64,000 bases of DNA from an uncultured Thermoleophilia bacterium (GCA_963702475.1 CAVPCT010000009.1:192001-256000), one strand, 5' to 3'; numbered from the stretch's first letter, positions 1 through 64,000 are shown. Made by a program: numbers and translations. Notes: generated by a model from the letters alone, not told the origin.

Positions 1-1
1 C

Positions 2-1570
2 GGCGTCGACGGTATCGAGATCAACGCCGCCGACGACCACCTGCTCCCGACCTTCCTCTCCCGCTTCTGGAACAGGCGCGACGACCGGTACGGTCCCCAG
101 AGCATGGAGAACCGGGCACGCATCGTCGTCGAGATCGTGAGGGGCATCAAGGAGCGTGTCGGTGCGGACTTCCCCGTACAGGTGCGCATGAACGCCATCG
201 AGATCGGCGGCGGCCCCGAGGGCCTGACGCTCGCCGAGGGCAAGGAGCTGGCCGTGCTGCTGGAGGCCGCCGGCGTCGATTCGCTCCACGTCAAGTCTCA
301 CTGGATGGGCATGCATCAGGGCTCCTACAACCAGGAGGTGCTGTTCTACCCGGAACCACACATCCCGCTGAGCGAGTTCCCGCCCGAGCTGGACTGGAGC
401 GGCAAGGGCGCCGGGGCGCAGGTCCCCTTGGCGGCCGGCATCAAAGAGGTGGTCTCGATCCCGGTGATGACCGTCGGCGTGCTCGATGCCGACCTCGGCG
501 AGAAGGCTCTGGGAGAGGGCAAGGCCGACCTCATCGGCATCAACCGGCGGTTCTTCGCCGACCCCGACTACGCGCGCAAGGTCAAGGAGGGCAGGCTGGA
601 CGACATCCAGCCGTGCACGCACTGCGGCACGTGCAACACCAACTACAACAAGCCGCGGTACTGCCGCATCAACGCCTGCTTCGGGCTGGACCAGAACGAG
701 CCGGCGCCGCTGCGCACGAGGAAGAGGGTCCTCGTGGTCGGCGGCGGCCCGGCCGGCATGCAGGCCGCGCGCATCGCTGCCGAGCGCGGCCACGAGGTCC
801 GACTCTGGGACAAGGGCCACTACCTCGGCGGCGCCACACCGCTCGCCAACATGGTGAAGGGCTTCGAGGTCGACGAGCTGGACCGGTTCATCGCATTCTT
901 CCGGCGCCGGATCGGTAAGGTGGGCGTCACCGTGGAACTCGGGCGGGAGTTCGACCCGGAGGTGCTGGACCGCGTGCATCCCGACGCGGTCGTGCTCGCG
1001 CTGGGCGGGGTGCCGGTGCTGCCCGACGTCCCCGGCCTCGACGGCGGGAACGTCGTCAAGACGAGCGACCTCTACGGGAGGCTGCGGCTGGCACTTCGTG
1101 TGTTCGGGCCGCGCCGGCTGCGCGAGCTGACGAAGCTCTGGATGCCGGTCGGCGACGACGTGGTCATCATCGGCGGCGCGATCCAGGGGTGCCAGCTCGG
1201 CGAGTTCCTGACGAAGCGCGGCCGCAGGGTGACGATCGTGGAGACCGGCGACGAGCTGGGCGGCGGCCTGGTCCCCGAGCGCATGACACGCCTCTTCTAC
1301 TGGTTCGACAGGAAGGGCGTAGAACGGCTGACGGGCGTGACGCTCGTGGAGATCACTCCCGACAGCCTCTCGATCGTCACCCGCGAGGGCGATCAGCGGT
1401 TCCTGGCGGCCGACACCGTCATCCCGGTCCTGCCGTTCGTCGCGAACCGGGAGATGGAGGACGCCGTCCGCGCGAGGGTCGCCGAGGTCTACGCGATCGG
1501 CGACTGCGACAGCCCGGCGACCATCCCGGAGGCCATCGCGGCGGGCTGGCGGGTGGGGAACGCGCTGTAG
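2..1570 (+). CDS. NADH:flavin oxidoreductase (OYE / 2,4-dienoyl-CoA reductase / enoate reductase family), 5' partial
   Basis: Frame is open from base 2 (GVDGIEINAADDHLLPTFLSRFWNRRDDRYG, OYE barrel motif). Fe-S motif CTHCGTC...CRIN and VVGGGPAGM FAD-binding motif. Confidence 0.9.
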   Translation, partial: GVDGIEINAADDHLLPTFLSRFWNRRDDRYGPQSMENRARIVVEIVRGIKERVGADFPVQVRMNAIEIGGGPEGLTLAEGKELAVLLEAAGVDSLHVKSHWMGMHQGSYNQEVLFYPEPHIPLSEFPPELDWSGKGAGAQVPLAAGIKEVVSIPVMTVGVLDADLGEKALGEGKADLIGINRRFFADPDYARKVKEGRLDDIQPCTHCGTCNTNYNKPRYCRINACFGLDQNEPAPLRTRKRVLVVGGGPAGMQAARIAAERGHEVRLWDKGHYLGGATPLANMVKGFEVDELDRFIAFFRRRIGKVGVTVELGREFDPEVLDRVHPDAVVLALGGVPVLPDVPGLDGGNVVKTSDLYGRLRLALRVFGPRRLRELTKLWMPVGDDVVIIGGAIQGCQLGEFLTKRGRRVTIVETGDELGGGLVPERMTRLFYWFDRKGVERLTGVTLVEITPDSLSIVTREGDQRFLAADTVIPVLPFVANREMEDAVRARVAEVYAIGDCDSPATIPEAIAAGWRVGNAL

Positions 1571-1625
1571 GCGACTGCGGGCGCCGCGACGGAGGGACAC
1601 GCCGCCGCCCGATCGCGCCGGCTCA

Positions 1626-2561
1626 CTACGGCGTCAGCCAGTCGTGCGTGAGGTCGCGCGGCGCCTCGTCGGCGCGCCCCGGCGCGGGCTCGGCCACGGG
1701 CCAGATGAGCTCGGTGGCGAAGTCGGCCGGATCGGCGGTGTCGCGTTCGTCGCGCACGAAGCGCATGCGTATGGGGCCGCGCAGCACGAGGCCGCTGTCG
1801 GCCAGCCACTCCAGCTGGCGCGCGTAGGCGAAGCGGTAGCCGTCCTCGTACAGGCCGGTGAAGCTGCTGAGCGCGAAGCGGCCGCCGTCCAGGTCCACGA
1901 TGTCGTCGCCGGCGGCGTCCATCGCGCCGTCCACCGGCAGGCAGAGGCGGTAGCGGATCACCGTCTCGTCGCCGCCGGCGAGGCCGATGCGCGGCGCGTC
2001 CGGCAGCACCACGACTTCGCGGCCGCCCGGCGTGAGGCCGCGGGCGCGCGCCTGCGAGGCCAGCGCGTCCGCGAGGTCGATGTAGGACTCGTGGAACTCG
2101 GACCGGGCCATCGTCCCGCACCACAGCATGCAGCGCTCCGCGGGGAGGTCGACCAGCTCGACGGCCGGTGCGGCGCGGAACATGCCGTCGAGCTCGTCGA
2201 TCCGCCCGAGCAGCCGCAGGGCGGCGTCCAGGCGCGCCTGCTCCTGCTCGAGGCGCGCCCGCTGCTGGCGGATGGTCTCGGCCATGCGGTCCGCGGCGGC
2301 GGCGTCGATGTAGGCGCGCATCTCGTTCAAGGGCACGTCGAGGCGGCGCAGCAGGCGGATCATCTCCGCCGCCCGGATGGAGTGCACGTCGTAGGAGCGG
2401 TAGCCGGTCTCGGGGTCAACGTATGCGGGGGGGAGGAGGCCGCGGTCGGCGTAGAGGCGCAGGGCGCGATGGCTCAGCCCGGTGATGCGCGCGAAGATGC
2501 CGATGGGCATGAGGCGCCGGGCGGCCGCCGCCGGTGCCTCGTCCGAGTTCTCTACACTCAT
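1626..2561 (-). CDS. MerR-family regulator with C-terminal GyrI-like effector domain
   Basis: MPIGIFARITGLSHRALRLYADRGLLPPAYVDPETGYRSY is a MerR HTH; BmrR/GyrI-like C-terminus (FTGLYE...TELIWPV). Start chosen at ATG 2561. Confidence 0.85.
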   Translation of the reverse strand: MSVENSDEAPAAAARRLMPIGIFARITGLSHRALRLYADRGLLPPAYVDPETGYRSYDVHSIRAAEMIRLLRRLDVPLNEMRAYIDAAAADRMAETIRQQRARLEQEQARLDAALRLLGRIDELDGMFRAAPAVELVDLPAERCMLWCGTMARSEFHESYIDLADALASQARARGLTPGGREVVVLPDAPRIGLAGGDETVIRYRLCLPVDGAMDAAGDDIVDLDGGRFALSSFTGLYEDGYRFAYARQLEWLADSGLVLRGPIRMRFVRDERDTADPADFATELIWPVAEPAPGRADEAPRDLTHDWLTP

Positions 2562-2676
2562 GTCCACCACTCTAGTGCGAGCCCGGGACGGGAGCCAGCG
2601 AGAGCCCCGGCGGCACGCCGTGGCCGACCGTCGCCCGGGCGGGCTCATCGCGTCCGGCAGCCCTGGATCCGCCGCG

Positions 2677-2707
2677 TTGACTCTGACCCGCGTCAGTGTT
2701 GGAAGGT
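2677..2707 (+). promoter_or_regulatory. MerR-type promoter/operator (19-bp spacer with dyad)
   Basis: TTGACT-N19-GAAGGT overlapped by the inverted repeat ACTCTGAC-ccgc-GTCAGTGT (7/8 match), divergent from the MerR gene. Confidence 0.65.
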
Positions 2708-2785
2708 GCCGGGAGCGACGAGCGGCGCGGTCGCAGCGTCACGCCGCGCGCCGCCGCACACAGCACTCGAGGGAGGTCAGCACTC

Positions 2786-4279
2786 GTGAACGACATCATC
2801 GACGGGCTCGCTGCGCTCGTCGGCCGCGACAACGTCGCGGCCGATCCGGCGAGCCTGCAGGAGTACGCCGCGGACGAGAGCTTCGCGCCGCGGCTGGCGC
2901 CGTGGGCCATCGTGCGCCCCGGCTCGGCCGAAGAGGTGCAGAAGGTGGTCGCCTGGGCCAACGAGACGGCGACGCCGCTGGTGCCGGTCAGCTCCGGCGG
3001 GCCGCACTTCTATGGCGACACGGTGCCGAGCGTGCCGGGCGCCGTGATGCTCGACCTGCGCCGGATGGACCGCATCCTGCGGATCGACCGGCGCAACCGC
3101 ATGGCAGTCATCGAGCCTGGAGTCACGTACCCGCAGCTGCAGGCGGCGCTGGCCGATCACGGCATGCGGCTCGCGATGCCGCTCATGCCCCGCGCGGACA
3201 AGTCGGTCGTCGCGAGCCTGCTCGAGCGGCAGCCGACGCTGATCCCGCGCTACAACTTCCACCTGCCCGAGCCGCTGCGCAGCTGCGGCGTGGTGTGGGG
3301 CAACGGCGACGTGATGTTCACCGGCGAGGCCGGCGCCGGCCCGCTCTCCCTCGAGGCCCAGTGGCAGGGTGGCCTCGTGCAGGCCGACCCCAAGGGCCCC
3401 GGCCAGACCGACTTCTTCCGCCTGCTCACCGGTGCTCAGGGCACGTTCGGCGTGGTCACCTGGGCGGCCGTGCGCTGTGACCTCGTGCCGGCCGCGCACG
3501 AGGAGCTGTACGCCTGTGCCGACGAGCTCGACGAGCTGGTCGACTTCGTCTACAGGCTCGACCGGATCCGGCTCGGCGACGAGGTCTTCATCGTCAACGA
3601 CGCGGAGCTGGCGCGGCTGCTGGCCGCGCGGGGCGCCGCCGTGGACCGCGCCGCGCTCCCGGCCTGGACGCTCGTCCTCGGCCTCGGCGGCCGCGAGCAC
3701 TTCGCCGCCGAGCGCGTCGCCGTGCAGAAGAAGGACGCCGCGGCGCTGGCCGCCGCATTCGGGTTGACGTTGCAGACCGTGGTGCCAGGCACGTCCGCGA
3801 GCGACGTCGCCGACCTCGTCGGCGCCTGCTGCGCCGAGCCCTGGAAGCTCGACGCCACCGGCGCCTGCGCCGACGTCTTCTTCGTCACCACGCTGCAGGA
3901 GACGCCGGCATTCGTGGAGATCGCCCACATGGTCGCCGACGCGCACGACTACCCGGTCGACGAGATCGGCGTGTACGTCCAGCCACAGCACCAGGGCGTG
4001 ACGCACCACGTCGAGCTCTCGCTGCCCTACGACCCCGTCGACGCCGGAGCGATGCACGAGGTCGCCGACGAGCTGGTGAACAACCTCATCGGCACCGGCG
4101 CCTACTTCAGCCGTCCCTATGGGTCATGGGCCCGCCCCGTCTACAACCGCGACGCCGCCTCGCGCGACGCCCTGCGCAAGGTCAAGGCCATCTTCGACCC
4201 CAACGGCGTCATGAACCCCGGCAAGCTGTGCTTCGGTCCACCTGCCGTCGCGCCCGTGCCCGTCGGCAAGGAGGCCTGA
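2786..4279 (+). CDS. FAD-binding oxidoreductase (PCMH/GlcD/VAO-type FAD_binding_4)
   Basis: IVRPGSAEEVQKVV, DLRRMDRILRID, GAQGTFGVVT and C-terminal KAIFDPNGVMNPGK; GGAGGT RBS before GTG 2786. Confidence 0.85.
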   Translation: MNDIIDGLAALVGRDNVAADPASLQEYAADESFAPRLAPWAIVRPGSAEEVQKVVAWANETATPLVPVSSGGPHFYGDTVPSVPGAVMLDLRRMDRILRIDRRNRMAVIEPGVTYPQLQAALADHGMRLAMPLMPRADKSVVASLLERQPTLIPRYNFHLPEPLRSCGVVWGNGDVMFTGEAGAGPLSLEAQWQGGLVQADPKGPGQTDFFRLLTGAQGTFGVVTWAAVRCDLVPAAHEELYACADELDELVDFVYRLDRIRLGDEVFIVNDAELARLLAARGAAVDRAALPAWTLVLGLGGREHFAAERVAVQKKDAAALAAAFGLTLQTVVPGTSASDVADLVGACCAEPWKLDATGACADVFFVTTLQETPAFVEIAHMVADAHDYPVDEIGVYVQPQHQGVTHHVELSLPYDPVDAGAMHEVADELVNNLIGTGAYFSRPYGSWARPVYNRDAASRDALRKVKAIFDPNGVMNPGKLCFGPPAVAPVPVGKEA

Positions 4280-4280
4280 C

Positions 4281-5612
4281 ATGACACTCACCGACTTCCG
4301 CCCCGACGCCATGCGCTGCACGCGCTGCAGCTACTGCAAGTGGATCCCGTTCGACCTCATCAAGAGCGCGAGGTTCTCGGCCGGCTGCCCGTCCATCGAA
4401 GCCGGCGGCTTCCACGCCTACTCCGCGGGCGGCCGCCTGGTCACCGCGCTGAGCCTCATGGACGGCCGCTCCGACGTCACCGACAAGGTCGTCGACGTCG
4501 CCTTCACGTGCCAGCTCTGCGGCAACTGCGACGTGGCCTGCAAGCTGTGCCGCTACGACATGGAGCCGCTGGCGGCGTTGCGCGAGCTCCGCGCCCACCT
4601 CGTCGAGCAGGACCGCGTGCCCGATGCGTACCGCCCGATCACCGAGTGGACGCGGGCGGCGCTCGCCGGCAAGGGCCCCAAGACCCCGGCCGACCGCAAC
4701 CAGTGGGCCGAGGGCCTTGGCCTCGTCGACCCGGCGCAGGATGCCTGCGACGTCGTGTTCTACGCCGGCTGCAAGTACTCCGGCGAGGAGAGCCTGCGCC
4801 AGACGGTTCGCACGCAGGTGCGGCTGCTGCAGCTCGCCGGCCTCACCGTCGGCCTGTTCGAGAACGGCTGTTGCGGCGGCCTCGCCGACAAGATGGGCTA
4901 CCGCGCCGAGGCCGAGCAGGCCGGCAACCGCATGATGGCGCAGTGGCAGGACGCCGGGGTCAAGACGGTCGTGACGCCGTGCGCGGACTGCCGCCACATG
5001 TTCACCCGCGTCTATCCGGCTTACGAAGGCGCGTGGGACGGCATGCCCGAGGTCCTGCACACAGTCGAGTGCGTCGAGCGCCTGGTGCGCGAGGAGCGGC
5101 TCGAGCTCACCACACCCGTCGAGAAGACCGTGACGTACCACGACCCGTGCAACCTCGGCCGCCAGGGCGAGCCCCACGAGCCCTGGGCCGGCGTCGAGAA
5201 GAAGATCTACGGCCAGGCGGTGGTCTACGACCCGCCGCGCCCGCGCTACAACGGCACGAAGGGCGTCTACCAGCCGCCACGCGACCTGCTCGGCGCGATC
5301 CCCGGCCTCGAGCTGGTCGAGATGGAGCGCTCGCGGGAGGCCGCCTGGTGCTGCGGCGCCGGCGGCGCCTGCCGCGAGGCGTTCCCCGAGTACTCGGCGG
5401 CCACGGCGGCCGAGCGCCTCGAGGAGGCGGCCTCCACCGGCGCAGAGGCCCTCGTCACCGCCTGCTCACGCTGCGAGCTGAACTTCAACGAGGGCGTGAC
5501 GGCGGCGCGTGACGGCGCGCCCGGCGCCGCCGCCTCGGCCGCGGATCTCGAGGTCTGGGACGTGCTGGAGCTCGTCGCGCTCTCCGCCGGACTCGCGAAG
5601 GAGGCCTCATGA
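4281..5612 (+). CDS. (Fe-S)-binding protein, GlcF/HdrD-like, with two CCG domains
   Basis: CTRCSYC...CPS, CQLCGNCDVAC, CCGG, TPCADC, YHDPCNLGR, WCCGAGG, TACSRC. Confidence 0.88.
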   Translation: MTLTDFRPDAMRCTRCSYCKWIPFDLIKSARFSAGCPSIEAGGFHAYSAGGRLVTALSLMDGRSDVTDKVVDVAFTCQLCGNCDVACKLCRYDMEPLAALRELRAHLVEQDRVPDAYRPITEWTRAALAGKGPKTPADRNQWAEGLGLVDPAQDACDVVFYAGCKYSGEESLRQTVRTQVRLLQLAGLTVGLFENGCCGGLADKMGYRAEAEQAGNRMMAQWQDAGVKTVVTPCADCRHMFTRVYPAYEGAWDGMPEVLHTVECVERLVREERLELTTPVEKTVTYHDPCNLGRQGEPHEPWAGVEKKIYGQAVVYDPPRPRYNGTKGVYQPPRDLLGAIPGLELVEMERSREAAWCCGAGGACREAFPEYSAATAAERLEEAASTGAEALVTACSRCELNFNEGVTAARDGAPGAAASAADLEVWDVLELVALSAGLAKEAS

Positions 5613-7315
5613 GCCCCAGCTACGCCAAGCCCACGACGCCGGCCGAGACCGCCGCGTCCTCGCCGCAGATCGGTGACGACGCCTACCGCGCCCTCGAGGA
5701 CATCGTCGGCGCCGCCAACGTCTCGCGCGACGGCGCCGTGCTCGACACCTACGCCTTCCAGTGGCTCGCCGAGGTGGTGCGGCCGGACCAGAGCCACTAC
5801 ATGCCGCGTCCGGCCGCCGTCGTGCTACCGGGCTCGACGGAGGAGGTCCAGGCGATCGTGCGCCTGGCCAACAAGTACGGCCTCAAGGTGAAGCCGCACG
5901 GGACCGGCTGGTACCACTGGTCCGGTCCCATCAAGGACACGGACGCGACGCTGCAGCTCGACATGCGCCGTATGAACAGGATCGTCGAGATCGACGACCA
6001 GAACATGTACGCCGTCGTGGAGCCGTACGTCATCGCGGCCCAGCTCCAGGCGGAACTCCTCCCGCTGGGCCTCAACCTCAACATCCCCGGCGTCGGCTGC
6101 TCCAGCTCCATCGTGGCCAGCGCCTGCGCCTACCACGGCGCCGGCCCGGACACGTACTTCATGGGCGGCAACGCCGAGAACGTGCTCGGCATGGAGTGGG
6201 TCACGCCTGAGGGCGAGATCGTCCGCACCGGCTCGCTCGGCTCCGGCGACGGCTGGTTCTGCAGCGAGGGCCCGGGCCCGAGCGTGCGCGGCATCTGCCG
6301 GGGCACGCTCGGCAGCCGCGGCGGCCTCGGCGTGTACACCAGGTGCGCCGTCAAGCTCGCCCCGCACCTCGGCCAGACGGAGTGGAACGTCCACGGCACC
6401 GCGCCGGCGTACCGCCTGCCCGTCCACGAGAACATGCGCGTCTACACCCTCGCCGTCCCCGACTGGGACGCCTGGGCCGAGATCTACTACCGCATCTACG
6501 ACAACGAGATCGGCTACATCTTCCACCGCCAGTTCAACCTGGCCGGCGCCGACCTCGCGCCCGCCTTCTGGCTCATGTACAACGACCCGGAGAAGACGCT
6601 CTCGGACGTGCCGGACATCGTCGCCGACCCCGAGGTCGCCAAGCTCACGGAGGAGATGCGCATCAGTTTCCAGCTGATCCTCCAGGGGCGGTCCAAAGAG
6701 GACATCGAGCTCCAGGACAGGATCCTCGACGCGATCCTCGAGGAGACCGGCAGCTGGAAGGTCGAGCGATACTGCGAGCAGGACATGGCCGAGTTCACCA
6801 ACGTGTACCTGCAGCGGCTCGGCCACAAGCACATCAACTTCGTGTGGGCCGGCGGCTACATCGGCAGCTGGATGCAGTTCGGCACGCCGGACTGGGTGAA
6901 GGGGTACGTCCCGACGGCCATCGACGGCCTCGCCCGCGACGCCTCGGGCGGCAAGCTCGTCCAGTGCGGCGGCGACGCGATGATGGGCTCCGGCTCGGGC
7001 ATCCCGCTCGGCGGCGCCACCGGCCTCGAGCAGTTCGTGAGCTACGACCCCGACGACCACGAGTCCACGCTGGCCGGCATCAGGCACATGGAGGACGCCG
7101 TCAAGGACGCCCGCGGCATCGGGTACCCGCCCGGCAAGGAGTTCATCTACCTGCAGATCGGCTGGACCGACGAGCAGATCTGGGACGCCCTGGCGCACGC
7201 CGGGCAGCCCCAGGTCTACCGTTACCAGCGCAAGATCAAGGCGGCGTTCGACCCCAACGACGTCGGCGACCGCATGTACCCGACGCTGCCGCTGGACTAC
7301 GAGCCCGGCAGCTGA
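5609..7315 (+). CDS. FAD-binding oxidoreductase (PCMH/VAO-type), second subunit or paralogue
   Basis: VVLPGSTEEVQAIVRLAN, LDMRRMNRIVEID, KIKAAFDPN; ATGA overlap with the upstream gene. Confidence 0.85.
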   Translation: MSPSYAKPTTPAETAASSPQIGDDAYRALEDIVGAANVSRDGAVLDTYAFQWLAEVVRPDQSHYMPRPAAVVLPGSTEEVQAIVRLANKYGLKVKPHGTGWYHWSGPIKDTDATLQLDMRRMNRIVEIDDQNMYAVVEPYVIAAQLQAELLPLGLNLNIPGVGCSSSIVASACAYHGAGPDTYFMGGNAENVLGMEWVTPEGEIVRTGSLGSGDGWFCSEGPGPSVRGICRGTLGSRGGLGVYTRCAVKLAPHLGQTEWNVHGTAPAYRLPVHENMRVYTLAVPDWDAWAEIYYRIYDNEIGYIFHRQFNLAGADLAPAFWLMYNDPEKTLSDVPDIVADPEVAKLTEEMRISFQLILQGRSKEDIELQDRILDAILEETGSWKVERYCEQDMAEFTNVYLQRLGHKHINFVWAGGYIGSWMQFGTPDWVKGYVPTAIDGLARDASGGKLVQCGGDAMMGSGSGIPLGGATGLEQFVSYDPDDHESTLAGIRHMEDAVKDARGIGYPPGKEFIYLQIGWTDEQIWDALAHAGQPQVYRYQRKIKAAFDPNDVGDRMYPTLPLDYEPGS

Positions 7316-7323
7316 TGGTCGGA

Positions 7324-7363
7324 GAGCGGGGCGGCCCCGGAGCGCCTCCGGGCCGCCCCGCTC
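7324..7363 (+). terminator. GC-rich hairpin, likely intrinsic terminator
   Basis: GAGCGGGGCGGCC(C)CGGAG-cgc-CTCCGGGCCGCCCCGCTC just after the stop at 7315. Confidence 0.6.
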
Positions 7364-7410
7364 CGCCCTTGCCGTCCGCAATCCGAGCGGTGTCTCAGGT
7401 GATCGCTGTG

Positions 7411-7490
7411 GAAACGATTGACAATCGAGCTACATGCCCTTTAGATACGTGGACTTCTGTGAAGTCAACACGACTAATCCTCGTATAGAG
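7411..7490 (+). promoter_or_regulatory. Promoter/operator region of the Liv-type ABC operon
   Basis: AT-rich; TTGACA (7418)-N17-TTAGAT; palindromes CGATTG-A-CAATCG and GACTTC-tgt-GAAGTC; half-site motif shared with 25318 and 26443. Confidence 0.55.
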
Positions 7491-7521
7491 TGATGGACGT
7501 GAACGACAGTTGGGGGGACGG

Positions 7522-8405
7522 ATGAGCGTCAGTCAGTGGCTGCAGCTTCTCATCTCCGGCATCGTGACCGGCGCGATCTACGCGCTCGTCGGACTCGGGT
7601 ACGTCACCATCTACCGCACCTCCCGCGTGGTGAACTTCGCGCAGGGGTCCTTCGTGATGCTCGGCGCGCTGATCACGTACTCGCTGCTCAAGGAGGCCGG
7701 GCTGCCGTTCTGGCTCTCCGGCATCATCGCGGTGGTGGCCGTTGTCGCCATCGCCATCGCCATGTACTTCCTCGTCATCGCGCCGATCATCAAGGTCTCG
7801 CTCGTCTCGATGATCCTCGTCACCATCGGCGTGAGCTTCCTGCTCGAGGGCCTCGCGTTGGTCAAGTGGGGCGGGTATGGGCTCGGCATCCCGAGCTTCC
7901 CCGGCAGCCGCACCCTGCACCTCTGGAAGCTGACCATGGAGGTGCAGAACATCTGGGTCATCGCGGTCGCAGCGCTGCTCTTCATCGGGCTGTGGGCACT
8001 GTCCAACCGCACGAGGGTGGGCAAGCAGATGACGGCCACCGCGAGTGACCCGCTCTCCGCGAGCCTCTCCGGCATCTCCACCACACGCATGGTCGTATTG
8101 GCGTTCGCGATCAGCGCCGCCATCGGCGCCATCGGGGGCATCTGCGTCGGATCCATCAGCCCCATGAGCTACGCCTCCGGCGGCATGCTCGGCCTGGCGG
8201 GGTTCATCGCCGCCATCGTCGGGGGCTGGGGTTCGAGCAGCGGCGCTATCGTCGGTGGCCTCACGGTCGGCATCGCCGAGTCGCTGGCGTCCGGGCTCCT
8301 TCCCGGCGGCTACCGCAGCGCCGTGGCCTACGTGCTGCTCATCATCATCCTGTACTTCCGGCCCTCCGGGATCCTCGGCAAAGGCGGCGCGGCGGAGGCT
8401 GGGCA

Positions 8406-8409
<4 letters not shown>
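7522..8409 (+). CDS. Branched-chain amino acid-type ABC permease (LivH-like)
   Basis: GAIYALVGLGYVTIYRTSRVVNFAQGSF, IVGGWGS, RPSGILG. Confidence 0.9.
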
Positions 8410-11175
<2,766 letters not shown>

Positions 11176-11223
11176 CCCTCAAGGACCTGCCGATCAGGCA
11201 ACAAAGCGAGACAAGGGGGAGAG

Positions 11224-12465
11224 ATGAGTAGACGGAAGTGGATGGCGGTGGCGCTCGTGGCGCTCCTCGTCATCGTCGCGGCGGCTGTCGCGCTGGGTGG
11301 CTGCGGCAGCGAGGAGACCACCACGGATACGTCGGCGTCCGCATCGGCGGCTCCGGCCGGCGGCACCATCAAGGTGGGGTTCGTCAACTCGGCGACCGGC
11401 GTCAGCGCCGCGCCGAACCAGGCCATCGTCGGCTCGACCATGGGCGCGATCGAGGAGACCAACGCCAAGGGCGGCATCGACGGCAAGTGGATCATCGAGC
11501 CCATCACCAAGGACGACGGCTCCGACGTCGCCAAGGCGTCCGCGGCCATCACGCAGCTCATCCAGCAGGACAAGGTCGACTTCATCCTGCAGCCGTGGGT
11601 GGACTTCATCGCCCCGGTGGCCCGTGGCATCGAGGAGAAGGCCGGCATGCCGGGCGTGCTCTCGTATCACCCCGCCAAGGGCGACACCGCGACGTACAAG
11701 TGGACCTTCAGCAACGCGCAGGGCGCGGAGGACAACGCCGACGCCCTGGTCAAGATCTTCGCGGCGCAGGGCTGGAAGACCGTCGTCGGCGTCGGTGACG
11801 TGCTCACCATCCAGCAGGAGACGCTGGACTTCTGCGCTGAGATGGCTCCGAGCCAGGGCATCACGTTCACCAAGATGAAGGACCAGTGGCCGCTCGACCA
11901 GACCGACTTCAGCGGCGTCGCCTCCAAGATCGTGGCGGCCTGTGACAGTGCCAAGGCCGACGCGCTGGCCCTCATGATCACCGCTCCGCAGGCCGACGCG
12001 ATGATGAAGGCCCTCAAGGGCGCCGGGCTCGACATCCCGGTCATCGGTGGTCCGCCGCTGGCGCAGGCCATCCCGCTGTTCGCCGCAGGCACCGAGAACG
12101 TCGACGGCATGTACCTCATCTCCACCGCCGTGACGGCCGGCCCGCAGCTGCCGGACAGCTATCCGCCGAAGCCGATGGTCGTGGGCTTCTACGATGCTGT
12201 CATGGCCGAGACCAACGCTCCGCCGGACAACTTCGGCGCCTGGGCGTTCGACGCCGTCATGCTGATGAACGAGGCCGTGACCAAGGCCGGCAGCATCGAC
12301 AAGCAAGCCGTGCGCGACGCTTTCGAATCGATCACCGGCTTCTACGGCGTCGCCGGTCAGTACAACTACTCCGCCGACGACCACATCGGTATCCACGGCG
12401 GCATGTGGCTGTACCAGATCGTGAAGGGCGAGTACAAGCTCATCGGGGACGCGGCCATCAACTGA
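11224..12465 (+). CDS. ABC substrate-binding lipoprotein (LivK/periplasmic binding protein type 1)
   Basis: Signal peptide with lipobox LGGC; IKVGFV, NAKGGIDG, TDFSGVASKI, YDAV. Confidence 0.88.
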   Translation: MSRRKWMAVALVALLVIVAAAVALGGCGSEETTTDTSASASAAPAGGTIKVGFVNSATGVSAAPNQAIVGSTMGAIEETNAKGGIDGKWIIEPITKDDGSDVAKASAAITQLIQQDKVDFILQPWVDFIAPVARGIEEKAGMPGVLSYHPAKGDTATYKWTFSNAQGAEDNADALVKIFAAQGWKTVVGVGDVLTIQQETLDFCAEMAPSQGITFTKMKDQWPLDQTDFSGVASKIVAACDSAKADALALMITAPQADAMMKALKGAGLDIPVIGGPPLAQAIPLFAAGTENVDGMYLISTAVTAGPQLPDSYPPKPMVVGFYDAVMAETNAPPDNFGAWAFDAVMLMNEAVTKAGSIDKQAVRDAFESITGFYGVAGQYNYSADDHIGIHGGMWLYQIVKGEYKLIGDAAIN

Positions 12466-12484
12466 CGCCGCGCCGTCTCTTCTC

Positions 12485-12520
12485 AAGCTCCGGGAGGGCG
12501 CACGGGCCCTCCCGGAGCTT
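12485..12520 (+). terminator. Hairpin terminator after the ABC operon
   Basis: Perfect 15-bp stem AAGCTCCGGGAGGGC / GCCCTCCCGGAGCTT. Confidence 0.7.
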
Positions 12521-12583
12521 ACCGAGACTCCTCCCGATCGAGGGAGCGTCGCGTGTGAGGCCAGTCCGTGCGGGAGGATCGAC

Positions 12584-13513
12584 GTGCGCGCATTGACCAT
12601 CGGGGAGCTGGAGAGCGAATCCGGTACACCTCGCCAGACCATCTACTACTACGTGCGCACCGGCCTGCTCCCGCCCGCCCAGAAGGCGAGCCGCAGCCGG
12701 GGGCTCTACACCGAGGAGCATCTCTCCCTGCTGAGCGAGATCGAGCAACTGCGCTCCAGAGGCCTGCGGCGTGCGGCAATCCAGACTCGGCTTGCCGGAC
12801 GCGTGCGTGAGGCCGGCAGCAACGGCGTCGACCTGGTGGCCAGGCGAGAAGAGGAGACACGGCAGGCCATCCTCGTCGCCGCCACCCGCAGCTTCGCAAC
12901 CAGGGGCTACAAAGGCACGCGGATGGCGGACCTCATCGAGGAACTGGGCATCACGCCGCAGGTCCTGTACGGGCACTTCGCCACCAAGCGCGACCTGTTC
13001 GTCTCCTGCTACAAGATCGCCGTCCAGTGCATGGACGCGTTTCTGCAGCCGCAGTTCGAGAAGGCTCGGGATTCCGCCGAGATGCAGGTCTGGTACATGT
13101 ACGCCGACTCCGGCATCAAGGCGTTCGCCCCGAACATGATGATGCTGGCCATCGAGGCGGCTCAGCACGACGAGGACGCGAGGCGCGACCTTCGCGAGGC
13201 CTACAGGGTGATCACCGGGGACGCGGTCGCCGATCTCAAGCGCATGCGTCGCGGCGAGGACGACCCTCCGTTCTCGGACGAGCTGATCATCCACGCGATC
13301 TTCGGCGGCTTCGAGCAGATGCTCGCGCGCGCGGGGCTGGACGATCAATACTCCTGGCAAGACTGCGTGCGCAACGGCCTGGGTCTCTTCCTGGCCGTCA
13401 GAGCTGTCTACCGCGGCGACCTGGACCTGAGCGAGCTGACTACCAGCTACGGCGCGCTGCTCGACGAGGTCGCCAAGCTCCCGCCGCCCGTCCCCGACGA
13501 ACTCAAGCCCTGA
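12584..13513 (+). CDS. MerR-TetR fusion transcriptional regulator (copy 1)
   Basis: N-terminal MerR HTH (TIGELESESGTPRQTIYYYVRTGLLP) followed by TetR HTH (ETRQAILVAATRSFATRGYKGTRMADLIEELGITPQVLYGHFATK); 309 aa. Confidence 0.85.
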   Translation: MRALTIGELESESGTPRQTIYYYVRTGLLPPAQKASRSRGLYTEEHLSLLSEIEQLRSRGLRRAAIQTRLAGRVREAGSNGVDLVARREEETRQAILVAATRSFATRGYKGTRMADLIEELGITPQVLYGHFATKRDLFVSCYKIAVQCMDAFLQPQFEKARDSAEMQVWYMYADSGIKAFAPNMMMLAIEAAQHDEDARRDLREAYRVITGDAVADLKRMRRGEDDPPFSDELIIHAIFGGFEQMLARAGLDDQYSWQDCVRNGLGLFLAVRAVYRGDLDLSELTTSYGALLDEVAKLPPPVPDELKP

Positions 13514-13655
13514 GCCCTGAGTCCGGCCGAGTGACTGCTCCCGCCCGATCGCGTCCGGCACGACCAGCAAATGAAACGGCGTTACATCATGTGAACCCGC
13601 TCATCGCGTCGCGCGCGCTCAGGCGACGGATGCGGGGCCGACCGCAGGAGGCTGC

Positions 13656-14294
13656 ATGTCGACAACGCTCAGCAAGGCCATCCTCGCCATGGATGAGGAC
13701 GGCGCGCTCACCATCGTCAAGGACCGTCTCGAGGCGGGCGAGGCCCCGGAGGCGGTCCTGGAGGACGCCAAGGGCGCGATGACCGTGCTCGGCGAGATGT
13801 TCGCCCGCGAGGAGGTCTTCATCCCCGAGCTCATCATGGGCGGCGAGATCATGAAGGGCATCGCCGCCGAGCTCAAGCCTCGCATCACTGCTGACGCCGA
13901 GGCGGACAAGCGCGGCACTGTCGTCATCGGCACCGTCCACGGTGACATCCACGACATCGGCAAGGACGTCGTCTGCATGATGCTCGAGGTCTCCGGTTAC
14001 GAGGTCCACGACCTCGGCGTCGACGTGCCGGTCGCGGACTTCGTGGCCGCCATCGATGACAAGAAGCCCGAGGTCGTCGGCCTCTCGGGCCTGCTCACGC
14101 TCGCCTTCGACGCGATGAAGGACACCATCGACGGCATCGCCGCCGCCGGACTCCGCGACCACGTCAAAGTCATGATCGGCGGCTCGCCAGTTGACCAGCA
14201 GGTCTGCGTGTACGCCGGCGCCGACGGCTGGGGTCGCGATGCTGCAGCCGCGCTCAAGATGGCCGGCGAGTGGACCAGAGTCGCGGCCGGCTGA
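13656..14294 (+). CDS. Corrinoid (cobalamin-binding) methyl-accepting protein
   Basis: Cap domain FIPELIMGGE plus GTVHGDIHDIGK (DxHxxG), LSGLLT, MIGG. Confidence 0.93.
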   Translation: MSTTLSKAILAMDEDGALTIVKDRLEAGEAPEAVLEDAKGAMTVLGEMFAREEVFIPELIMGGEIMKGIAAELKPRITADAEADKRGTVVIGTVHGDIHDIGKDVVCMMLEVSGYEVHDLGVDVPVADFVAAIDDKKPEVVGLSGLLTLAFDAMKDTIDGIAAAGLRDHVKVMIGGSPVDQQVCVYAGADGWGRDAAAALKMAGEWTRVAAG

Positions 14295-14307
14295 GGGGAA
14301 GAGAGAG

Positions 14308-15567
14308 ATGACGACAAGCCTCGAAGGCGCCGAACTCGCCGCACAGCGGCTCAAGCTGTTCGAAGACGCCGTCGCCCTGCGCAAGCCGGACCGTGTTCCT
14401 CTGATGCCCCTGGCGCTCGAGTACTTCCACACGCGTATGGCGGGCGTCTCCGACAAGGAGGCCGGCTACGACGCCCAGGTGAACTTCCAGTGCCTGCGGG
14501 ACGCCACGGTCCGCTTCGGCTGGGACTGGGCTCCCGGCATGGCCGTCCCACCGTCCAGGTCACTGGAGGCGCTTGGGTCCAGGCAGATCCGCTGGCCGGG
14601 CGGCGACCTGCCGGACGACGTCCAGTTCCAGTGGGTCGAGGACGAGTACCTCAAGGCCGACGAGTACGATGCGTTCCTCGCCGACCCGACACGGTTCACC
14701 CTGCACACCCTGTGGCCTCGCCTCGCAAGCGCCTTCGGCGTGCTCGGCGAGCTCCCTCTGCCGCCCGTCTGGTGGATCAACACCATGTACTTCCCTCTGG
14801 CCTGGGGGGCGTTGCTGGGCGCGCCACCGATGACGGCTCTCTTCGAGGCGCTGGCCGAGATGAGCAAGGATGCGGGTGCCTTCATGGCCGCGTTCGGCGG
14901 CTTCGCGGGAGAGATGGCGGCCATGGGCTACCCGGTCGCCTTCGTGGGAGTGACGAAGGCCCCCTTCGACATGGTCTCCGACGACTACCGCGGCCTTCGC
15001 GGCAGCACTATCGACCTCTACCGGCAGCCCGAGAAGCTGCAGGCCCTGATGGACATGCTGACGCCCATGGCCATCGGACAGGCGGTCGGCGCCGCCAAGG
15101 GCAGCGGGAACCCGCGCGTGTTCATCCCGCTGCACCGCGGCGCCGCCGGCTTCCTCAACGACGAGCAGTTCGCCAAGTACTACTGGCCCGGGCTCAAGGC
15201 GGTCATCTTCGCCCTGCTCGAGGCGGGCATCACTCCCTGCCCCTTCTTCGAAGGCGACTACACGCCGCGGCTCAAGTACCTCGCGGAGCTGCCACCCGGC
15301 GTTATCGCCGCCCACTTCGACCGCACCGACCGCAAGAAGTTCAAGGAGATGTGCGGGCACAATCTCTGCTTCTGGGGCGACGTGCCGGGGTCGCTGATGG
15401 TCACAGGCACCCCCGGCGAGGTCAAGGACTACGTCAAGGGACTGATCGAGGACTTCGGCGACACCGGCGGGCTCATCGTCGACGGCGCCAACGCCATCAC
15501 GGGAGAGGCCAGGCCGGAGAACGTCATGGCGCTGCGCGAGGCTGTGGACGAGTACGGCGGGTACTGA
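14308..15567 (+). CDS. URO-D-family (MtaA/CmuA/VdmB-like) corrinoid methyltransferase
   Basis: KPDRVPL N-terminus, RGLRGSTIDLYRQPEK, FWGDVP, GTPGEVKDY...ARPENV; directly follows the corrinoid gene. Confidence 0.85.
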   Translation: MTTSLEGAELAAQRLKLFEDAVALRKPDRVPLMPLALEYFHTRMAGVSDKEAGYDAQVNFQCLRDATVRFGWDWAPGMAVPPSRSLEALGSRQIRWPGGDLPDDVQFQWVEDEYLKADEYDAFLADPTRFTLHTLWPRLASAFGVLGELPLPPVWWINTMYFPLAWGALLGAPPMTALFEALAEMSKDAGAFMAAFGGFAGEMAAMGYPVAFVGVTKAPFDMVSDDYRGLRGSTIDLYRQPEKLQALMDMLTPMAIGQAVGAAKGSGNPRVFIPLHRGAAGFLNDEQFAKYYWPGLKAVIFALLEAGITPCPFFEGDYTPRLKYLAELPPGVIAAHFDRTDRKKFKEMCGHNLCFWGDVPGSLMVTGTPGEVKDYVKGLIEDFGDTGGLIVDGANAITGEARPENVMALREAVDEYGGY

Positions 15568-15604
15568 CGGACGGGCGGCCTGCCCTCCACGGCAGAAGCA
15601 GGGA

Positions 15605-15642
15605 GCAGGGCGGCCAGGGGAGAAGTACCGTGGCCGCCCTGC
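15605..15642 (+). terminator. Hairpin after the methyltransferase gene
   Basis: 12-bp stem GCAGGGCGGCCA / TGGCCGCCCTGC with a 14-nt loop. Confidence 0.45.
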
Positions 15643-15778
15643 CTCTCACTCCGCCACGGCCTCGCAGCGAGCCGCGAGGAGGCAGGGCAGCGTCAGACCC
15701 CTCTCGCGCGTCGATCCTCTCGATCCAGCTGAGGCCGATCAGACTCCACGCCGGGGCCGTCACGTAGATGTCCGCACG

Positions 15779-16035
15779 ATGGAGCACTGCGCCCGGGTCT
15801 TCATCGACTGCGCCGCAGACGCCGATCCGGTGTTCGCGGCCGGCGTCCCGTGCAAGGCGGGCACCGCCGCCTGGTCGCCAAGGGCCTGGCCGATCTCCCG
15901 ATGCCCGGCCGCGACGTCTCCGCGGTGTTCCACGCGCTCGGTACGATCCGCGTCATCGCCTCGCGCGAGACGGGCGGCGCGGTGATGCGCGTGGCCGGCA
16001 CACCCAGAGGGGCTGCGGCGCGGGCGACGGCATGA
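15779..16035 (+). pseudogene. Relic of an FAD-dependent oxidoreductase (FAD_oxidored-like), internally deleted and frameshifted
   Basis: ARVFIDCAADADPVFAAGVPC resembles KVFIDATGDGDLAAxAGxP. In another frame, RRLVAKGLADLPMPGRDVSAVFHALGTIRV resembles YRCLVPKGVDNLLVAGRCISATHxAxGSIRV. Confidence 0.55.
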
Positions 16036-16086
16036 GCTACACTCGGCGGCGCACGGCAATCCAGGATCCGCGGAGGCAGCAGCGAG

Positions 16087-17337
16087 ATGGACCCGCTCAT
16101 CGACGGCCAGCACCCTCTTCTCGGTTCGGGACTGCCCGAACGGATGTCCCGCTCCCTGGACTTCCCGCTCTTCACGATGTCTGCAGGCCCCATCGAGGTG
16201 ACGGAGCGCGTGCTGCACGCCATCTCCGCGCAGACGCTCGACCAGTACGACCCGCTCTTCATCGACATCTACCACGAGACGACGGCCAAGATCGCCGCCG
16301 TCTTCCAGACGCGCAACGACGTCATCATCCAGCATGGCGAGGCGGTGCTCGCCCTGGAGTCGGCCGGGGCCAGCACCATCGAGCCCGGCGACAAGTGTCT
16401 CGTCCTGGTCAGCGGCCCCTTCGGCAAGGGCTACGGCAGGCACGTCGTGCGCCACGGCGGGGAGCTCATCGAGCTCGAGGTGCCGTTCAACGAGTCCATA
16501 CCGCCCGAGGCCGTCAGGGAGATGTTCGCGCGCCACCCCGGCATCAAGGTGATGTCCGTGGTGCACTGCGACACGCCCGCCGGCACGCTGAACCCGATCC
16601 AGGAGATCTGTCCGATCGCCAAGGAGTACGGGGCGCTCACCATCGTGGACGCCGTCTCGTCCCTCGGCGGCCACCAGCTGCTGCCCGACGAGTGGGGCGT
16701 CGACATCCTCATCGCCGGGCCGCAGAAGAGCCTGGGCGGGATCACGGGGGCGGGCCTCGTCGCGGTCAGTGGGACCGCGTGGCGCAAGATGCTCGCCAAG
16801 AGCACGCCTCTGCGCGGCTCTGTGCTGAGCATGCTCGACTGGAAGGAGCGCTGGCTGGAGGGCGGCCGCTTCCCGTACACGCCCATGGTGCACCAGGTCT
16901 ACGCCCTCAACGCCGCCATGACGCAGATCCTCGAGAAGGGCATCGACTACTCGATCGCCCGTCACCACGCCGCCGGCGTCGCCTGTCGCGCCGGCATCAC
17001 GGCGATGGGATTGAAGCTCTGGCCCGCATCCGAGGACATCGCCGCCGACTGCGTCACCGCCGTCACGGTGCCGGACGGCCTGACCGAGCAGCAGATCGTG
17101 GGGACGATGCGCAGGGACCAGCACGTGGCCATCTCCGGCGGCCTTGGCGATCTCATCGGCAAGGTCTTCCGCATCGGCCACATGGGGAAGATGGCCCAGG
17201 TGCTCGACGTGGTGGTCGCGCTTGCCGCGCTGGAGAAGACGCTCGTGAGCCTGGGCCGGGACGTGCCCCCCGGCGCCGGCGTCTCCGCCGCCCTGGCCAC
17301 CTGGGTGGGCGGCGATGCGCAGGTCTCCGGCGGGTAG
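16087..17337 (+). CDS. Class V PLP aminotransferase, pyridoxamine-pyruvate transaminase-like
   Basis: FTMSAGP, YDPLF, HGEAVLALE, EVPFNE, HCDTPAGTLNP, DAVSSLGG, GPQKSLG, RIGHMG; closely follows the Mesorhizobium PPAT sequence as I recall it. Confidence 0.85.
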   Translation: MDPLIDGQHPLLGSGLPERMSRSLDFPLFTMSAGPIEVTERVLHAISAQTLDQYDPLFIDIYHETTAKIAAVFQTRNDVIIQHGEAVLALESAGASTIEPGDKCLVLVSGPFGKGYGRHVVRHGGELIELEVPFNESIPPEAVREMFARHPGIKVMSVVHCDTPAGTLNPIQEICPIAKEYGALTIVDAVSSLGGHQLLPDEWGVDILIAGPQKSLGGITGAGLVAVSGTAWRKMLAKSTPLRGSVLSMLDWKERWLEGGRFPYTPMVHQVYALNAAMTQILEKGIDYSIARHHAAGVACRAGITAMGLKLWPASEDIAADCVTAVTVPDGLTEQQIVGTMRRDQHVAISGGLGDLIGKVFRIGHMGKMAQVLDVVVALAALEKTLVSLGRDVPPGAGVSAALATWVGGDAQVSGG

Positions 17338-17377
17338 CCCTCGCGACGCGCCCGTGGGGGCGCGGCCGGCGGCCGGG

Positions 17378-18476
17378 TCACTCCACGTGGGCGAGGCACG
17401 CGCTGGCCGCGGCCGCGAGCACGTGCAGCACTTCGGCCTCGCCGCGCTTCACCGGGCGCGGCAGCGACACGGTGAGGCCCACGGCGTGGGCGCCGCCGCC
17501 TGCGCTCACGCGCAGGATCTCGGCGCCGGTCACCACGCCGGGGCCGGCTTCGCCTCCGCCCGGTACAGCGTCAGCGCGCGCGGCGGCATCGCTCGCGCAG
17601 CCGGCGCTCAGATCTCCGGCGACGGCGACGCAGCTGGAAGCCTCGAGCAGGTCGCAGGCAGCCGCGGCGCACGCCTGCAGCACCCCGGCCCGGCCGGTGG
17701 CCGCCCGTAGCCCGGCCACCGCCACCGCGAGCTGGTCCATCCGGTCGCGGAGGCCGTCGATCTCCCGGGCGGCGGCTCCGGCGTCGGCGAACAGCTGCGC
17801 ATTGTGCAGCGCCGCTGCGGCCTGCCCGGCGACGGCCGTGCAGATGCGCAGCTCCTGGGCGGAGTAGCGCCGCTCGCGGGTGTGGTCCATGAGTTCCACG
17901 AGCCCGATCGACCGGCCGCGGAATACGAGCGGGACCATGAGGAGGCTCTTGTCGCCGTCGCGTACCAGCTCGCGGAGCTCGTGAGGGTCGGCCGCCGGGT
18001 CGCTCACGTTGACGATGGCCGGTGACTGCTCCTCGAGGACCCGGCGCGTGAGCGGGTAGCGCGAGAGGGGGTACTCCTCGATGTCCGGGAGGCGCCGGCC
18101 GCTGTGGTCGAAGTCGGCCAGCATGCGCACCGACTGTGAAGCGGCGTCGTACGTCGAGATGCCGCAGAAGTCGCACGCCATGAGCCGCGTGAGCTGCTCT
18201 GGCGATCTCCTTGAGCAGGTCGGGCAGCTCGAGCTGACCCACGAGTGCGAGCGAGGTCTCGAGCAGCGTCTCGACCTCGCGCTCGCGCGCCCGCCTCGCG
18301 TCGAGGTGGGTACTGCCGCCGATCTGCTGGGCGAGCGCTTCGACGTCCTCCTGCCGGATGCGGCGGTGGCCTCCGGGGGTGCGCGTGCACGGCAGCAGCC
18401 CGCTCGCCGTCCACCGTCGCACCGTGTGCGGCGCGACCCCAAGCCGGAGCGCCGCTCGCTGAACGTTGAGGTACAT
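17378..18476 (-). CDS. Excisionase/BldC-like HTH + GAF-domain regulator; frameshift near 18200
   Basis: YLNVQRAALRLGVAPHTVRRW...RTPGGHRR HTH. It continues in another frame as EQLTRLMACDFCGIS...KSLLMVPLVFRGRSIGLVEL...AAAALHNAQLF (GAF). Confidence 0.8.
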
Positions 18477-18658
18477 CGCGGTGCCTGCCTTCCCGACGTG
18501 TCAAGTATGTTGAAGTTCGGGTCACCTGCGTTGTCAAGTCCGTTGATGAAAAAGTCCTGTAAAACATCTGAACACGTGACAGCATCGGTGAAGAATCGAC
18601 GCCGGTCCGTCGCAGGCTGGTCACAGCCGCGGGCACCGGCAGGGAGGGTGATCTCACC

Positions 18659-19864
18659 ATGCGTGTCCTTCAGCTCGGCGTAGGGTCCGTGGGGGAGGTG
18701 ACGGCCCGCACCGTGGCGGCCGTGCCTGAGGTGACGGGGGTGCTGCTCGCCGACATCGACGAGTCACGGCCGCGGGCGGTGGCCGGCAAGTTGCCGGCCG
18801 GCAAGGCCGAGGTGCTGCAGCTCGACGTCCACGACAAGGAGGCGCTGGTCAAGGCCCTCGCCGGCGTCGACCTCGTGATCAACGGCCTCATCCCTGAGGT
18901 CAACCTCGACGTGATGGCCGCCTGTCTGGAGGCCGGCACGCACTACCTGGACATGGCCGCGGCCGGCCCCCGTGACGTGGTCGGGACGGCCGACGTGGAC
19001 GAGGAGCTGGCGCTGCACGACGAGTTCCGCAAGGCTGGACTGACGGCGCTCGTCTTCTTCGGCATCGACCCTGGCGCCAGTGATGTGTTCGCGCGAGCGC
19101 TCTACGACCAGTTCGACACCGTCGAGCGCCTCATGGTACTCGACGGGGACAACTCGACCGCCGACGGCGTGGACTACGCGCCGAGCTTCTCGCCGACGAC
19201 GATGGTGGAGGAGTGCCTCATCCTGCCGCCCCATGCCTTCGAGGAAGGCAGGGTGATCCGCCGCAAGGCTCTGTCGAAGCACTTCGACTTCACGTTCCCG
19301 GAGCCCATCGGGAAGCTCACGGTGTGGAACGTGGACCACGAGGAATCGCAGCTGATGCCGCTGTTCCTCGGCGACAAGGGCCTGAGGAACGCCGACTTCT
19401 TCATCGCCCTGGACGAAGAGTGGGCGGACCTGCTCCTGGCGTGGCGCCGCCTCGGGTTCGACCACAACAAGGAGATCGAGTTCCAGGGCGCCCGCTTCCG
19501 CCCGCTCGACCTCCTGGTCTCGCGTCTGCCGAGATCGGTCGACCTCATCGGCAAGATGCATGGATGGGTATGCGTAGGCACCCTCGCCGAGGGCACCATC
19601 GCCGGCAAGCGCGTGCGACGCTTCATGTACCAGATCACCTCGCACGACGATGCCTACAGCAAGTACGGTGTGCAGGGGACGGGATGGCAGACCGGCGTGC
19701 CCGCCGCATGCGCCGGCATCATGCTCGCGCGGGGGCTGGTGCCGGGGAGCGGCGTGTACGCCCCCGAGCAGATCGACCCCGCGCCTTTCCTGGAGCTGAT
19801 GACTGGGAACGGCACCCCGTGGGGCGTCGTGGAGCTGCCGCCGGACGACGAGCTGCCGATCTGA
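18659..19864 (+). CDS. Saccharopine dehydrogenase-family / carboxyspermidine dehydrogenase-like oxidoreductase
   Basis: LGVGSVG Rossmann motif, HYLDMA, GIDPG, DHEE, QTGVPA, GVYAPEQIDP. Confidence 0.85.
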   Translation: MRVLQLGVGSVGEVTARTVAAVPEVTGVLLADIDESRPRAVAGKLPAGKAEVLQLDVHDKEALVKALAGVDLVINGLIPEVNLDVMAACLEAGTHYLDMAAAGPRDVVGTADVDEELALHDEFRKAGLTALVFFGIDPGASDVFARALYDQFDTVERLMVLDGDNSTADGVDYAPSFSPTTMVEECLILPPHAFEEGRVIRRKALSKHFDFTFPEPIGKLTVWNVDHEESQLMPLFLGDKGLRNADFFIALDEEWADLLLAWRRLGFDHNKEIEFQGARFRPLDLLVSRLPRSVDLIGKMHGWVCVGTLAEGTIAGKRVRRFMYQITSHDDAYSKYGVQGTGWQTGVPAACAGIMLARGLVPGSGVYAPEQIDPAPFLELMTGNGTPWGVVELPPDDELPI

Positions 19865-19919
19865 CGGAGTACCGGCGCAGTACGGGGCCGCCGGCAGGAT
19901 CACGTACGAAGGGGGGAAG

Positions 19920-21332
19920 ATGACCGACAAGCTGCGTAGGGTGAGGATCCCGCTTCTCACGGCCGTCGCCATGATCTTCATCTTCGTGTCGTCAGGCGCC
20001 TTCGGCATCGAAGACATGGTCGGCCCGGAGGGCTCCGGACCGGGCCTCACTCTTCTGCTCCTGCTCGTCCTCCCTGTGGTGTGGGCGCTGCCCATGGCCC
20101 TGGTGTGCTCGGAGCTCGGCTCGGCGCTTCCGGAGGAGGGCGGCTACTACGCCTGGACGCGGCGGGCACTCGGCGAGTTCTGGGGCTTCCAGTGCGGTTG
20201 GTGGGCCTGGACCTGCGGGTGGGTCGACTCGGCCGTGTACATCGCCCTCATCCAGGGCTACGTGGCCACCTGGTGGCCACAGCTGAACGGCTGGGAACTC
20301 TGGGGCATCGGTGCCGTGCTGATCGCCGTGTTCGCCTACACCAACATCCGCGGGCTCAACATCGTCGCCGTCAGCTCGGTGGTCTTCACGATCATCATCG
20401 TGGCGCCGTTCCTCGTGCTGATCGTGCTGGGGTTCGCGAACTGGCACGGCACGCCGTGGCAGCCGTTCCTGCCCCCGGGCCAGTCGGTGTGGAGCAGCCT
20501 CAACTACGGGCTCGCCATCGGTGTGTGGATGTACTCGGGCTACGACTCCATGTCGACCATCGCCGGCGAGATGGAGAACCCGCGCCGCATCATCCCGAAG
20601 GCGCTCATGCTAGCCATGCCGATCATCGTGGCGCTGTACTTTCTGCCGACGCTGGCCGGGCTTGCCGGCGTGGGGGACTGGGCGGACTGGACGACGAGCG
20701 GCGGCACCTCCTTCGTCGAGATGGCGGAGGCGCTGGGAGGCCCCGTGCTCGGCTACGTCATGCTCGGGGCGGCCGTCATCAGCAACATGGCGCTGTACCA
20801 GGACTACGTCACGAGCGGCTCTCGCCCGGCCTACGCCATGGCCGAGGACCGGCTGCTGCCGAAGGTGCTCACCAAGGCGCACCCCAAGTACGGCACGCCG
20901 TACGTCTCCATCCTGTTCCTCGCCGCCCTGAACCTGGTGCTCATCGTCGGCACGTTCGCCAACCTCGTCGTGATCGACGTGATGCTCAACATGTTCTACT
21001 ACCTGCTCGTCTTCGTCGCTGCCATCAGGCTGCGGCAGAAGGAGCCGGGCCTGGAGCGTCCGTTCCGCATCCGCGGCAACACCGCGGTGCTCATCGCGAT
21101 CTGCGCGCCGGCCATCTTCATCGCCGTCGTGACCATCGTCACCAACGCCCTGGACACCAGCACGGAGGCGCTGGGGCGTGCCAGCTTCGGCCTGGGCTCG
21201 CTCACCATCGGCTGGTACGGCATCGGCGGCCTCATCGGCCTGCTCGCCGGGCCGGTCGCCTATCTGATCATGAAAAGGACGCTGGGCGGGCGGGGCGGGC
21301 CGCGCCGGGAGTCCACGACGACGGAGGGGTAG
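19920..21332 (+). CDS. APC-family amino acid/polyamine permease
   Basis: SSGAFGIEDMV, ELGSALPEEGGYYAW, YSGYDSMSTIAGE, LERPFRI; about 12 hydrophobic segments. Confidence 0.9.
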   Translation: MTDKLRRVRIPLLTAVAMIFIFVSSGAFGIEDMVGPEGSGPGLTLLLLLVLPVVWALPMALVCSELGSALPEEGGYYAWTRRALGEFWGFQCGWWAWTCGWVDSAVYIALIQGYVATWWPQLNGWELWGIGAVLIAVFAYTNIRGLNIVAVSSVVFTIIIVAPFLVLIVLGFANWHGTPWQPFLPPGQSVWSSLNYGLAIGVWMYSGYDSMSTIAGEMENPRRIIPKALMLAMPIIVALYFLPTLAGLAGVGDWADWTTSGGTSFVEMAEALGGPVLGYVMLGAAVISNMALYQDYVTSGSRPAYAMAEDRLLPKVLTKAHPKYGTPYVSILFLAALNLVLIVGTFANLVVIDVMLNMFYYLLVFVAAIRLRQKEPGLERPFRIRGNTAVLIAICAPAIFIAVVTIVTNALDTSTEALGRASFGLGSLTIGWYGIGGLIGLLAGPVAYLIMKRTLGGRGGPRRESTTTEG

Positions 21333-21338
21333 AGAGTC

Positions 21339-23412
21339 ATGACATCGACCAACACGAAGAGGAGCACGGCGCGGCGCCTCGTCCTTGCGTGCGTGCTGAG
21401 CGTGCTGGCGGCATTCTGGCCTGCGGCGGCCGGCGCGGCTGCTCCGTCATACGACGAGGCCGTGAAGCAGCTCGTCAGCCTCGGGTACCCGCAGTCTGTC
21501 GAGACGTACTTGAGCTCCCTGGGCGCCAACCCGCTCGGCTTCCGTCTCGCCGGCACCGAGGCCGAGCACGCCGCGAGCGAGTACGTCGCGGCGGAGCTCA
21601 GGGACATCGGCCTGAAGAACGTGCGTCTGGAACCGGTGCCGGTCGACGCCTACGAGCTGCTCGGGGCAAGCGTCACGGTCGGCACGCGGAGCATGACCGC
21701 TTCGCAGTTCCCCGGCATCCCCGGCACGCCGCCCGAGGGCATCACCGGCGGCGTCGTGTACGTCCACGACGGCACCGCTGCCGACTTCGATGCCGCCGGC
21801 GATGTGCACGGCAAGATCGTCCTGGTGGACTCGGCCCTGGAGTACTTCTGGCTGAACTCACCCGGCGCCGAGGCAACGGTGCGCGGCGCCACAGCGGTGG
21901 TCTACACCTACGGTCCGCACAGCTACCCCTGGTACGCCATCGCCCCAGATGCGCTGGGCACCAACGACGGCGAGTACATGGACTCGTGGGTGCCGCTTGT
22001 CTATCTCTCCCGGCAGGACGGCGACTGGCTCAAGGGGCAGCTCGAGGATGGGCCCACTACGGCGACCGTCACCAGCTCGGTGAAGGTCACGCCGCACGAC
22101 TTCGACCACCCGGAGGCCGGCGGCGTGGGCTACAACGTGGTGGCCGAGCTGCCGGGCACCTCGGACGACGACTCCTTCGTGCTGGTCACGTCGCACCTGG
22201 ACGCGCACTTCCGCTGCGGGCTCGACGACACCGGCGCCCTGGTGTCGGAGCTGACCATGGCCAAGGCCATGGTCATGAGCGGAGCGAAGCCCAGGCACAC
22301 GGTCGTCTTCCTCTTCACGTGCGGCGAGGAGTACGGCTACGGCAACGCCTACTTCGACTACCTGGCCGGAGCCTGGTGGGCCATCTCCCACACCCATCCC
22401 GACTGGGCCGGGGAGGCCGTCGCCATGCTCAACCTGGAGTGCTTCGCCCGCCCCGGCGTGGCGACGGCGGACACGACGCCCGACCTCGCGCGCTGGCTGC
22501 GTGCCGTGGCCAAGCAGAGGCCGGGATTGGTGCCGTGGGGCCTCGAGGTGTCACCCGTCAAGAGCAGCTGGGACGACGGCTGGCCCTTGCTGGCCGCGGG
22601 CGTCCCCTCCGTGACGCTGGCCGCGACGGGCGACGACTTCTGGGAGCGCTACCACTCCACCTGGGAGACCAAGGAGACCGTCGACTGGCAGTACCTCGGC
22701 AAGCTCACCCGCTTCGTCGGGGCGCTGCAGCGCAGCCTGGACACGGGCCTGCTGCCGTACGACCTGCAGGCACGGGCTCGGGGTATCAAGGCCTCCGTGC
22801 CGGCCGATGAGCTGCGCCTGGCCGGCGTGCCTGCGGCCGAAGTGAGACGCGTCACGCAGGCGGCCAAGGGCTTCACGGCGGCGGTCGACCGGTTCACCGC
22901 TCGCAAGAGCGCCATCCCGGCGTCGCGCGTGCCGGACGTCAACGAGGGCCTGCTCTCCGTGATCGACGACGTCTGCTCGAACCTCACGGGGCTCAGCGCC
23001 TGGGAAGACACCGTGTACCCGCACCAGCAGGTGCTGTGGGACGTCCTCAGTCTCAACGCCACGCTGGCCGAGCTCGACCGCGCGACCCCGCGTCCGCAGA
23101 AGGCGCTCAAGGCGCTCACGAACGTCGGCAAGACAGCATACGGCCTGGCGTTCAGTCCCGAGGTGTACGCGCAGGACCTCGAGCGTCTCGAGCCCGACTA
23201 CCCGGTGCTCACGTGGGGCGCGCTCGGCCACCTCGCGCCCCAGCTCAACGTTCTTGAGCAGTACCGCATGATCGAAGCGGGGCAGTACGCGTCCGCAGTC
23301 GGCGGAGCTCAAACCGATGCGGGATGCCGACCGCACCGAGCTCGTGGCGCGGGTCAGGAGCCTGGACTCGCTGCTGCGGAGTCTCACCAGGCAGGTGAAC
23401 GCCCTGCGCTGA
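21339..23412 (+). CDS. Secreted M28-family peptidase with PA domain; +1 frameshift near 23301
   Basis: Signal peptide; SHLDAH, GLDDTG, GEEYG, YHS motifs. The true C-terminus AELKPMRDADRTELVARV...NALR* (stop 23410-23412) is in the shifted frame. Confidence 0.8.
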
Positions 23413-23447
23413 TGGGCGGTGCCACCGGCGTCCGCGCCGGCACGGGT

Positions 23448-23496
23448 CCGGAGACACGAGAGAGGCGCCCGCGAGGGCGCCCCTCCCGTGCTCCGG
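23448..23496. terminator. Long hairpin between convergent genes
   Basis: CCGGAGACACGAGAGAGGCGCCC-gcga-GGGCGCCCCTCCCGTGCTCCGG; lies between the corrected stops at 23412 and 23519. Confidence 0.6.
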
Positions 23497-23518
23497 CTCT
23501 GTCTCGCCTGCCGGTGGA

Positions 23519-24638
23519 CTACTTGCCCTGCACCGAATCGACCATCGCCTTCACGTTCTCGAACTTGGCGTTGGGCGGGATGGCGCAGCCCATCGCCATG
23601 ATGAACCCGTCCGGGCCGACCTCGGTCGAGCAGCCGGTCGCAGTAGGCCTTGACCTCGTCCACCGTGCCGAGCGTCAGCATCGCCGGTGGCACGTCGCCC
23701 ATCAGGCACATGTGGCCGCCGAGGACCTTCTTGGCGCGGAAGAGGTCGGTCTGCCCGTCGGTCGCCAGCACGCACGTCCGCGCCGGCAGCTCCAGCAGAC
23801 GCTCGATCTCGCGGTCCCAGTCGGCGTCGTAGTGCAGCATCGGGATGCCGCCCTCCTCGGCCACGATCTCCACGAGCTCCTTCATGTACGGCCAGACGAA
23901 GCGGTCCCAGAGTTTGGGGGAGAGGAACTGCGGCGCGGTGCGCCAGCTCCCGACCCAGTAGCCGAACGGCCCGATGGCGCGGATCATCTGGCGCGTCTGC
24001 TCGCGCTTCTCGGCCATGATGGCCTGCATCACCGCCTCGACCTTGTCCGGACGCGTGAACAGGTCCATGGTGAATTCCTGGATGGTGCGGCCGCCGCAGA
24101 GGTGCTCGTACGGGTGGTCGACGGTCGAGGCGCTGAACACGACGTAGCCGCGCCCCATGAACTCGCCGACCCAGCGCGGCCCCTTCTGCTGAAGCTGCGC
24201 GCCGGCCGCGGCGGCCTCGCCCAGGTACGTGCCGATGTACTGCCCGAACCACGGACCCCAGCCCATCTCCAGGATGCGGTCGTAGTCCTGCGGCTGGATG
24301 CGGACCTGCTCGTCGAGCTGCCAGAGGGCGTCGTCGGGCAGGTCGCGGCCGGGGAGCTTCATCGGGGCCAGCCAGAGCATCCCGAGGATCGCGGGGGCAT
24401 AGCTGGCCCACTGCACGGAGTCGACGTCGCCGAGCTTCTCCGTGGCGGCGAGCATCGTCTGGCCGGCCACGTCGAGGTCGGCGCAGAACTCCGAGTACTT
24501 CACGCCCATCGTGTTGCAGGCAAAGGTGTCCAGGACCAGGGAGAGCGGCACGCGGTCGGGCGTGCCGCAGTGGATCGCGGTCTGGATGCGGCCCATGCGC
24601 TCGAGGAAGAGCGGGTTGGGGGGCGGTGTCTCGGCCAT
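23519..24638 (-). CDS. URO-D-family corrinoid methyltransferase; +1 frameshift near 23625
   Basis: TPDRVPL, TMDLFTRPDKV, MLHYDADW, LMGDVPP, GTVDEVKAYC. The tail EVGPDGFIMAMGCAIPPNAKFENVKAM...GK* is in the shifted frame. Confidence 0.83.
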
Positions 24639-24639
24639 G

Positions 24640-25272
24640 TCAGCTCACCCCCAGCACGCTCTTGGCGACGGTCACGCCGTCCTGCGCTGTCTTGCAGTAG
24701 TGGTCGGCGCTCACGTAGCGGGCGGCCTCCTCGGTCATCGGGCCGCCCCCCACAAGGATCGTGACCTTGTCCCTGAGGCCGGCGCGCTCGATGGTGGCGA
24801 CGGCCTCCTTCATGCCGTCGAAGACGGTGGTGAGCAGGGCGGACATGCCGACCAGCGTCGCGTGGCTCTCCTGGATCGCGTCGACCCAGTCCTGGTGGTC
24901 GACGTCAACGCCCAGGTCGACGACCTTGATGCCGTTGGACGACAGCACCGTGCCGGCGATGTTCTTGCCGAACTCGTGGATGTCACCCTTCACGGTGCCG
25001 AGCACCATGGTGCCGACGGCGTTCCCGGATGCGTCGGCGAGCGCGTCCTGCAGAGGAGCGCTGGCCTGCTTGAAGATCTCGCCCGCGTAGATGAGCTCCG
25101 ACAGATAGTACTCGCCGGCCTCGAACCGGTCGCCGACGACGGTCATGCCCTCCTGGAGCTCCCCCAGGATGGCCATGGGCGCCTCTCCCGCGGCCAGCTT
25201 CTCCCGGACGAGGCCCGTCGCCTCGTCCGGCTGCAGGTCGCCCATCGCCTGGGCGAGTGGGGAGCGTGTCAT
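24640..25272 (-). CDS. Corrinoid (cobalamin-binding) protein
   Basis: YYLSELIYAGE, GTVKGDIHEFGK, MSALLT, VGGG. Confidence 0.92.
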   Translation of the reverse strand: MTRSPLAQAMGDLQPDEATGLVREKLAAGEAPMAILGELQEGMTVVGDRFEAGEYYLSELIYAGEIFKQASAPLQDALADASGNAVGTMVLGTVKGDIHEFGKNIAGTVLSSNGIKVVDLGVDVDHQDWVDAIQESHATLVGMSALLTTVFDGMKEAVATIERAGLRDKVTILVGGGPMTEEAARYVSADHYCKTAQDGVTVAKSVLGVS

Positions 25273-25310
25273 GAAACCCCCTTCATCTGTGGTCCCGGTC
25301 GCGTATGGTA

Positions 25311-25367
25311 CAACTGGAAACGTTGACTAGAATGCTACCATGTACACTACGCTGCGGTGTGGGTCAA
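25311..25367. promoter_or_regulatory. Divergent promoter region (corrinoid operon / regulator)
   Basis: Plus strand TTGACT-N19-TACGCT; minus strand TTGACC-N17-TACATG; contains the half-site AGTCAACGTTT (minus, 25318-25328). Confidence 0.5.
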
Positions 25368-25415
25368 GGACCCCATCGGCGCTGGAGCAGGCCGGGACGG
25401 AGCTGGGGGAGGGGC

Positions 25416-26345
25416 GTGCGAGCGCTGACGATAGGCGAGCTCGAGCGGGAGAGCGGCGTACGCCGCCGCACGATCTACTACTACGTGCACCATGGGCTGC
25501 TGCCCGAGGCGCAGAAGTCCAGCCCGAGCCGCGCTCTCTACACCGAGGCCCACCTCGCGCTCCTGCGCGACATCGAGGAGTTGCGCACGCAGGGGCTGCG
25601 TCTCGCCCGGATCCGGGAGAGGCTGGCCGGCCGTGTGCGGGCGGCGGGAGAGAACGGGGTGGACCTGGTCGCCCTCCGCGACCAGGAGACCCGGGAGGCA
25701 ATCCTTGCCGCCGCGACCCACAGCTTCGCGCACAAGAGCTACAAGGGCACGCGCATGGCCGACCTCGTGGCCGAGCTCGGCATCACCCCGCAGCTGCTGT
25801 ACTCGCACTTCGCCACCAAGCGCGAGCTCTTCGTGGCCTGCTACAAGGTGGCCGTCCGGTACATGGCCGGCGTGGTGGTGCCTTTGGCCGGCCAGAGCGA
25901 CGACCCCGCGGTGCACCTGGTCTGGTACATGTACGCCGACAAGGGCATCAAGGCGTTCGCGCCGGACATGTTCATGCTGGCGGTAGAGGCCGCCCGGCAC
26001 GACGAGGCGGCGCGGCGCGACCTCCTCGAGGCCTACGAGACGATCTTCCGGGACCTCCTCACCGATCTGCGGCGTCTGCGCGGCGCCGACGACCGGCCGC
26101 CGTTCTCTGACGAGCTCATCAGCCACGGTCTCTTCGGCGCGTTCGAGCAGATGCTCGCACGCGCCGCGCTCGACGATGAGTACTCGTGGCGCGAGGTCGT
26201 GCGGACGACCCTCGGCATCTTCCTCGCCGTCGCCGCCGGGTACGGCGGTGACCTCGACCTGGGCGCCTTGGTCGCGCGCTACGACACCCTGCTCGACGAG
26301 GTCGCCGAGCTCCCGCCGCCGGTGCCGCTCGAGCTGCAGACGTAG
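25416..26345 (+). CDS. MerR-TetR fusion regulator (copy 2)
   Basis: GTG start after GGGAGG; 309 aa, collinear with copy 1. Confidence 0.85.
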   Translation: MRALTIGELERESGVRRRTIYYYVHHGLLPEAQKSSPSRALYTEAHLALLRDIEELRTQGLRLARIRERLAGRVRAAGENGVDLVALRDQETREAILAAATHSFAHKSYKGTRMADLVAELGITPQLLYSHFATKRELFVACYKVAVRYMAGVVVPLAGQSDDPAVHLVWYMYADKGIKAFAPDMFMLAVEAARHDEAARRDLLEAYETIFRDLLTDLRRLRGADDRPPFSDELISHGLFGAFEQMLARAALDDEYSWREVVRTTLGIFLAVAAGYGGDLDLGALVARYDTLLDEVAELPPPVPLELQT

Positions 26346-26347
26346 AC

Positions 26348-26370
26348 CGGCGGTCGCTCGGCGACCGCCG
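26348..26370 (+). terminator. Hairpin after the regulator gene
   Basis: Perfect 10-bp stem CGGCGGTCGC / GCGACCGCCG. Confidence 0.5.
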
Positions 26371-26428
26371 CCACTTCATGCCTGCCGTCGCCGCCTATCG
26401 CGGCGCGAGACCCTCGTCACCTGCTCTC

Positions 26429-26466
26429 TTGACAACATCTCTAGTCCTCGTTTAGAAACGTTGCAC
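26429..26466 (+). promoter_or_regulatory. Promoter/operator of the ferredoxin-flavoprotein operon
   Basis: TTGACA-N17-TTAGAA overlapped by the imperfect inverted repeat AGTCCTCGTTT-ag-AAACGTTGCAC. Confidence 0.55.
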
Positions 26467-26533
26467 TCGACCGCGACAAGCCTGCTCGCGCTCGTCCGTC
26501 CACATCGACACCACGTGCGAACGGAGGGGTTCC

Positions 26534-26755
26534 TTGAACGCCATCGCCATCGACCGTGACGCCTGTACCAGCTGCCAGACCTGCTACGAGGTCTGCTTCA
26601 TGGACGTCTTCCGCTGGGACGACGCCGAAGACCAGCCCGTCGTGGCCTACGCGGAGGATTGCGTCGGCTGCAACAAGTGCGAGCTCGAGTGTCCTGCCGA
26701 GTGCATCGCGGTGATCATCGACTTTGCCGGCATCTACTGGCCGGAGGTGGTGTGA
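26534..26755 (+). CDS. 2x[4Fe-4S] ferredoxin (short AprB-like)
   Basis: CTSCQTCYEVC and CVGCNKCELECP; TTG start after GGAGG. Confidence 0.9.
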   Translation: MNAIAIDRDACTSCQTCYEVCFMDVFRWDDAEDQPVVAYAEDCVGCNKCELECPAECIAVIIDFAGIYWPEVV

Positions 26756-26756
26756 G

Positions 26757-28469
26757 GTGGCGACCCTGGACTCTCTCGGCACCGTGTTCAGCGCCGACCT
26801 GCTGGTCGTCGGCGGGGGCATCGCCGGCCTCTCGCTCGCGATCCGCGCGAAGGAACTCGACCCCGAGGTCGACGTGCTCGTGCTCGACAAGGTCGTCAGC
26901 GGCTGGGGCGGCAAGGCCAACAAGGGCGGCGGCAACATCGTGTTCATGGACGCGGCCGCCGACAAGGTCCTCGACTTCCACGTGAACAACGTCGGCGAGT
27001 ACCTCGAGGACCAGGACCTGCTCCAGAAGTTCGCCGAGGAGTCGCGGCCGGACCTGGAGCGCCTCGAGAGCTGGGGCGTGCACATCTATCGCGACGACGC
27101 CGGCGAGCCCAGGTACGTGCGCTGGCTGCCGGAGCACCCCTGGTGCCTCGCCGTCCTGGACCAGGACCTCACGCTGAACCTCGCCAAGCACGCGCGCAAG
27201 CTCGGCGTGCGCTTCCGCGACCGCGTCGAGATCGTCGACCTGCTCAAGGACGGCGAGCGCGTGTGCGGGGCGATCGGCTTCGGCATGGTCGAGGGCGAGT
27301 GCGTCATCGTCCGCGCCGGCGCGGTCGTCCTCGCCAACGGCAACCAGTGCTTCAAGCTCATGCCGCGCTGGTCGAGTGCCGGCGGCGAGGGCATCGCCGC
27401 GGCCTGGCGCGCCGGCGCCGTCATGCGCAACGCCGAGTTCGGCAACTTCATCAACTGGGTCTTCGCCGACACCAAAGAGGTCTGCCAGGGTGCCGAGGAC
27501 TGCCTCTACAACGCCAAGGGCGAGAACATCTCCAAGCGCGTGCGGCCCACGCTCGAGTCGGACGTGCACTCCAAGGAGGTCGTGGAGTGGTGGAAGGAGA
27601 TGAAGGCCGGCAACGGTCCCATCGTCGCCAACATGATCGAGAACTACGTGAACAACGAGATCGTGCCGGCCTTCCACGAGGACAAGCTCGCGGTCAGGCC
27701 GGTCTCGATGAAGTTCTGGGGCCTCACCATCGGCAAGGCCATGGCGGCCGCCACGGTCAAGGGCCCCATGCAGCCGGTCATGCCCGGCCTCAACGCCGAG
27801 CTCTCGCCGGTCAAGGTCGACCACCTCATGGCGACGACGGTCTCCGGCCTCTTCGCTATCGGCGACACCGGGTACGGCGGCTCGTGCATCGCCGGCGCGG
27901 TGCCGGCGCCGCCCGGCCGCATGCGTGGCTCGGGCCTGGGCTTCGCCGTGTTCAGCGCCGTGCAGTGCGCGCCGGCGGCCGTGGCCGCGGCCAGGGCCGG
28001 CGCGGGCGCGCCTGACGCCGGCCAGGCCGAGGCGCTCAAGGCGCGCATCGTGGCGCCGCTCGGGCGCAGCGGCATGCAGCCTGTCGAGATGGTCCACGCC
28101 GTGCAGGACGCCATGGTCCCGGTCGGCTACAGCATCTACAAGAGCGCCGACCGCATGAGCGAGGCCCTCGACAAGGTCCTCGCGCTCAAGGAGCAGGTGC
28201 CGCAGCTCTCGGCCGGCGACCCGCACCACCTGGCCGCGTGTCACGTCGCTGAGGCCATGGTGCTCGGGGCGGAACTGTTCTACAGGGCGTCGCTGGCCCG
28301 TGAGGAGACGCGCGGCTGGCACCTCCGCGAGGACTTCCCCGAGCGCGACGACGCCCACTTCCTCAAGTGGATCGAGATCCGCGATGTCGCCGGGGAGATG
28401 GCGCTCTCGCTCGAGGACGTGCCGGTCAGCACCTATCCGCTGCAGCCGGGCGCGGCTGACGCCGTCTGA
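26757..28469 (+). CDS. AprA/SdhA/FrdA-family flavoprotein
   Basis: DLLVVGGGIAG, AWRAGAVMRNAEF, TTVSGLFAIGD, ASLAREETRGWHLREDFPERDD. Confidence 0.88.
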   Translation: MATLDSLGTVFSADLLVVGGGIAGLSLAIRAKELDPEVDVLVLDKVVSGWGGKANKGGGNIVFMDAAADKVLDFHVNNVGEYLEDQDLLQKFAEESRPDLERLESWGVHIYRDDAGEPRYVRWLPEHPWCLAVLDQDLTLNLAKHARKLGVRFRDRVEIVDLLKDGERVCGAIGFGMVEGECVIVRAGAVVLANGNQCFKLMPRWSSAGGEGIAAAWRAGAVMRNAEFGNFINWVFADTKEVCQGAEDCLYNAKGENISKRVRPTLESDVHSKEVVEWWKEMKAGNGPIVANMIENYVNNEIVPAFHEDKLAVRPVSMKFWGLTIGKAMAAATVKGPMQPVMPGLNAELSPVKVDHLMATTVSGLFAIGDTGYGGSCIAGAVPAPPGRMRGSGLGFAVFSAVQCAPAAVAAARAGAGAPDAGQAEALKARIVAPLGRSGMQPVEMVHAVQDAMVPVGYSIYKSADRMSEALDKVLALKEQVPQLSAGDPHHLAACHVAEAMVLGAELFYRASLAREETRGWHLREDFPERDDAHFLKWIEIRDVAGEMALSLEDVPVSTYPLQPGAADAV

Positions 28470-28544
28470 TGGAGAAGACGCTCATCGCCGGGGGCGACCC
28501 GCACGGCCCGGCGGCGCCGGGGAAGCCCTGAACGGGGACGCGCG

Positions 28545-29474
28545 ATGCGCGTTCTCAGCATAGGCGAGCTGGAGGCCGCCAGCGGCGTCTCCAGGCAGGC
28601 CATCTACTCCTACGTGCGCGCCGGCATGCTGCCGGCCGCCCAGAAGGCGAGCCCCAGCCGGGCGCTGTACACCGATGACCACCTCGCTCTGCTCGAGGAG
28701 ATCGAGGAGCTCAGACGGCAGGGGCTGCGCCGGTCGGTCATCAAGGCCAGGCTCGAGGGGCGGGTCCGCGAGGCCGGCAGCAACGACGTCGACCTCGTCG
28801 CCCGCCGCGATCAGGAGACCCGCGATGCCATACTGGCCGCCGCCACTCGCAGCTTCGCGACCAGGGGGTACAAAGGGACGCGCATGGCCGACCTCATCGA
28901 GGAGCTCGGCATCACGCCACAGATCCTGTACGGCTCCTTCGCCACCAAGCAGGAGCTGTTCGTCGCTTGTTACAGGGTCGCCGTCCGGTCCATGAACCGC
29001 ATTCTCAAGCAGCGGTTCGAGGCCGTGGACGACGAGGCTGAGATACAGATCTGGGGCATGTACGCGGACACCGGCATCAGGGCGTTCGCACCTAATCTGA
29101 TGATGCTGGCGCAGGAGGCGGCCCAGCACGACGAAGAAGCGCGGCGCGACCTGCGCGAGGCGTTCGCGACCATCACCGAGCAGACGGTGCAGTACTTCCG
29201 CGGCTTGCGCCGCTCAGCGGACGACCCACCCTTCTCAGACGAGCTCGTCACGCACGCGCTCGTCGGCGCGTTCCAGCAGATGTACGCGCGCGCCGCCCTG
29301 GACGACGAGTACTCCTTGCGCGACGTGATGCGCAACAACCTCGGCCTCTTCCTGGCCGTCAGGGCTGCGTACCGGGGGGAGCTCGATCTCGGCGAGCTGA
29401 CCACCCGGTACGGAGCCCTGATCGACGAGGTGTCGCACCTGCCGCCGCCGGCTCCCGAGGAGTTCACGCCGTGA
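28545..29474 (+). CDS. MerR-TetR fusion regulator (copy 3)
   Basis: 309 aa, collinear with copies 1 and 2. Confidence 0.85.
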   Translation: MRVLSIGELEAASGVSRQAIYSYVRAGMLPAAQKASPSRALYTDDHLALLEEIEELRRQGLRRSVIKARLEGRVREAGSNDVDLVARRDQETRDAILAAATRSFATRGYKGTRMADLIEELGITPQILYGSFATKQELFVACYRVAVRSMNRILKQRFEAVDDEAEIQIWGMYADTGIRAFAPNLMMLAQEAAQHDEEARRDLREAFATITEQTVQYFRGLRRSADDPPFSDELVTHALVGAFQQMYARAALDDEYSLRDVMRNNLGLFLAVRAAYRGELDLGELTTRYGALIDEVSHLPPPAPEEFTP

Positions 29475-29583
29475 GTCGGGGAGCCGCGCGCACCGTCGCG
29501 CCGGGCCGGGTGGCGGGCAGGGCTCGAAGGAGACATCGCTCCATGAGATGAACGTGCGGACCGGCCGACCGCAAGGAGGCTGC

Positions 29584-30059
29584 ATGTCATCAGGACTCAC
29601 CGACGCGATCCTCGCCATGGACGAGGCCGAAGCCCTTCGCCTGGTCACGGAGATGCTCGACAGCGGCGCCGATCCCGACGCTGTGCTCGACGAGGCCTAG
29701 AGAGCCATGACCGAGCTCGGCGACCGCTTCGCGCGCGAGGAGGCTTTCATCCCCGAGCTCATCATGGGCGGCGAGATCATGAAGGGCATCGCCGCCCTCC
29801 TCAAGCCGCACCTCGGGGCCACGGCCGAGACGCAGAAGCGCGGCACGATCGTCCTCGGCACCGTGCACGGCGACATCCACGACATCGGCAAGGACGTCGT
29901 CGTGATGCTTCTGGGGCGACGTCCCAGGCTCGCCGATGGTCACTGGCGCGCCCGCTGAGGTCAGGGACTATGCCAAGGTGGTCATCGACGACTTCGGCGA
30001 GACCGGCGGGCTCACCATCGACGGCGCCAACTCCATCACCGATGAGGCCCGGCCGGGCC
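29584..30059 (+). pseudogene. Corrinoid protein / URO-D methyltransferase deletion-fusion pseudogene
   Basis: Corrinoid N-terminal half with an in-frame TAG (29698-29700), joined at TGCT (29906) to the methyltransferase tail CFWGDVPGSPMVTGAPAEVRDY...GANSITDEARP, which matches the 3' end of the 14308-15567 gene. Confidence 0.88.
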
Positions 30060-30266
30060 TCAGCGCATCAGCAGGAAGAAGTAGGCAAGAAACCCGACGA
30101 CGCCGGTGACGACTACAGCCGTCATCACCCCGACCCAGAGGAGCAAGAGCACGCGACGCCAGCGGTGCCCGTGCACGGCACCGGCGTCGTCGATCTCGCC
30201 GCAGACGCCCTCGCGGCTCTCCGCGCGAGCCTGTGACCCCTCAGCCTGTGCATCCCCCTGGTCCAC
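30060..30266 (-). CDS. Small hypothetical protein with C-terminal transmembrane helix
   Basis: 68 aa with hydrophobic VLLLLWVGVMTAVVVTGVVGFLAYFFLL; CATACT 8 nt upstream of GTG (possibly leaderless). Confidence 0.5.
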   Translation of the reverse strand: MDQGDAQAEGSQARAESREGVCGEIDDAGAVHGHRWRRVLLLLWVGVMTAVVVTGVVGFLAYFFLLMR

Positions 30267-30355
30267 TTCGCCTCAGTATGCCGCCACGGAGAGGGCCGGC
30301 CGGCCGACCGGCACTGCCGCCGTCCGTTCGGGTCTTCTCACCCCTCACACGAAGA

Positions 30356-30376
30356 AGCCCCGCCGAAGGCGGGGCT
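30356..30376 (-). terminator. rpmB terminator
   Basis: Minus strand AGCCCCGCC-TTC-GGCGGGGCT followed by TCTTC. Confidence 0.7.
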
Positions 30377-30415
30377 ACCCTGCCGCGCGGCGGCGGCGTG
30401 ACGTATCCGTGAGGC

Positions 30416-30607
30416 TCAGAGAGCCTTGGTCACCCTGCCCGATTTGAGGCAGCGGGTGCAGACGTAGGCGTTCTTTGGACGGCCGTCAACGAGAATGCGG
30501 ACACGCTGCAGATTGGGCTCGAAGCGGCGCTTCGTGACGCGGTGCGAGTGGCTCACGTTGTGGCCGACCACAGGCGCCTTGCCGCAGGTCGTGCAGACTT
30601 TGGACAT
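30416..30607 (-). CDS. rpmB: 50S ribosomal protein L28 (Cys-containing form)
   Basis: MSKVCTTCGKAPVVGHNVSHSHRVTKRRFEPNLQRVR...CTRCLKSG. Confidence 0.97.
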   Translation of the reverse strand: MSKVCTTCGKAPVVGHNVSHSHRVTKRRFEPNLQRVRILVDGRPKNAYVCTRCLKSGRVTKAL

Positions 30608-30718
30608 GGGTGGTTCCTCGCTTGATAGGGCGACAGCTGCGCTAGTATGCTGCACCACGTCGGGCAACGCAAACGCGGGGCCCTCGTCTTGCGCCGGCAT
30701 CACAGACCAGCGAGGCCC

Positions 30719-30925
30719 ATGGCAGCGTTCAGCAAAGAGATGTCCATCTTCGAAGCGCTCGCCGCCGACTCCCGCGCGCGCGGCATCTTCGAGAGCCACG
30801 GCATGGCCTGCTGCCTGTGCATCGGCGCCCAGTCGGAGAGCATCGAGGCCGGCGCCATCCTCCACCAGGTCGACCCCGACCTCGTTGTGCGCGAATTGAA
30901 CAGCCTGGCGCCGGACGGGTGCTGA
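30719..30925 (+). CDS. DUF1858-domain small protein
   Basis: FSKEMSIFEAL...FESHGMACCLCIGAQSESIEAGAILHQVDPD. Confidence 0.8.
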   Translation: MAAFSKEMSIFEALAADSRARGIFESHGMACCLCIGAQSESIEAGAILHQVDPDLVVRELNSLAPDGC

Positions 30926-30935
30926 GGCCGGGTCA

Positions 30936-31301
30936 GTGTCTGCCGTCGACCTGCACATCCCTTTTTCGTCCCCGGGCCTCGCCGGCGGCATCACCATAGC
31001 GCACCAGGTCATCGCCAAGCTCGCCGGCAAGGCGGCCCGCGCCACGTACGGCGTGGTCGCCATGCAGGAGAAGCCCATGCGTCGCCTCAGCCACTTCCTG
31101 CGCAGCTCCTTCCTCGACGGCGTCGAGGTCGCCGTCCAGGACGGCCGGGCCAACATCGCCCTGCACGTCGTCATGGAGCGCGGACTCAACCTCGCCCAGG
31201 TCACGGCGAACCTGCGTGAGCAGGTCAGGTACCAGGTCGGCGAGGTGTGCGGCGTCCCGCTCGGCGAAGTCAGCGTGCGGGTCGAGGACCTCCAGGATTG
31301 A
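30936..31301 (+). CDS. Asp23/Gls24-family protein (YloU-like)
   Basis: VIAKLAGKAARATYGVVAM...VRYQV...VSVRVE; sits between rpmB and DAK2. Confidence 0.88.
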   Translation: MSAVDLHIPFSSPGLAGGITIAHQVIAKLAGKAARATYGVVAMQEKPMRRLSHFLRSSFLDGVEVAVQDGRANIALHVVMERGLNLAQVTANLREQVRYQVGEVCGVPLGEVSVRVEDLQD

Positions 31302-32926
31302 ACGTCCGGCTCACCGCCGTCGCCGTCATCGACGCCGCCCTCGCCGCCATCGAGGCCGAGCGCGGCGTCATCAACGACCTCAACGTCTATCCCGTCCCGG
31401 ACGGTGACACCGGCACCAATCTCGCCCTCACCGTCCGCGCGGTGCTGGACGAGCTCCAGCAGAGCGACGCCGAGACTGTCCCCGCGGTGGCCGCCGCGGT
31501 CACCAAGGGCTCGCTCATGGGGGCGCGCGGCAATTCTGGGGTCATCCTCTCGCAGATCGTGCGCGGCCTGTGCGAGGTGTGGGGCCGTTCCGAGAACCTG
31601 AGCACCGCCGGGTTCAAGGCCGCGCTCGCCGAGGGCACCTCGTGCGCATACCGCGCCGTCAAGGAGCCCGTGGAGGGCACCATGCTCACCGTGATCCGCG
31701 AGATGGCGGCGGCCGCCCAGAGCATCCCCGACGAGTGGGGTCTGGGCAAGCTGCTCGTGGCGGTCGAGGAGGCGGGGCGGGTGGCCGTGGAGAGGACCAC
31801 CGACCAGCTTCCGGCCCTCAAGAAGGCGGGCGTCGTCGACGCCGGCGGGTATGGGCTGCTCGTGCTCTTCCGCGGCCTCGCCGCCGGTATCGTGCGGCTC
31901 ATGCAGGGTGAGGTCCCGGCCGTCGCCCCGGCGCGTGTCGCGCTGCGCAGCGGCGAGACGCGCGCCCCCGCAGCCGCCGTCTCGGGGCCGTCCGAGCTCT
32001 CGGCGTACCGCTACTGCACCAGTCTCCTCATCAAGGGTGAGTACCTGGACAAGGCGGCGTTCGAGAGGTTCCTTCTGCCCATCGGCGACAGCGCCCTGGT
32101 GGTCGGCGACGAGCGCATGGTCAAGGTGCACGTGCACACCAACGATCCCGGTGTGGTGCTCACGCAGGCGCTCACCGTGGGCTCCATCGGCGAGGTCGAG
32201 ATCAACGACATGCACGAGCAGACGCGCGCTCGAGACGAGCGCCTGCAGGACCGCGCGGCGCTGTCTGAGAACGGGACGGTGGTGGTCGCCGTGGTCGCCG
32301 GAGAAGGCAACAAGGCGCTCTTCCGCGAGCTGGGCTGCGCCGCCATCGTCGACGGCGGTCAGTCCATGAACCCCAGCGCGGCGCAGCTGCTCGAGGCCGT
32401 GGAGGCGCTGGGCGCCGAGGAGGCCGTCATCCTGCCCAATAACGGCAACGTCATCCTCACGGCCGAGCAGGCCGCGGGCATGAGCGCCAGCCACATCGCC
32501 GTGGTGCCGTCGAGCTCCATCCCCGTCGGTCTCGCGGCCATGGTCGCGTTCGACCCGGACGCCGACGCCGTGGACAATGCCCGCCTCATGCAAGACGCCA
32601 TCGCAGAGGTGCGTTCAGCCGAGGTCACCCACGCGGTGCGCGACTCCGAGCTCGACGGCGTGCAGGTCCTCAAGGACCAGGCCATGGGCCTTGTCGACGG
32701 ACGTCTGGTGGCGGCCGCGGCGTCGCTCGAGGAGGCCTTCGCCGGCGTGCTCGAGGCGTTCGCCGAGGGTGGTGCGGAGTACATCACCGTACTCACCGCC
32801 CTCAACGGCTGGGGCGTGTCGCACGAACGGCTCGCGGAGCTGGCCGCTGAGCTTGCGCCCGAGGCGGAGGTCCACTTCCACGAGGGCGGCCAGCCGCTCT
32901 ATCCCATCCTTGCCAGCGCGGAGTGA
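31298..32926 (+). CDS. DAK2-domain fatty acid kinase subunit A (YloV/FakA-like)
   Basis: INDLNVYPVPDGDTGTNL, GARGNSGVILSQ, VVDAGG, KVHVHT, GGQPLYP. Confidence 0.95.
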   Translation: MNVRLTAVAVIDAALAAIEAERGVINDLNVYPVPDGDTGTNLALTVRAVLDELQQSDAETVPAVAAAVTKGSLMGARGNSGVILSQIVRGLCEVWGRSENLSTAGFKAALAEGTSCAYRAVKEPVEGTMLTVIREMAAAAQSIPDEWGLGKLLVAVEEAGRVAVERTTDQLPALKKAGVVDAGGYGLLVLFRGLAAGIVRLMQGEVPAVAPARVALRSGETRAPAAAVSGPSELSAYRYCTSLLIKGEYLDKAAFERFLLPIGDSALVVGDERMVKVHVHTNDPGVVLTQALTVGSIGEVEINDMHEQTRARDERLQDRAALSENGTVVVAVVAGEGNKALFRELGCAAIVDGGQSMNPSAAQLLEAVEALGAEEAVILPNNGNVILTAEQAAGMSASHIAVVPSSSIPVGLAAMVAFDPDADAVDNARLMQDAIAEVRSAEVTHAVRDSELDGVQVLKDQAMGLVDGRLVAAAASLEEAFAGVLEAFAEGGAEYITVLTALNGWGVSHERLAELAAELAPEAEVHFHEGGQPLYPILASAE

Positions 32927-32933
32927 GGTCCTC

Positions 32934-33794
32934 ATGAACACCAGCCTCAGCCTCGACAACACGGCCATCGTCCTCGACTCCACCTCCGACCCCTCGGACG
33001 GCTTCTTCGACCGCCCCGGGCTTTTCATGGTCCCGCTCAAGGTGCACTTCGGCGACGAGACGTATCGTGACGGCGTCGACATGACCTACCAGGAGTTCTT
33101 CGCCAAGCTCGAGGCGTCGGAGGTGCTCCCCACCACGTCGCAGCCCACCGCGGGCGAGTTCGCCGCCGTGTACGAGGAGGCGCGCAGCACGTACGAGCAC
33201 GTCTTCTCGCTGCACATCTCGGGCGAGATGAGCGGTACCGTGCGCGCCGCGCGTCAGGCGGCGGAGGCCATCGACAACGTGTACGTGTACGACCTGCGCA
33301 CGGTCACGACGGCCCTGGCCCTGGGAGGCGAGCGCCTGCGCGCCCACCTCGAGCGGGGGTGCACGCTCGACGAGGCCAAGAGCTACATCGAGTACTTCAT
33401 CGAGCACCACGGCCTGCTCATCCACGCGGCCACGCTCGAGTACCTGCGCCGCGGCGGCCGCATCGGACGCGCCGCCTCGTTCGTCGGCGGCGTGTTCGAC
33501 ATCAAGCCGCTCATCACCGACGAAGAGGGGTTCCTCAAGGGCTACGCCAAGGTCCGCGGCACGAAGAAGGCGCTCGACGCCATGCAGCGCTTCGTCGAGG
33601 AGCGCAGCAAGCCCGACGACGAGGTGTACTTCTGCACGATCGACGCCATCAACTACGAAGAGCCCTCTCTCATCCGCGAGATGATCGAGCGCATCAGGCC
33701 CAACGCGCACTTCGTGCTGCACGGGCACGTGGCCGCGGTCGTCGGCACCCACATCGGCCCGGGCACGTCGGCGTTCGCCATCATCCCGGAGTAG
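32934..33794 (+). CDS. DegV-family fatty acid-binding protein (FakB-like)
   Basis: DSTSD, PTTSQP, HISGEMSGT, LRRGGRIG, HIGPG. Confidence 0.95.
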   Translation: MNTSLSLDNTAIVLDSTSDPSDGFFDRPGLFMVPLKVHFGDETYRDGVDMTYQEFFAKLEASEVLPTTSQPTAGEFAAVYEEARSTYEHVFSLHISGEMSGTVRAARQAAEAIDNVYVYDLRTVTTALALGGERLRAHLERGCTLDEAKSYIEYFIEHHGLLIHAATLEYLRRGGRIGRAASFVGGVFDIKPLITDEEGFLKGYAKVRGTKKALDAMQRFVEERSKPDDEVYFCTIDAINYEEPSLIREMIERIRPNAHFVLHGHVAAVVGTHIGPGTSAFAIIPE

Positions 33795-33925
33795 TCACGC
33801 CAGACCAGCTTCCGCTCCGTTTCGGGGGCGGCCGGTACGCCGCACGGCCGCCCACCCCGCGACTCTGCTTCCGTCCCGGCGCGCTCGACCGTCCCCTCGC
33901 GGACCTCGACCACGTCACGCCGCAC

Positions 33926-35956
33926 GTGGCCAGGCGCCTCGCCGCCTTCGGCCTCGAGACGGTCGGCGACCTCATCGACCACTTCCCGCGCCGCTACGAG
34001 GACTTCCGTGACCGCAAGCTCATCCGTGACCTCAAGGTCGGGGAAGAGGCGACCGTGCGTGGCGTGGTCGTCAGCGTCTCGGCCGAGCGCACCTCCCGCC
34101 GCCGGGTGGACGTCGTGCGTGCTGCGGTGCGCGATGAGACGGGCAGCGTCGAGGCCGTGTGGTTCAACCAGAGGTACCTGACGAAGGTCCTGGTCGAGGG
34201 CGTGCACGTCAGCCTGCGCGGCACGTACAGGCCGCGTGGCGGGCACGCCACCTTCACCGTCAAGAGCCACGAGATCCTCGAAGAGGAAGAGTCGGGTTCC
34301 GTCCACACCGAGGGCGTCGTGCCGGTGTACCCCGCCAGTGAACAGGTATCGGCGCGCCTGCTGCGCGGGCTCCTGCGTGAGGTGCTGCCCGAGATGCGCC
34401 GCCTGCCGGACCCGCTGCCCGCGTGGCTGCGGGCGCGCGAGCGCCTGCCGGGGCGGGCCGATGCGACCTTGGCCGTGCACGCGCCGTGGGACGTACACGC
34501 GGCGCGCGTGGCGCGCGCCAGGCTGGTCCTGGAGGAGCTGCTGCTCATGCAGACGGGCCTGCTGCTGCACAAGCAGCAGGAGCAGCGGCGCGTCAGCGCT
34601 CCCGAGTTCGCGCCGCCCGGCGACCTGGCCGCCGCCTTCCTCGACTCGCTCCCGTTCGAGCTCACCACGCACCAGCTCGAGGCCCTCGACGAGCTCGAGG
34701 GCGATCTGCGGCGCGACGTCCCGATGCGCCGGCTGCTGCAAGGCGACGTGGGTTCCGGCAAGACGGTCGTCGCCCTGTACTGTCTGGTGCGCGCCGCCGA
34801 GGCCGGCAGGCAGGGCGCGCTCATGGCGCCGACGGAGACGCTCGCGGCGCAGCATGCGGAGACGGCCGCGCGGCTGGTGGGCTCGCTCATGCCCACGGAG
34901 TTGCTCACGGCGTCGCTGGGCGTGCGCGAACGGCGCGAGACGCTGGAGCGCATCGCCTCGGGCGCCGCCGGTCTCGTGATCGGCACGCACGCGCTGCTCC
35001 AGGAGGACGTCGCGTTCTCACGTCTCGGCCTGCTCGTCGTGGACGAGCAGCACCGCTTCGGCGTGGAGCAGCGCGACGCGCTGGTGCGGCGCGCCGAGCA
35101 CGGCGGCCACGCGCCGCACGTCCTGCACATGACCGCCACTCCCATCCCGCGCACCCTGGCGCTCACCGTGTACGGCGACCTGGACGTGACGACGATCGCC
35201 GGGGTGCCGTCCGGGCGCCGACCTGTCGTCACCCGCTTGGTTGACGAGGCGCAGCGCGAGACGGGCTACGAGTTCGTGCGCGGACAGCTGGCCAGGGGCA
35301 GGCAGGTCTACGTGGTCTGCCCAGCCATCGATGAGTCTGACGCCTTCGACGCCACCACCGCCGTAGCCGAGGCGGAGCGCCTGCAGGCCGGGCCCTTCCG
35401 CGACGCGTGTGTCGCGGTGGTGCACGGCCAGCTCAAGGCCGCCGACCGTGATGCCGTCATGCGCGCCTTCAAGGCCGGGAAGGTCCACGTACTGGTGGCC
35501 ACCAGCCTCATCGAGGTCGGCATCGACGTGCCCAACGCCACCGTCATGATCGTGGAGGGCGCCGAGCGCTTCGGGCTGGCCCAGCTGCACCAGCTGCGCG
35601 GCCGCGTGGGGCGCGGCACCGAGAAGTCGTACTGCCTGCTCTTCTCGAACGCCGAGACCGGCGCGTCGCAGGCTCGACTCGAAGCCCTCCTCGAGACCAA
35701 CGACGGCTTCGTCCTCGCCGACCGCGACCTGGAGATCCGCGGGGAGGGCCAGGTGATGGGAGCGCGCCAGGCTGGTGTGCCCGACCTCAAGCTCGCCCGC
35801 CTGGCGCGCGACCGCAAGGCCCTGCTGCGTGCCCGCGAGCTGGCCGCGGAGATCCTCGCCGCCGACCCGCAGCTCTCGAGCTCCGTGAACGCGCCGCTCG
35901 CCGACGCAGTGCGCGGGGCCTTCGGCCACGAGCTCGCCTGGCTGTTGAAGGCTTGA
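33926..35956 (+). CDS. recG: ATP-dependent DNA helicase RecG (start uncertain, may be further upstream)
   Basis: HFPRRYED, QGDVGSGKT, DEQHRFG, MTATPIPRT, QLHQLRGRVGRG, DLEIRGEG. Confidence 0.95.
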   Translation: MARRLAAFGLETVGDLIDHFPRRYEDFRDRKLIRDLKVGEEATVRGVVVSVSAERTSRRRVDVVRAAVRDETGSVEAVWFNQRYLTKVLVEGVHVSLRGTYRPRGGHATFTVKSHEILEEEESGSVHTEGVVPVYPASEQVSARLLRGLLREVLPEMRRLPDPLPAWLRARERLPGRADATLAVHAPWDVHAARVARARLVLEELLLMQTGLLLHKQQEQRRVSAPEFAPPGDLAAAFLDSLPFELTTHQLEALDELEGDLRRDVPMRRLLQGDVGSGKTVVALYCLVRAAEAGRQGALMAPTETLAAQHAETAARLVGSLMPTELLTASLGVRERRETLERIASGAAGLVIGTHALLQEDVAFSRLGLLVVDEQHRFGVEQRDALVRRAEHGGHAPHVLHMTATPIPRTLALTVYGDLDVTTIAGVPSGRRPVVTRLVDEAQRETGYEFVRGQLARGRQVYVVCPAIDESDAFDATTAVAEAERLQAGPFRDACVAVVHGQLKAADRDAVMRAFKAGKVHVLVATSLIEVGIDVPNATVMIVEGAERFGLAQLHQLRGRVGRGTEKSYCLLFSNAETGASQARLEALLETNDGFVLADRDLEIRGEGQVMGARQAGVPDLKLARLARDRKALLRARELAAEILAADPQLSSSVNAPLADAVRGAFGHELAWLLKA

Positions 35957-36063
35957 GGGCCGCGGCGCCGGTGAAGCGGGCGGCGGCCGCCGAGGCGCCG
36001 TGCCGCGGCTGCGCGCGCACCCGCCGCCCCCTGGCCGCGCCCGGCCCGCCGGCGCGCCTCCCG

Positions 36064-36069
36064 TATACT
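36064..36069 (+). promoter_or_regulatory. -10 box of a probable leaderless transcript
   Basis: TATACT 6 nt upstream of ATG 36076, with no SD sequence. Confidence 0.55.
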
Positions 36070-36075
36070 CAACAC

Positions 36076-38679
36076 ATGCGCACGCCCGAGCTCATCGCCA
36101 CCCACACCAACACCGACTTCGACGCATTCGCGGCCATGGTGGCCGCCCGCAAGCTCTACCCCGAGGCGGCCGTCAGCCTGGGCGGTGCCGTGAACCGCAA
36201 CGTCCGTGAGTTCCAGGCGCTGTACGCCGATCTCATCCCTGTGGTGGACCCGGCGGACGTGGAACACGACAGCGTCCGCCGCCTCATCCTCGTCGACACC
36301 GTCCATGCCAACCGGCTCGGCGAGCTGAGCGACCTGTGCACGCGAGACGGGGTCCAGGTCGTCGCCTTCGACCATCACACCCACCTGGACGATCTGCCGG
36401 CCTTCCTCAGCCCCGACGCTCTCGTCACCTCTGCGGACGGCTCACTCGTCACCCTGTTCGTGCGCATCATCGCCGAGAGGGGCCTGCCCATCTCGGCGTT
36501 CGAGGCATCGGTGTTCGCGCTGGGCATCCACGAAGACACCGGTTCGCTCACGTTCTCCACCACGACGCCGGGCGACGCAGAGGCCCTGGCGCTGTGCATG
36601 CAGATGGGCGCGGACACCGTGTTGCTGGAGAAGTGGCTGGCCAACACGCTGACGCCGGCCCAGCGCCGCACCCTGGCCGGGGCGCTGCAGACCGCCGAGG
36701 AGCTGCCCGTCGAGGATGCCACGGTCCTGCTGTCCGCCCTGCGCCAGGACCTCTACGTGGAGGGCGTCAGCGTCGTGGCCCACCGCGTCATGGACCTCAC
36801 GGGCTGCGACGGCTACTTCCTGCTCGTGGCCATGGAGAACCGCGTCTTCGTCACCGCGCGGAGTCGCGGCAACCGGCTCGACGTGGCCCGCGCTCTGGCC
36901 GCCGTCGGCGGAGGCGGCCACCCTGCGGCCGCCTCGGCCGTCGTGAAGGACCGGACCCTCGAGGAGGTTGCCGCGGTCGTCAGGGCGGCCGTCCCCTCGT
37001 CCGTGATCCCCGTGCAGAAGGTCGAGGAGGTCATGGTCGCGGCGCCGCCGGTGGTGGACGCCGTCACGACCGTCGACGACGCCGCGCTGCTCTGCCGGCG
37101 GGAGGGGCTCGGCGGCACCCTGGTGGCCGACGAAGGCCGCCTCGTGGGCAAGGTCGCGCTGTCGGACCTCGAGCGTGCCTCGGCACACGGCCTCGGCCAC
37201 GCGCCGGTCAAGGCCGTGATGACGGCGCGGGTCACACTGGTGCCGGCGCGCATGTCCGTCGAGCGCGCCGCCGTTGCGGTCGCGCAGGAGGAGATCGGAT
37301 GGGCGCCGGTCACGCGCGGCGGTGCCCCGGAGCCGGCGCTTGACGAGGTGCTGGGCGCCGTGACGCGCAGGTCGCTGTCGGGGATGGCGCCCGTGACGCC
37401 GCCGGCACCGGTGGTCGCGAACCTCGCCGGAGAGCTGGGCGAGCTGGGGCTCGACCACCTCTTCCGCCAGATCCAGGCGGTCGCGGCCGGCGTGCGTGGC
37501 GTGTACCTCGTGGGCGGCGCCGTCCGCGACGTGCTGCTCCGCCAGCCGGGCTTCGACGTCGACATCGCCGTCGAGGGCGACGGCATCGCCTTCGCCGCCG
37601 ACCTCGCGGCCCGGCTCAAAGGACACGTGCGTCCCCACGAGAAGTTCGGCACGGCGGTCGTGGTCGCCGACGGCCCGGAGGGAGAGCACTGGCGCGTCGA
37701 CGTCGTCTCGACACGCTCGGAGTCCTACGAGCATCCGGGCGCCCTGCCCAAGGTCGAGCACGCCGGCATCCGCAGCGACCTGGCGCGCCGCGACTTCAGC
37801 ATCAACGCCATGGCCGTGTCGCTCAAGCCCGAGACCTTCGGCGACGTCCTCGACTACTACGGCGGCCTCGAAGACCTGCGGGCCCGCCGCATCGTCGTGC
37901 TCCACAACCTCAGCTTCATCGAGGACCCCACGCGCGTGCTGCGGGCGATCCGCTACGAGAACCGGTACGGCCTCCGCATGGACGGCCATACATACAACCT
38001 GGCGCGGGCGTGCTGCGCCATGGACCTGGTCGGCGACCTCTCCTCCGCGCGCCTGCGCGATGAGCTGGTCTCGCTGCTGGAGGAAGAGCGTGCCGACTTC
38101 TCGCTGCGACGCATGGAGGAGCTGGGCCTGACGCCATCGATCCACGGGCGTCTGCGCGCCGACCCGCACACCAGGGAGCTCATCAAGCGCAGCGACAGGC
38201 TGCGCTCTGCCCATCACCTCGAGAACGAGCTGCCTCGCTGGCGGCTGCGCCTCATCTGGATGCTCCGCGACCTGGAGCCGGAGGACATCGCCTTGTGGAC
38301 CGAACGGATGCGGATCAAGCGGCAGGACGCGGACGTGCTCGAACGCGGTCTCGTCCTGGGTCGCCGCCTGGCCGGCCGCGTACGCCGAGGCCCCGGGGAA
38401 GCGGAGCTCTACGATCTCGTGAGCGGCGAGCCGCTCGAGGCCGTGCTCGCCGCGATGACGCTGGACGAGACCGACGTGGCCGCGGCGCGCCTGGGGCGGT
38501 ACCTCGACGTGACCAGGCAGGTGCGGCTCGAGATCACCGGCGAGGATCTCCTCGCCCTCGGGTTCCCGACCTCGCCACAGATCGGCGAGGTCCTGCGCAG
38601 CGTGCTGCACCTCAAGCTGAACGGGGTGGTCCGCGGCCGGGAGCAGGAGCTTGAGGCGGCCGCGAGGATGCGCCCATGA
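36076..38679 (+). CDS. cca: DHH-CBS-fused tRNA nucleotidyltransferase (CCA/A-adding)
   Basis: THTNTDFDA, DHH, GGGHPAAAS, CBS pair, YLVGGAVRD...DVD, DLARRDFSINAMA, EDPTRVLRA. Confidence 0.9.
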   Translation: MRTPELIATHTNTDFDAFAAMVAARKLYPEAAVSLGGAVNRNVREFQALYADLIPVVDPADVEHDSVRRLILVDTVHANRLGELSDLCTRDGVQVVAFDHHTHLDDLPAFLSPDALVTSADGSLVTLFVRIIAERGLPISAFEASVFALGIHEDTGSLTFSTTTPGDAEALALCMQMGADTVLLEKWLANTLTPAQRRTLAGALQTAEELPVEDATVLLSALRQDLYVEGVSVVAHRVMDLTGCDGYFLLVAMENRVFVTARSRGNRLDVARALAAVGGGGHPAAASAVVKDRTLEEVAAVVRAAVPSSVIPVQKVEEVMVAAPPVVDAVTTVDDAALLCRREGLGGTLVADEGRLVGKVALSDLERASAHGLGHAPVKAVMTARVTLVPARMSVERAAVAVAQEEIGWAPVTRGGAPEPALDEVLGAVTRRSLSGMAPVTPPAPVVANLAGELGELGLDHLFRQIQAVAAGVRGVYLVGGAVRDVLLRQPGFDVDIAVEGDGIAFAADLAARLKGHVRPHEKFGTAVVVADGPEGEHWRVDVVSTRSESYEHPGALPKVEHAGIRSDLARRDFSINAMAVSLKPETFGDVLDYYGGLEDLRARRIVVLHNLSFIEDPTRVLRAIRYENRYGLRMDGHTYNLARACCAMDLVGDLSSARLRDELVSLLEEERADFSLRRMEELGLTPSIHGRLRADPHTRELIKRSDRLRSAHHLENELPRWRLRLIWMLRDLEPEDIALWTERMRIKRQDADVLERGLVLGRRLAGRVRRGPGEAELYDLVSGEPLEAVLAAMTLDETDVAAARLGRYLDVTRQVRLEITGEDLLALGFPTSPQIGEVLRSVLHLKLNGVVRGREQELEAAARMRP

Positions 38680-39317
38680 ACGGCAACGAGCTCTTTCTGC
38701 GCTTCCTCCTCACTCTCCCGCTTCTGCTGCTCAGTCTCGTGGCGCACGAGCTCGCGCACGGGTGGGTCGCCGACAGGCTCGGCGATCCTACGCCACGCGA
38801 GCACGGCCGCCTGACCCTGAACCCCATCAAGCACCTGGACCTCTGGGGCACGGTGTTCCTCGTGGTCTCGTTCGTGGGCTCGGGCGGGCAGTTCTTCTTC
38901 GGCTGGGCCCGCCCGGTGCCCATCAGCCCGTGGCGCTTCAAGGACCCGCAGCGTGGGGAGATGCTCGTGTCGGTCGCGGGGCCGGCGGCCAACTTCGCGC
39001 TCGCCGCCGTCAGCTGCGGGGCCATCTGGCTCACCTACACCTGGAGCCTGTTCCTGGCCCAGGTCCTGCTCCTGTGTTTCGTGCTCAACGTCATCCTGGG
39101 GACCTTCAATCTGCTTCCCATCCCGGGGCTTGACGGCGGCGGCGTGGTGGGCGGGCTGCTGCCGCGCAAGGCCTGGCTGCGGTGGCTCGGCTGGAGCCGG
39201 TACGGCACGTGGGTGTTCATCGGCATCTTCCTGCTGCTCATGGCGTTCCCAGGCCTGTTCGACGCCACCATCGGCGCCGTGCTGCGCTGGTCGTACACGC
39301 TGCTCCCGGGTGGTTGA
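38676..39317 (+). CDS. Site-2 protease (M50)
   Basis: HELAH, LTLNPIKHLD, AGPAAN, FNLLPIPGLDG. Confidence 0.93.
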   Translation: MNGNELFLRFLLTLPLLLLSLVAHELAHGWVADRLGDPTPREHGRLTLNPIKHLDLWGTVFLVVSFVGSGGQFFFGWARPVPISPWRFKDPQRGEMLVSVAGPAANFALAAVSCGAIWLTYTWSLFLAQVLLLCFVLNVILGTFNLLPIPGLDGGGVVGGLLPRKAWLRWLGWSRYGTWVFIGIFLLLMAFPGLFDATIGAVLRWSYTLLPGG

Positions 39318-39318
39318 C

Positions 39319-40128
39319 GTGGGCGCGGACGGAGGCTCGCTTGGCCCCTCAGGGGAGACCGCCTGGCGCGAGGCGGGCGCTCTGCGCTGGCTGGAATGGA
39401 GGGCCGGTGAAGCGGTCGCCGCGTTCCCCTCGCGCGAGGGCGGTGTCTCGGCGCCGCCCTTCGACAGCCTGAACCTCGGTCTGTCGGTCGGCGACGACCC
39501 CTCGGCCGTGCTCGTGAACCGGCGCCGGTTCTGGGGCGCGGTGGGGCTGGAGCCGGGGCGCGTGGTGGTGCCCGGGCAGGTGCACGGCACCACGCTGGGC
39601 TGGGTCGGGGAGGCCGAGGCGGGGCGCGGCGCCGCCGATCGCGAGAGCGTGCTCCACGAACACGACGCGCTTCTCACGGCCACGCCCGCGCTTGGGCTCG
39701 TGGTGAGCTACGCCGACTGCGTGCCGGTGGTGATCCTGGCGAGCGGCCCGCAGGGCCCCGCGCTCGCCACCGTCCACGCCGGCTGGCGCGGCATGCTGGC
39801 CGGTATCGTCGGGGCGGCGGCGCGCGAACTCGCGAGCCGCGGCCGTCTTGCGGCCGCGGTCGTCGGCCCCAGCATCGGGCCGTGCTGCTTCGCCGTGGAC
39901 GACGGGCTGCGCGCACAGTTCGAGGCGCGGTTCCCGGGCTCGGCCGGCGCCGAAACCGTCGACCTCTGGGCGTGCGCCCGGCGGGAACTGGAGGCCGCCG
40001 GCCTCCCGCGGGATGCGGTCATGCTCACGAGCCTCTGCACGGCATCGGACGGCAGGTTCTTCTCCCACCGCAGGGACCGCGGTGCGACCGGCCGTCATCT
40101 GGCGATAGCATGGCTGCAGGCATCGTGA
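39319..40128 (+). CDS. pgeF: YfiH/YlmD laccase-domain protein (peptidoglycan editing factor)
   Basis: SLNLG, QVHG, ADCVPV, HAGWRG, GPSIGPCCF, FFSHRR. Confidence 0.9.
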   Translation: MGADGGSLGPSGETAWREAGALRWLEWRAGEAVAAFPSREGGVSAPPFDSLNLGLSVGDDPSAVLVNRRRFWGAVGLEPGRVVVPGQVHGTTLGWVGEAEAGRGAADRESVLHEHDALLTATPALGLVVSYADCVPVVILASGPQGPALATVHAGWRGMLAGIVGAAARELASRGRLAAAVVGPSIGPCCFAVDDGLRAQFEARFPGSAGAETVDLWACARRELEAAGLPRDAVMLTSLCTASDGRFFSHRRDRGATGRHLAIAWLQAS

Positions 40129-40165
40129 AGCACGGACGCGCGCGAGCGCGGGGAGGAGGCTCGTA

Positions 40166-40858
40166 GTGGTCAGGCAGTTCGTGCCCAGAGTCGAGGTGGT
40201 CCGCGAGCGCTTCGCCGAAGTGGAGAGCCGGGTCGCCGCGGCCGCCGTGGCGGCCGGTCGCGACCCGGCCGACGTACGCGTGCTCGTCGCCACCAAGTAC
40301 GTGGCCGTCGAGCACCTGGGCGTGCTCGCCGAGGCCGGCGTGCGCCTGATCGGCGAGAACCGCGCCCAGGACCTCGTCGACAAGCACGAGCTCTACGGCG
40401 ACGTGTTCGAGTACCACTTCATCGGGCACCTGCAGAGCCGCAAGACCAGGACGGTGCTGCCCCTCGTCACGCTCATCCACTCCGTGGACGGCATGAGCGT
40501 GGTACAGGAGATACAGGCCCGGGCCGCGAACACCACAGACGTGCTGCTCGAGGTCAACATCGCCGGCGAAGAGACGAAGAGCGGCCTCGCCCTCGCGGAC
40601 GTGGACGCGTTCCTGGACGAGGCCGCCCACTGCGAGAAGGTCCGCTTCTGCGGCCTGATGTGCATGCCGCCGCTGGGCGACGACCCCGAGCACGCGCGCC
40701 CGTACTTCGCGCGCACCCGCGAGCTGGCCGAACGGCTTTCGGCAGCCTGGCGGGGCACATATACTTTCGGACAGCTGTCGATGGGCACAAGCGCCGACTA
40801 CGAGGTCGCGGCGCAAGAGGGCGCGACCGTCGTGCGTGTGGGCAGCGTGCTCTTCTGA
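40166..40858 (+). CDS. yggS: YggS/YlmE PLP homeostasis protein
   Basis: VATKY, GENRAQ, HFIGHLQSRK, LSMGTSADY, VRVGS. Confidence 0.95.
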   Translation: MVRQFVPRVEVVRERFAEVESRVAAAAVAAGRDPADVRVLVATKYVAVEHLGVLAEAGVRLIGENRAQDLVDKHELYGDVFEYHFIGHLQSRKTRTVLPLVTLIHSVDGMSVVQEIQARAANTTDVLLEVNIAGEETKSGLALADVDAFLDEAAHCEKVRFCGLMCMPPLGDDPEHARPYFARTRELAERLSAAWRGTYTFGQLSMGTSADYEVAAQEGATVVRVGSVLF

Positions 40859-40876
40859 GACGGTAGGGAGGGACCC

Positions 40877-41440
40877 ATGGGCTTGGGCGATACGTGGCAC
40901 AAGGTGGCGGTGTACTTCGGTATCGCCGACGACGAGGACGACTACGACGAGGACGAGACGCTCGCCCCGCACGAGGAGCTCGAGCGCTCGTACCAGGAGC
41001 GTCCCAACGTCCGCAAGCTCGACAGCGCCGGCGGTCGCGGGCGCACCGACTACGACGACATCTTCGCCGACGAGCCGCGCCGCGGCAGCGGCGCGAGCGC
41101 GACTCGGGGCTCCTCCTCCGCTTCTCCGGTCGTGCGCGCCGTGCAGCCCGCGCGCCCGCCGCGTGTGGAGGTCCACCTCGTCATCCCCAAGAACTTCAAC
41201 GACGCGCAGCAGATCGCCGACAAGTTCAAGGTCGACGTGCCTGTCATCATCAACCTGCAAAGCTCCGACACCGAGCTGGCCAAGCGCCTCATCGACTTCT
41301 GCAGCGGGCTCACCTACGCCCTCGACGGCGGCATGCAGCGCGTGGGGGAGAAGATCTTCCTGCTCACGCCGCGCAACGTCGAGGTCTCGGCCGAGGAGCG
41401 TGCGCGCCTCATCGAGAAGGGCTTCTTCAATCAGTTCTGA
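40877..41440 (+). CDS. sepF: Cell division protein SepF
   Basis: PKNFNDAQQIAD...KRLIDFCSGLTYALDG...FLLTP. Confidence 0.95.
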   Translation: MGLGDTWHKVAVYFGIADDEDDYDEDETLAPHEELERSYQERPNVRKLDSAGGRGRTDYDDIFADEPRRGSGASATRGSSSASPVVRAVQPARPPRVEVHLVIPKNFNDAQQIADKFKVDVPVIINLQSSDTELAKRLIDFCSGLTYALDGGMQRVGEKIFLLTPRNVEVSAEERARLIEKGFFNQF

Positions 41441-41454
41441 GCGGACCTCCTGAG

Positions 41455-42240
41455 ATGATCGTCGGCTTCATCGGCGCCGGGCACATCGCTCACGCCCTCG
41501 CCGAAGGGTGGAGCCGTCCCAGCCTTGCAGATCCACCCCAGCTGCGCTTCTTCGACGTCGACGCCGGTCGCGCGGCCGAGCTCGCCGCCGCCTGCGGCGG
41601 CGCGGTGGCCACCGCGCCCGGCGCGCTCGTCCGCGCCTCCGATCTGGTGCTGGTGTGCGTGCGTCCTCAGCACGTGGCCGAAGTGCTTTTCGGCATCGGC
41701 CCCGCGCTCGGCGACACGCCGCTTGTCTCCGTAGCCGCCGGCGTGACCCTGGACAGGGTCCTGGCGGCGTTGCCCGACGAGAGCCGCGTCGCGCGCGTGA
41801 TGCCGAACGTGGCCGCGGCCGTGGGCCTGGGCACGTTCCTGCTCGTGCCCGGAACGCTGGGGAGCGCCCAGGAGTCCGTCGAGGGTCTCTTCGCGCTCGC
41901 CGGCGAGGTCGTCACGATCGACGAGCGCCACTTCGACGCGGCCACGTCGGTGGCCGGCTGCATGCCGGGCATGCTGGGCCGCCTCGTCGTGGCCGTCGAG
42001 GCCGCAGGCGTCGCGCACGGCCTGCAGCCGCAGGTCGCCCGGCGCCTGGCCGTCTCCGGAGTGCACGGCGCGGCCGCCGTCATCGCCCGTGAGGGCGACC
42101 CGGCGGCCGTCGTCACCGCGACGGCGACGCCCGGCGGCATGACGGCCGCCGCTATCGAGGCCCTGGAAGAGCGCGACCTCGCTGCGGCGGTGCACGCCGC
42201 GGTCGCCGCCGCCACGGCCCGCGCGAGGGAGCTCGCGTGA
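41455..42240 (+). CDS. proC: Pyrroline-5-carboxylate reductase
   Basis: GFIGAGHIA, VSVAAGV, RVMPN, TPGGMT. Confidence 0.9.
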   Translation: MIVGFIGAGHIAHALAEGWSRPSLADPPQLRFFDVDAGRAAELAAACGGAVATAPGALVRASDLVLVCVRPQHVAEVLFGIGPALGDTPLVSVAAGVTLDRVLAALPDESRVARVMPNVAAAVGLGTFLLVPGTLGSAQESVEGLFALAGEVVTIDERHFDAATSVAGCMPGMLGRLVVAVEAAGVAHGLQPQVARRLAVSGVHGAAAVIAREGDPAAVVTATATPGGMTAAAIEALEERDLAAAVHAAVAAATARARELA

Positions 42241-42314
42241 CCGCGTCGCTCACGGTCGCGCTCACCACGTCACATCACGACCGGCAGCGTGCCGGGGCTG
42301 GGGGGCCCGCATGA
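42237..42314 (+). other. 25-codon ORF coupled to both proC (GTGA) and divIVA (ATGA); possible yggT relic
   Basis: GTG ACC GCG...GCA TGA = MTASLTVALTTSHHDRQRAGAGGPA*, in the usual yggT/ylmG position. Confidence 0.35.
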
Positions 42315-43135
42315 AGCTCACACCGCTGGACATCCGTCACAAAGAGTTCAAGCGCGCGATGCGCGGCTACGCCGACGTCGAGGTAGACGAGTTCCTGGAC
42401 GAGGTGGCCGACGAGTTCGAGCGCATCTTCAAGGAGAACATCGACCTGCGCGACCGTCTCGAGGTGCTCGAGGACCAGGTCGCCGGCTACAAGCGCATCG
42501 AGGAGACGCTGCAGAAGACCCTGATCTCAGCGCAGGCCAGCGCCGACGAGCTCAAGCAGAACAGCACGCGCGAGGCTCAGCTTATCGTGCACGAGGCCGA
42601 ACTGCAGGCCCGGCAGCTGGTCAACGAGGCCTACACCGAGCGGCAGGGCATCGAGCAGGCCACGGCGCGCCTGCGGAGCGCCGAGCAGGATTTCCGCTTC
42701 AAGTTCCGCCAGCTGTTGCAGGGGTATCTGGCGCACATGGAGGGCGAGGCCCCGGTGACCGGCGAGGGCGACGCGGCGCAGACCGACTTCGAGCGCCGCG
42801 CCGAGGCCGTCAAGCAGGCCATCGAGCGGGATGAGGGCGAGGACGCGCCGCCGCCGGTCGAGACGCCCGTGGAGCCGGCGCCTGTGGCCGAAGAGCCGGC
42901 CGTCGCCGTCGACGACGCCCAGCCCGAACAGGTGGCTCCGGAGCGCGAACGCGATCTCGTGTTGCCCGGACCCGACGAGGTGACCGCCGGCGATATCGCC
43001 GAGTACATGCCGCCGCCGGCGTCGGCCGATCCGTCGCGCAAGATGCCTCCCGCGGAGCGCGTCACGCTGGGCGAGTCGGACGACCTGCTGGCCGACGTCG
43101 ACACTGGGGTGAACGAGAACGAGTTCAAGTGGTGA
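42311..43135 (+). CDS. divIVA: DivIVA-domain protein
   Basis: LTPLDIRHKEFKRAMRGYADVEVDEFLDEV, coiled coil, acidic tail. Confidence 0.93.
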   Translation: MKLTPLDIRHKEFKRAMRGYADVEVDEFLDEVADEFERIFKENIDLRDRLEVLEDQVAGYKRIEETLQKTLISAQASADELKQNSTREAQLIVHEAELQARQLVNEAYTERQGIEQATARLRSAEQDFRFKFRQLLQGYLAHMEGEAPVTGEGDAAQTDFERRAEAVKQAIERDEGEDAPPPVETPVEPAPVAEEPAVAVDDAQPEQVAPERERDLVLPGPDEVTAGDIAEYMPPPASADPSRKMPPAERVTLGESDDLLADVDTGVNENEFKW

Positions 43136-43166
43136 CCCCGGGCCGCTGCGGCGGTCCGCGGATGGA

Positions 43167-43424
43167 GTGCACGTCAGTGTATGGGTGTCGCCGGGGGCGC
43201 GGCGCAGCGAGGTCGCGGGCGTCGCGGACGGCTGCCTGAAGGTGCGGGTGGCAGCTGCGGCTCACGAGGGGAAAGCCAACGCAGAGCTGGTGCGCTTCCT
43301 GGCCGCCCGGCTGGAGGTGCCACGCAGGACCGTCTCGCTGGTCGCCGGGGCGAGCGCGCGCCGCAAGCTGGTGCGCGTGGACGGACTCACGGAGGACGAA
43401 GTGAGGCGGAGACTCCGCCTCTGA
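43167..43424 (+). CDS. DUF167/YggU-family protein
   Basis: VWVSPGARRSEV...LKVRVAAAAHEGKANAEL...GASARRK. Confidence 0.9.
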   Translation: MHVSVWVSPGARRSEVAGVADGCLKVRVAAAAHEGKANAELVRFLAARLEVPRRTVSLVAGASARRKLVRVDGLTEDEVRRRLRL

Positions 43425-43439
43425 ACGAGGGAGAGCCGC

Positions 43440-43604
43440 ATGGCCAAGCTCGCGTACTGCAAGACGTGCAGAGCCACGTACCCGCTCAACATCGTGTCAG
43501 GCGACGGAACGCGGTCGGGTAAGACCAGGGAGCCGGCGTGCCCCATGGGTCACGCCGACGTCGAGGAGCTGGACACGCCGCGCAGGCCACGTGCCAAGAA
43601 GTAG
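43440..43604 (+). CDS. Small putative Zn-ribbon protein (54 aa; not in the ORF track)
   Basis: GAGGGAG RBS; MAKLAYCKTCRATYPLNIVSGDGTRSGKTREPACPMGHADVEELDTPRRPRAKK*; C-x2-C-x23-C-x3-H. Confidence 0.7.
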   Translation: MAKLAYCKTCRATYPLNIVSGDGTRSGKTREPACPMGHADVEELDTPRRPRAKK

Positions 43605-44040
43605 CCGCAGGCTCGGCCTGGCCTTCGCCGTCGCCGCGACGGTCGTCGCGGCCGACCAGGCCGTGAAATGGGTGGTGCGCGCCAACGCCGACCGGCTTCC
43701 ATGGCGTCTGTTCTCGGATGTCCGCATCGAGCTGAACTACAACTCGGGCATCTCGTTCGGGCGGCTGGCCGGCGCGGGCTGGATCGTCACGGCGCTGGTC
43801 AGCGCCGTCGCCGCCGGCGTCACCGTGGCGCTGTTCCTCGCCCCGCCGCGCTACCGCCTCGCCCTGGGCGTGATACTCGGCGGGGCCATCGGCAATCTCA
43901 TCGACCGCTTCCGCTTCGGTGGGGCGGTCGTCGACTACCTCGCCGTGTGGGGATGGCCGCCGTTCAACCTGGCCGACGCGGCGATCTTCATCGGGACGGC
44001 GATCCTTGTGATCCAGGTGTTCCGTGCCTTCAGGGACTGA
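43591..44040 (+). CDS. lspA: Lipoprotein signal peptidase
   Basis: DQAVKW, NSGISFG, GGAIGNLIDR, VVDY, WPPFNLADAAI. Confidence 0.93.
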   Translation: MPRSSRRLGLAFAVAATVVAADQAVKWVVRANADRLPWRLFSDVRIELNYNSGISFGRLAGAGWIVTALVSAVAAGVTVALFLAPPRYRLALGVILGGAIGNLIDRFRFGGAVVDYLAVWGWPPFNLADAAIFIGTAILVIQVFRAFRD

Positions 44041-44998
44041 GGGACCGGACGTTCCCCGCCAGGTCGGCCCGAGAGGACCGCGCCGGCGGGACGGGCGGTT
44101 CACGGTGCGCGACGCCGAGGCAGGCACGCGTCTGGACGTCGTCCTCGCGGCGCGCGCCGGGCTCTCCCGTTCGGCCGCGCAGAGGCTCATTGACGAGGGC
44201 CGCGTGAGCGTCGCCGCCGGACCCGTGCGCAAGCGCCACACTGTCCACGCGGGCGACGAGGTGGTCTGGGAGCTCGGCCCGGAGCCCGAGATCCTGGTTG
44301 CGGAGCCCGTGTCGTACGATCTCGTGTACGAGGATGACTGGCTGCTGGTCGTGGACAAGCCGGCCGGCGTGGTGGTGCACCCCGCGCCCGGACACGAGCA
44401 CGGCACGCTCGCCCAGGGGCTGGTGGAGCGCGGGGCGCGCGGCGGGCACGAGGCGCGCCCCGGGATCGTCCACCGGCTGGACAAGGACACGTCCGGCCTG
44501 CTCATCGTGGCGCGCCGCGACGACGCGTACGCGGCGCTCGTCGCTTCCATGGAGCGCCGCGACATCCATCGCGTCTACGCGGCGCTGCTCCGCGGCGACC
44601 TGCGGCAGGACGAGGGCACGATCGACGCGCCGATCGGCCGGCACGTGCGCGACCGCACGCGCATGTCATTGCACACCACCGCCGGCAAGCGCGCCGTCAC
44701 GCACTTCCGTGTGCTGGGCCGGGCCGGGGGGTTCACGCTCGCGCGCGTACAGCTCGAGACCGGCCGCACACACCAGATCCGCGTGCACTTCGCGGCGCTC
44801 GGCCATCCGGTTGCCGGAGACGTGCAGTACGGCGGGCCGGCGCGCCCCGAGGGGCTCGAGCGCCAGTTCCTGCACGCCGCCCGCCTGGCGCTGCCGCACC
44901 CGGCCGACGGGCGGCACCTGAGCTTCGCCAGCGCGCTGCCGCCCGAGCTCTCTGCGTTCCTCGCCGGTCTTGGGCTGCCGCCGCAGCCGGAGCTCTGA
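44024..44998 (+). CDS. rluD: RluA/RluD-family pseudouridine synthase
   Basis: S4 domain (RLDVVL...SRSAAQRLI), VDKPAGVVVHP, HRLDKDTSG, TGRTHQIRVH. Confidence 0.9.
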   Translation: MPSGTEGPDVPRQVGPRGPRRRDGRFTVRDAEAGTRLDVVLAARAGLSRSAAQRLIDEGRVSVAAGPVRKRHTVHAGDEVVWELGPEPEILVAEPVSYDLVYEDDWLLVVDKPAGVVVHPAPGHEHGTLAQGLVERGARGGHEARPGIVHRLDKDTSGLLIVARRDDAYAALVASMERRDIHRVYAALLRGDLRQDEGTIDAPIGRHVRDRTRMSLHTTAGKRAVTHFRVLGRAGGFTLARVQLETGRTHQIRVHFAALGHPVAGDVQYGGPARPEGLERQFLHAARLALPHPADGRHLSFASALPPELSAFLAGLGLPPQPEL

Positions 44999-45033
44999 GG
45001 AACCCGCCGTAACGAGGCGACCCATTCCAGTTC

Positions 45034-45083
45034 TTGACAGCGCCGCGGCTTGCCGAATACCGTCCATATTCACGGCGTATACA
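45034..45083 (+). promoter_or_regulatory. Promoter plus 11-bp-phased operator repeats
   Basis: TTGACA-N18-TACCGT; ATATTCA and GTATACA spaced 11 bp apart. Confidence 0.55.
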
Positions 45084-45136
45084 CACCGCTCCGCCTGACC
45101 ACTGTCCAGTCGCCGTCCTCCCGCCAGGAGAGAGCA

Positions 45137-46522
45137 GTGCCCGATCGAGTCTCGAGTGACGTGAGTCTGCGGCGCATGCTGTGGGCTCGAAGCGTGGCAG
45201 TGGTCGGCGCGTCCGCCGACCCCGGCAAGTTCGGCAACGTGCTCTTGAAGTCGCTCATCACGGGCGGGTTCGCCGGCGAGATCTACCCTGTGAACCCGCG
45301 GGCGGACGTGATCCATGGGCTGCAGTGCTATCCCCGTGTGGCGGACATCCCCTGCGACATCGATCTCGCCGTGATCATCGTGCCCGCGGCGGCCGTGCTG
45401 GACGTCGTCGAGCAGGCCAGCGAGAAAGGCGCCGCCGGCGTGTTCGTGCTCAGCGGCGGCTTCAAGGAGTCCGGCAAGCCCGAGCTCGAGGAGGCCTTGA
45501 TCGCCGCCGTTCGCGACAGGGGCATGCGCATGTTCGGACCGAACACGCAGGGAATAGCCTACGCCCCCAATCGCCTGTCGGCGGTCTTCTGGCCGGTCGT
45601 CGGCCTCCCTGGGCCGGTCGGCGTCGTCGGTCAGAGCGGTACGGTCGTCGCCGCCATCACGGACTGGGCCCTCGGCGAGGGGCTCGGCGTCAGCTGTTCC
45701 GTGAGCCTGGGCAACCAGGCCGACATCTGCGAGGCCGACGTGCTGCGGTTTCTGCAAGAGGACGAGCTGACGCGCTCCGTCGCGCTGTATCTCGAGGGAG
45801 TGAGCGATGGAACGCGCTTCGTGGAGGCACTGAGGGAAGTCGCGTGTTCACTGCCGACGGTGGTCCTGAAGTGCGGACACTCTCCGCGGGGCCGCGAGGC
45901 GGTCGCGTCGCACACGGGCTCGCTCGCCGGCGCCGACGAGGTGTTCGCCGGCCTGTGCCGCCAGTTCGGTGTCGTGCGAGCACGCGACACCGAGGAGCTC
46001 TACGACTACGCCAAGGTGCTCGCCACCATGAAGCCGCCAGACGGGCGCCGCGTCCTCGTGATGTCGTCGTCGGGCGGAAGCTGCGCCCTGGCTGCCGACG
46101 CCGCGTTCGATGCCGGCCTGGAGCTTCCGGAGCCGGCTCCCGAGGTGGTCGACGCGCTGAGGCGACTGGACCTGCCGGAGTGGGGCTCCTTCGCGAATCC
46201 GCTCGACCTCGGCGGCGTGTCTCTGGAGGCCTTTCGTGCCGCCGTCGAACTGATCGATGCGAGTGGCATGGCCGACGTCATCCTCCTCGTCTACGGCGAC
46301 CCCATCGAGGGCGCAGACGAGCTCGCCCTCGATCTCGCCCGCACCACGAAGGCGAGTATCTGCGCCGCCATCTTCGGCGGTGCGGCTGTGGAGAAGGAAC
46401 AGCGCTGGACGATGCAGCAAGGCGGCATCCCCGTATACCCGACGCCCGAACGTGCCGTCAAGGCCATCGCCGCGAGCTGCTGGTATCACGAACGGCGCAG
46501 GAGTCTGGAGGCGCGGCCGTGA
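45137..46522 (+). CDS. Acyl-CoA synthetase (ADP-forming) alpha subunit
   Basis: SVAVVGAS, GPN, QSG, SLGNQAD, YLEG, SHTGSLAG (phospho-His), NPLDL. Confidence 0.92.
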   Translation: MPDRVSSDVSLRRMLWARSVAVVGASADPGKFGNVLLKSLITGGFAGEIYPVNPRADVIHGLQCYPRVADIPCDIDLAVIIVPAAAVLDVVEQASEKGAAGVFVLSGGFKESGKPELEEALIAAVRDRGMRMFGPNTQGIAYAPNRLSAVFWPVVGLPGPVGVVGQSGTVVAAITDWALGEGLGVSCSVSLGNQADICEADVLRFLQEDELTRSVALYLEGVSDGTRFVEALREVACSLPTVVLKCGHSPRGREAVASHTGSLAGADEVFAGLCRQFGVVRARDTEELYDYAKVLATMKPPDGRRVLVMSSSGGSCALAADAAFDAGLELPEPAPEVVDALRRLDLPEWGSFANPLDLGGVSLEAFRAAVELIDASGMADVILLVYGDPIEGADELALDLARTTKASICAAIFGGAAVEKEQRWTMQQGGIPVYPTPERAVKAIAASCWYHERRRSLEARP

Positions 46523-47202
46523 ACGCCTTCACCGATGGGCCTCGGCGACTCATGCTCGAGCCGGACGCGGCGGCGCTCCTGACGGAGTACGAGATCGACT
46601 ACATCCGGCACGAGGTGGTCACGACACCCGAGGAGGCAGGGAGGGCTGCTGCCCGCATCGGCTTCCCCGTGGTCCTGAAGGTCGTCTCCCGCGACGTCGT
46701 GCACAAGAGCGACGTCGGCGGCGTCGTGCTGGATGTGGCGGACGAGATGGACGCTCGCGCACGGTTCGAGGAGCTGACCTCCCGGGTGAAGGCGTCAGTC
46801 CCCGGTGCGCTTGTCGACGGAGTGCTGGTCTGTCGTCAGGTCGCCGGCCCACGCGTGGAGCTCATCGTCGGGGGGCTCCGAGATGCCACGTTCGGCCCCA
46901 CGGTCATGCTCGGCGCCGGCGGTGTGTTCGCGGAGATGCTCGGCGATGTCGCGTTCCGCCTGGCGCCACTGTGCACGGACGACTGCCTTGACATGCTGCG
47001 GGAGCTGCGCGTGAGCCGGACGCTCACGGGATACCGCGACCTGCCGCCGCTGGACGTGGCCGCCGTGGCGCGGGTCGTCTCGGCGCTCGGCGATCTCCTG
47101 GTAGAGCATCCGGAGGTCGCCGAGGTGGACCTCAACCCAGTCCTCGTGCTGCCTGAGGGGTGTAAGGTCGTCGACGCGCGGATCATCACAGCAGCACGAT
47201 GA
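46519..47202 (+). CDS. Acyl-CoA synthetase (ADP-forming) beta / ATP-grasp subunit
   Basis: GFPVVLKVVS, HKSDVGGV, ELIVG, FGPTVMLGAGG, EVDLNP, VDARI. Confidence 0.92.
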   Translation: MNAFTDGPRRLMLEPDAAALLTEYEIDYIRHEVVTTPEEAGRAAARIGFPVVLKVVSRDVVHKSDVGGVVLDVADEMDARARFEELTSRVKASVPGALVDGVLVCRQVAGPRVELIVGGLRDATFGPTVMLGAGGVFAEMLGDVAFRLAPLCTDDCLDMLRELRVSRTLTGYRDLPPLDVAAVARVVSALGDLLVEHPEVAEVDLNPVLVLPEGCKVVDARIITAAR

Positions 47203-47215
47203 ACAGGGAGACCTC

Positions 47216-47881
47216 ATGACCACGACGCGTTCCCCCCGACTGGCACCTCAGAGGGGTCGCGCCAGCGATCGCGTCCTCAGCGAACTGCGTCGCATGATCC
47301 TCACCCAGGAACTGCCTCCGGGCGCGGTGATCACCGAGGCCAGTCTCGTGAGCGTGCTCAAGTGCTCACGCACGCCGTTGCGGGAGGCACTCCAGCGCCT
47401 CAGTCACGAGCATCTCGTGGTCGCGGTGCCGGGGAGGGGCGTGTCGATCTCGGACCTGAGCATCCCGCAGTTCGGGGTCGTGCTGGAGGCGGAGGCAAGC
47501 GTCGAATCCTCCCTCGCGCGGCTCGCGGCCGAGCGCATCGACGACGCGTGCCTCTCGGCAGCGCAAGTACTGCTCGATCGCGCAACGGCGGCCGCGGAGG
47601 CTGGTGACGTTCCCGGGGTCGTGGACTGCGACTACCTCTTCCACACCACCTGGGGCGCAGCCGCGGGCAATCACCTGCTGCTGGAGTTCCAATCGATGCT
47701 GCTGCGGCTCCTCGCCCGCTACGTGTACCTCGGCTTCAATCACCCGGGCAACCCCGAAGGCGCTCTCAGCGACCACCGCAGGATCCTCGCGGCGCTTGAA
47801 CGGCACGACCCTGATGCCGCTGAGATCGCCACAAGGGAGCACATCGCGAACGGACGGGAGCGGATGCGCAGGGCGCTCTGA
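47216..47881 (+). CDS. GntR-family regulator (FCD domain)
   Basis: LPPGAVITE...SRTPLREALQRL; DYLFH, GNHLL, DHRRI, EHI. Confidence 0.92.
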   Translation: MTTTRSPRLAPQRGRASDRVLSELRRMILTQELPPGAVITEASLVSVLKCSRTPLREALQRLSHEHLVVAVPGRGVSISDLSIPQFGVVLEAEASVESSLARLAAERIDDACLSAAQVLLDRATAAAEAGDVPGVVDCDYLFHTTWGAAAGNHLLLEFQSMLLRLLARYVYLGFNHPGNPEGALSDHRRILAALERHDPDAAEIATREHIANGRERMRRAL

Positions 47882-47906
47882 CTCCCGTGATCCGAGTCAT
47901 TCTACC

Positions 47907-47971
47907 TTGACCGTCCTTTGCCCCACGCCTAGTATGCCGACAATATACAGGGCGTATCGAATCCGTATCTT
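47907..47971 (+). promoter_or_regulatory. Promoter plus four 11-bp-phased TAT repeats
   Basis: TTGACC-N17-TAGTAT; TAT at 47933, 47944, 47955 and 47966. Confidence 0.6.
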
Positions 47972-48061
47972 GAGGGCGCGACACGCCCTGTCGCGCCAAA
48001 TCACTCCGTAGTGTGCTGGTTGCTGTCCGACACGTCGTCAAGACACGCAAGGGGGAAGCGC

Positions 48062-49699
48062 ATGAAGTCAGAGCGTGACAACGAAGGCATCGAAAGGCGC
48101 GGTCTCACGCGCAGGCAGCTGCTGCAGGCCGGTGCCGTGGCGGGCGTCGGCGGCACCATCCTGGGGAGCGCGTTCCTGGGCGCCGGGTGCGGGAGCAGCG
48201 AGGAGGGCGGGGGGTCGTCGGCGTCGCCGTCGTCCTCGGCGGCCGCCGGCAGCGTCGCGCCGGGCGGCACCTTCACGCTGGCCACCGATCAGCTGTTCCC
48301 CAAGGACAGCCTCGACACCCTGACCAACATCACCGACGGCGTGGACGCCCTTGAGGGGATGATCCGCGAAGGCCTCATCACCTACGACTTCAGCTTCACA
48401 CCCCAGCCTCGGCTGGCGGAGACATGGGACGTCAATGCGGACGCCACCGAGTACACCTTCCACCTGCGCCAGGGCGTCACCTGGCACGACGGAACGCCGT
48501 TCACGGCGAAGGACGTCGAGTTCTCTCTGCAGCGGATCCTGGACCCGGACAACGGTTCGGGCATGAACGACCGCCTGCTGTCCAGCTTCGGACCCGACGA
48601 CATCCAGGTCGTCGACGACGCCACGGTGACGCTCAAGCTCAAGCGCCCGGACTCGCTGCTGCTGCTCGCGCTCTCCAACCAGCAGTGCTATCTGACCAAG
48701 GCCGACGACGCCGACTTCGAGGCCGGCATCGGCACCGGTCCGTTCGTGCTCAAGTCCTGGGACCCCGGACGCAGCTACGAGGTGCAGAAGAACGCCGACT
48801 ACTGGATGCCCGACAGGCCATACCTGGACGTCGTCCGCGGCGTGAGCGTCGCGGAGCCGTCCACGAAGCTGCAGGGCGTGGCGACGGGCCAGTCCGACGT
48901 GACGCAGATCGCCTTCGACCAGCTGCCCGTGGTCCAGGCCAATCCCAAGCTGGTGATCAATCCGTACGAGAAGGGCATCATGTACTGCGCAGTGATGCTC
49001 ACGACGGCGGACCCGTGGACCGACGGACGCGTGCGCGAGGCCATCAAGCGTTCCCTCGATCGCGAGAAGGTCATGCAGGTCGCCTACGCCGGCCAGGCGT
49101 TCGCCTCGCCGGACTCGTGCGTGGCCATGGGCGACCCGTTCATGGACGACGCCCTCATCGCGCGCACGCAGATGGACCGCGACAAGGCCGTGCAGCTCAT
49201 GACCGAGGCCGGGTACCCGGACGGCATCGACCTCGAGCTCAAGTATCCGGGCGACCCGCTGCACGCCAACTTCGGCCTCGCAGTGGCCGAGGGCCTCAAG
49301 GGATCGCCGTTCCGCGTGACGCCCAAGGCAGTGCCGGCGGACACCTACTGGGACACGGTGTGGATGAAGGACCCGTTCTGCGTGGACGACTGGAACCGCC
49401 GTCATCCCGTCGAGACGATGACCCTACAGGTCAAGAGCAACGCCCCGTGGAACGAATCGCAGTGGAAGAGCCCGGAGATGGACGCCCTGCTCGAGAAGGC
49501 CTACGCGTCGCAGGGGGCTGAGCTCGAGGCCGTCACCACCGAGGCCTGTCTGTGGCAGTCCGACGGTGGCGGCGACGGCGGCAGCGGTGAACTGATCCCC
49601 GCCTACCTCAACCGTCTGTGGGTCTGCCGGACCGACACCGTGGTCGTACCGTGGACCTTCTCCATGCTCGACTTCCGCGAGTGTGGGTTCACTGCGTGA
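48062..49699 (+). CDS. Peptide/nickel-family (SBP family 5) substrate-binding Tat lipoprotein
   Basis: TRRQLL Tat motif and LGAGC lipobox; PRLAETW, LRQGVTWHDGTPFTAKDV, GTGPF. Confidence 0.92.
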   Translation: MKSERDNEGIERRGLTRRQLLQAGAVAGVGGTILGSAFLGAGCGSSEEGGGSSASPSSSAAAGSVAPGGTFTLATDQLFPKDSLDTLTNITDGVDALEGMIREGLITYDFSFTPQPRLAETWDVNADATEYTFHLRQGVTWHDGTPFTAKDVEFSLQRILDPDNGSGMNDRLLSSFGPDDIQVVDDATVTLKLKRPDSLLLLALSNQQCYLTKADDADFEAGIGTGPFVLKSWDPGRSYEVQKNADYWMPDRPYLDVVRGVSVAEPSTKLQGVATGQSDVTQIAFDQLPVVQANPKLVINPYEKGIMYCAVMLTTADPWTDGRVREAIKRSLDREKVMQVAYAGQAFASPDSCVAMGDPFMDDALIARTQMDRDKAVQLMTEAGYPDGIDLELKYPGDPLHANFGLAVAEGLKGSPFRVTPKAVPADTYWDTVWMKDPFCVDDWNRRHPVETMTLQVKSNAPWNESQWKSPEMDALLEKAYASQGAELEAVTTEACLWQSDGGGDGGSGELIPAYLNRLWVCRTDTVVVPWTFSMLDFRECGFTA

Positions 49700-50772
49700 C
49701 CGATCGGAGCGACCCAGCGTTCAAGATCGCGCCGGACCCTCTGCTTGCCGAGACTCAGCTCGGTCCGGAGTACGACGACGAAGGCCTGGCCGCCCCTCCC
49801 CCGAAGTGGGGAGGGGCGGCCTCGGGTGTCGTGCTCTTCTTGCGCGAGCGCATCCTCCCGATGATCCTCACGCTCTTCCTCATCTCGATCATCGTCTTCC
49901 TTTCCACGCATGTCCTCGGCATCGACGTGGCCATGCGCGTCCTCGGACGGCAGGCCACGCCGGAACAGCTGGCGGAGTTCAACCGCGCGCATGGCCTGGA
50001 CAAGCCCGTGCTCACGCAGTACACGTCCTGGCTGTGGGGTTTCGTGCGCGGCGACCTCGGCGTGTCCGCGCTGAACAACCGTCCGGTGGCAGACACGGTG
50101 CTGCCGCGCGCCGCCTACACCCTCATCCTGGCCCTGGCTTCCATCCTCGTAGCGCTGCCGTGCTCCATCCTGTTCGGCGTGTACCTTGCGCGGCCGGGAC
50201 GGCGCACGCGCGAGCTGGGGCTCTCGATCTTCAACGTGTCGCTCGCAGCCTTTCCGGTGTTCGTGATCGGCATCCTGCTCATCTACCTGTTCGGGGTCAC
50301 GCTCGGTTGGGCGCCGGTGGACAGCACCGGCATCGAGTTCGGCACGACGTCCGAGAAGATCGCCGCCTTCATCCTGCCGACTGCCACGTTGGCCATCACA
50401 CTCCTGCCGCACATCGCGCGGCTCACGCAGGTGTCCGTGCGTGAGACCATGACGACTCCCTACGCGCGCGCCGCCGTGCTGCGCGGCCTCTCGCGGCGCA
50501 CCATCACCTGGCGCCACCTCATGCCGAACGCGTCGGGTCCCATCATCAACGTCGTCGCCCTGGACCTCATCTGGCTGGTCGGCGGCGTCATCATCGTGGA
50601 GAACGTGTTCGGGTTCCCCGGCCTGGGCAGCCTGCTGGTGCAGTCCATCGCCGGCGGCGACCTCATCATGGTGCAGGCGGTGGCCATCCTGACCGGCGCG
50701 ATGTTCATCTGCATCGGCGTGGCCGCCGACCTGCTGGTCCTCCTGTTCAACCCGCGGCTGAGGAAGGGCTGA
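49696..50772 (+). CDS. ABC permease (DppB-like)
   Basis: GLDKPVLTQY, GDLGVS, YARAAVLRGL, VENVFGFPGLG, NPRL. Confidence 0.92.
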   Translation: MTDRSDPAFKIAPDPLLAETQLGPEYDDEGLAAPPPKWGGAASGVVLFLRERILPMILTLFLISIIVFLSTHVLGIDVAMRVLGRQATPEQLAEFNRAHGLDKPVLTQYTSWLWGFVRGDLGVSALNNRPVADTVLPRAAYTLILALASILVALPCSILFGVYLARPGRRTRELGLSIFNVSLAAFPVFVIGILLIYLFGVTLGWAPVDSTGIEFGTTSEKIAAFILPTATLAITLLPHIARLTQVSVRETMTTPYARAAVLRGLSRRTITWRHLMPNASGPIINVVALDLIWLVGGVIIVENVFGFPGLGSLLVQSIAGGDLIMVQAVAILTGAMFICIGVAADLLVLLFNPRLRKG

Positions 50773-50773
50773 C

Positions 50774-51664
50774 ATGGCTGCGGAGGCCACAGCGGGGACC
50801 GTCCTCGAGGCCCCGACCCGCAAGCGGGTCGGGCTCTGGCGGTCGGTCCTGCGCAGCGCTGAGGGGCGCATCGGCGTGTTCCTCGGCGTGTTCATGGTCG
50901 GCCTCATCGTGTGCGGCAGCATCTTCGCGCCGGAGACCACCTACGGCGCCGGGATGCCGGGGTCGCCCAGCTCGGCCGAGCACTGGTTCGGGACCGACGC
51001 TCTCGGCCGCGACGTGCTCCTGCGCTTTCTGCACGGCGGCGACACCGTGCTCCTCATCCCGCTCGTCGCCGTGACCCTGGCGCTGCTGCTGGGCGGCAGC
51101 CTCGGCCTGTTCGCCGCCTACTGGGGCGGACGCCCCGACGTGGTCATCTCGCGTGTGTTCGACGTGATGCTCACCATCCCGCCGTTGCTCGTGGTGCTGG
51201 TCGTCATCGGAGCCTTGGGTACGTCGAATGTGGTCCTCATCACGACGGTGGCCGTGGTGTACGCGCCGGCCCTGGGCCGCGTGGTCAGAGCCACGGCCCA
51301 GTCCGTCAAGGTCAATCCGTTCGTGTTGTCCGCACAGGCGCGGGGGGAGAGCGACCTCGCCATCATCTTCCGTGAGATCGTGCCCAACGTCTCCGGCCCT
51401 GTGCTGGCCGAGTTCGGCCTGCGTCTCACCTACGCCATCCTGTTCGTGGCCACCCTGAGCTTCCTCGGCCTGGGCGTCCAGCCGCCCTCCCCCGACTGGG
51501 GGCTCATGGTGGCGGAGAACCGCGGTCTGCTGACCATCGCGCCCTGGGGCACGATGCTCCCGGCTCTCGGTATCACCGCCTTGGCCGTGTCGTTCAACCT
51601 CATTGCCGATGCCGTGTCCAAGAGCCTGGCCGGCGATGAACTGAGCCGGCTGGCCGTGATATGA
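50774..51664 (+). CDS. ABC permease (DppC-like)
   Basis: [27 protein letters not shown]. Confidence 0.92.
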
Positions 51665-53589
51665 GCGCGCCCGTCGAGGTCAGCGGAGTCGCCTGCGACA
51701 CCGGCGGCGTGAACGTGCGTATCGTGCCCGGAGAGCCGGTGCTCGACGTGCGTGACCTGTCGGTGGGCTACCGCCAGCACCACGGGGACGTCCTTCGGGT
51801 CGCGGCCGGGGTCGACCTGGTGTTGCGCGGCGGGGAGGTGCTCGGTCTTGCGGGGGAGTCCGGTTGCGGCAAGAGCACGGCCGCCCTCGCTGCCGTCGGC
51901 TATCGCCACCCCGGCGGCGTGATCCTGAGCGGCCGTTCGCTGCTCGGCGACACCGACCTGCTGCAGCTGCCGCAGTCCTCGCTGCGGACGCTGTGGGGCG
52001 GCCGCGTGGCGTACATCTCACAGAACGCGGCCGCCTCTCTCGACCCGTCCATGACGATCACCCGGCACTTCGACGAGGTCCTGAGCAAGCATGCCGGCAT
52101 CAAGGGCCAGGCCGCCGCCGCGCGCAAGCTCGAGCTGCTCGAGCAGGTGCGCATACCGGACCCCCCGGGCGCGCTGCTGCGCTACCCGCATCAGCTGAGC
52201 GGCGGCCAGCAGCAGCGCGTGTCGCTGGCGCTCGCGTTCGCCTGCCACCCGGCCGCCCTCATCCTTGACGAGCCCACCACCGGCCTCGACGTGACCACGC
52301 AGACGCAGATCACGGCCCTTCTTCGCGCGCTGATCGCCGAGACGGGCGTGGCCGTGATGTACGTGAGCCACGACCTCGCGCTTCTCTCCACGGTGGCCAA
52401 CGACGTGGCGGTGATGTACGCAGGCGAGATCGTGGAGCGCGGGCCGGTACGGTCGCTGGTCACCGAGCCGCTCCATCCCTACACGCACGCACTGCTGCAT
52501 GCGGTGCCCAGTGCCCGCGGCCGCCAGGCGATCGCGGGCATCCCCGGCGAGCCCCCGGTGAGCGTCAGCGACACCAGCTGCTCGTTCGCGCCCCGCTGCC
52601 CGTATGCCCTCGACGGCTGCCGGGACGCTCACCCCGAGGCGCGTGAGCTCGCACCCGGCCGCACCGTGCGCTGCGTGCGCGCTGAGGAGGTGCACGAGGG
52701 TCTGCGCATCGTGTCCATGCCGACTCTTGCCGACGGGGGCGCGGCCGCCGGGGTCGCCACGGCGGTCGTTGACCTGCTGGAGGTGGACAAGGTCTCCTGC
52801 TACTACGGCACCGGTCGCCGCCGTGTGCGCGTGGTCCGCGATATCTCCTTCAGGCTCGGCGACGCCGAGGTGCTCGGCATCGTCGGCCTCAGCGGGAGCG
52901 GCAAGTCCACGCTGCTGCGCGCCATCGCCGGCGTGCTCGACGATGTGGAGGGCTCCATCGTCTTCCGCGGCGAGCCGCTGGCGCGCAGCGCCGTGAAGCG
53001 CCCGCGTGCGATCCGGCGACAGGTGCAGATCGTCTTCCAGGATCCCGCCTCGTCTCTCAACCCGCGCCACACCGTGGGGCAGATCATCGCGCGAGCCGTC
53101 TCGCTCTTCCGCGAGGACGTGCCCCACGACCGCACCGGCGAAGCCGTCGCCGAGCTCCTCGAGAGCGTGAAGCTCTCGCGCGCCTTCGTGGGCCGGTACC
53201 CTTCGGAGCTCAGTGGCGGCCAGCAGCAGCGCGTGGCCATAGCGCGCGCGTTCGCCGCTCGCCCAAGCCTTCTGCTCTGCGACGAGGTGACCTCCGCGTT
53301 GGACGTCTCGGTGGCCGCGACCATCATCGAGCTCCTCCGCGACCTCATCAGCCGATCCGGCACGGCCGTGCTGTTCGTCAGCCACGACCTGGCCGTGGTG
53401 CGCACCGTCGCCGACCGGGCCATCGTGATGCGCGACGGTCTGTTGTGCGAGGCCGGTTCCACTGAGGCCCTGTTCCTGCGTCCGCGCCACCCCTACACGG
53501 TGGAGCTGCTGTCCTCCATCCCCGACATCGCCGACGTGCGCTCACGCGTGCAGGCCGAGCGCGCGTCGCGGCCGGGAGGGAGCGCGTGA
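51661..53589 (+). CDS. ABC ATPase with two domains (DppD/F fusion)
   Basis: GESGCGKST and [17 protein letters not shown] twice, HPYT. Confidence 0.92.
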
Positions 53590-54692
53590 GCGGCGGCGCT
53601 GTCGTCGTGGCCGGTGGCGGCGCCCAGGGGCTTGCACTGGCAGCCGGGCTCACACGCGCCGGGCACGAGGTGATCCTGTTCGAGACGGAGGCGCGCCGCG
53701 AGCGCATCGCGCCGTTTCTGAGCGGAGGTCCGATCACCGTGCTCGAGCGGAGCGAGGTCGCGGCCGTCTCACCCGCCATGGTCACCTGCGACCCTTTCGA
53801 GGCGTTCGCCGCCGCCGATGTGCTGCTCGTCATGGTACCGCCGCGCGAGCGCCGCGCGTTCGGAGAGCTGCTGTTGCCACTCGTCGAGCCTCGCCACGTG
53901 CTGGTGGTCGCCTCCGGCGGACTGGACGCACTGTTGTTCGCACACTGGCTGCTCGCCCGCGGGCGCTGGATCGACGGCTTGGCGACGTTCGCCGCCACGG
54001 ACCTCGAGCCGTACACGTGTCACAGGAGAGGACCGGATGCCGTGAGCGTGCACGGGCGGACGGCGCCGCTGGGGGTCGGGGTGTTCCCGGCTTCGCGGAC
54101 CCCGGGGGCGCTGCAGGTCCTCGAGCCGCTCCTGGGTCCGCTCAACGCCTACCCGCACGCTGCGGCTGCGGGTCTGTGTGACGCGGTCGCCCTGCTGCGC
54201 TTGGGCACGCTCGTGTTCAATGCTGCCCGCGTGGAGCGCGGCGCGGAAGCGTTCCTGCTGTACGAAGACGGGTTCACGCCCGGTGTGGCGGCCGTGCTCG
54301 AGGCGCTGGACGCCGAGCGCCGGGCAGTGGCGGCGGCCCTCGGATACGCAGCGCCGCGCCTCGAAGAGGTCCTCACTGCCGCGGGCCTGGGGCCGCGAGG
54401 CGACCTGTGGACCACCGTGCACGCCAGCCGCGTGCTCTCGCGCGTGCAGGCTCCGCGGGCACTCGATGGGCGCTGGCTGAGCGACGGCCTGGCCGCGGTA
54501 CGCGCATGGGTCGCGCTTGGAGAGCACCTGGACGTGCCGGTCCCGGGGCTGGCCGCCGCCGCGCGTCTCGCGAGCGCGCTGCTGGGCTCTGACGAGGCCG
54601 GCGGCGAGAGCCCGCTGGAGGCGCTGGGAGTGGAGCGCATGGATCGAGATGCGCTCCTGCGCTACTTGCAGGCGGGGGAGACCGGCCAATGA
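53586..54692 (+). CDS. NAD(P)-dependent opine (octopine/nopaline) dehydrogenase-family protein
   Basis: [35 protein letters not shown]...[13 protein letters not shown]. Confidence 0.8.
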
Positions 54693-55798
54693 GCGGGGAG
54701 GGCGATATGGGCATCAGAGTGCACGCCGACGGGCAGTGGGTGAGGGGGCCTGCAGCGTGGCCCGGTCCCGTGATCGCCGACGCGCACAACGACCTGCTCG
54801 TGGAGGTCGGCGCCTTCGACCACGAGCCCCACGCCTTCCGCGACCGCTGGCTGCGCCAGCTCAGGGACGGCGGCGTGGCGCTGCAGTTCTGTCCCGTGTC
54901 AGTGGGCGTCGAGCAACTCCCCGAGTGGGGCCTCCGCATGGCCCTGCGTCAGGCTGCGGCGTGCCACCGCGCCGTCCTGGACGATCCCGCGGAGCTCGTG
55001 CTGGTGCGCGAGCGGCGCGATCTCGACGAGGCGGCCGCGAGCGCGCGCACGGCTCTTCTGCTGTCGATGGAGGGTGCGGAGCCGCTGGGCTACGACCCGT
55101 CCATGCTCGACGTGTTCTGGCTGCTCGGCGTGCGCGCGCTGGCTCTCACCTGGAACCGGCGCAATCCGTTTGCCGACGGCCTCAGCGAACAGACTGACGG
55201 CGGGCTCAGCGAGCTCGGCAGGGACCTCGTCGCTCGAGCCGCCCGCCTCGGCATGATCATGGACCTGGCTCACGCCTCACCTCGGACCTTCGACGAGGTC
55301 CTCGAGGGGGCCCCCGACGCCCCCGTCATCGTCAGCCACGCCGGCTGCCGGGCGGTGTTCGACACGCCGCGGAACTTGACGGATGAGCAGCTGCGGGTGC
55401 TCGCGGAGCGCGGCGGCGTGCTCGGCGTGATGGCGTTGCCCCTGACCGTGGACCTGCACGAGCCCACGCTCGAGCGGTTCCTCGACCACGTCGACCACGC
55501 GGTCGCCGTGATGGGCGCCGCACACGTCGGTCTCGGCGCCGATTTCATGGAGCAGATCGTGGCCTCGGGGGCCGAACCTGCCGTGCAGGCCACGAGCCTC
55601 ATGCCCGAGGGCCGGTCGTTCGCCGAAGCCATACCCGGCCTGGCCGGGCCGCTCGACTACCCGGCGCTTGCCGACGCGCTGGCCGGGCGCGGACACGACG
55701 AAAGCGTCGTGGCCGCCATCCTGGGAGGCAACCTTGTCCGGCTCGTGGCTGCGGCGCTCGACGCGGTCCCGGGCTCCGAGTGGAGGGAGGTCCAGTGA
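54689..55798 (+). CDS. Membrane dipeptidase family (M19) amidohydrolase
   Basis: DAHND, MEG, LTWN, DLAH, VSH, RNLTD, GLGADF, GGN. Confidence 0.9.
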   Translation: MSGEGDMGIRVHADGQWVRGPAAWPGPVIADAHNDLLVEVGAFDHEPHAFRDRWLRQLRDGGVALQFCPVSVGVEQLPEWGLRMALRQAAACHRAVLDDPAELVLVRERRDLDEAAASARTALLLSMEGAEPLGYDPSMLDVFWLLGVRALALTWNRRNPFADGLSEQTDGGLSELGRDLVARAARLGMIMDLAHASPRTFDEVLEGAPDAPVIVSHAGCRAVFDTPRNLTDEQLRVLAERGGVLGVMALPLTVDLHEPTLERFLDHVDHAVAVMGAAHVGLGADFMEQIVASGAEPAVQATSLMPEGRSFAEAIPGLAGPLDYPALADALAGRGHDESVVAAILGGNLVRLVAAALDAVPGSEWREVQ

Positions 55799-56463
55799 GC
55801 GCGGATGCGGAAGCATCGCTCGCCGCGATCGTGGCGGCGTTCACCGGCGGCGACTACGACGGCGTCTCCGGGCTCGTGCAGCGAGGTCTGGACCAGGGAC
55901 TCGCGCCACAGACACTGATGGACGACGGCCTCGTCGCGGGCATCCGCGAGGTGGGGGAGATGTTCCGTCGCGGTGAGGCGTACCTGCCGGAGCTGCTGCT
56001 GGCCGCCGAGGCGTGGGAGGCCGGCGTGGCGGTCCTCCGGCCGCACCTCGCCGACGCGCCTCTCGCCCAAGTGGCGGGCGTCGTCGTCATCGGGACGGTG
56101 AAAGGCGACATCCACTCGCTCGGCAAGGACATCGTCACGACCATGCTGCGCACCGCCGGGTTCGAGGTCGTGGATCTCGGGGTCGACGTCCCGGCGTCGC
56201 GATTCGTCACGGCTGCGGCAGAGGCGCACGCCGACGTCATCGCGGTCACCGCCCTGATGACCACCACGATGCCCCAGCAGCGCGAGGTGATCGCGCATCT
56301 CATCGCGAGCGGTCACAGAGACGACGTGGCTGTGCTCGTCGGCGGTGCGTCCACCACTGACGCATGGGCCGCCGAGATCGGCGCCGACGGGCACGGCGAG
56401 ACGGCGGCCGACGCCGTGAGCCTGGCGCAAGAGATTTGCGGACGGACGCGGAGGGGGGCCTGA
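55795..56463 (+). CDS. Corrinoid protein (MtmC/MttC-like)
   Basis: YLPELLLAAE, GTVKGDIHSLGK, ALMTTTM, IGADG. Confidence 0.93.
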   Translation: MSADAEASLAAIVAAFTGGDYDGVSGLVQRGLDQGLAPQTLMDDGLVAGIREVGEMFRRGEAYLPELLLAAEAWEAGVAVLRPHLADAPLAQVAGVVVIGTVKGDIHSLGKDIVTTMLRTAGFEVVDLGVDVPASRFVTAAAEAHADVIAVTALMTTTMPQQREVIAHLIASGHRDDVAVLVGGASTTDAWAAEIGADGHGETAADAVSLAQEICGRTRRGA

Positions 56464-57848
56464 TGCTCACCAACCTGGAGATCTTCCGGCGCGCGAGCGC
56501 GGGCGAGATCTGCGCACAGAAGGACTTCGACCTCAAGCGGTACATCCCCACGGTGCGGCGGCTGGCCAGGGAGTTCGGCATCAGCTACGACCCCGCCCAC
56601 CCGGTGCCGTCGGACGACGACCTTGCGGACCGGCTGTGGGAGGCCGGCAGGCGTCTGTTCCTCGAGGTCGGCGCCTATTGCGTCGACACCGAGCGGGTGA
56701 TCGCCTTCGAGGAGGCCGAGCTCGACCAGGCCCTGGCGCACGCACCGAGGACGGTGACACTCGGGACCGGTCAGTACGCGAGGACGATCCCGGCGCGCCG
56801 GCCGGAGAGCGATGTACTGCCGTTCTTCTCGCTGGGCGCCTGCGGCGCTCCGGTCTCGACTGACGACGTCTTCGTGAGCCTCTCACAGGCGTACTGCGAG
56901 ATCCCCTACGCCGACGCCCTCGCCGTGCCGTCCCTCACGCAGGTGGACGGCATGACCATCGTAGCGGGCAGCCCGCTCGAGGTGGAGGGGTGCGTCCGCA
57001 CCGTCACGATGGCGAGGGAGGCCGCGCGCCGCGCCGGCCGCGCCGGCATGGGCATCTCCAACACGGTGCCCACCGGCGTGCGCTCACAGGGCCACATCGC
57101 CGGCAACGCGGCCGCCGCCGACCAGTACGACATGATGGAGATCGGCGGCGTCGCCGAGCTGAAGATCGACTTCGACAGCATGAGCAAGATCGCGTACATG
57201 CTGGGGCGGGGCCGCACGATCCTCGGAGAGACGGGGCCCATCATCGGCGGCTACGCCGGCGGACCGGAGACCTGTGCCGTCACCCTGGTGGCCTATCACT
57301 TCTTCGCGCTGCTCGTCCTGCGGGCCAGCGTCCAGCATCCGTTCACGTCCCACTACCAGACGCAATCGTGCACGTCCAGGCAGGCCCTGTGGCTCACCGC
57401 GCTGGCTCTGCAGGCGATCACCCGGCACAGCCGCGTGCCGTGTCTGGAGACCGGGACTTTCGCGGGTGGAGCCGGCACGGAGATGAGCCTCTTCGAGGCG
57501 GCCGCCATGTCGGCCGCGACCGTGGTCTCCGGCGCCAACATCGAGGCCGCCCCCGCCGCCAGAGCCACGCGCATCGATCACCAGTGCCCGCTGACGAGCC
57601 TGTTCACGGCCGAATGCGGGCGCTCCGTAGCGGGCATGTCGCGCGCCGACGTGAACGCCATCGTCGTGCGACTGCTGGACCGGTACGAGCACCTCCTGGA
57701 CGACCCCCCGCCAGGGCGCCGCTACCAGGACTGCTTCGACATGGGGAGCAGGCGTCCCGACGCGGAGGCTCTGGCTGTGTACCGACACGCCCGTGACGAG
57801 CTCGAGGGCATGGGCCTTGAGTTCAGGGACCCGCCCTTCTATGCCTGA
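56463..57848 (+). CDS. MtmB-family (monomethylamine:corrinoid methyltransferase-like) protein without pyrrolysine
   Basis: PVPSDDDLADRL, AGRAGMGI, ELKIDFD, PIIGGYAGGPE, AGTEMSLFE; no in-frame TAG. Confidence 0.88.
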   Translation: MLTNLEIFRRASAGEICAQKDFDLKRYIPTVRRLAREFGISYDPAHPVPSDDDLADRLWEAGRRLFLEVGAYCVDTERVIAFEEAELDQALAHAPRTVTLGTGQYARTIPARRPESDVLPFFSLGACGAPVSTDDVFVSLSQAYCEIPYADALAVPSLTQVDGMTIVAGSPLEVEGCVRTVTMAREAARRAGRAGMGISNTVPTGVRSQGHIAGNAAAADQYDMMEIGGVAELKIDFDSMSKIAYMLGRGRTILGETGPIIGGYAGGPETCAVTLVAYHFFALLVLRASVQHPFTSHYQTQSCTSRQALWLTALALQAITRHSRVPCLETGTFAGGAGTEMSLFEAAAMSAATVVSGANIEAAPAARATRIDHQCPLTSLFTAECGRSVAGMSRADVNAIVVRLLDRYEHLLDDPPPGRRYQDCFDMGSRRPDAEALAVYRHARDELEGMGLEFRDPPFYA

Positions 57849-57956
57849 TGCACGCGACGCGTCTGAGTAGCTCCGCACGAGAGGCCGGCAGATGAGAACG
57901 ACAGGCGCGCAGTGCCTCGCCCGCGTGAGGCGCAGCAGCGCGAGGAGGATCAGATC

Positions 57957-58988
57957 ATGAGCGCAGCCGCGTACACGCCGCCGGCGGGCGCGGAGGTGGT
58001 CAGCACCATCGAAGCTCACGCCGCCGGGGAGCCTCTTCGCGTGATCGTCGAGGGCCTCCCGTCCATCCCCGGGCACACGATGCTGGCCAAGCGCCGTCAC
58101 GCCCAGGAGTACCTGGACACGTGGCGGCGCAGGCTCATGTGGGAGCCCCGGGGGCACGCCGACATGTACGGGGCCATCCTCACGGACCCGGTCCGTGAGG
58201 GCAGCACGTGTGGTGTGCTCTTCCTGCACAACGAGGGCTTCAGCACCATGTGCGGGCACGGCGTGATCGCACTCGCGACCGTACTCGTCGAGGCCGGGCT
58301 CGTGAGCGCGGACGACAGCCCCGTGGTCATCCCGATAGACACGCCGGCCGGCCTCGTCGTGGCGCGCGTCGAGCACGACGGCGGCCGCGTGCGCGACGTG
58401 GCGTTCACGAACGTGCCCTCCTTCGTGTACCGGCGGGGCATAGAAGTGGAGGTCCCCGGCCTCGGCGCCACCGTGTGCGACATCGCCTTCGGCGGCGCCT
58501 ACTACGCGTTCTGCGAGGCCGGCGACCTCGGCCTCTCGCTCGAGCCTTCGAAGCACGACCGCCTGATCGACGCGGGCAGGCAGGTGAAGGCCGCGGTGCT
58601 CGCCCAGGTGTCCATCGACGACCCGGTGGCGCCCGACCTGGGCTTTCTGTACGGGGTGATCTTCACGGGCCCTGCGGGCGAGGCCGGTCACCACAGCAGG
58701 CACGTCTGCGTCTTCGCGGAGGGCGAGGTGGACCGTTCGCCCACGGGCACCGGCGTGAGCGCCAGAGCCGCTCTGCTGTACGACGCGCGCGAGCTCGATG
58801 ACGGTGAGGCCATCGTCATCGAGAGCATCCTCGGCACCTGCTTCGGTGTCACGGTCGTCGGCCACGACTCCGTCGGGGCGCATCCGGCGGTCATACCCCA
58901 GGTGTCCGGGGAGGCGTTCATCACCGGCACGAGCACGTTCTTCGTCGACCCGAAGGATCCGCTGGGCGATGGCTTCATCTTTCGCTGA
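57957..58988 (+). CDS. Proline racemase-family enzyme, Cys/Thr type (trans-3-hydroxy-L-proline dehydratase-like)
   Basis: HAAGEPLR, EPRGHADMYG, MCGHG (Cys), DRSPTGTG (Thr), DPLGDGF. Confidence 0.88.
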   Translation: MSAAAYTPPAGAEVVSTIEAHAAGEPLRVIVEGLPSIPGHTMLAKRRHAQEYLDTWRRRLMWEPRGHADMYGAILTDPVREGSTCGVLFLHNEGFSTMCGHGVIALATVLVEAGLVSADDSPVVIPIDTPAGLVVARVEHDGGRVRDVAFTNVPSFVYRRGIEVEVPGLGATVCDIAFGGAYYAFCEAGDLGLSLEPSKHDRLIDAGRQVKAAVLAQVSIDDPVAPDLGFLYGVIFTGPAGEAGHHSRHVCVFAEGEVDRSPTGTGVSARAALLYDARELDDGEAIVIESILGTCFGVTVVGHDSVGAHPAVIPQVSGEAFITGTSTFFVDPKDPLGDGFIFR

Positions 58989-59005
58989 GTGACCGTCGTG
59001 TCATC

Positions 59006-59046
59006 AGTATCCAGAATGTATACACTGTGCATCTGCAGTGGATGCG
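59006..59046 (+). promoter_or_regulatory. Internal operator with 11-bp-phased repeats
   Basis: GTATCCA and GTATACA (TAT at 59008 and 59019), then degenerate GCATCTG and GGATGCG. Confidence 0.5.
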
Positions 59047-59103
59047 ATACCTCGGACCCTGGCGCGCTTGACTGCGTCCACGGCCGGGCAGGGGGGTTGA
59101 CGC

Positions 59104-60060
59104 ATGGAAGAGTACATGTGGGACTATCGCGACCCGTACGAGTGGATGGCGCGCACCGCCAGGTTCCCTCCCATGATCGTCACGTGCGCCGTTGACGGCG
59201 GCATCCAGGGCAAAGAGAGCCATCCGGCGCTGCCCGAGCTGCCCCATGAGATCGCGCTCGAGTGCCAGGCCGCGTACGAGGCCGGCGCCACGGTGGTGCA
59301 CATCCACGGTCGCGACCCGGACAACTTCACGAATTGCACCGACGATCCGGAGGTGTACCGGGAGATCCTCGGCATGGTGCGCGAGAAGTGCCCAGAGCTC
59401 GTCCTCAACATCACCACCGGCGGTGGCCCCACCACCACCGACGAAGGCCGCTTCGCCGTGCTGGAAGCGGGCCCGGAGATGGCGACGCTCAACCTCGGCC
59501 CCGACATGGAGCGGTTCGAACTGGCCGAGCGAAAGCCACCGCTCCCGCATCCACGCGAGGCGATGGTGATCGACATGATCATGCCGTTCACCTACGGCTT
59601 CATCGACCGGCTGGCCGAGAAGATGCAGGCGAAGGGCATCAAGCCGGAACTGGAGATCTACCAGCCCGGGCAGTTCTGGGTGAGCCGCGGGCTGGCGGAG
59701 CGCGGGCTCATCACGCCGCCCTATTCGCACCAATTCGTCATGGGCGTCCAGACGGCCATGTACCCGACGCCCTGGAACGTGCTCGCCATGATCCGGGAGC
59801 TCCCGTCCGAGTCGCTGTTCACGATCGCCGCCATCGGCAAGTTCCAGTGGCCGTTGGTGACCATGGGCATCATCCTCGGCGGCCACGTGCGCGTCGGACT
59901 CGAAGACAACCTGTACGAGAGGCGCGGCCGCAAGCTCACTGGCAACGGGGAGGCGGTGCAGAAGGTGGTCCGCCTCGCCGCCGAGTTCGGCCGCGAGATC
60001 GCCACACCGGCGCAGGCGCGCGCGATGCTGGGTCTCTCGCCCACACCAAGCAGCTACTGA
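59104..60060 (+). CDS. Beta-keto acid cleavage enzyme (BKACE/Kce, DUF849)
   Basis: AGATVVHIHGRD, ITTGG, KPELEIY, GGHVRVGLEDN, REIATPAQAR. Confidence 0.92.
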   Translation: MEEYMWDYRDPYEWMARTARFPPMIVTCAVDGGIQGKESHPALPELPHEIALECQAAYEAGATVVHIHGRDPDNFTNCTDDPEVYREILGMVREKCPELVLNITTGGGPTTTDEGRFAVLEAGPEMATLNLGPDMERFELAERKPPLPHPREAMVIDMIMPFTYGFIDRLAEKMQAKGIKPELEIYQPGQFWVSRGLAERGLITPPYSHQFVMGVQTAMYPTPWNVLAMIRELPSESLFTIAAIGKFQWPLVTMGIILGGHVRVGLEDNLYERRGRKLTGNGEAVQKVVRLAAEFGREIATPAQARAMLGLSPTPSSY

Positions 60061-60073
60061 GAAGGGGGAGTCA

Positions 60074-61309
60074 ATGGACACGCAGAAGTCGGAGGTGCTG
60101 TTCGAGCGCCTGGCCCAGGTGATGCCCGGCGCCTCCACCCGCACGGTCACGCACTACGCCCCGATACCGATCGCGCTGCAGCGGGGCGAGGGATGTCGGC
60201 TGTGGGACGTCGACGGCAACAGCTTCGTAGACCTGCTCAACAACTACACGGCGCTGGTGCACGGCCACAACCACCCGGCCATCGTCGAGGCCATCGTGCG
60301 CACGGCGACGGGGGGGTTGAGCGCCGCCGTACCGGCGCCCATCGAGCTGCAGGGCGAGCTGGCGGAGCGGCTGTGCGCGCGTACCCCGTCCATGGACAGT
60401 GTGCGCTTCACCAACTCGGCCTCGGAGGCCGTCATGATGGCCGTGCGCGTGGCCCGCGCCTACACCGGCAAGGACGACTTCATCATGCCGGCCAACGGAT
60501 ACGGCGGGGGCTGGGACCAGGTGATGCTGGCCGGCACCGACGAGGAGCACCCGGAGGGCGCCCAGGGCGGCGTGCCGGCGGGCATCCCCCAGGTGCTCAC
60601 GGAGGTCGTCCACTTCGTGCGCTTCAACGACCTCGCCCACCTCGAGGAGCTCCTCGAGAAGCACGGGCCCACGACGGCCGCCGTGCTTCTCGAGCCGATC
60701 CTGGGGCACATCCTGGCACCGGCCGACCCGGACTTCATCCGTGGCGCCCTCGAGCTCGCGCATCGGCACGACGCCCTGCTCATCCTCGACGAGACCATCA
60801 CGTCGCGCGTGTACGTGGGCGGCTGGCAGGCGGAACACGGCATCGAACCCGACCTCACGACCCTTGGCAAGACCATCGGGGGCGGCATGCCGGTCGGCGC
60901 CTTCGGCGGCAAGGGGCACGTCATGCGGATACTGGACCCTCGCGCGGACGACGCGCTTGCGGCGCACGGGACCATGAACGGCAGTCCACTGTGCATGGCC
61001 GCGGGCTGCGCCAGCCTCGACCTGCTCACGCAGTCGGCAATAGACCGCATCAACGGTATGGGTGACTCCCTCGCATCCGAGCTCGACGTCGTCGGCAAGG
61101 AGGCGGGCGTGCGCGTGCACAACTACGGCTCCCTCCTGCAGGCGAACGCGCCGGACGCCCTCGCCTTGCACCGCGCGTGCCTGGAGGAGGGCCTGTACAT
61201 CGCCCCGCGCGGCAGCATGAACCTCTCCACGGTGATGGATGAAGAGGTCCTCGGGGAGATCTTGGCAGCGTGGACGCGCGCCGTGGACCGCGTGAGCGCC
61301 GTCCGCTGA
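60074..61309 (+). CDS. Class III PLP aminotransferase (GSA aminomutase-like)
   Basis: WDVDGN, GHNHP, RFTNSASEA, LILDE, LGKTIGGGMPVGAFGG. Confidence 0.9.
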   Translation: MDTQKSEVLFERLAQVMPGASTRTVTHYAPIPIALQRGEGCRLWDVDGNSFVDLLNNYTALVHGHNHPAIVEAIVRTATGGLSAAVPAPIELQGELAERLCARTPSMDSVRFTNSASEAVMMAVRVARAYTGKDDFIMPANGYGGGWDQVMLAGTDEEHPEGAQGGVPAGIPQVLTEVVHFVRFNDLAHLEELLEKHGPTTAAVLLEPILGHILAPADPDFIRGALELAHRHDALLILDETITSRVYVGGWQAEHGIEPDLTTLGKTIGGGMPVGAFGGKGHVMRILDPRADDALAAHGTMNGSPLCMAAGCASLDLLTQSAIDRINGMGDSLASELDVVGKEAGVRVHNYGSLLQANAPDALALHRACLEEGLYIAPRGSMNLSTVMDEEVLGEILAAWTRAVDRVSAVR

Positions 61310-61335
61310 CGCGGTGCAGAGCGGAGGGCCGAGCC

Positions 61336-62781
61336 ATGGCGACCAAGAAGGTGTCCCTGCTGAGCACGGAGGCGCTGGACCGAATCCACGCCGGATCGCT
61401 GCGCATCCTCTCGGGTACCGGCGTGCGCGTGGAGAACGCCCGCTGCCGCGCCGTGCTGGTGAAGGCCGGGGCGAAGCAGGAGGGGCAGACCGACCTCGTG
61501 CGTCTGCCCGCCGCCATGGTCGAGGAGGCCATGGCGCAGCTCACCAAGGACTTCGACCTCGTGCACCCCGGCGGCGCGCGCATGCACACGCCGGACGGGC
61601 GCCAGCACGCCGGCGTGCGCCTCAAGATGCCCAAGGTGCTCGACTACGGCGCGCGCGAGTTGCGACCGCCGGCGCGTCGGGACGTCATCGACCTGAGCCG
61701 CATCATGAACGCCCTGCCGGGGGCCGAGTTCTCGGTGGCCATCCAGTACCCGTCGAGCGACGTGCCGCCGCAGATCGACGTCGCCGACACCCTGGGCCTG
61801 GTGCTGGCCATCACCGGCAAGCTCAGCCTGTGCGCCCCCCAGGACGTCGACGACGCTCGCACCTCCCTGGACGTGCTCATGGCCGGAGCGGGCACGGACG
61901 ACATGGACCGGGACCCCTGCACGTGGGTGGAGATCAACACGGCGACGCCGCTGGTGCTCGGCGACCGGGAGGGCAGCATCATCCTGCACGTCGCGGAGCG
62001 CCGGTGCCCCGTGGACCTCGGCCCCATGCCTATCGCCGGAGTCGCCACGCCGGCGACGCTGGCCGGCAACCTCGTGCTCGGCAACGCCGAGGCGTTGTTC
62101 CTGTGCACGCTGACCAACGCCATCTGGCCGGGAGCCAAGGTCCTTCACGCCACGACCGGTTCCCTGATGAACATGCGCACCGGCTACCTCTCCATGGGCT
62201 CGGCGGAGACCTGCCTCCTGAGCAGCGGCGAGATGGCGCTGGCCAAGTACTACGGCCTGCCCTCCACGCGCATGGGCGGCTACAGCGACTCGCAGTGGCC
62301 TGACGTGCAGGCCGGCATCGAGAAGGCCATGGCGCTGCTCATCCTGGCCCAGAGCGAGGCCGACTTCGTGACCATGGGCGGCCCTCTGGACAACGCCGCC
62401 CACCACAGCTATGAGCAGGTGGTGATCGACCACGACATCTGGGAGATGGCGCAGCGCCTCACCCGGGAGATCGAGGTGAACGATGAGACCCTGGCCGGCG
62501 ACGTCATCGCCAGGGTAGGCCCGGGTGGGTCCTTTCTGGGCGAGACGCACACGCGGCGGGCGGTGCAGGCCGGGGAGCACTACTACGGCGGGTCGTTCAA
62601 CCACATGGGCCGCGCCGGCGAGGAGTACACGATGCTGGCGCGGGCGCATCAGCGTGTGGAGGAGATCCTCGCGCAGCCGTTCGAGTACGTCGCCCCGCCT
62701 GACGCGGTGCAGCGCCTCAAGGACTGTGTGCGCGAGCACGCGATCCAGAAGAAGGTCGCGCCGCCGGAGTGGACGGAGTGA
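61336..62781 (+). CDS. MttB-superfamily (trimethylamine methyltransferase-like) protein without pyrrolysine
   Basis: RIHAGSLRIL, PATLAG...NAEAL, YYGLP, GGYSDSQWPDVQAGIEK, VGPGGSFL; no in-frame TAG. Confidence 0.92.
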   Translation: MATKKVSLLSTEALDRIHAGSLRILSGTGVRVENARCRAVLVKAGAKQEGQTDLVRLPAAMVEEAMAQLTKDFDLVHPGGARMHTPDGRQHAGVRLKMPKVLDYGARELRPPARRDVIDLSRIMNALPGAEFSVAIQYPSSDVPPQIDVADTLGLVLAITGKLSLCAPQDVDDARTSLDVLMAGAGTDDMDRDPCTWVEINTATPLVLGDREGSIILHVAERRCPVDLGPMPIAGVATPATLAGNLVLGNAEALFLCTLTNAIWPGAKVLHATTGSLMNMRTGYLSMGSAETCLLSSGEMALAKYYGLPSTRMGGYSDSQWPDVQAGIEKAMALLILAQSEADFVTMGGPLDNAAHHSYEQVVIDHDIWEMAQRLTREIEVNDETLAGDVIARVGPGGSFLGETHTRRAVQAGEHYYGGSFNHMGRAGEEYTMLARAHQRVEEILAQPFEYVAPPDAVQRLKDCVREHAIQKKVAPPEWTE

Positions 62782-62841
62782 GCGGCTCCGCCTGAGCCGT
62801 CCGCCGGGGGCACGAGCCGCCTCAGGGGAGGGAGAGAGCAG

Positions 62842-64000
62842 ATGAGCATGAGACACGTGGCTCCCGGCTTCCTGGCCGCGAGGCGAGTGGACCGCCTGGG
62901 CACGGAGCTGGTCTTCGCCGTGGCCGAGGAGGCGGCGGCGCTCGCCGCACAGGGCCGCGACGTCTACCCCTTCCACATGGGAGAGCTCGACTTCGAGACG
63001 CCCCCGAACATCGTGGAAGCGTGCGTGCGCGCCCTCCGCGACGGCAAGACGAAGTACACGCCCAACGGCGGCTTGCCAGAGCTGCGGGAGGCGCTCGCCG
63101 CCGACGTGGGCAGCGAGCGCGGCGTCGCCTACAGGCCGGAGAACGTCGCGGTCCAGCCGGCGGGCAAGCCGGTCATCGGCAAGTTCCTGCTGGCGCTCAT
63201 GGACCCGGGGGACGAGGTCCTCTATCCCAACCCCGGGTTCCCGATCTACTCGTCGCTGATCGAGTTCTTCGGCGGCGTCGCCGTCCCGTACGCCTACGTG
63301 GAGGGCGAGGACGGGTTCCGCATCGATCTCGACGACCTGGAGCGCCGCATCACCAGCCGCACCCGCCTGCTCATCGTGAACGACCACCACAATCCGACCG
63401 GGTCGAGGTGCACCGCGGAAGAGATGGAGCGACTCGCGCAACTGGTGGTCGAGCACGACCTGTTCGTGCTCAGCGACGAGGCGTACTTCGCCATCCGCTA
63501 CGGCGGCCGAAGCCTCTCAATCGTGTCGCGGCCGGAGATGCAGGAGCGCACGGTGATCCTGTACACGTTCGGCAAGAAGTACGCCATGACCGGCTTCCGC
63601 CTGGGCGCGGCCATCGGGCCGGCCCCGGTCATCGACATCATCGTGCGCCTCAACGTGAACTGGGAGGCGTGCTGCAACCACTTCGCGCAATACGGGGCCG
63701 TCGAGGCACTCACCTGCGCGGACAGCGGGCTGGACGGGCGCCTCGCGGCGCTGCGGGAGCGGCGCGACGCGGGCGTGGAGATCCTCAACAGCACGCCCGG
63801 TGTGCGCTGTCTGCGCCCCGACAGCACGTTCTATCTGTACCCGAACGTGACCGGAGCGGCGCGGCTCCTCGGGTGCGACGACCACGAGAGCTTCCGCCGC
63901 CTGGTCCTCGACGAGACGGGCGTGTCGTTCTCGACCCGCCCTCACTACGGGGAGCCCCTTCCGGACGAGACCGACCTGTACATCCGCGTGTCGTATTCGG
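62842..64000 (+). CDS. Class I/II PLP aminotransferase (aspartate aminotransferase-like), 3' partial
   Basis: GELDFETP, KYTPNGGLPELRE, PNPGFPIY, HNPTG, SDEAY, FGKKYAMTGFRLG; open to the window end. Confidence 0.9.
   Translation, partial: MSMRHVAPGFLAARRVDRLGTELVFAVAEEAAALAAQGRDVYPFHMGELDFETPPNIVEACVRALRDGKTKYTPNGGLPELREALAADVGSERGVAYRPENVAVQPAGKPVIGKFLLALMDPGDEVLYPNPGFPIYSSLIEFFGGVAVPYAYVEGEDGFRIDLDDLERRITSRTRLLIVNDHHNPTGSRCTAEEMERLAQLVVEHDLFVLSDEAYFAIRYGGRSLSIVSRPEMQERTVILYTFGKKYAMTGFRLGAAIGPAPVIDIIVRLNVNWEACCNHFAQYGAVEALTCADSGLDGRLAALRERRDAGVEILNSTPGVRCLRPDSTFYLYPNVTGAARLLGCDDHESFRRLVLDETGVSFSTRPHYGEPLPDETDLYIRVSYS

What the first reader, a model, noticed from the sequence alone, without database searches (positions are those of the whole stretch)
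45137..64000. Candidate undescribed anaerobic pathway for an N-methylated (hydroxy)amino acid or betaine
Seen: at least 16 co-oriented genes: ADP-forming acyl-CoA ligase, GntR, Dpp-type ABC transporter, opine dehydrogenase, M19 amidohydrolase, one corrinoid protein, a Pyl-free MtmB and a Pyl-free MttB, a Cys/Thr proline-racemase-family enzyme, a BKACE and two aminotransferases. Known: Pyl-free MttB proteins (MtgB, MtpB, MtcB) demethylate glycine betaine, proline betaine and carnitine; Cys/Thr racemase-family enzymes dehydrate trans-3-hydroxyproline; BKACEs cleave beta-keto acids such as dehydrocarnitine. Inference: the substrate is imported, demethylated in steps onto a shared corrinoid (MttB first, MtmB-like second), and the backbone is processed by dehydration, reduction or transamination, then beta-keto cleavage with ATP from the acyl-CoA ligase. 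I know of no characterised pathway with this combination.
Basis: partly seen in the sequence, partly recalled or inferred. Interest (0 to 1): 0.75.

Follow-up and report, generated by a model that had tools for sequence, protein, structure and literature searches.

The report
Conserved anaerobic methyl-amino-acid breakdown cluster
A block of genes shared by several uncultured sediment and soil bacteria appears to import an unidentified methylated amino-acid-like compound, strip its methyl groups with vitamin-B12 enzymes and ferment the rest for energy, offering a way to find what a barely studied enzyme family does.

Summary
In detail: 16 intact co-oriented genes of the stated families; MtmB and MttB have Ser199 and Tyr316 at the pyrrolysine site; the racemase-family gene is Cys99/Thr263. 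The cluster recurs in 4 of 67 related loci (Actinomycetota MAGs), and a reduced form in an Anaerolineales MAG. A BKACE sits beside every MtmB of one 100%-supported clade and beside none of 62 other loci. Added here: the class-III aminotransferase carries both beta-transaminase arginines and sits next to the BKACE, giving a beta-amino acid to beta-keto acid to acyl-CoA to ATP route. A conserved promoter/operator splits the cluster into an uptake-MtmB unit and a BKACE-transaminase-MttB unit. The substrate stays unidentified. Verdict: a real, conserved, undescribed combination of known enzyme families; the mechanism is inferred, none of it assayed.

The parts
45034..45084 (+). Probable promoter (TTGACA, 18 nt, TACCGT) followed by an operator-like GTATAC half-site, upstream of the ACD-GntR unit
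   Evidence: Read from the sequence; a similar arrangement lies upstream of the L002 gene pair that includes GntR. Function inferred.
45137..46522 (+). ADP-forming acyl-CoA synthetase, alpha subunit
   Evidence: PF13380/PF13607; TIGR02717 402 bits, below its cut-off of 567; SHTG phospho-His motif present (role recalled)
46519..47202 (+). ADP-forming acyl-CoA synthetase, beta (ATP-grasp) subunit
   Evidence: PF13549 E 2e-69; HKSD motif present
47216..47881 (+). GntR/FCD-family regulator, presumed repressor of the cluster
   Evidence: PF00392 + PF07729; orthologues of 66% and 50% in L001, L002
47907..47949 (+). Promoter (TTGACC-17-TAGTAT) overlapped by the conserved element TAGTATSC-N5-RTATACA, upstream of the transporter
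   Evidence: Only sigma-70-type site found in 44500-64000; exact motif match at 47930
48062..49699 (+). Class-5 (Dpp/Opp-type) solute-binding lipoprotein with a Tat-like signal
   Evidence: PF00496; best solved relative AgaA 6HLX, only 122 bits; orthologues 65-79%
49696..51664 (+). Two ABC permeases (49696-50772, 50774-51664)
   Evidence: PF00528
51661..53589 (+). Fused DppD/F-type ABC ATPase
   Evidence: PF00005 x2 + PF08352
53586..54692 (+). Opine-dehydrogenase-like protein, probably catalytically degenerate or repurposed
   Evidence: PF02317; catalytic His and Asp positions of 1BG6 are not kept together in the window, L001 or L003; fastest-diverging gene, 37-53%
54689..55798 (+). M19-family amidohydrolase/dipeptidase
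   Evidence: PF01244 E 3e-80; metal-ligand motifs present (roles recalled); orthologues in L001 and L003 only
55795..56463 (+). Corrinoid protein (DxHxxG, His107)
   Evidence: PF02310/PF02607; TIGR02370 201 bits
56463..57848 (+). Pyrrolysine-free MtmB-family methyltransferase
   Evidence: PF05369; Ser199 at the Pyl site; defines a 100%-supported clade linked to BKACE
57957..58988 (+). [quoted passage not shown]
   Evidence: Best solved relative 6R76, 386 bits, then human dehydratase 7QPO 279, Cys/Cys racemase 252; NF045511 371 bits, below cut-off 540
59005..59024 (+). Second copy of the conserved operator element (one mismatch), upstream of BKACE
   Evidence: exact copies with a -35 box precede BKACE in L003 and L006
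59104..60060 (+). [quoted passage not shown]
   Evidence: PF05853; H66, H68, R263, E267, D268 invariant in 35 of 35 aligned rows; model pLDDT 90, fold of Kce 2Y7D; most conserved gene, 73-86%
60074..61309 (+). Class-III aminotransferase of the beta/omega-transaminase subgroup (not HemL)
   Evidence: Best hits 6K8H, ForI, 4AO9, 2YKU; keeps R23 (=R41 of the V. paradoxus enzyme), V25, Y58 and R379 of the xPRG motif
61336..62781 (+). Pyrrolysine-free MttB-family methyltransferase of an uncharacterised clade
   Evidence: PF06253; Tyr316 at the Pyl site; R95 in 104 of 104 aligned rows, R/K312 in 101 of 104; orthologues 75-86%
62842..64000 (+). Class I/II aminotransferase, cut by the window end
   Evidence: PF00155; 73% over 56 aa at the edge of L001, 5 kb after MttB

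Best explanation
A GntR-controlled catabolic regulon of anaerobic Thermoleophilia-like Actinomycetota for one unidentified N-methylated amino-acid derivative whose backbone is, or becomes, a beta-amino acid. Inferred steps: (1) the class-5 ABC transporter imports it, possibly as an amide or dipeptide that an amidohydrolase opens; (2) the Pyl-free MtmB, co-transcribed with transporter and corrinoid, removes the first methyl group onto the corrinoid; (3) the Pyl-free MttB, co-transcribed with the backbone enzymes, removes a further N-methyl group; (4) the beta-transaminase turns the freed beta-amine into a beta-keto acid; (5) BKACE cleaves it with acetyl-CoA to an acyl-CoA and acetoacetate; (6) the ADP-forming ligase converts the acyl-CoA to acid and ATP. 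Methyl groups leave the corrinoid through a second-step methyltransferase and activator encoded elsewhere. The Cys/Thr dehydratase handles a 3-hydroxy imino-acid branch or co-substrate. Shown: gene identities, intact catalytic motifs, co-conservation, shared operator. Inferred: every substrate, the order of steps and the direction of methyl transfer.
For: Co-conservation of transporter, corrinoid, MtmB, BKACE, class-III transaminase and MttB in 4 of 4 Actinomycetota loci of the clade, despite rearrangement in L002. BKACE beside MtmB in 5 of 67 loci, all in the window's clade; 0 of the other 62, 40 of which are 10 kb or longer. BKACE-transaminase-MttB adjacent in the window, L001, L003, L006. 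Both beta-transaminase arginines kept. BKACE catalytic set intact. An amidohydrolase in every version: M19 in window, L001, L003; M20 in L002, L006; an amidohydrolase-3 protein in L004. Shared promoter/operator before transporter or BKACE. MtqB shows that a Pyl-free MtmB can take the first methyl from a quaternary amine (PMC13044021). 7 contig lengths of 10 kb or more are shared between the MtmB (30) and MttB (42) homologue lists, indirect evidence of further co-location.
Against: No substrate can be named, and no single known natural compound was found that needs all genes, the dehydratase above all. The transaminase subgroup also holds ForI and D-phenylglycine aminotransferase, so beta-specificity is likely, not shown; Glu75 of the published motif is Asn57 here, as in 6K8H. 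The Anaerolineales version (L004) has BKACE, ligase, MtmB, corrinoid and a racemase-family gene but no transaminase or MttB in the 19 kb held, which points to the racemase-family enzyme as the BKACE partner. The four Actinomycetota loci are related, so they are not independent. No second-step methyltransferase or activator gene was seen in any version.
Confidence: 0.42

Rival explanations
1. Hydroxyproline-betaine route (closest to the first reader): a 3-hydroxyproline betaine or N-methyl-3-hydroxyproline is demethylated by the two methyltransferases, dehydrated to pyrroline-2-carboxylate and led to proline and glutamate; BKACE and ligase serve a later or parallel step.
For: Cys99/Thr263 and best match to the T. 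litoralis trans-3-hydroxyproline dehydratase structure (activity in PMC4141209). L004 holds a different, Ser/Cys racemase-family enzyme (33% identity) beside the same BKACE and MtmB clades. PutA in L001; P5C dehydrogenase and a DapA-family gene in L006.
Against: Dehydratase absent from L003. No ornithine-cyclodeaminase or MLD2-type reductase among the genes identified in any version, although these normally accompany the dehydratase (PMC4113996). The route yields an alpha-keto acid and leaves the most conserved genes (BKACE, transaminase) unexplained. The transporter is class 5, not a betaine-type binding protein.
Confidence: 0.18
2. Carnitine-like logic, cleave first and demethylate after: an omega-N-methylated beta-amino or beta-hydroxy acid is turned into the beta-keto acid while still methylated, BKACE releases an N-methyl-aminoacyl-CoA, the ligase makes ATP, and MttB/MtmB demethylate the short product.
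For: MttB is transcribed behind BKACE and the transaminase. L006 inserts a carnitine-dehydrogenase-like 3-hydroxyacid dehydrogenase, L002 a beta-hydroxyacid dehydrogenase. The BKACE clade has invariant acidic residues (E38, D157) and near-invariant N-terminal Trp residues that could bind a cation (their position in the pocket was not checked). A BKACE group acts on positively charged substrates (PMC4922564).
Against: No such dehydrogenase in the window, L001 or L003. MtgB's Y97, H348 and F356 are not kept, and its Arg312 aligns one residue off, so glycine betaine is an unlikely product. BKACE is only 30-35% identical to any solved BKACE.
Confidence: 0.17
3. Transmethylation: the two first-step methyltransferases share the corrinoid as donor and acceptor, so that one demethylates a donor and the MtmB-like enzyme methylates the substrate to start its breakdown, as EmtA does for estradiol.
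For: EmtA is a Pyl-free MtmB homologue that methylates its substrate (PMC7448270, 10.1101/714501). No second-step methyltransferase or activator was seen in any version of the cluster.
Against: Second-step enzymes and activators are often encoded apart and shared (activator promiscuity); two corrinoid + MtaA-like pairs lie elsewhere in this window. None of the SAM-regeneration genes of the emt region were seen. Nothing in the backbone enzymes calls for added methyl groups.
Confidence: 0.08
4. A co-regulated scavenging island for several related compounds rather than one linear pathway; MtmB/dehydratase and MttB/transaminase/BKACE treat different substrates.
For: Two sub-operons; accessory genes differ in every genome (PutA+PanB, Tdh, DapA-like+IlvD-like); dehydratase, opine-dehydrogenase-like and M19 genes are each missing somewhere.
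Against: One solute-binding protein, one corrinoid and one operator motif serve all; the six-part core survives rearrangement.
Confidence: 0.15

Closest known systems
MtqB/MtqC, Pyl-free MtmB of Methanococcoides methylutens Q3c (PMC13044021)
   Same: Pyl-free MtmB directly behind a cognate corrinoid gene
   Different: Methanogen, substrates tetramethylammonium and choline, no backbone catabolism. Sequence relation to MtqB was not tested (sequence not held).
Pyl-free MttB systems MtgB, MtpB, MtcB, MtyB, MthB (PMC13080624)
   Same: MTTB family, no pyrrolysine, corrinoid partner nearby
   Different: About equally distant from MtgB and Pyl-MttB (144 bits each); the four glycine-betaine residues are not kept in register; no betaine transporter or MtgA beside it
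EmtABCD estradiol methyltransferase (PMC7448270, 10.1101/714501)
   Same: Pyl-free MtmB homologue + corrinoid at the head of an anaerobic catabolic route
   Different: Methylates a carbon from SAM; lies with SAM-regeneration and activator genes, none seen here
BKACE pathways: lysine fermentation (Kce) and carnitine cleavage (PMC4922564, NetSyn preprint)
   Same: Same fold and catalytic residues; acyl-CoA product suited to an ADP-forming ligase
   Different: Lacks Kce Glu14 (Ile34 here); own N-terminal extension and insertion; fed by a transaminase; no carnitine dehydrogenase in the window
trans-3-hydroxy-L-proline pathway LhpH/LhpI of Thermococcus litoralis (PMC4141209)
   Same: Cys/Thr dehydratase-type enzyme, closest solved relative
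   Different: No LhpI-type reductase in the cluster; gene dispensable in one orthologous cluster
Aerobic beta-lysine route via N6-acetyl-beta-lysine transaminase and 3-keto-6-acetamidohexanoate cleavage (recalled, no call; one search did not return it)
   Same: beta-amino acid, transaminase, beta-keto acid cleavage, amidohydrolase
   Different: No methyltransferases; aerobic host
Type 1 mlp gene clusters (PMC10418091, abstract only)
   Same: Widespread bacterial clusters with methanogen-like corrinoid methyltransferases
   Different: Built on MtaA/MtbA-like enzymes, proposed methyl-sulfur/selenium role; not this gene set

Membership tests
Pyl-dependent monomethylamine methyltransferase MtmB | Pyrrolysine (in-frame TAG) at position 202 | tested here: not met
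   Ser199, no internal stop
Pyl-free MtmB homologues | PF05369 over full length without Pyl, next to a corrinoid gene | tested here: met
MtqB (tetramethylammonium/choline) clade | Placement in the MtqB clade; N-terminal Met4/Cys5 and aromatic pocket | tested here: inconclusive
   No Cys among the first residues of the window protein; MtqB sequence not held, so no tree placement
Pyl-dependent trimethylamine methyltransferase MttB | Pyrrolysine at position 334; TIGR02369 cut-off 525 | tested here: not met
   Tyr316; 256 bits
Glycine betaine methyltransferase MtgB | Y97, H348, F356 | tested here: not met
   Align to Leu, a gap/Met and Ala in a pairwise HMMER alignment
Characterised acidic-quaternary-amine MttBs | Arg312 (MtgB numbering) conserved | tested here: inconclusive
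   Aligns to Thr311; a conserved Arg/Lys lies one residue on (101 of 104 rows); a register shift cannot be excluded
[quoted passage not shown] | Cys/Thr catalytic pair | tested here: met
   Cys99/Thr263 in window, L001, L002, L006
[quoted passage not shown] | NCBIfam NF045511 cut-off 540 | tested here: not met
   371 bits
trans-3-hydroxyproline pathway | Neighbouring pyrroline-2-carboxylate reductase (OCD or MLD2 family) | tested here: not met
   None among genes identified in the window or L001-L006; DNA beyond 64000 not seen
Active BKACE (not group G7) | Zn ligands His, His, Glu and catalytic Arg/Asp | tested here: met
   H66, H68, E267, R263, D268 (roles recalled from Kce)
Kce, 3-keto-5-aminohexanoate cleavage enzyme | Glu14 binding the 5-amine; NF052387 cut-off 382 | tested here: not met
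   Ile34 (role of Glu14 recalled); 244 bits
beta-transaminases (V. paradoxus, Mesorhizobium, Sphaerobacter type) | R41, V43, E75, Y76 motif and the second Arg of xPRG | tested here: inconclusive
   R23, V25, Y58, R379 kept; E75 is Asn57 as in 6K8H; ForI shares the first Arg
Glutamate-1-semialdehyde aminomutase HemL | TIGR00713 cut-off 527 | tested here: not met
   260 bits
Opine dehydrogenase (CENDH type) | His202/Asp297 catalytic pair | tested here: not met
   Arg205 and Gly301 (Asp300 adjacent, register uncertain); no orthologue keeps both
Complete three-component corrinoid methyltransferase system | Second-step methyltransferase (MtaA/MtgA type) and reductive activator | tested here: inconclusive
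   Not in the cluster; two MtaA-like genes elsewhere in the window with their own corrinoids; rest of genome not available
Any of the above | Enzyme activity on a defined substrate | not testable with these tools
   Needs assays

The most novel reading that the evidence does not exclude
An undescribed fermentative pathway in which a Pyl-free MtmB and a new clade of Pyl-free MttB successively demethylate one natural N-methylated beta-amino acid (or its amide/dipeptide), and a beta-transaminase, a new BKACE subfamily and an ADP-forming ligase turn the backbone into ATP. It would be the first demethylating bacterial Pyl-free MtmB with a known substrate and would reveal a methylated metabolite not now counted in anoxic soil and sediment carbon cycling.
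Probability: 0.35. Interest if true: 0.8.

Novelty: new variant of a known kind. Interest (0 to 1): 0.62.

Why it matters
Pyl-free MtmB homologues number over a thousand (1,061 sequences in the tree of PMC13044021, Pyl-bearing ones included), yet the papers found here give a function for only two kinds, MtqB and EmtA; Pyl-free MttBs are known only for a handful of quaternary amines. This cluster ties one MtmB clade and one MttB clade to a single transporter, regulator and backbone route, so one ligand screen on the binding protein or the GntR effector domain could give substrates for two methyltransferase clades and a BKACE subfamily at once. Uncultured Actinomycetota are reported among the most active bacterial methylotrophs in thawing peat (10.1101/2023.07.09.548291), where they compete with methanogens for methyl groups.

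Tried and rejected
Rfam (gathering thresholds) and tRNA scans of the window found nothing: no known riboswitch, no tRNA-Pyl. MtmB had no match in 72,556 plasmid records; BKACE had 693 plasmid records, all under 60% identity, best about 40%, so no informative cultured context. The BKACE model and fold search confirmed the fold but could not show pocket residues. HemL, Kce, MtgB and active opine dehydrogenase were each considered and rejected on residues or cut-offs (membership table). A carnitine pathway proper was rejected for the window: no carnitine dehydrogenase there. Specific substrates weighed by reasoning only and not adopted: 3-hydroxystachydrine, N-methyl-beta-glutamate, methylated or acetylated beta-lysine, aminocarnitine, anserine, trigonelline-derived acids; none accounts for all genes. 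No complex prediction was run for MttB with the corrinoid, since a pass would follow from likeness to the solved MttB-MttC complex. The MtmB tree is the quick tree, not the finished careful one, and leaves out L006 and other rows that were broken or under 430 aligned residues. Taxonomy of most protein-only homologues, an atlas look-up of the opine-dehydrogenase-like protein, and gene neighbourhoods in metagenome and viral contigs stayed unchecked.
Full report
1. Observation. The region 45137-64000 holds 16 consecutive + strand genes, intact and mostly overlapping or closely spaced. The MtmB has Ser199 where M. barkeri MtmB has pyrrolysine, the MttB has Tyr316, and no tRNA was found in the window. 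The racemase-family protein is of the Cys/Thr type and its best solved relative is 6R76 (386 bits), ahead of the human dehydratase (279) and a Cys/Cys racemase (252); that 6R76 is the T. litoralis dehydratase is recalled, the file calls it proline racemase. Upstream lie housekeeping genes (recG, lspA, rluA family), so the cluster starts at about 45030. It runs off the window at 64000. The host is inferred to be a Thermoleophilia-like actinobacterium, from 70% G+C and the names of the closest loci.

2. Co-conservation. Comparing all 16 window proteins with all 67 loci: L001 (Thermoleophilia) has the same order from ACD beta to MttB, with PutA and PanB inserted before the last aminotransferase. 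L003 (Thermoleophilia, 11.8 kb contig) has permeases to MttB without the racemase-family gene. L006 (Thermoleophilia) has binding protein to MttB, lacks M19 and adds a DapA-like, a 3-hydroxyacid-dehydrogenase-like and an IlvD-like gene. L002 (Actinomycetes) is rearranged, with BKACE and GntR on the other strand next to a threonine dehydrogenase, the ligase downstream, and no M19 or opine-dehydrogenase-like gene. L004 (Anaerolineales UBA2181) has corrinoid, MtmB (63%), BKACE (53%), ligase (36%), a Ser/Cys racemase-family gene (33%) and an amidohydrolase, but no transaminase or MttB in the 19 kb held. BKACE is found in 5 of 67 loci, racemase-family in 4 of 67, opine-dehydrogenase-like in 3 of 67. 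The other 62 loci, 40 of them 10 kb or longer, have none of these three; 10 of them have an unrelated MttB at 26-30%, so MtmB + MttB + corrinoid alone is not special. In a quick IQ-TREE tree of 86 MtmB rows, the window, L001, L002, L003 and L004 form a clade with 100% SH-aLRT support whose sister rows (L005, L009) have other neighbours (L006 left out for frameshifts). Indirectly, 7 contig lengths of 10 kb or more are common to the MtmB list (30) and MttB list (42) of protein homologues, one being L006's contig. Caveat: four of the five loci are related Actinomycetota.

3. Regulation. A GTATAC motif noticed before the ligase and BKACE genes extends to TAGTATSC-N5-RTATACA. Exact copies lie at window 47930, L001 12476, L003 7987, L006 2130 and 16295, and a one-mismatch copy at window 59005, all intergenic before the binding protein or BKACE. 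In 785,054 bases of the other 62 loci there are 0 exact matches and 3 with up to two mismatches; L002 has only three-mismatch sites and L004 none. The motif was derived from these same sites, so the control shows specificity, not an independent prediction. TAGTAT is the -10 box of the only promoter-like site found in the region. That the second half is a GntR/FadR-type operator is inferred from recalled consensus. The cluster thus appears to be three units: ligase-GntR; transporter to MtmB and dehydratase; BKACE-transaminase-MttB-aminotransferase. In this window the -35 box before BKACE is not evident.

4. Enzyme anatomy. BKACE keeps the metal and catalytic residues in 35 of 35 aligned rows and lacks the Kce glutamate; its model (pLDDT 90) matches Kce and other BKACEs at 30-35% identity, so it belongs to no solved subfamily. 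The class-III aminotransferase is closest to 6K8H, ForI, and the beta-transaminases 4AO9 and 2YKU; it keeps R41, V43 and Y76 of the published beta-transaminase motif (PMC9850050) as R23, V25, Y58, and the arginine of the xPRG motif as R379, all but V25 invariant in the 4 aligned orthologues. A beta-transaminase next to a BKACE is a natural two-step module, and the ADP-forming ligase (motifs intact) completes it. The MttB does not keep MtgB's Y97, H348 or F356, and its arginine is one residue off the position reported as conserved in all characterised members (PMC13080624); its own clade has R95 in 104 of 104 rows, K/R97 in 103, R/K312 in 101 and Y/F316 in 104 (15 shorter hits dropped), which suggests an anionic substrate. 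The opine-dehydrogenase-like protein is the least conserved gene (37-53%) and no copy has both catalytic residues. The binding protein has no close solved relative.

5. Mechanism. I commit to import, optional amide hydrolysis, MtmB demethylation, MttB demethylation, beta-transamination, BKACE cleavage and ATP formation, at 0.42; that the cluster is a conserved catabolic unit for some methylated compound I put near 0.85. The order of the methyltransferases rests on gene grouping and the MtqB precedent only. The dehydratase is the loose end, and L004 argues that it matters: a different racemase-family enzyme was recruited there beside the same BKACE and MtmB clades. That keeps a hydroxyproline-type route alive (0.18). 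Cleavage before demethylation (0.17), a multi-substrate island (0.15) and EmtA-like transmethylation (0.08) are the other rivals.

6. Literature. Nine searches of the held library returned no paper describing this gene set; none of the 25 listed papers (of 75) contained the BKACE term. Subscription journals are mostly missing, including the original BKACE survey, and no supplements were read. Seen: PMC13044021, abstract, introduction and passages; PMC10418091, abstract and outline; passages of 10.1101/2023.02.15.528638, PMC13080624, PMC4922564, PMC4113996, PMC4141209, PMC9850050, 10.1101/2023.07.09.548291 (62), PMC7448270, 10.1101/714501 (68), PMC9768040 (69, a Pyl-free MtmB of unknown role). 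Recalled without a call: catalytic roles of Kce, CENDH, M19 and ACD residues, the identity of 6K8H as the Sphaerobacter transaminase, the beta-lysine route, and that RBG-16-64-13 belongs to Thermoleophilia.

7. Verdict. A real and conserved cluster built from known families in an undescribed combination, with two uncharacterised methyltransferase clades and an uncharacterised BKACE subfamily. It works like a corrinoid demethylation system joined to a BKACE fermentation, and is a member of neither the MtgB/MtpB/MtcB systems nor the known lysine, carnitine or 3-hydroxyproline pathways by the features tested. New variant of a known kind; interest 0.62, limited by the unknown substrate and the narrow, uncultured host range.

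Noticed in passing
window 13656-15567 (+) and 25272 to about 23600 (-): Two further corrinoid protein + URO-D/MtaA-like methyltransferase pairs, each beside a MerR-TetR fusion regulator (12584-13513, 25305-26345; a third at 28545-29474). The organism looks rich in corrinoid methyl-transfer modules.
   Followed up: no
window 21339-24764 (+) and 22551-24638 (-): A secreted M28 peptidase and the MtaA-like gene converge and appear to overlap by 2 kb; third-position G+C drops near 23300 and 23650, so both probably carry a frameshift near their 3' ends.
   Followed up: partly
window 2-7315, 16087-21332, 26724-28469: Other catabolic genes: old-yellow-enzyme oxidoreductase, GlcD-like FAD oxidases with an Fe-S subunit, Liv-type ABC transporter, pyridoxamine-pyruvate-transaminase-like gene, saccharopine-dehydrogenase-like gene with an amino-acid permease, fumarate-reductase-like flavoprotein.
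   Followed up: no
window 53586-54692; L001 7035-8120; L003 3903-4823; L006 8126-8996: An opine-dehydrogenase-like gene is kept between the ABC ATPase and the corrinoid region in 4 of 5 Actinomycetota clusters despite lacking the catalytic pair: possible pseudoenzyme or new activity.
   Followed up: partly
L010-L041: Dehalococcoidia MAGs carry arrays of up to four Pyl-free MtmB paralogues with corrinoids, often beside class-III aminotransferases, TRAP transporters or a phosphotriesterase-family gene.
   Followed up: no
L005, L008, L009, L012: Anaerolineae Pyl-free MtmBs sit with enolase and, variously, glycerate kinase or lactate-racemase-family genes, hinting at a methylated glycerate/sugar-acid substrate.
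   Followed up: no
L043-L045: Pyl-free MtmB loci with an aromatic amino acid lyase (histidase family) gene, two of them with an MttB: candidate methyl-histidine pathway.
   Followed up: no
L057, L062: Spirochaete loci combine Pyl-free MtmB, MttB, corrinoid, fused ADP-forming ligase, class-I aminotransferase and 2-oxoacid oxidoreductase subunits, an unrelated cluster with similar logic.
   Followed up: no
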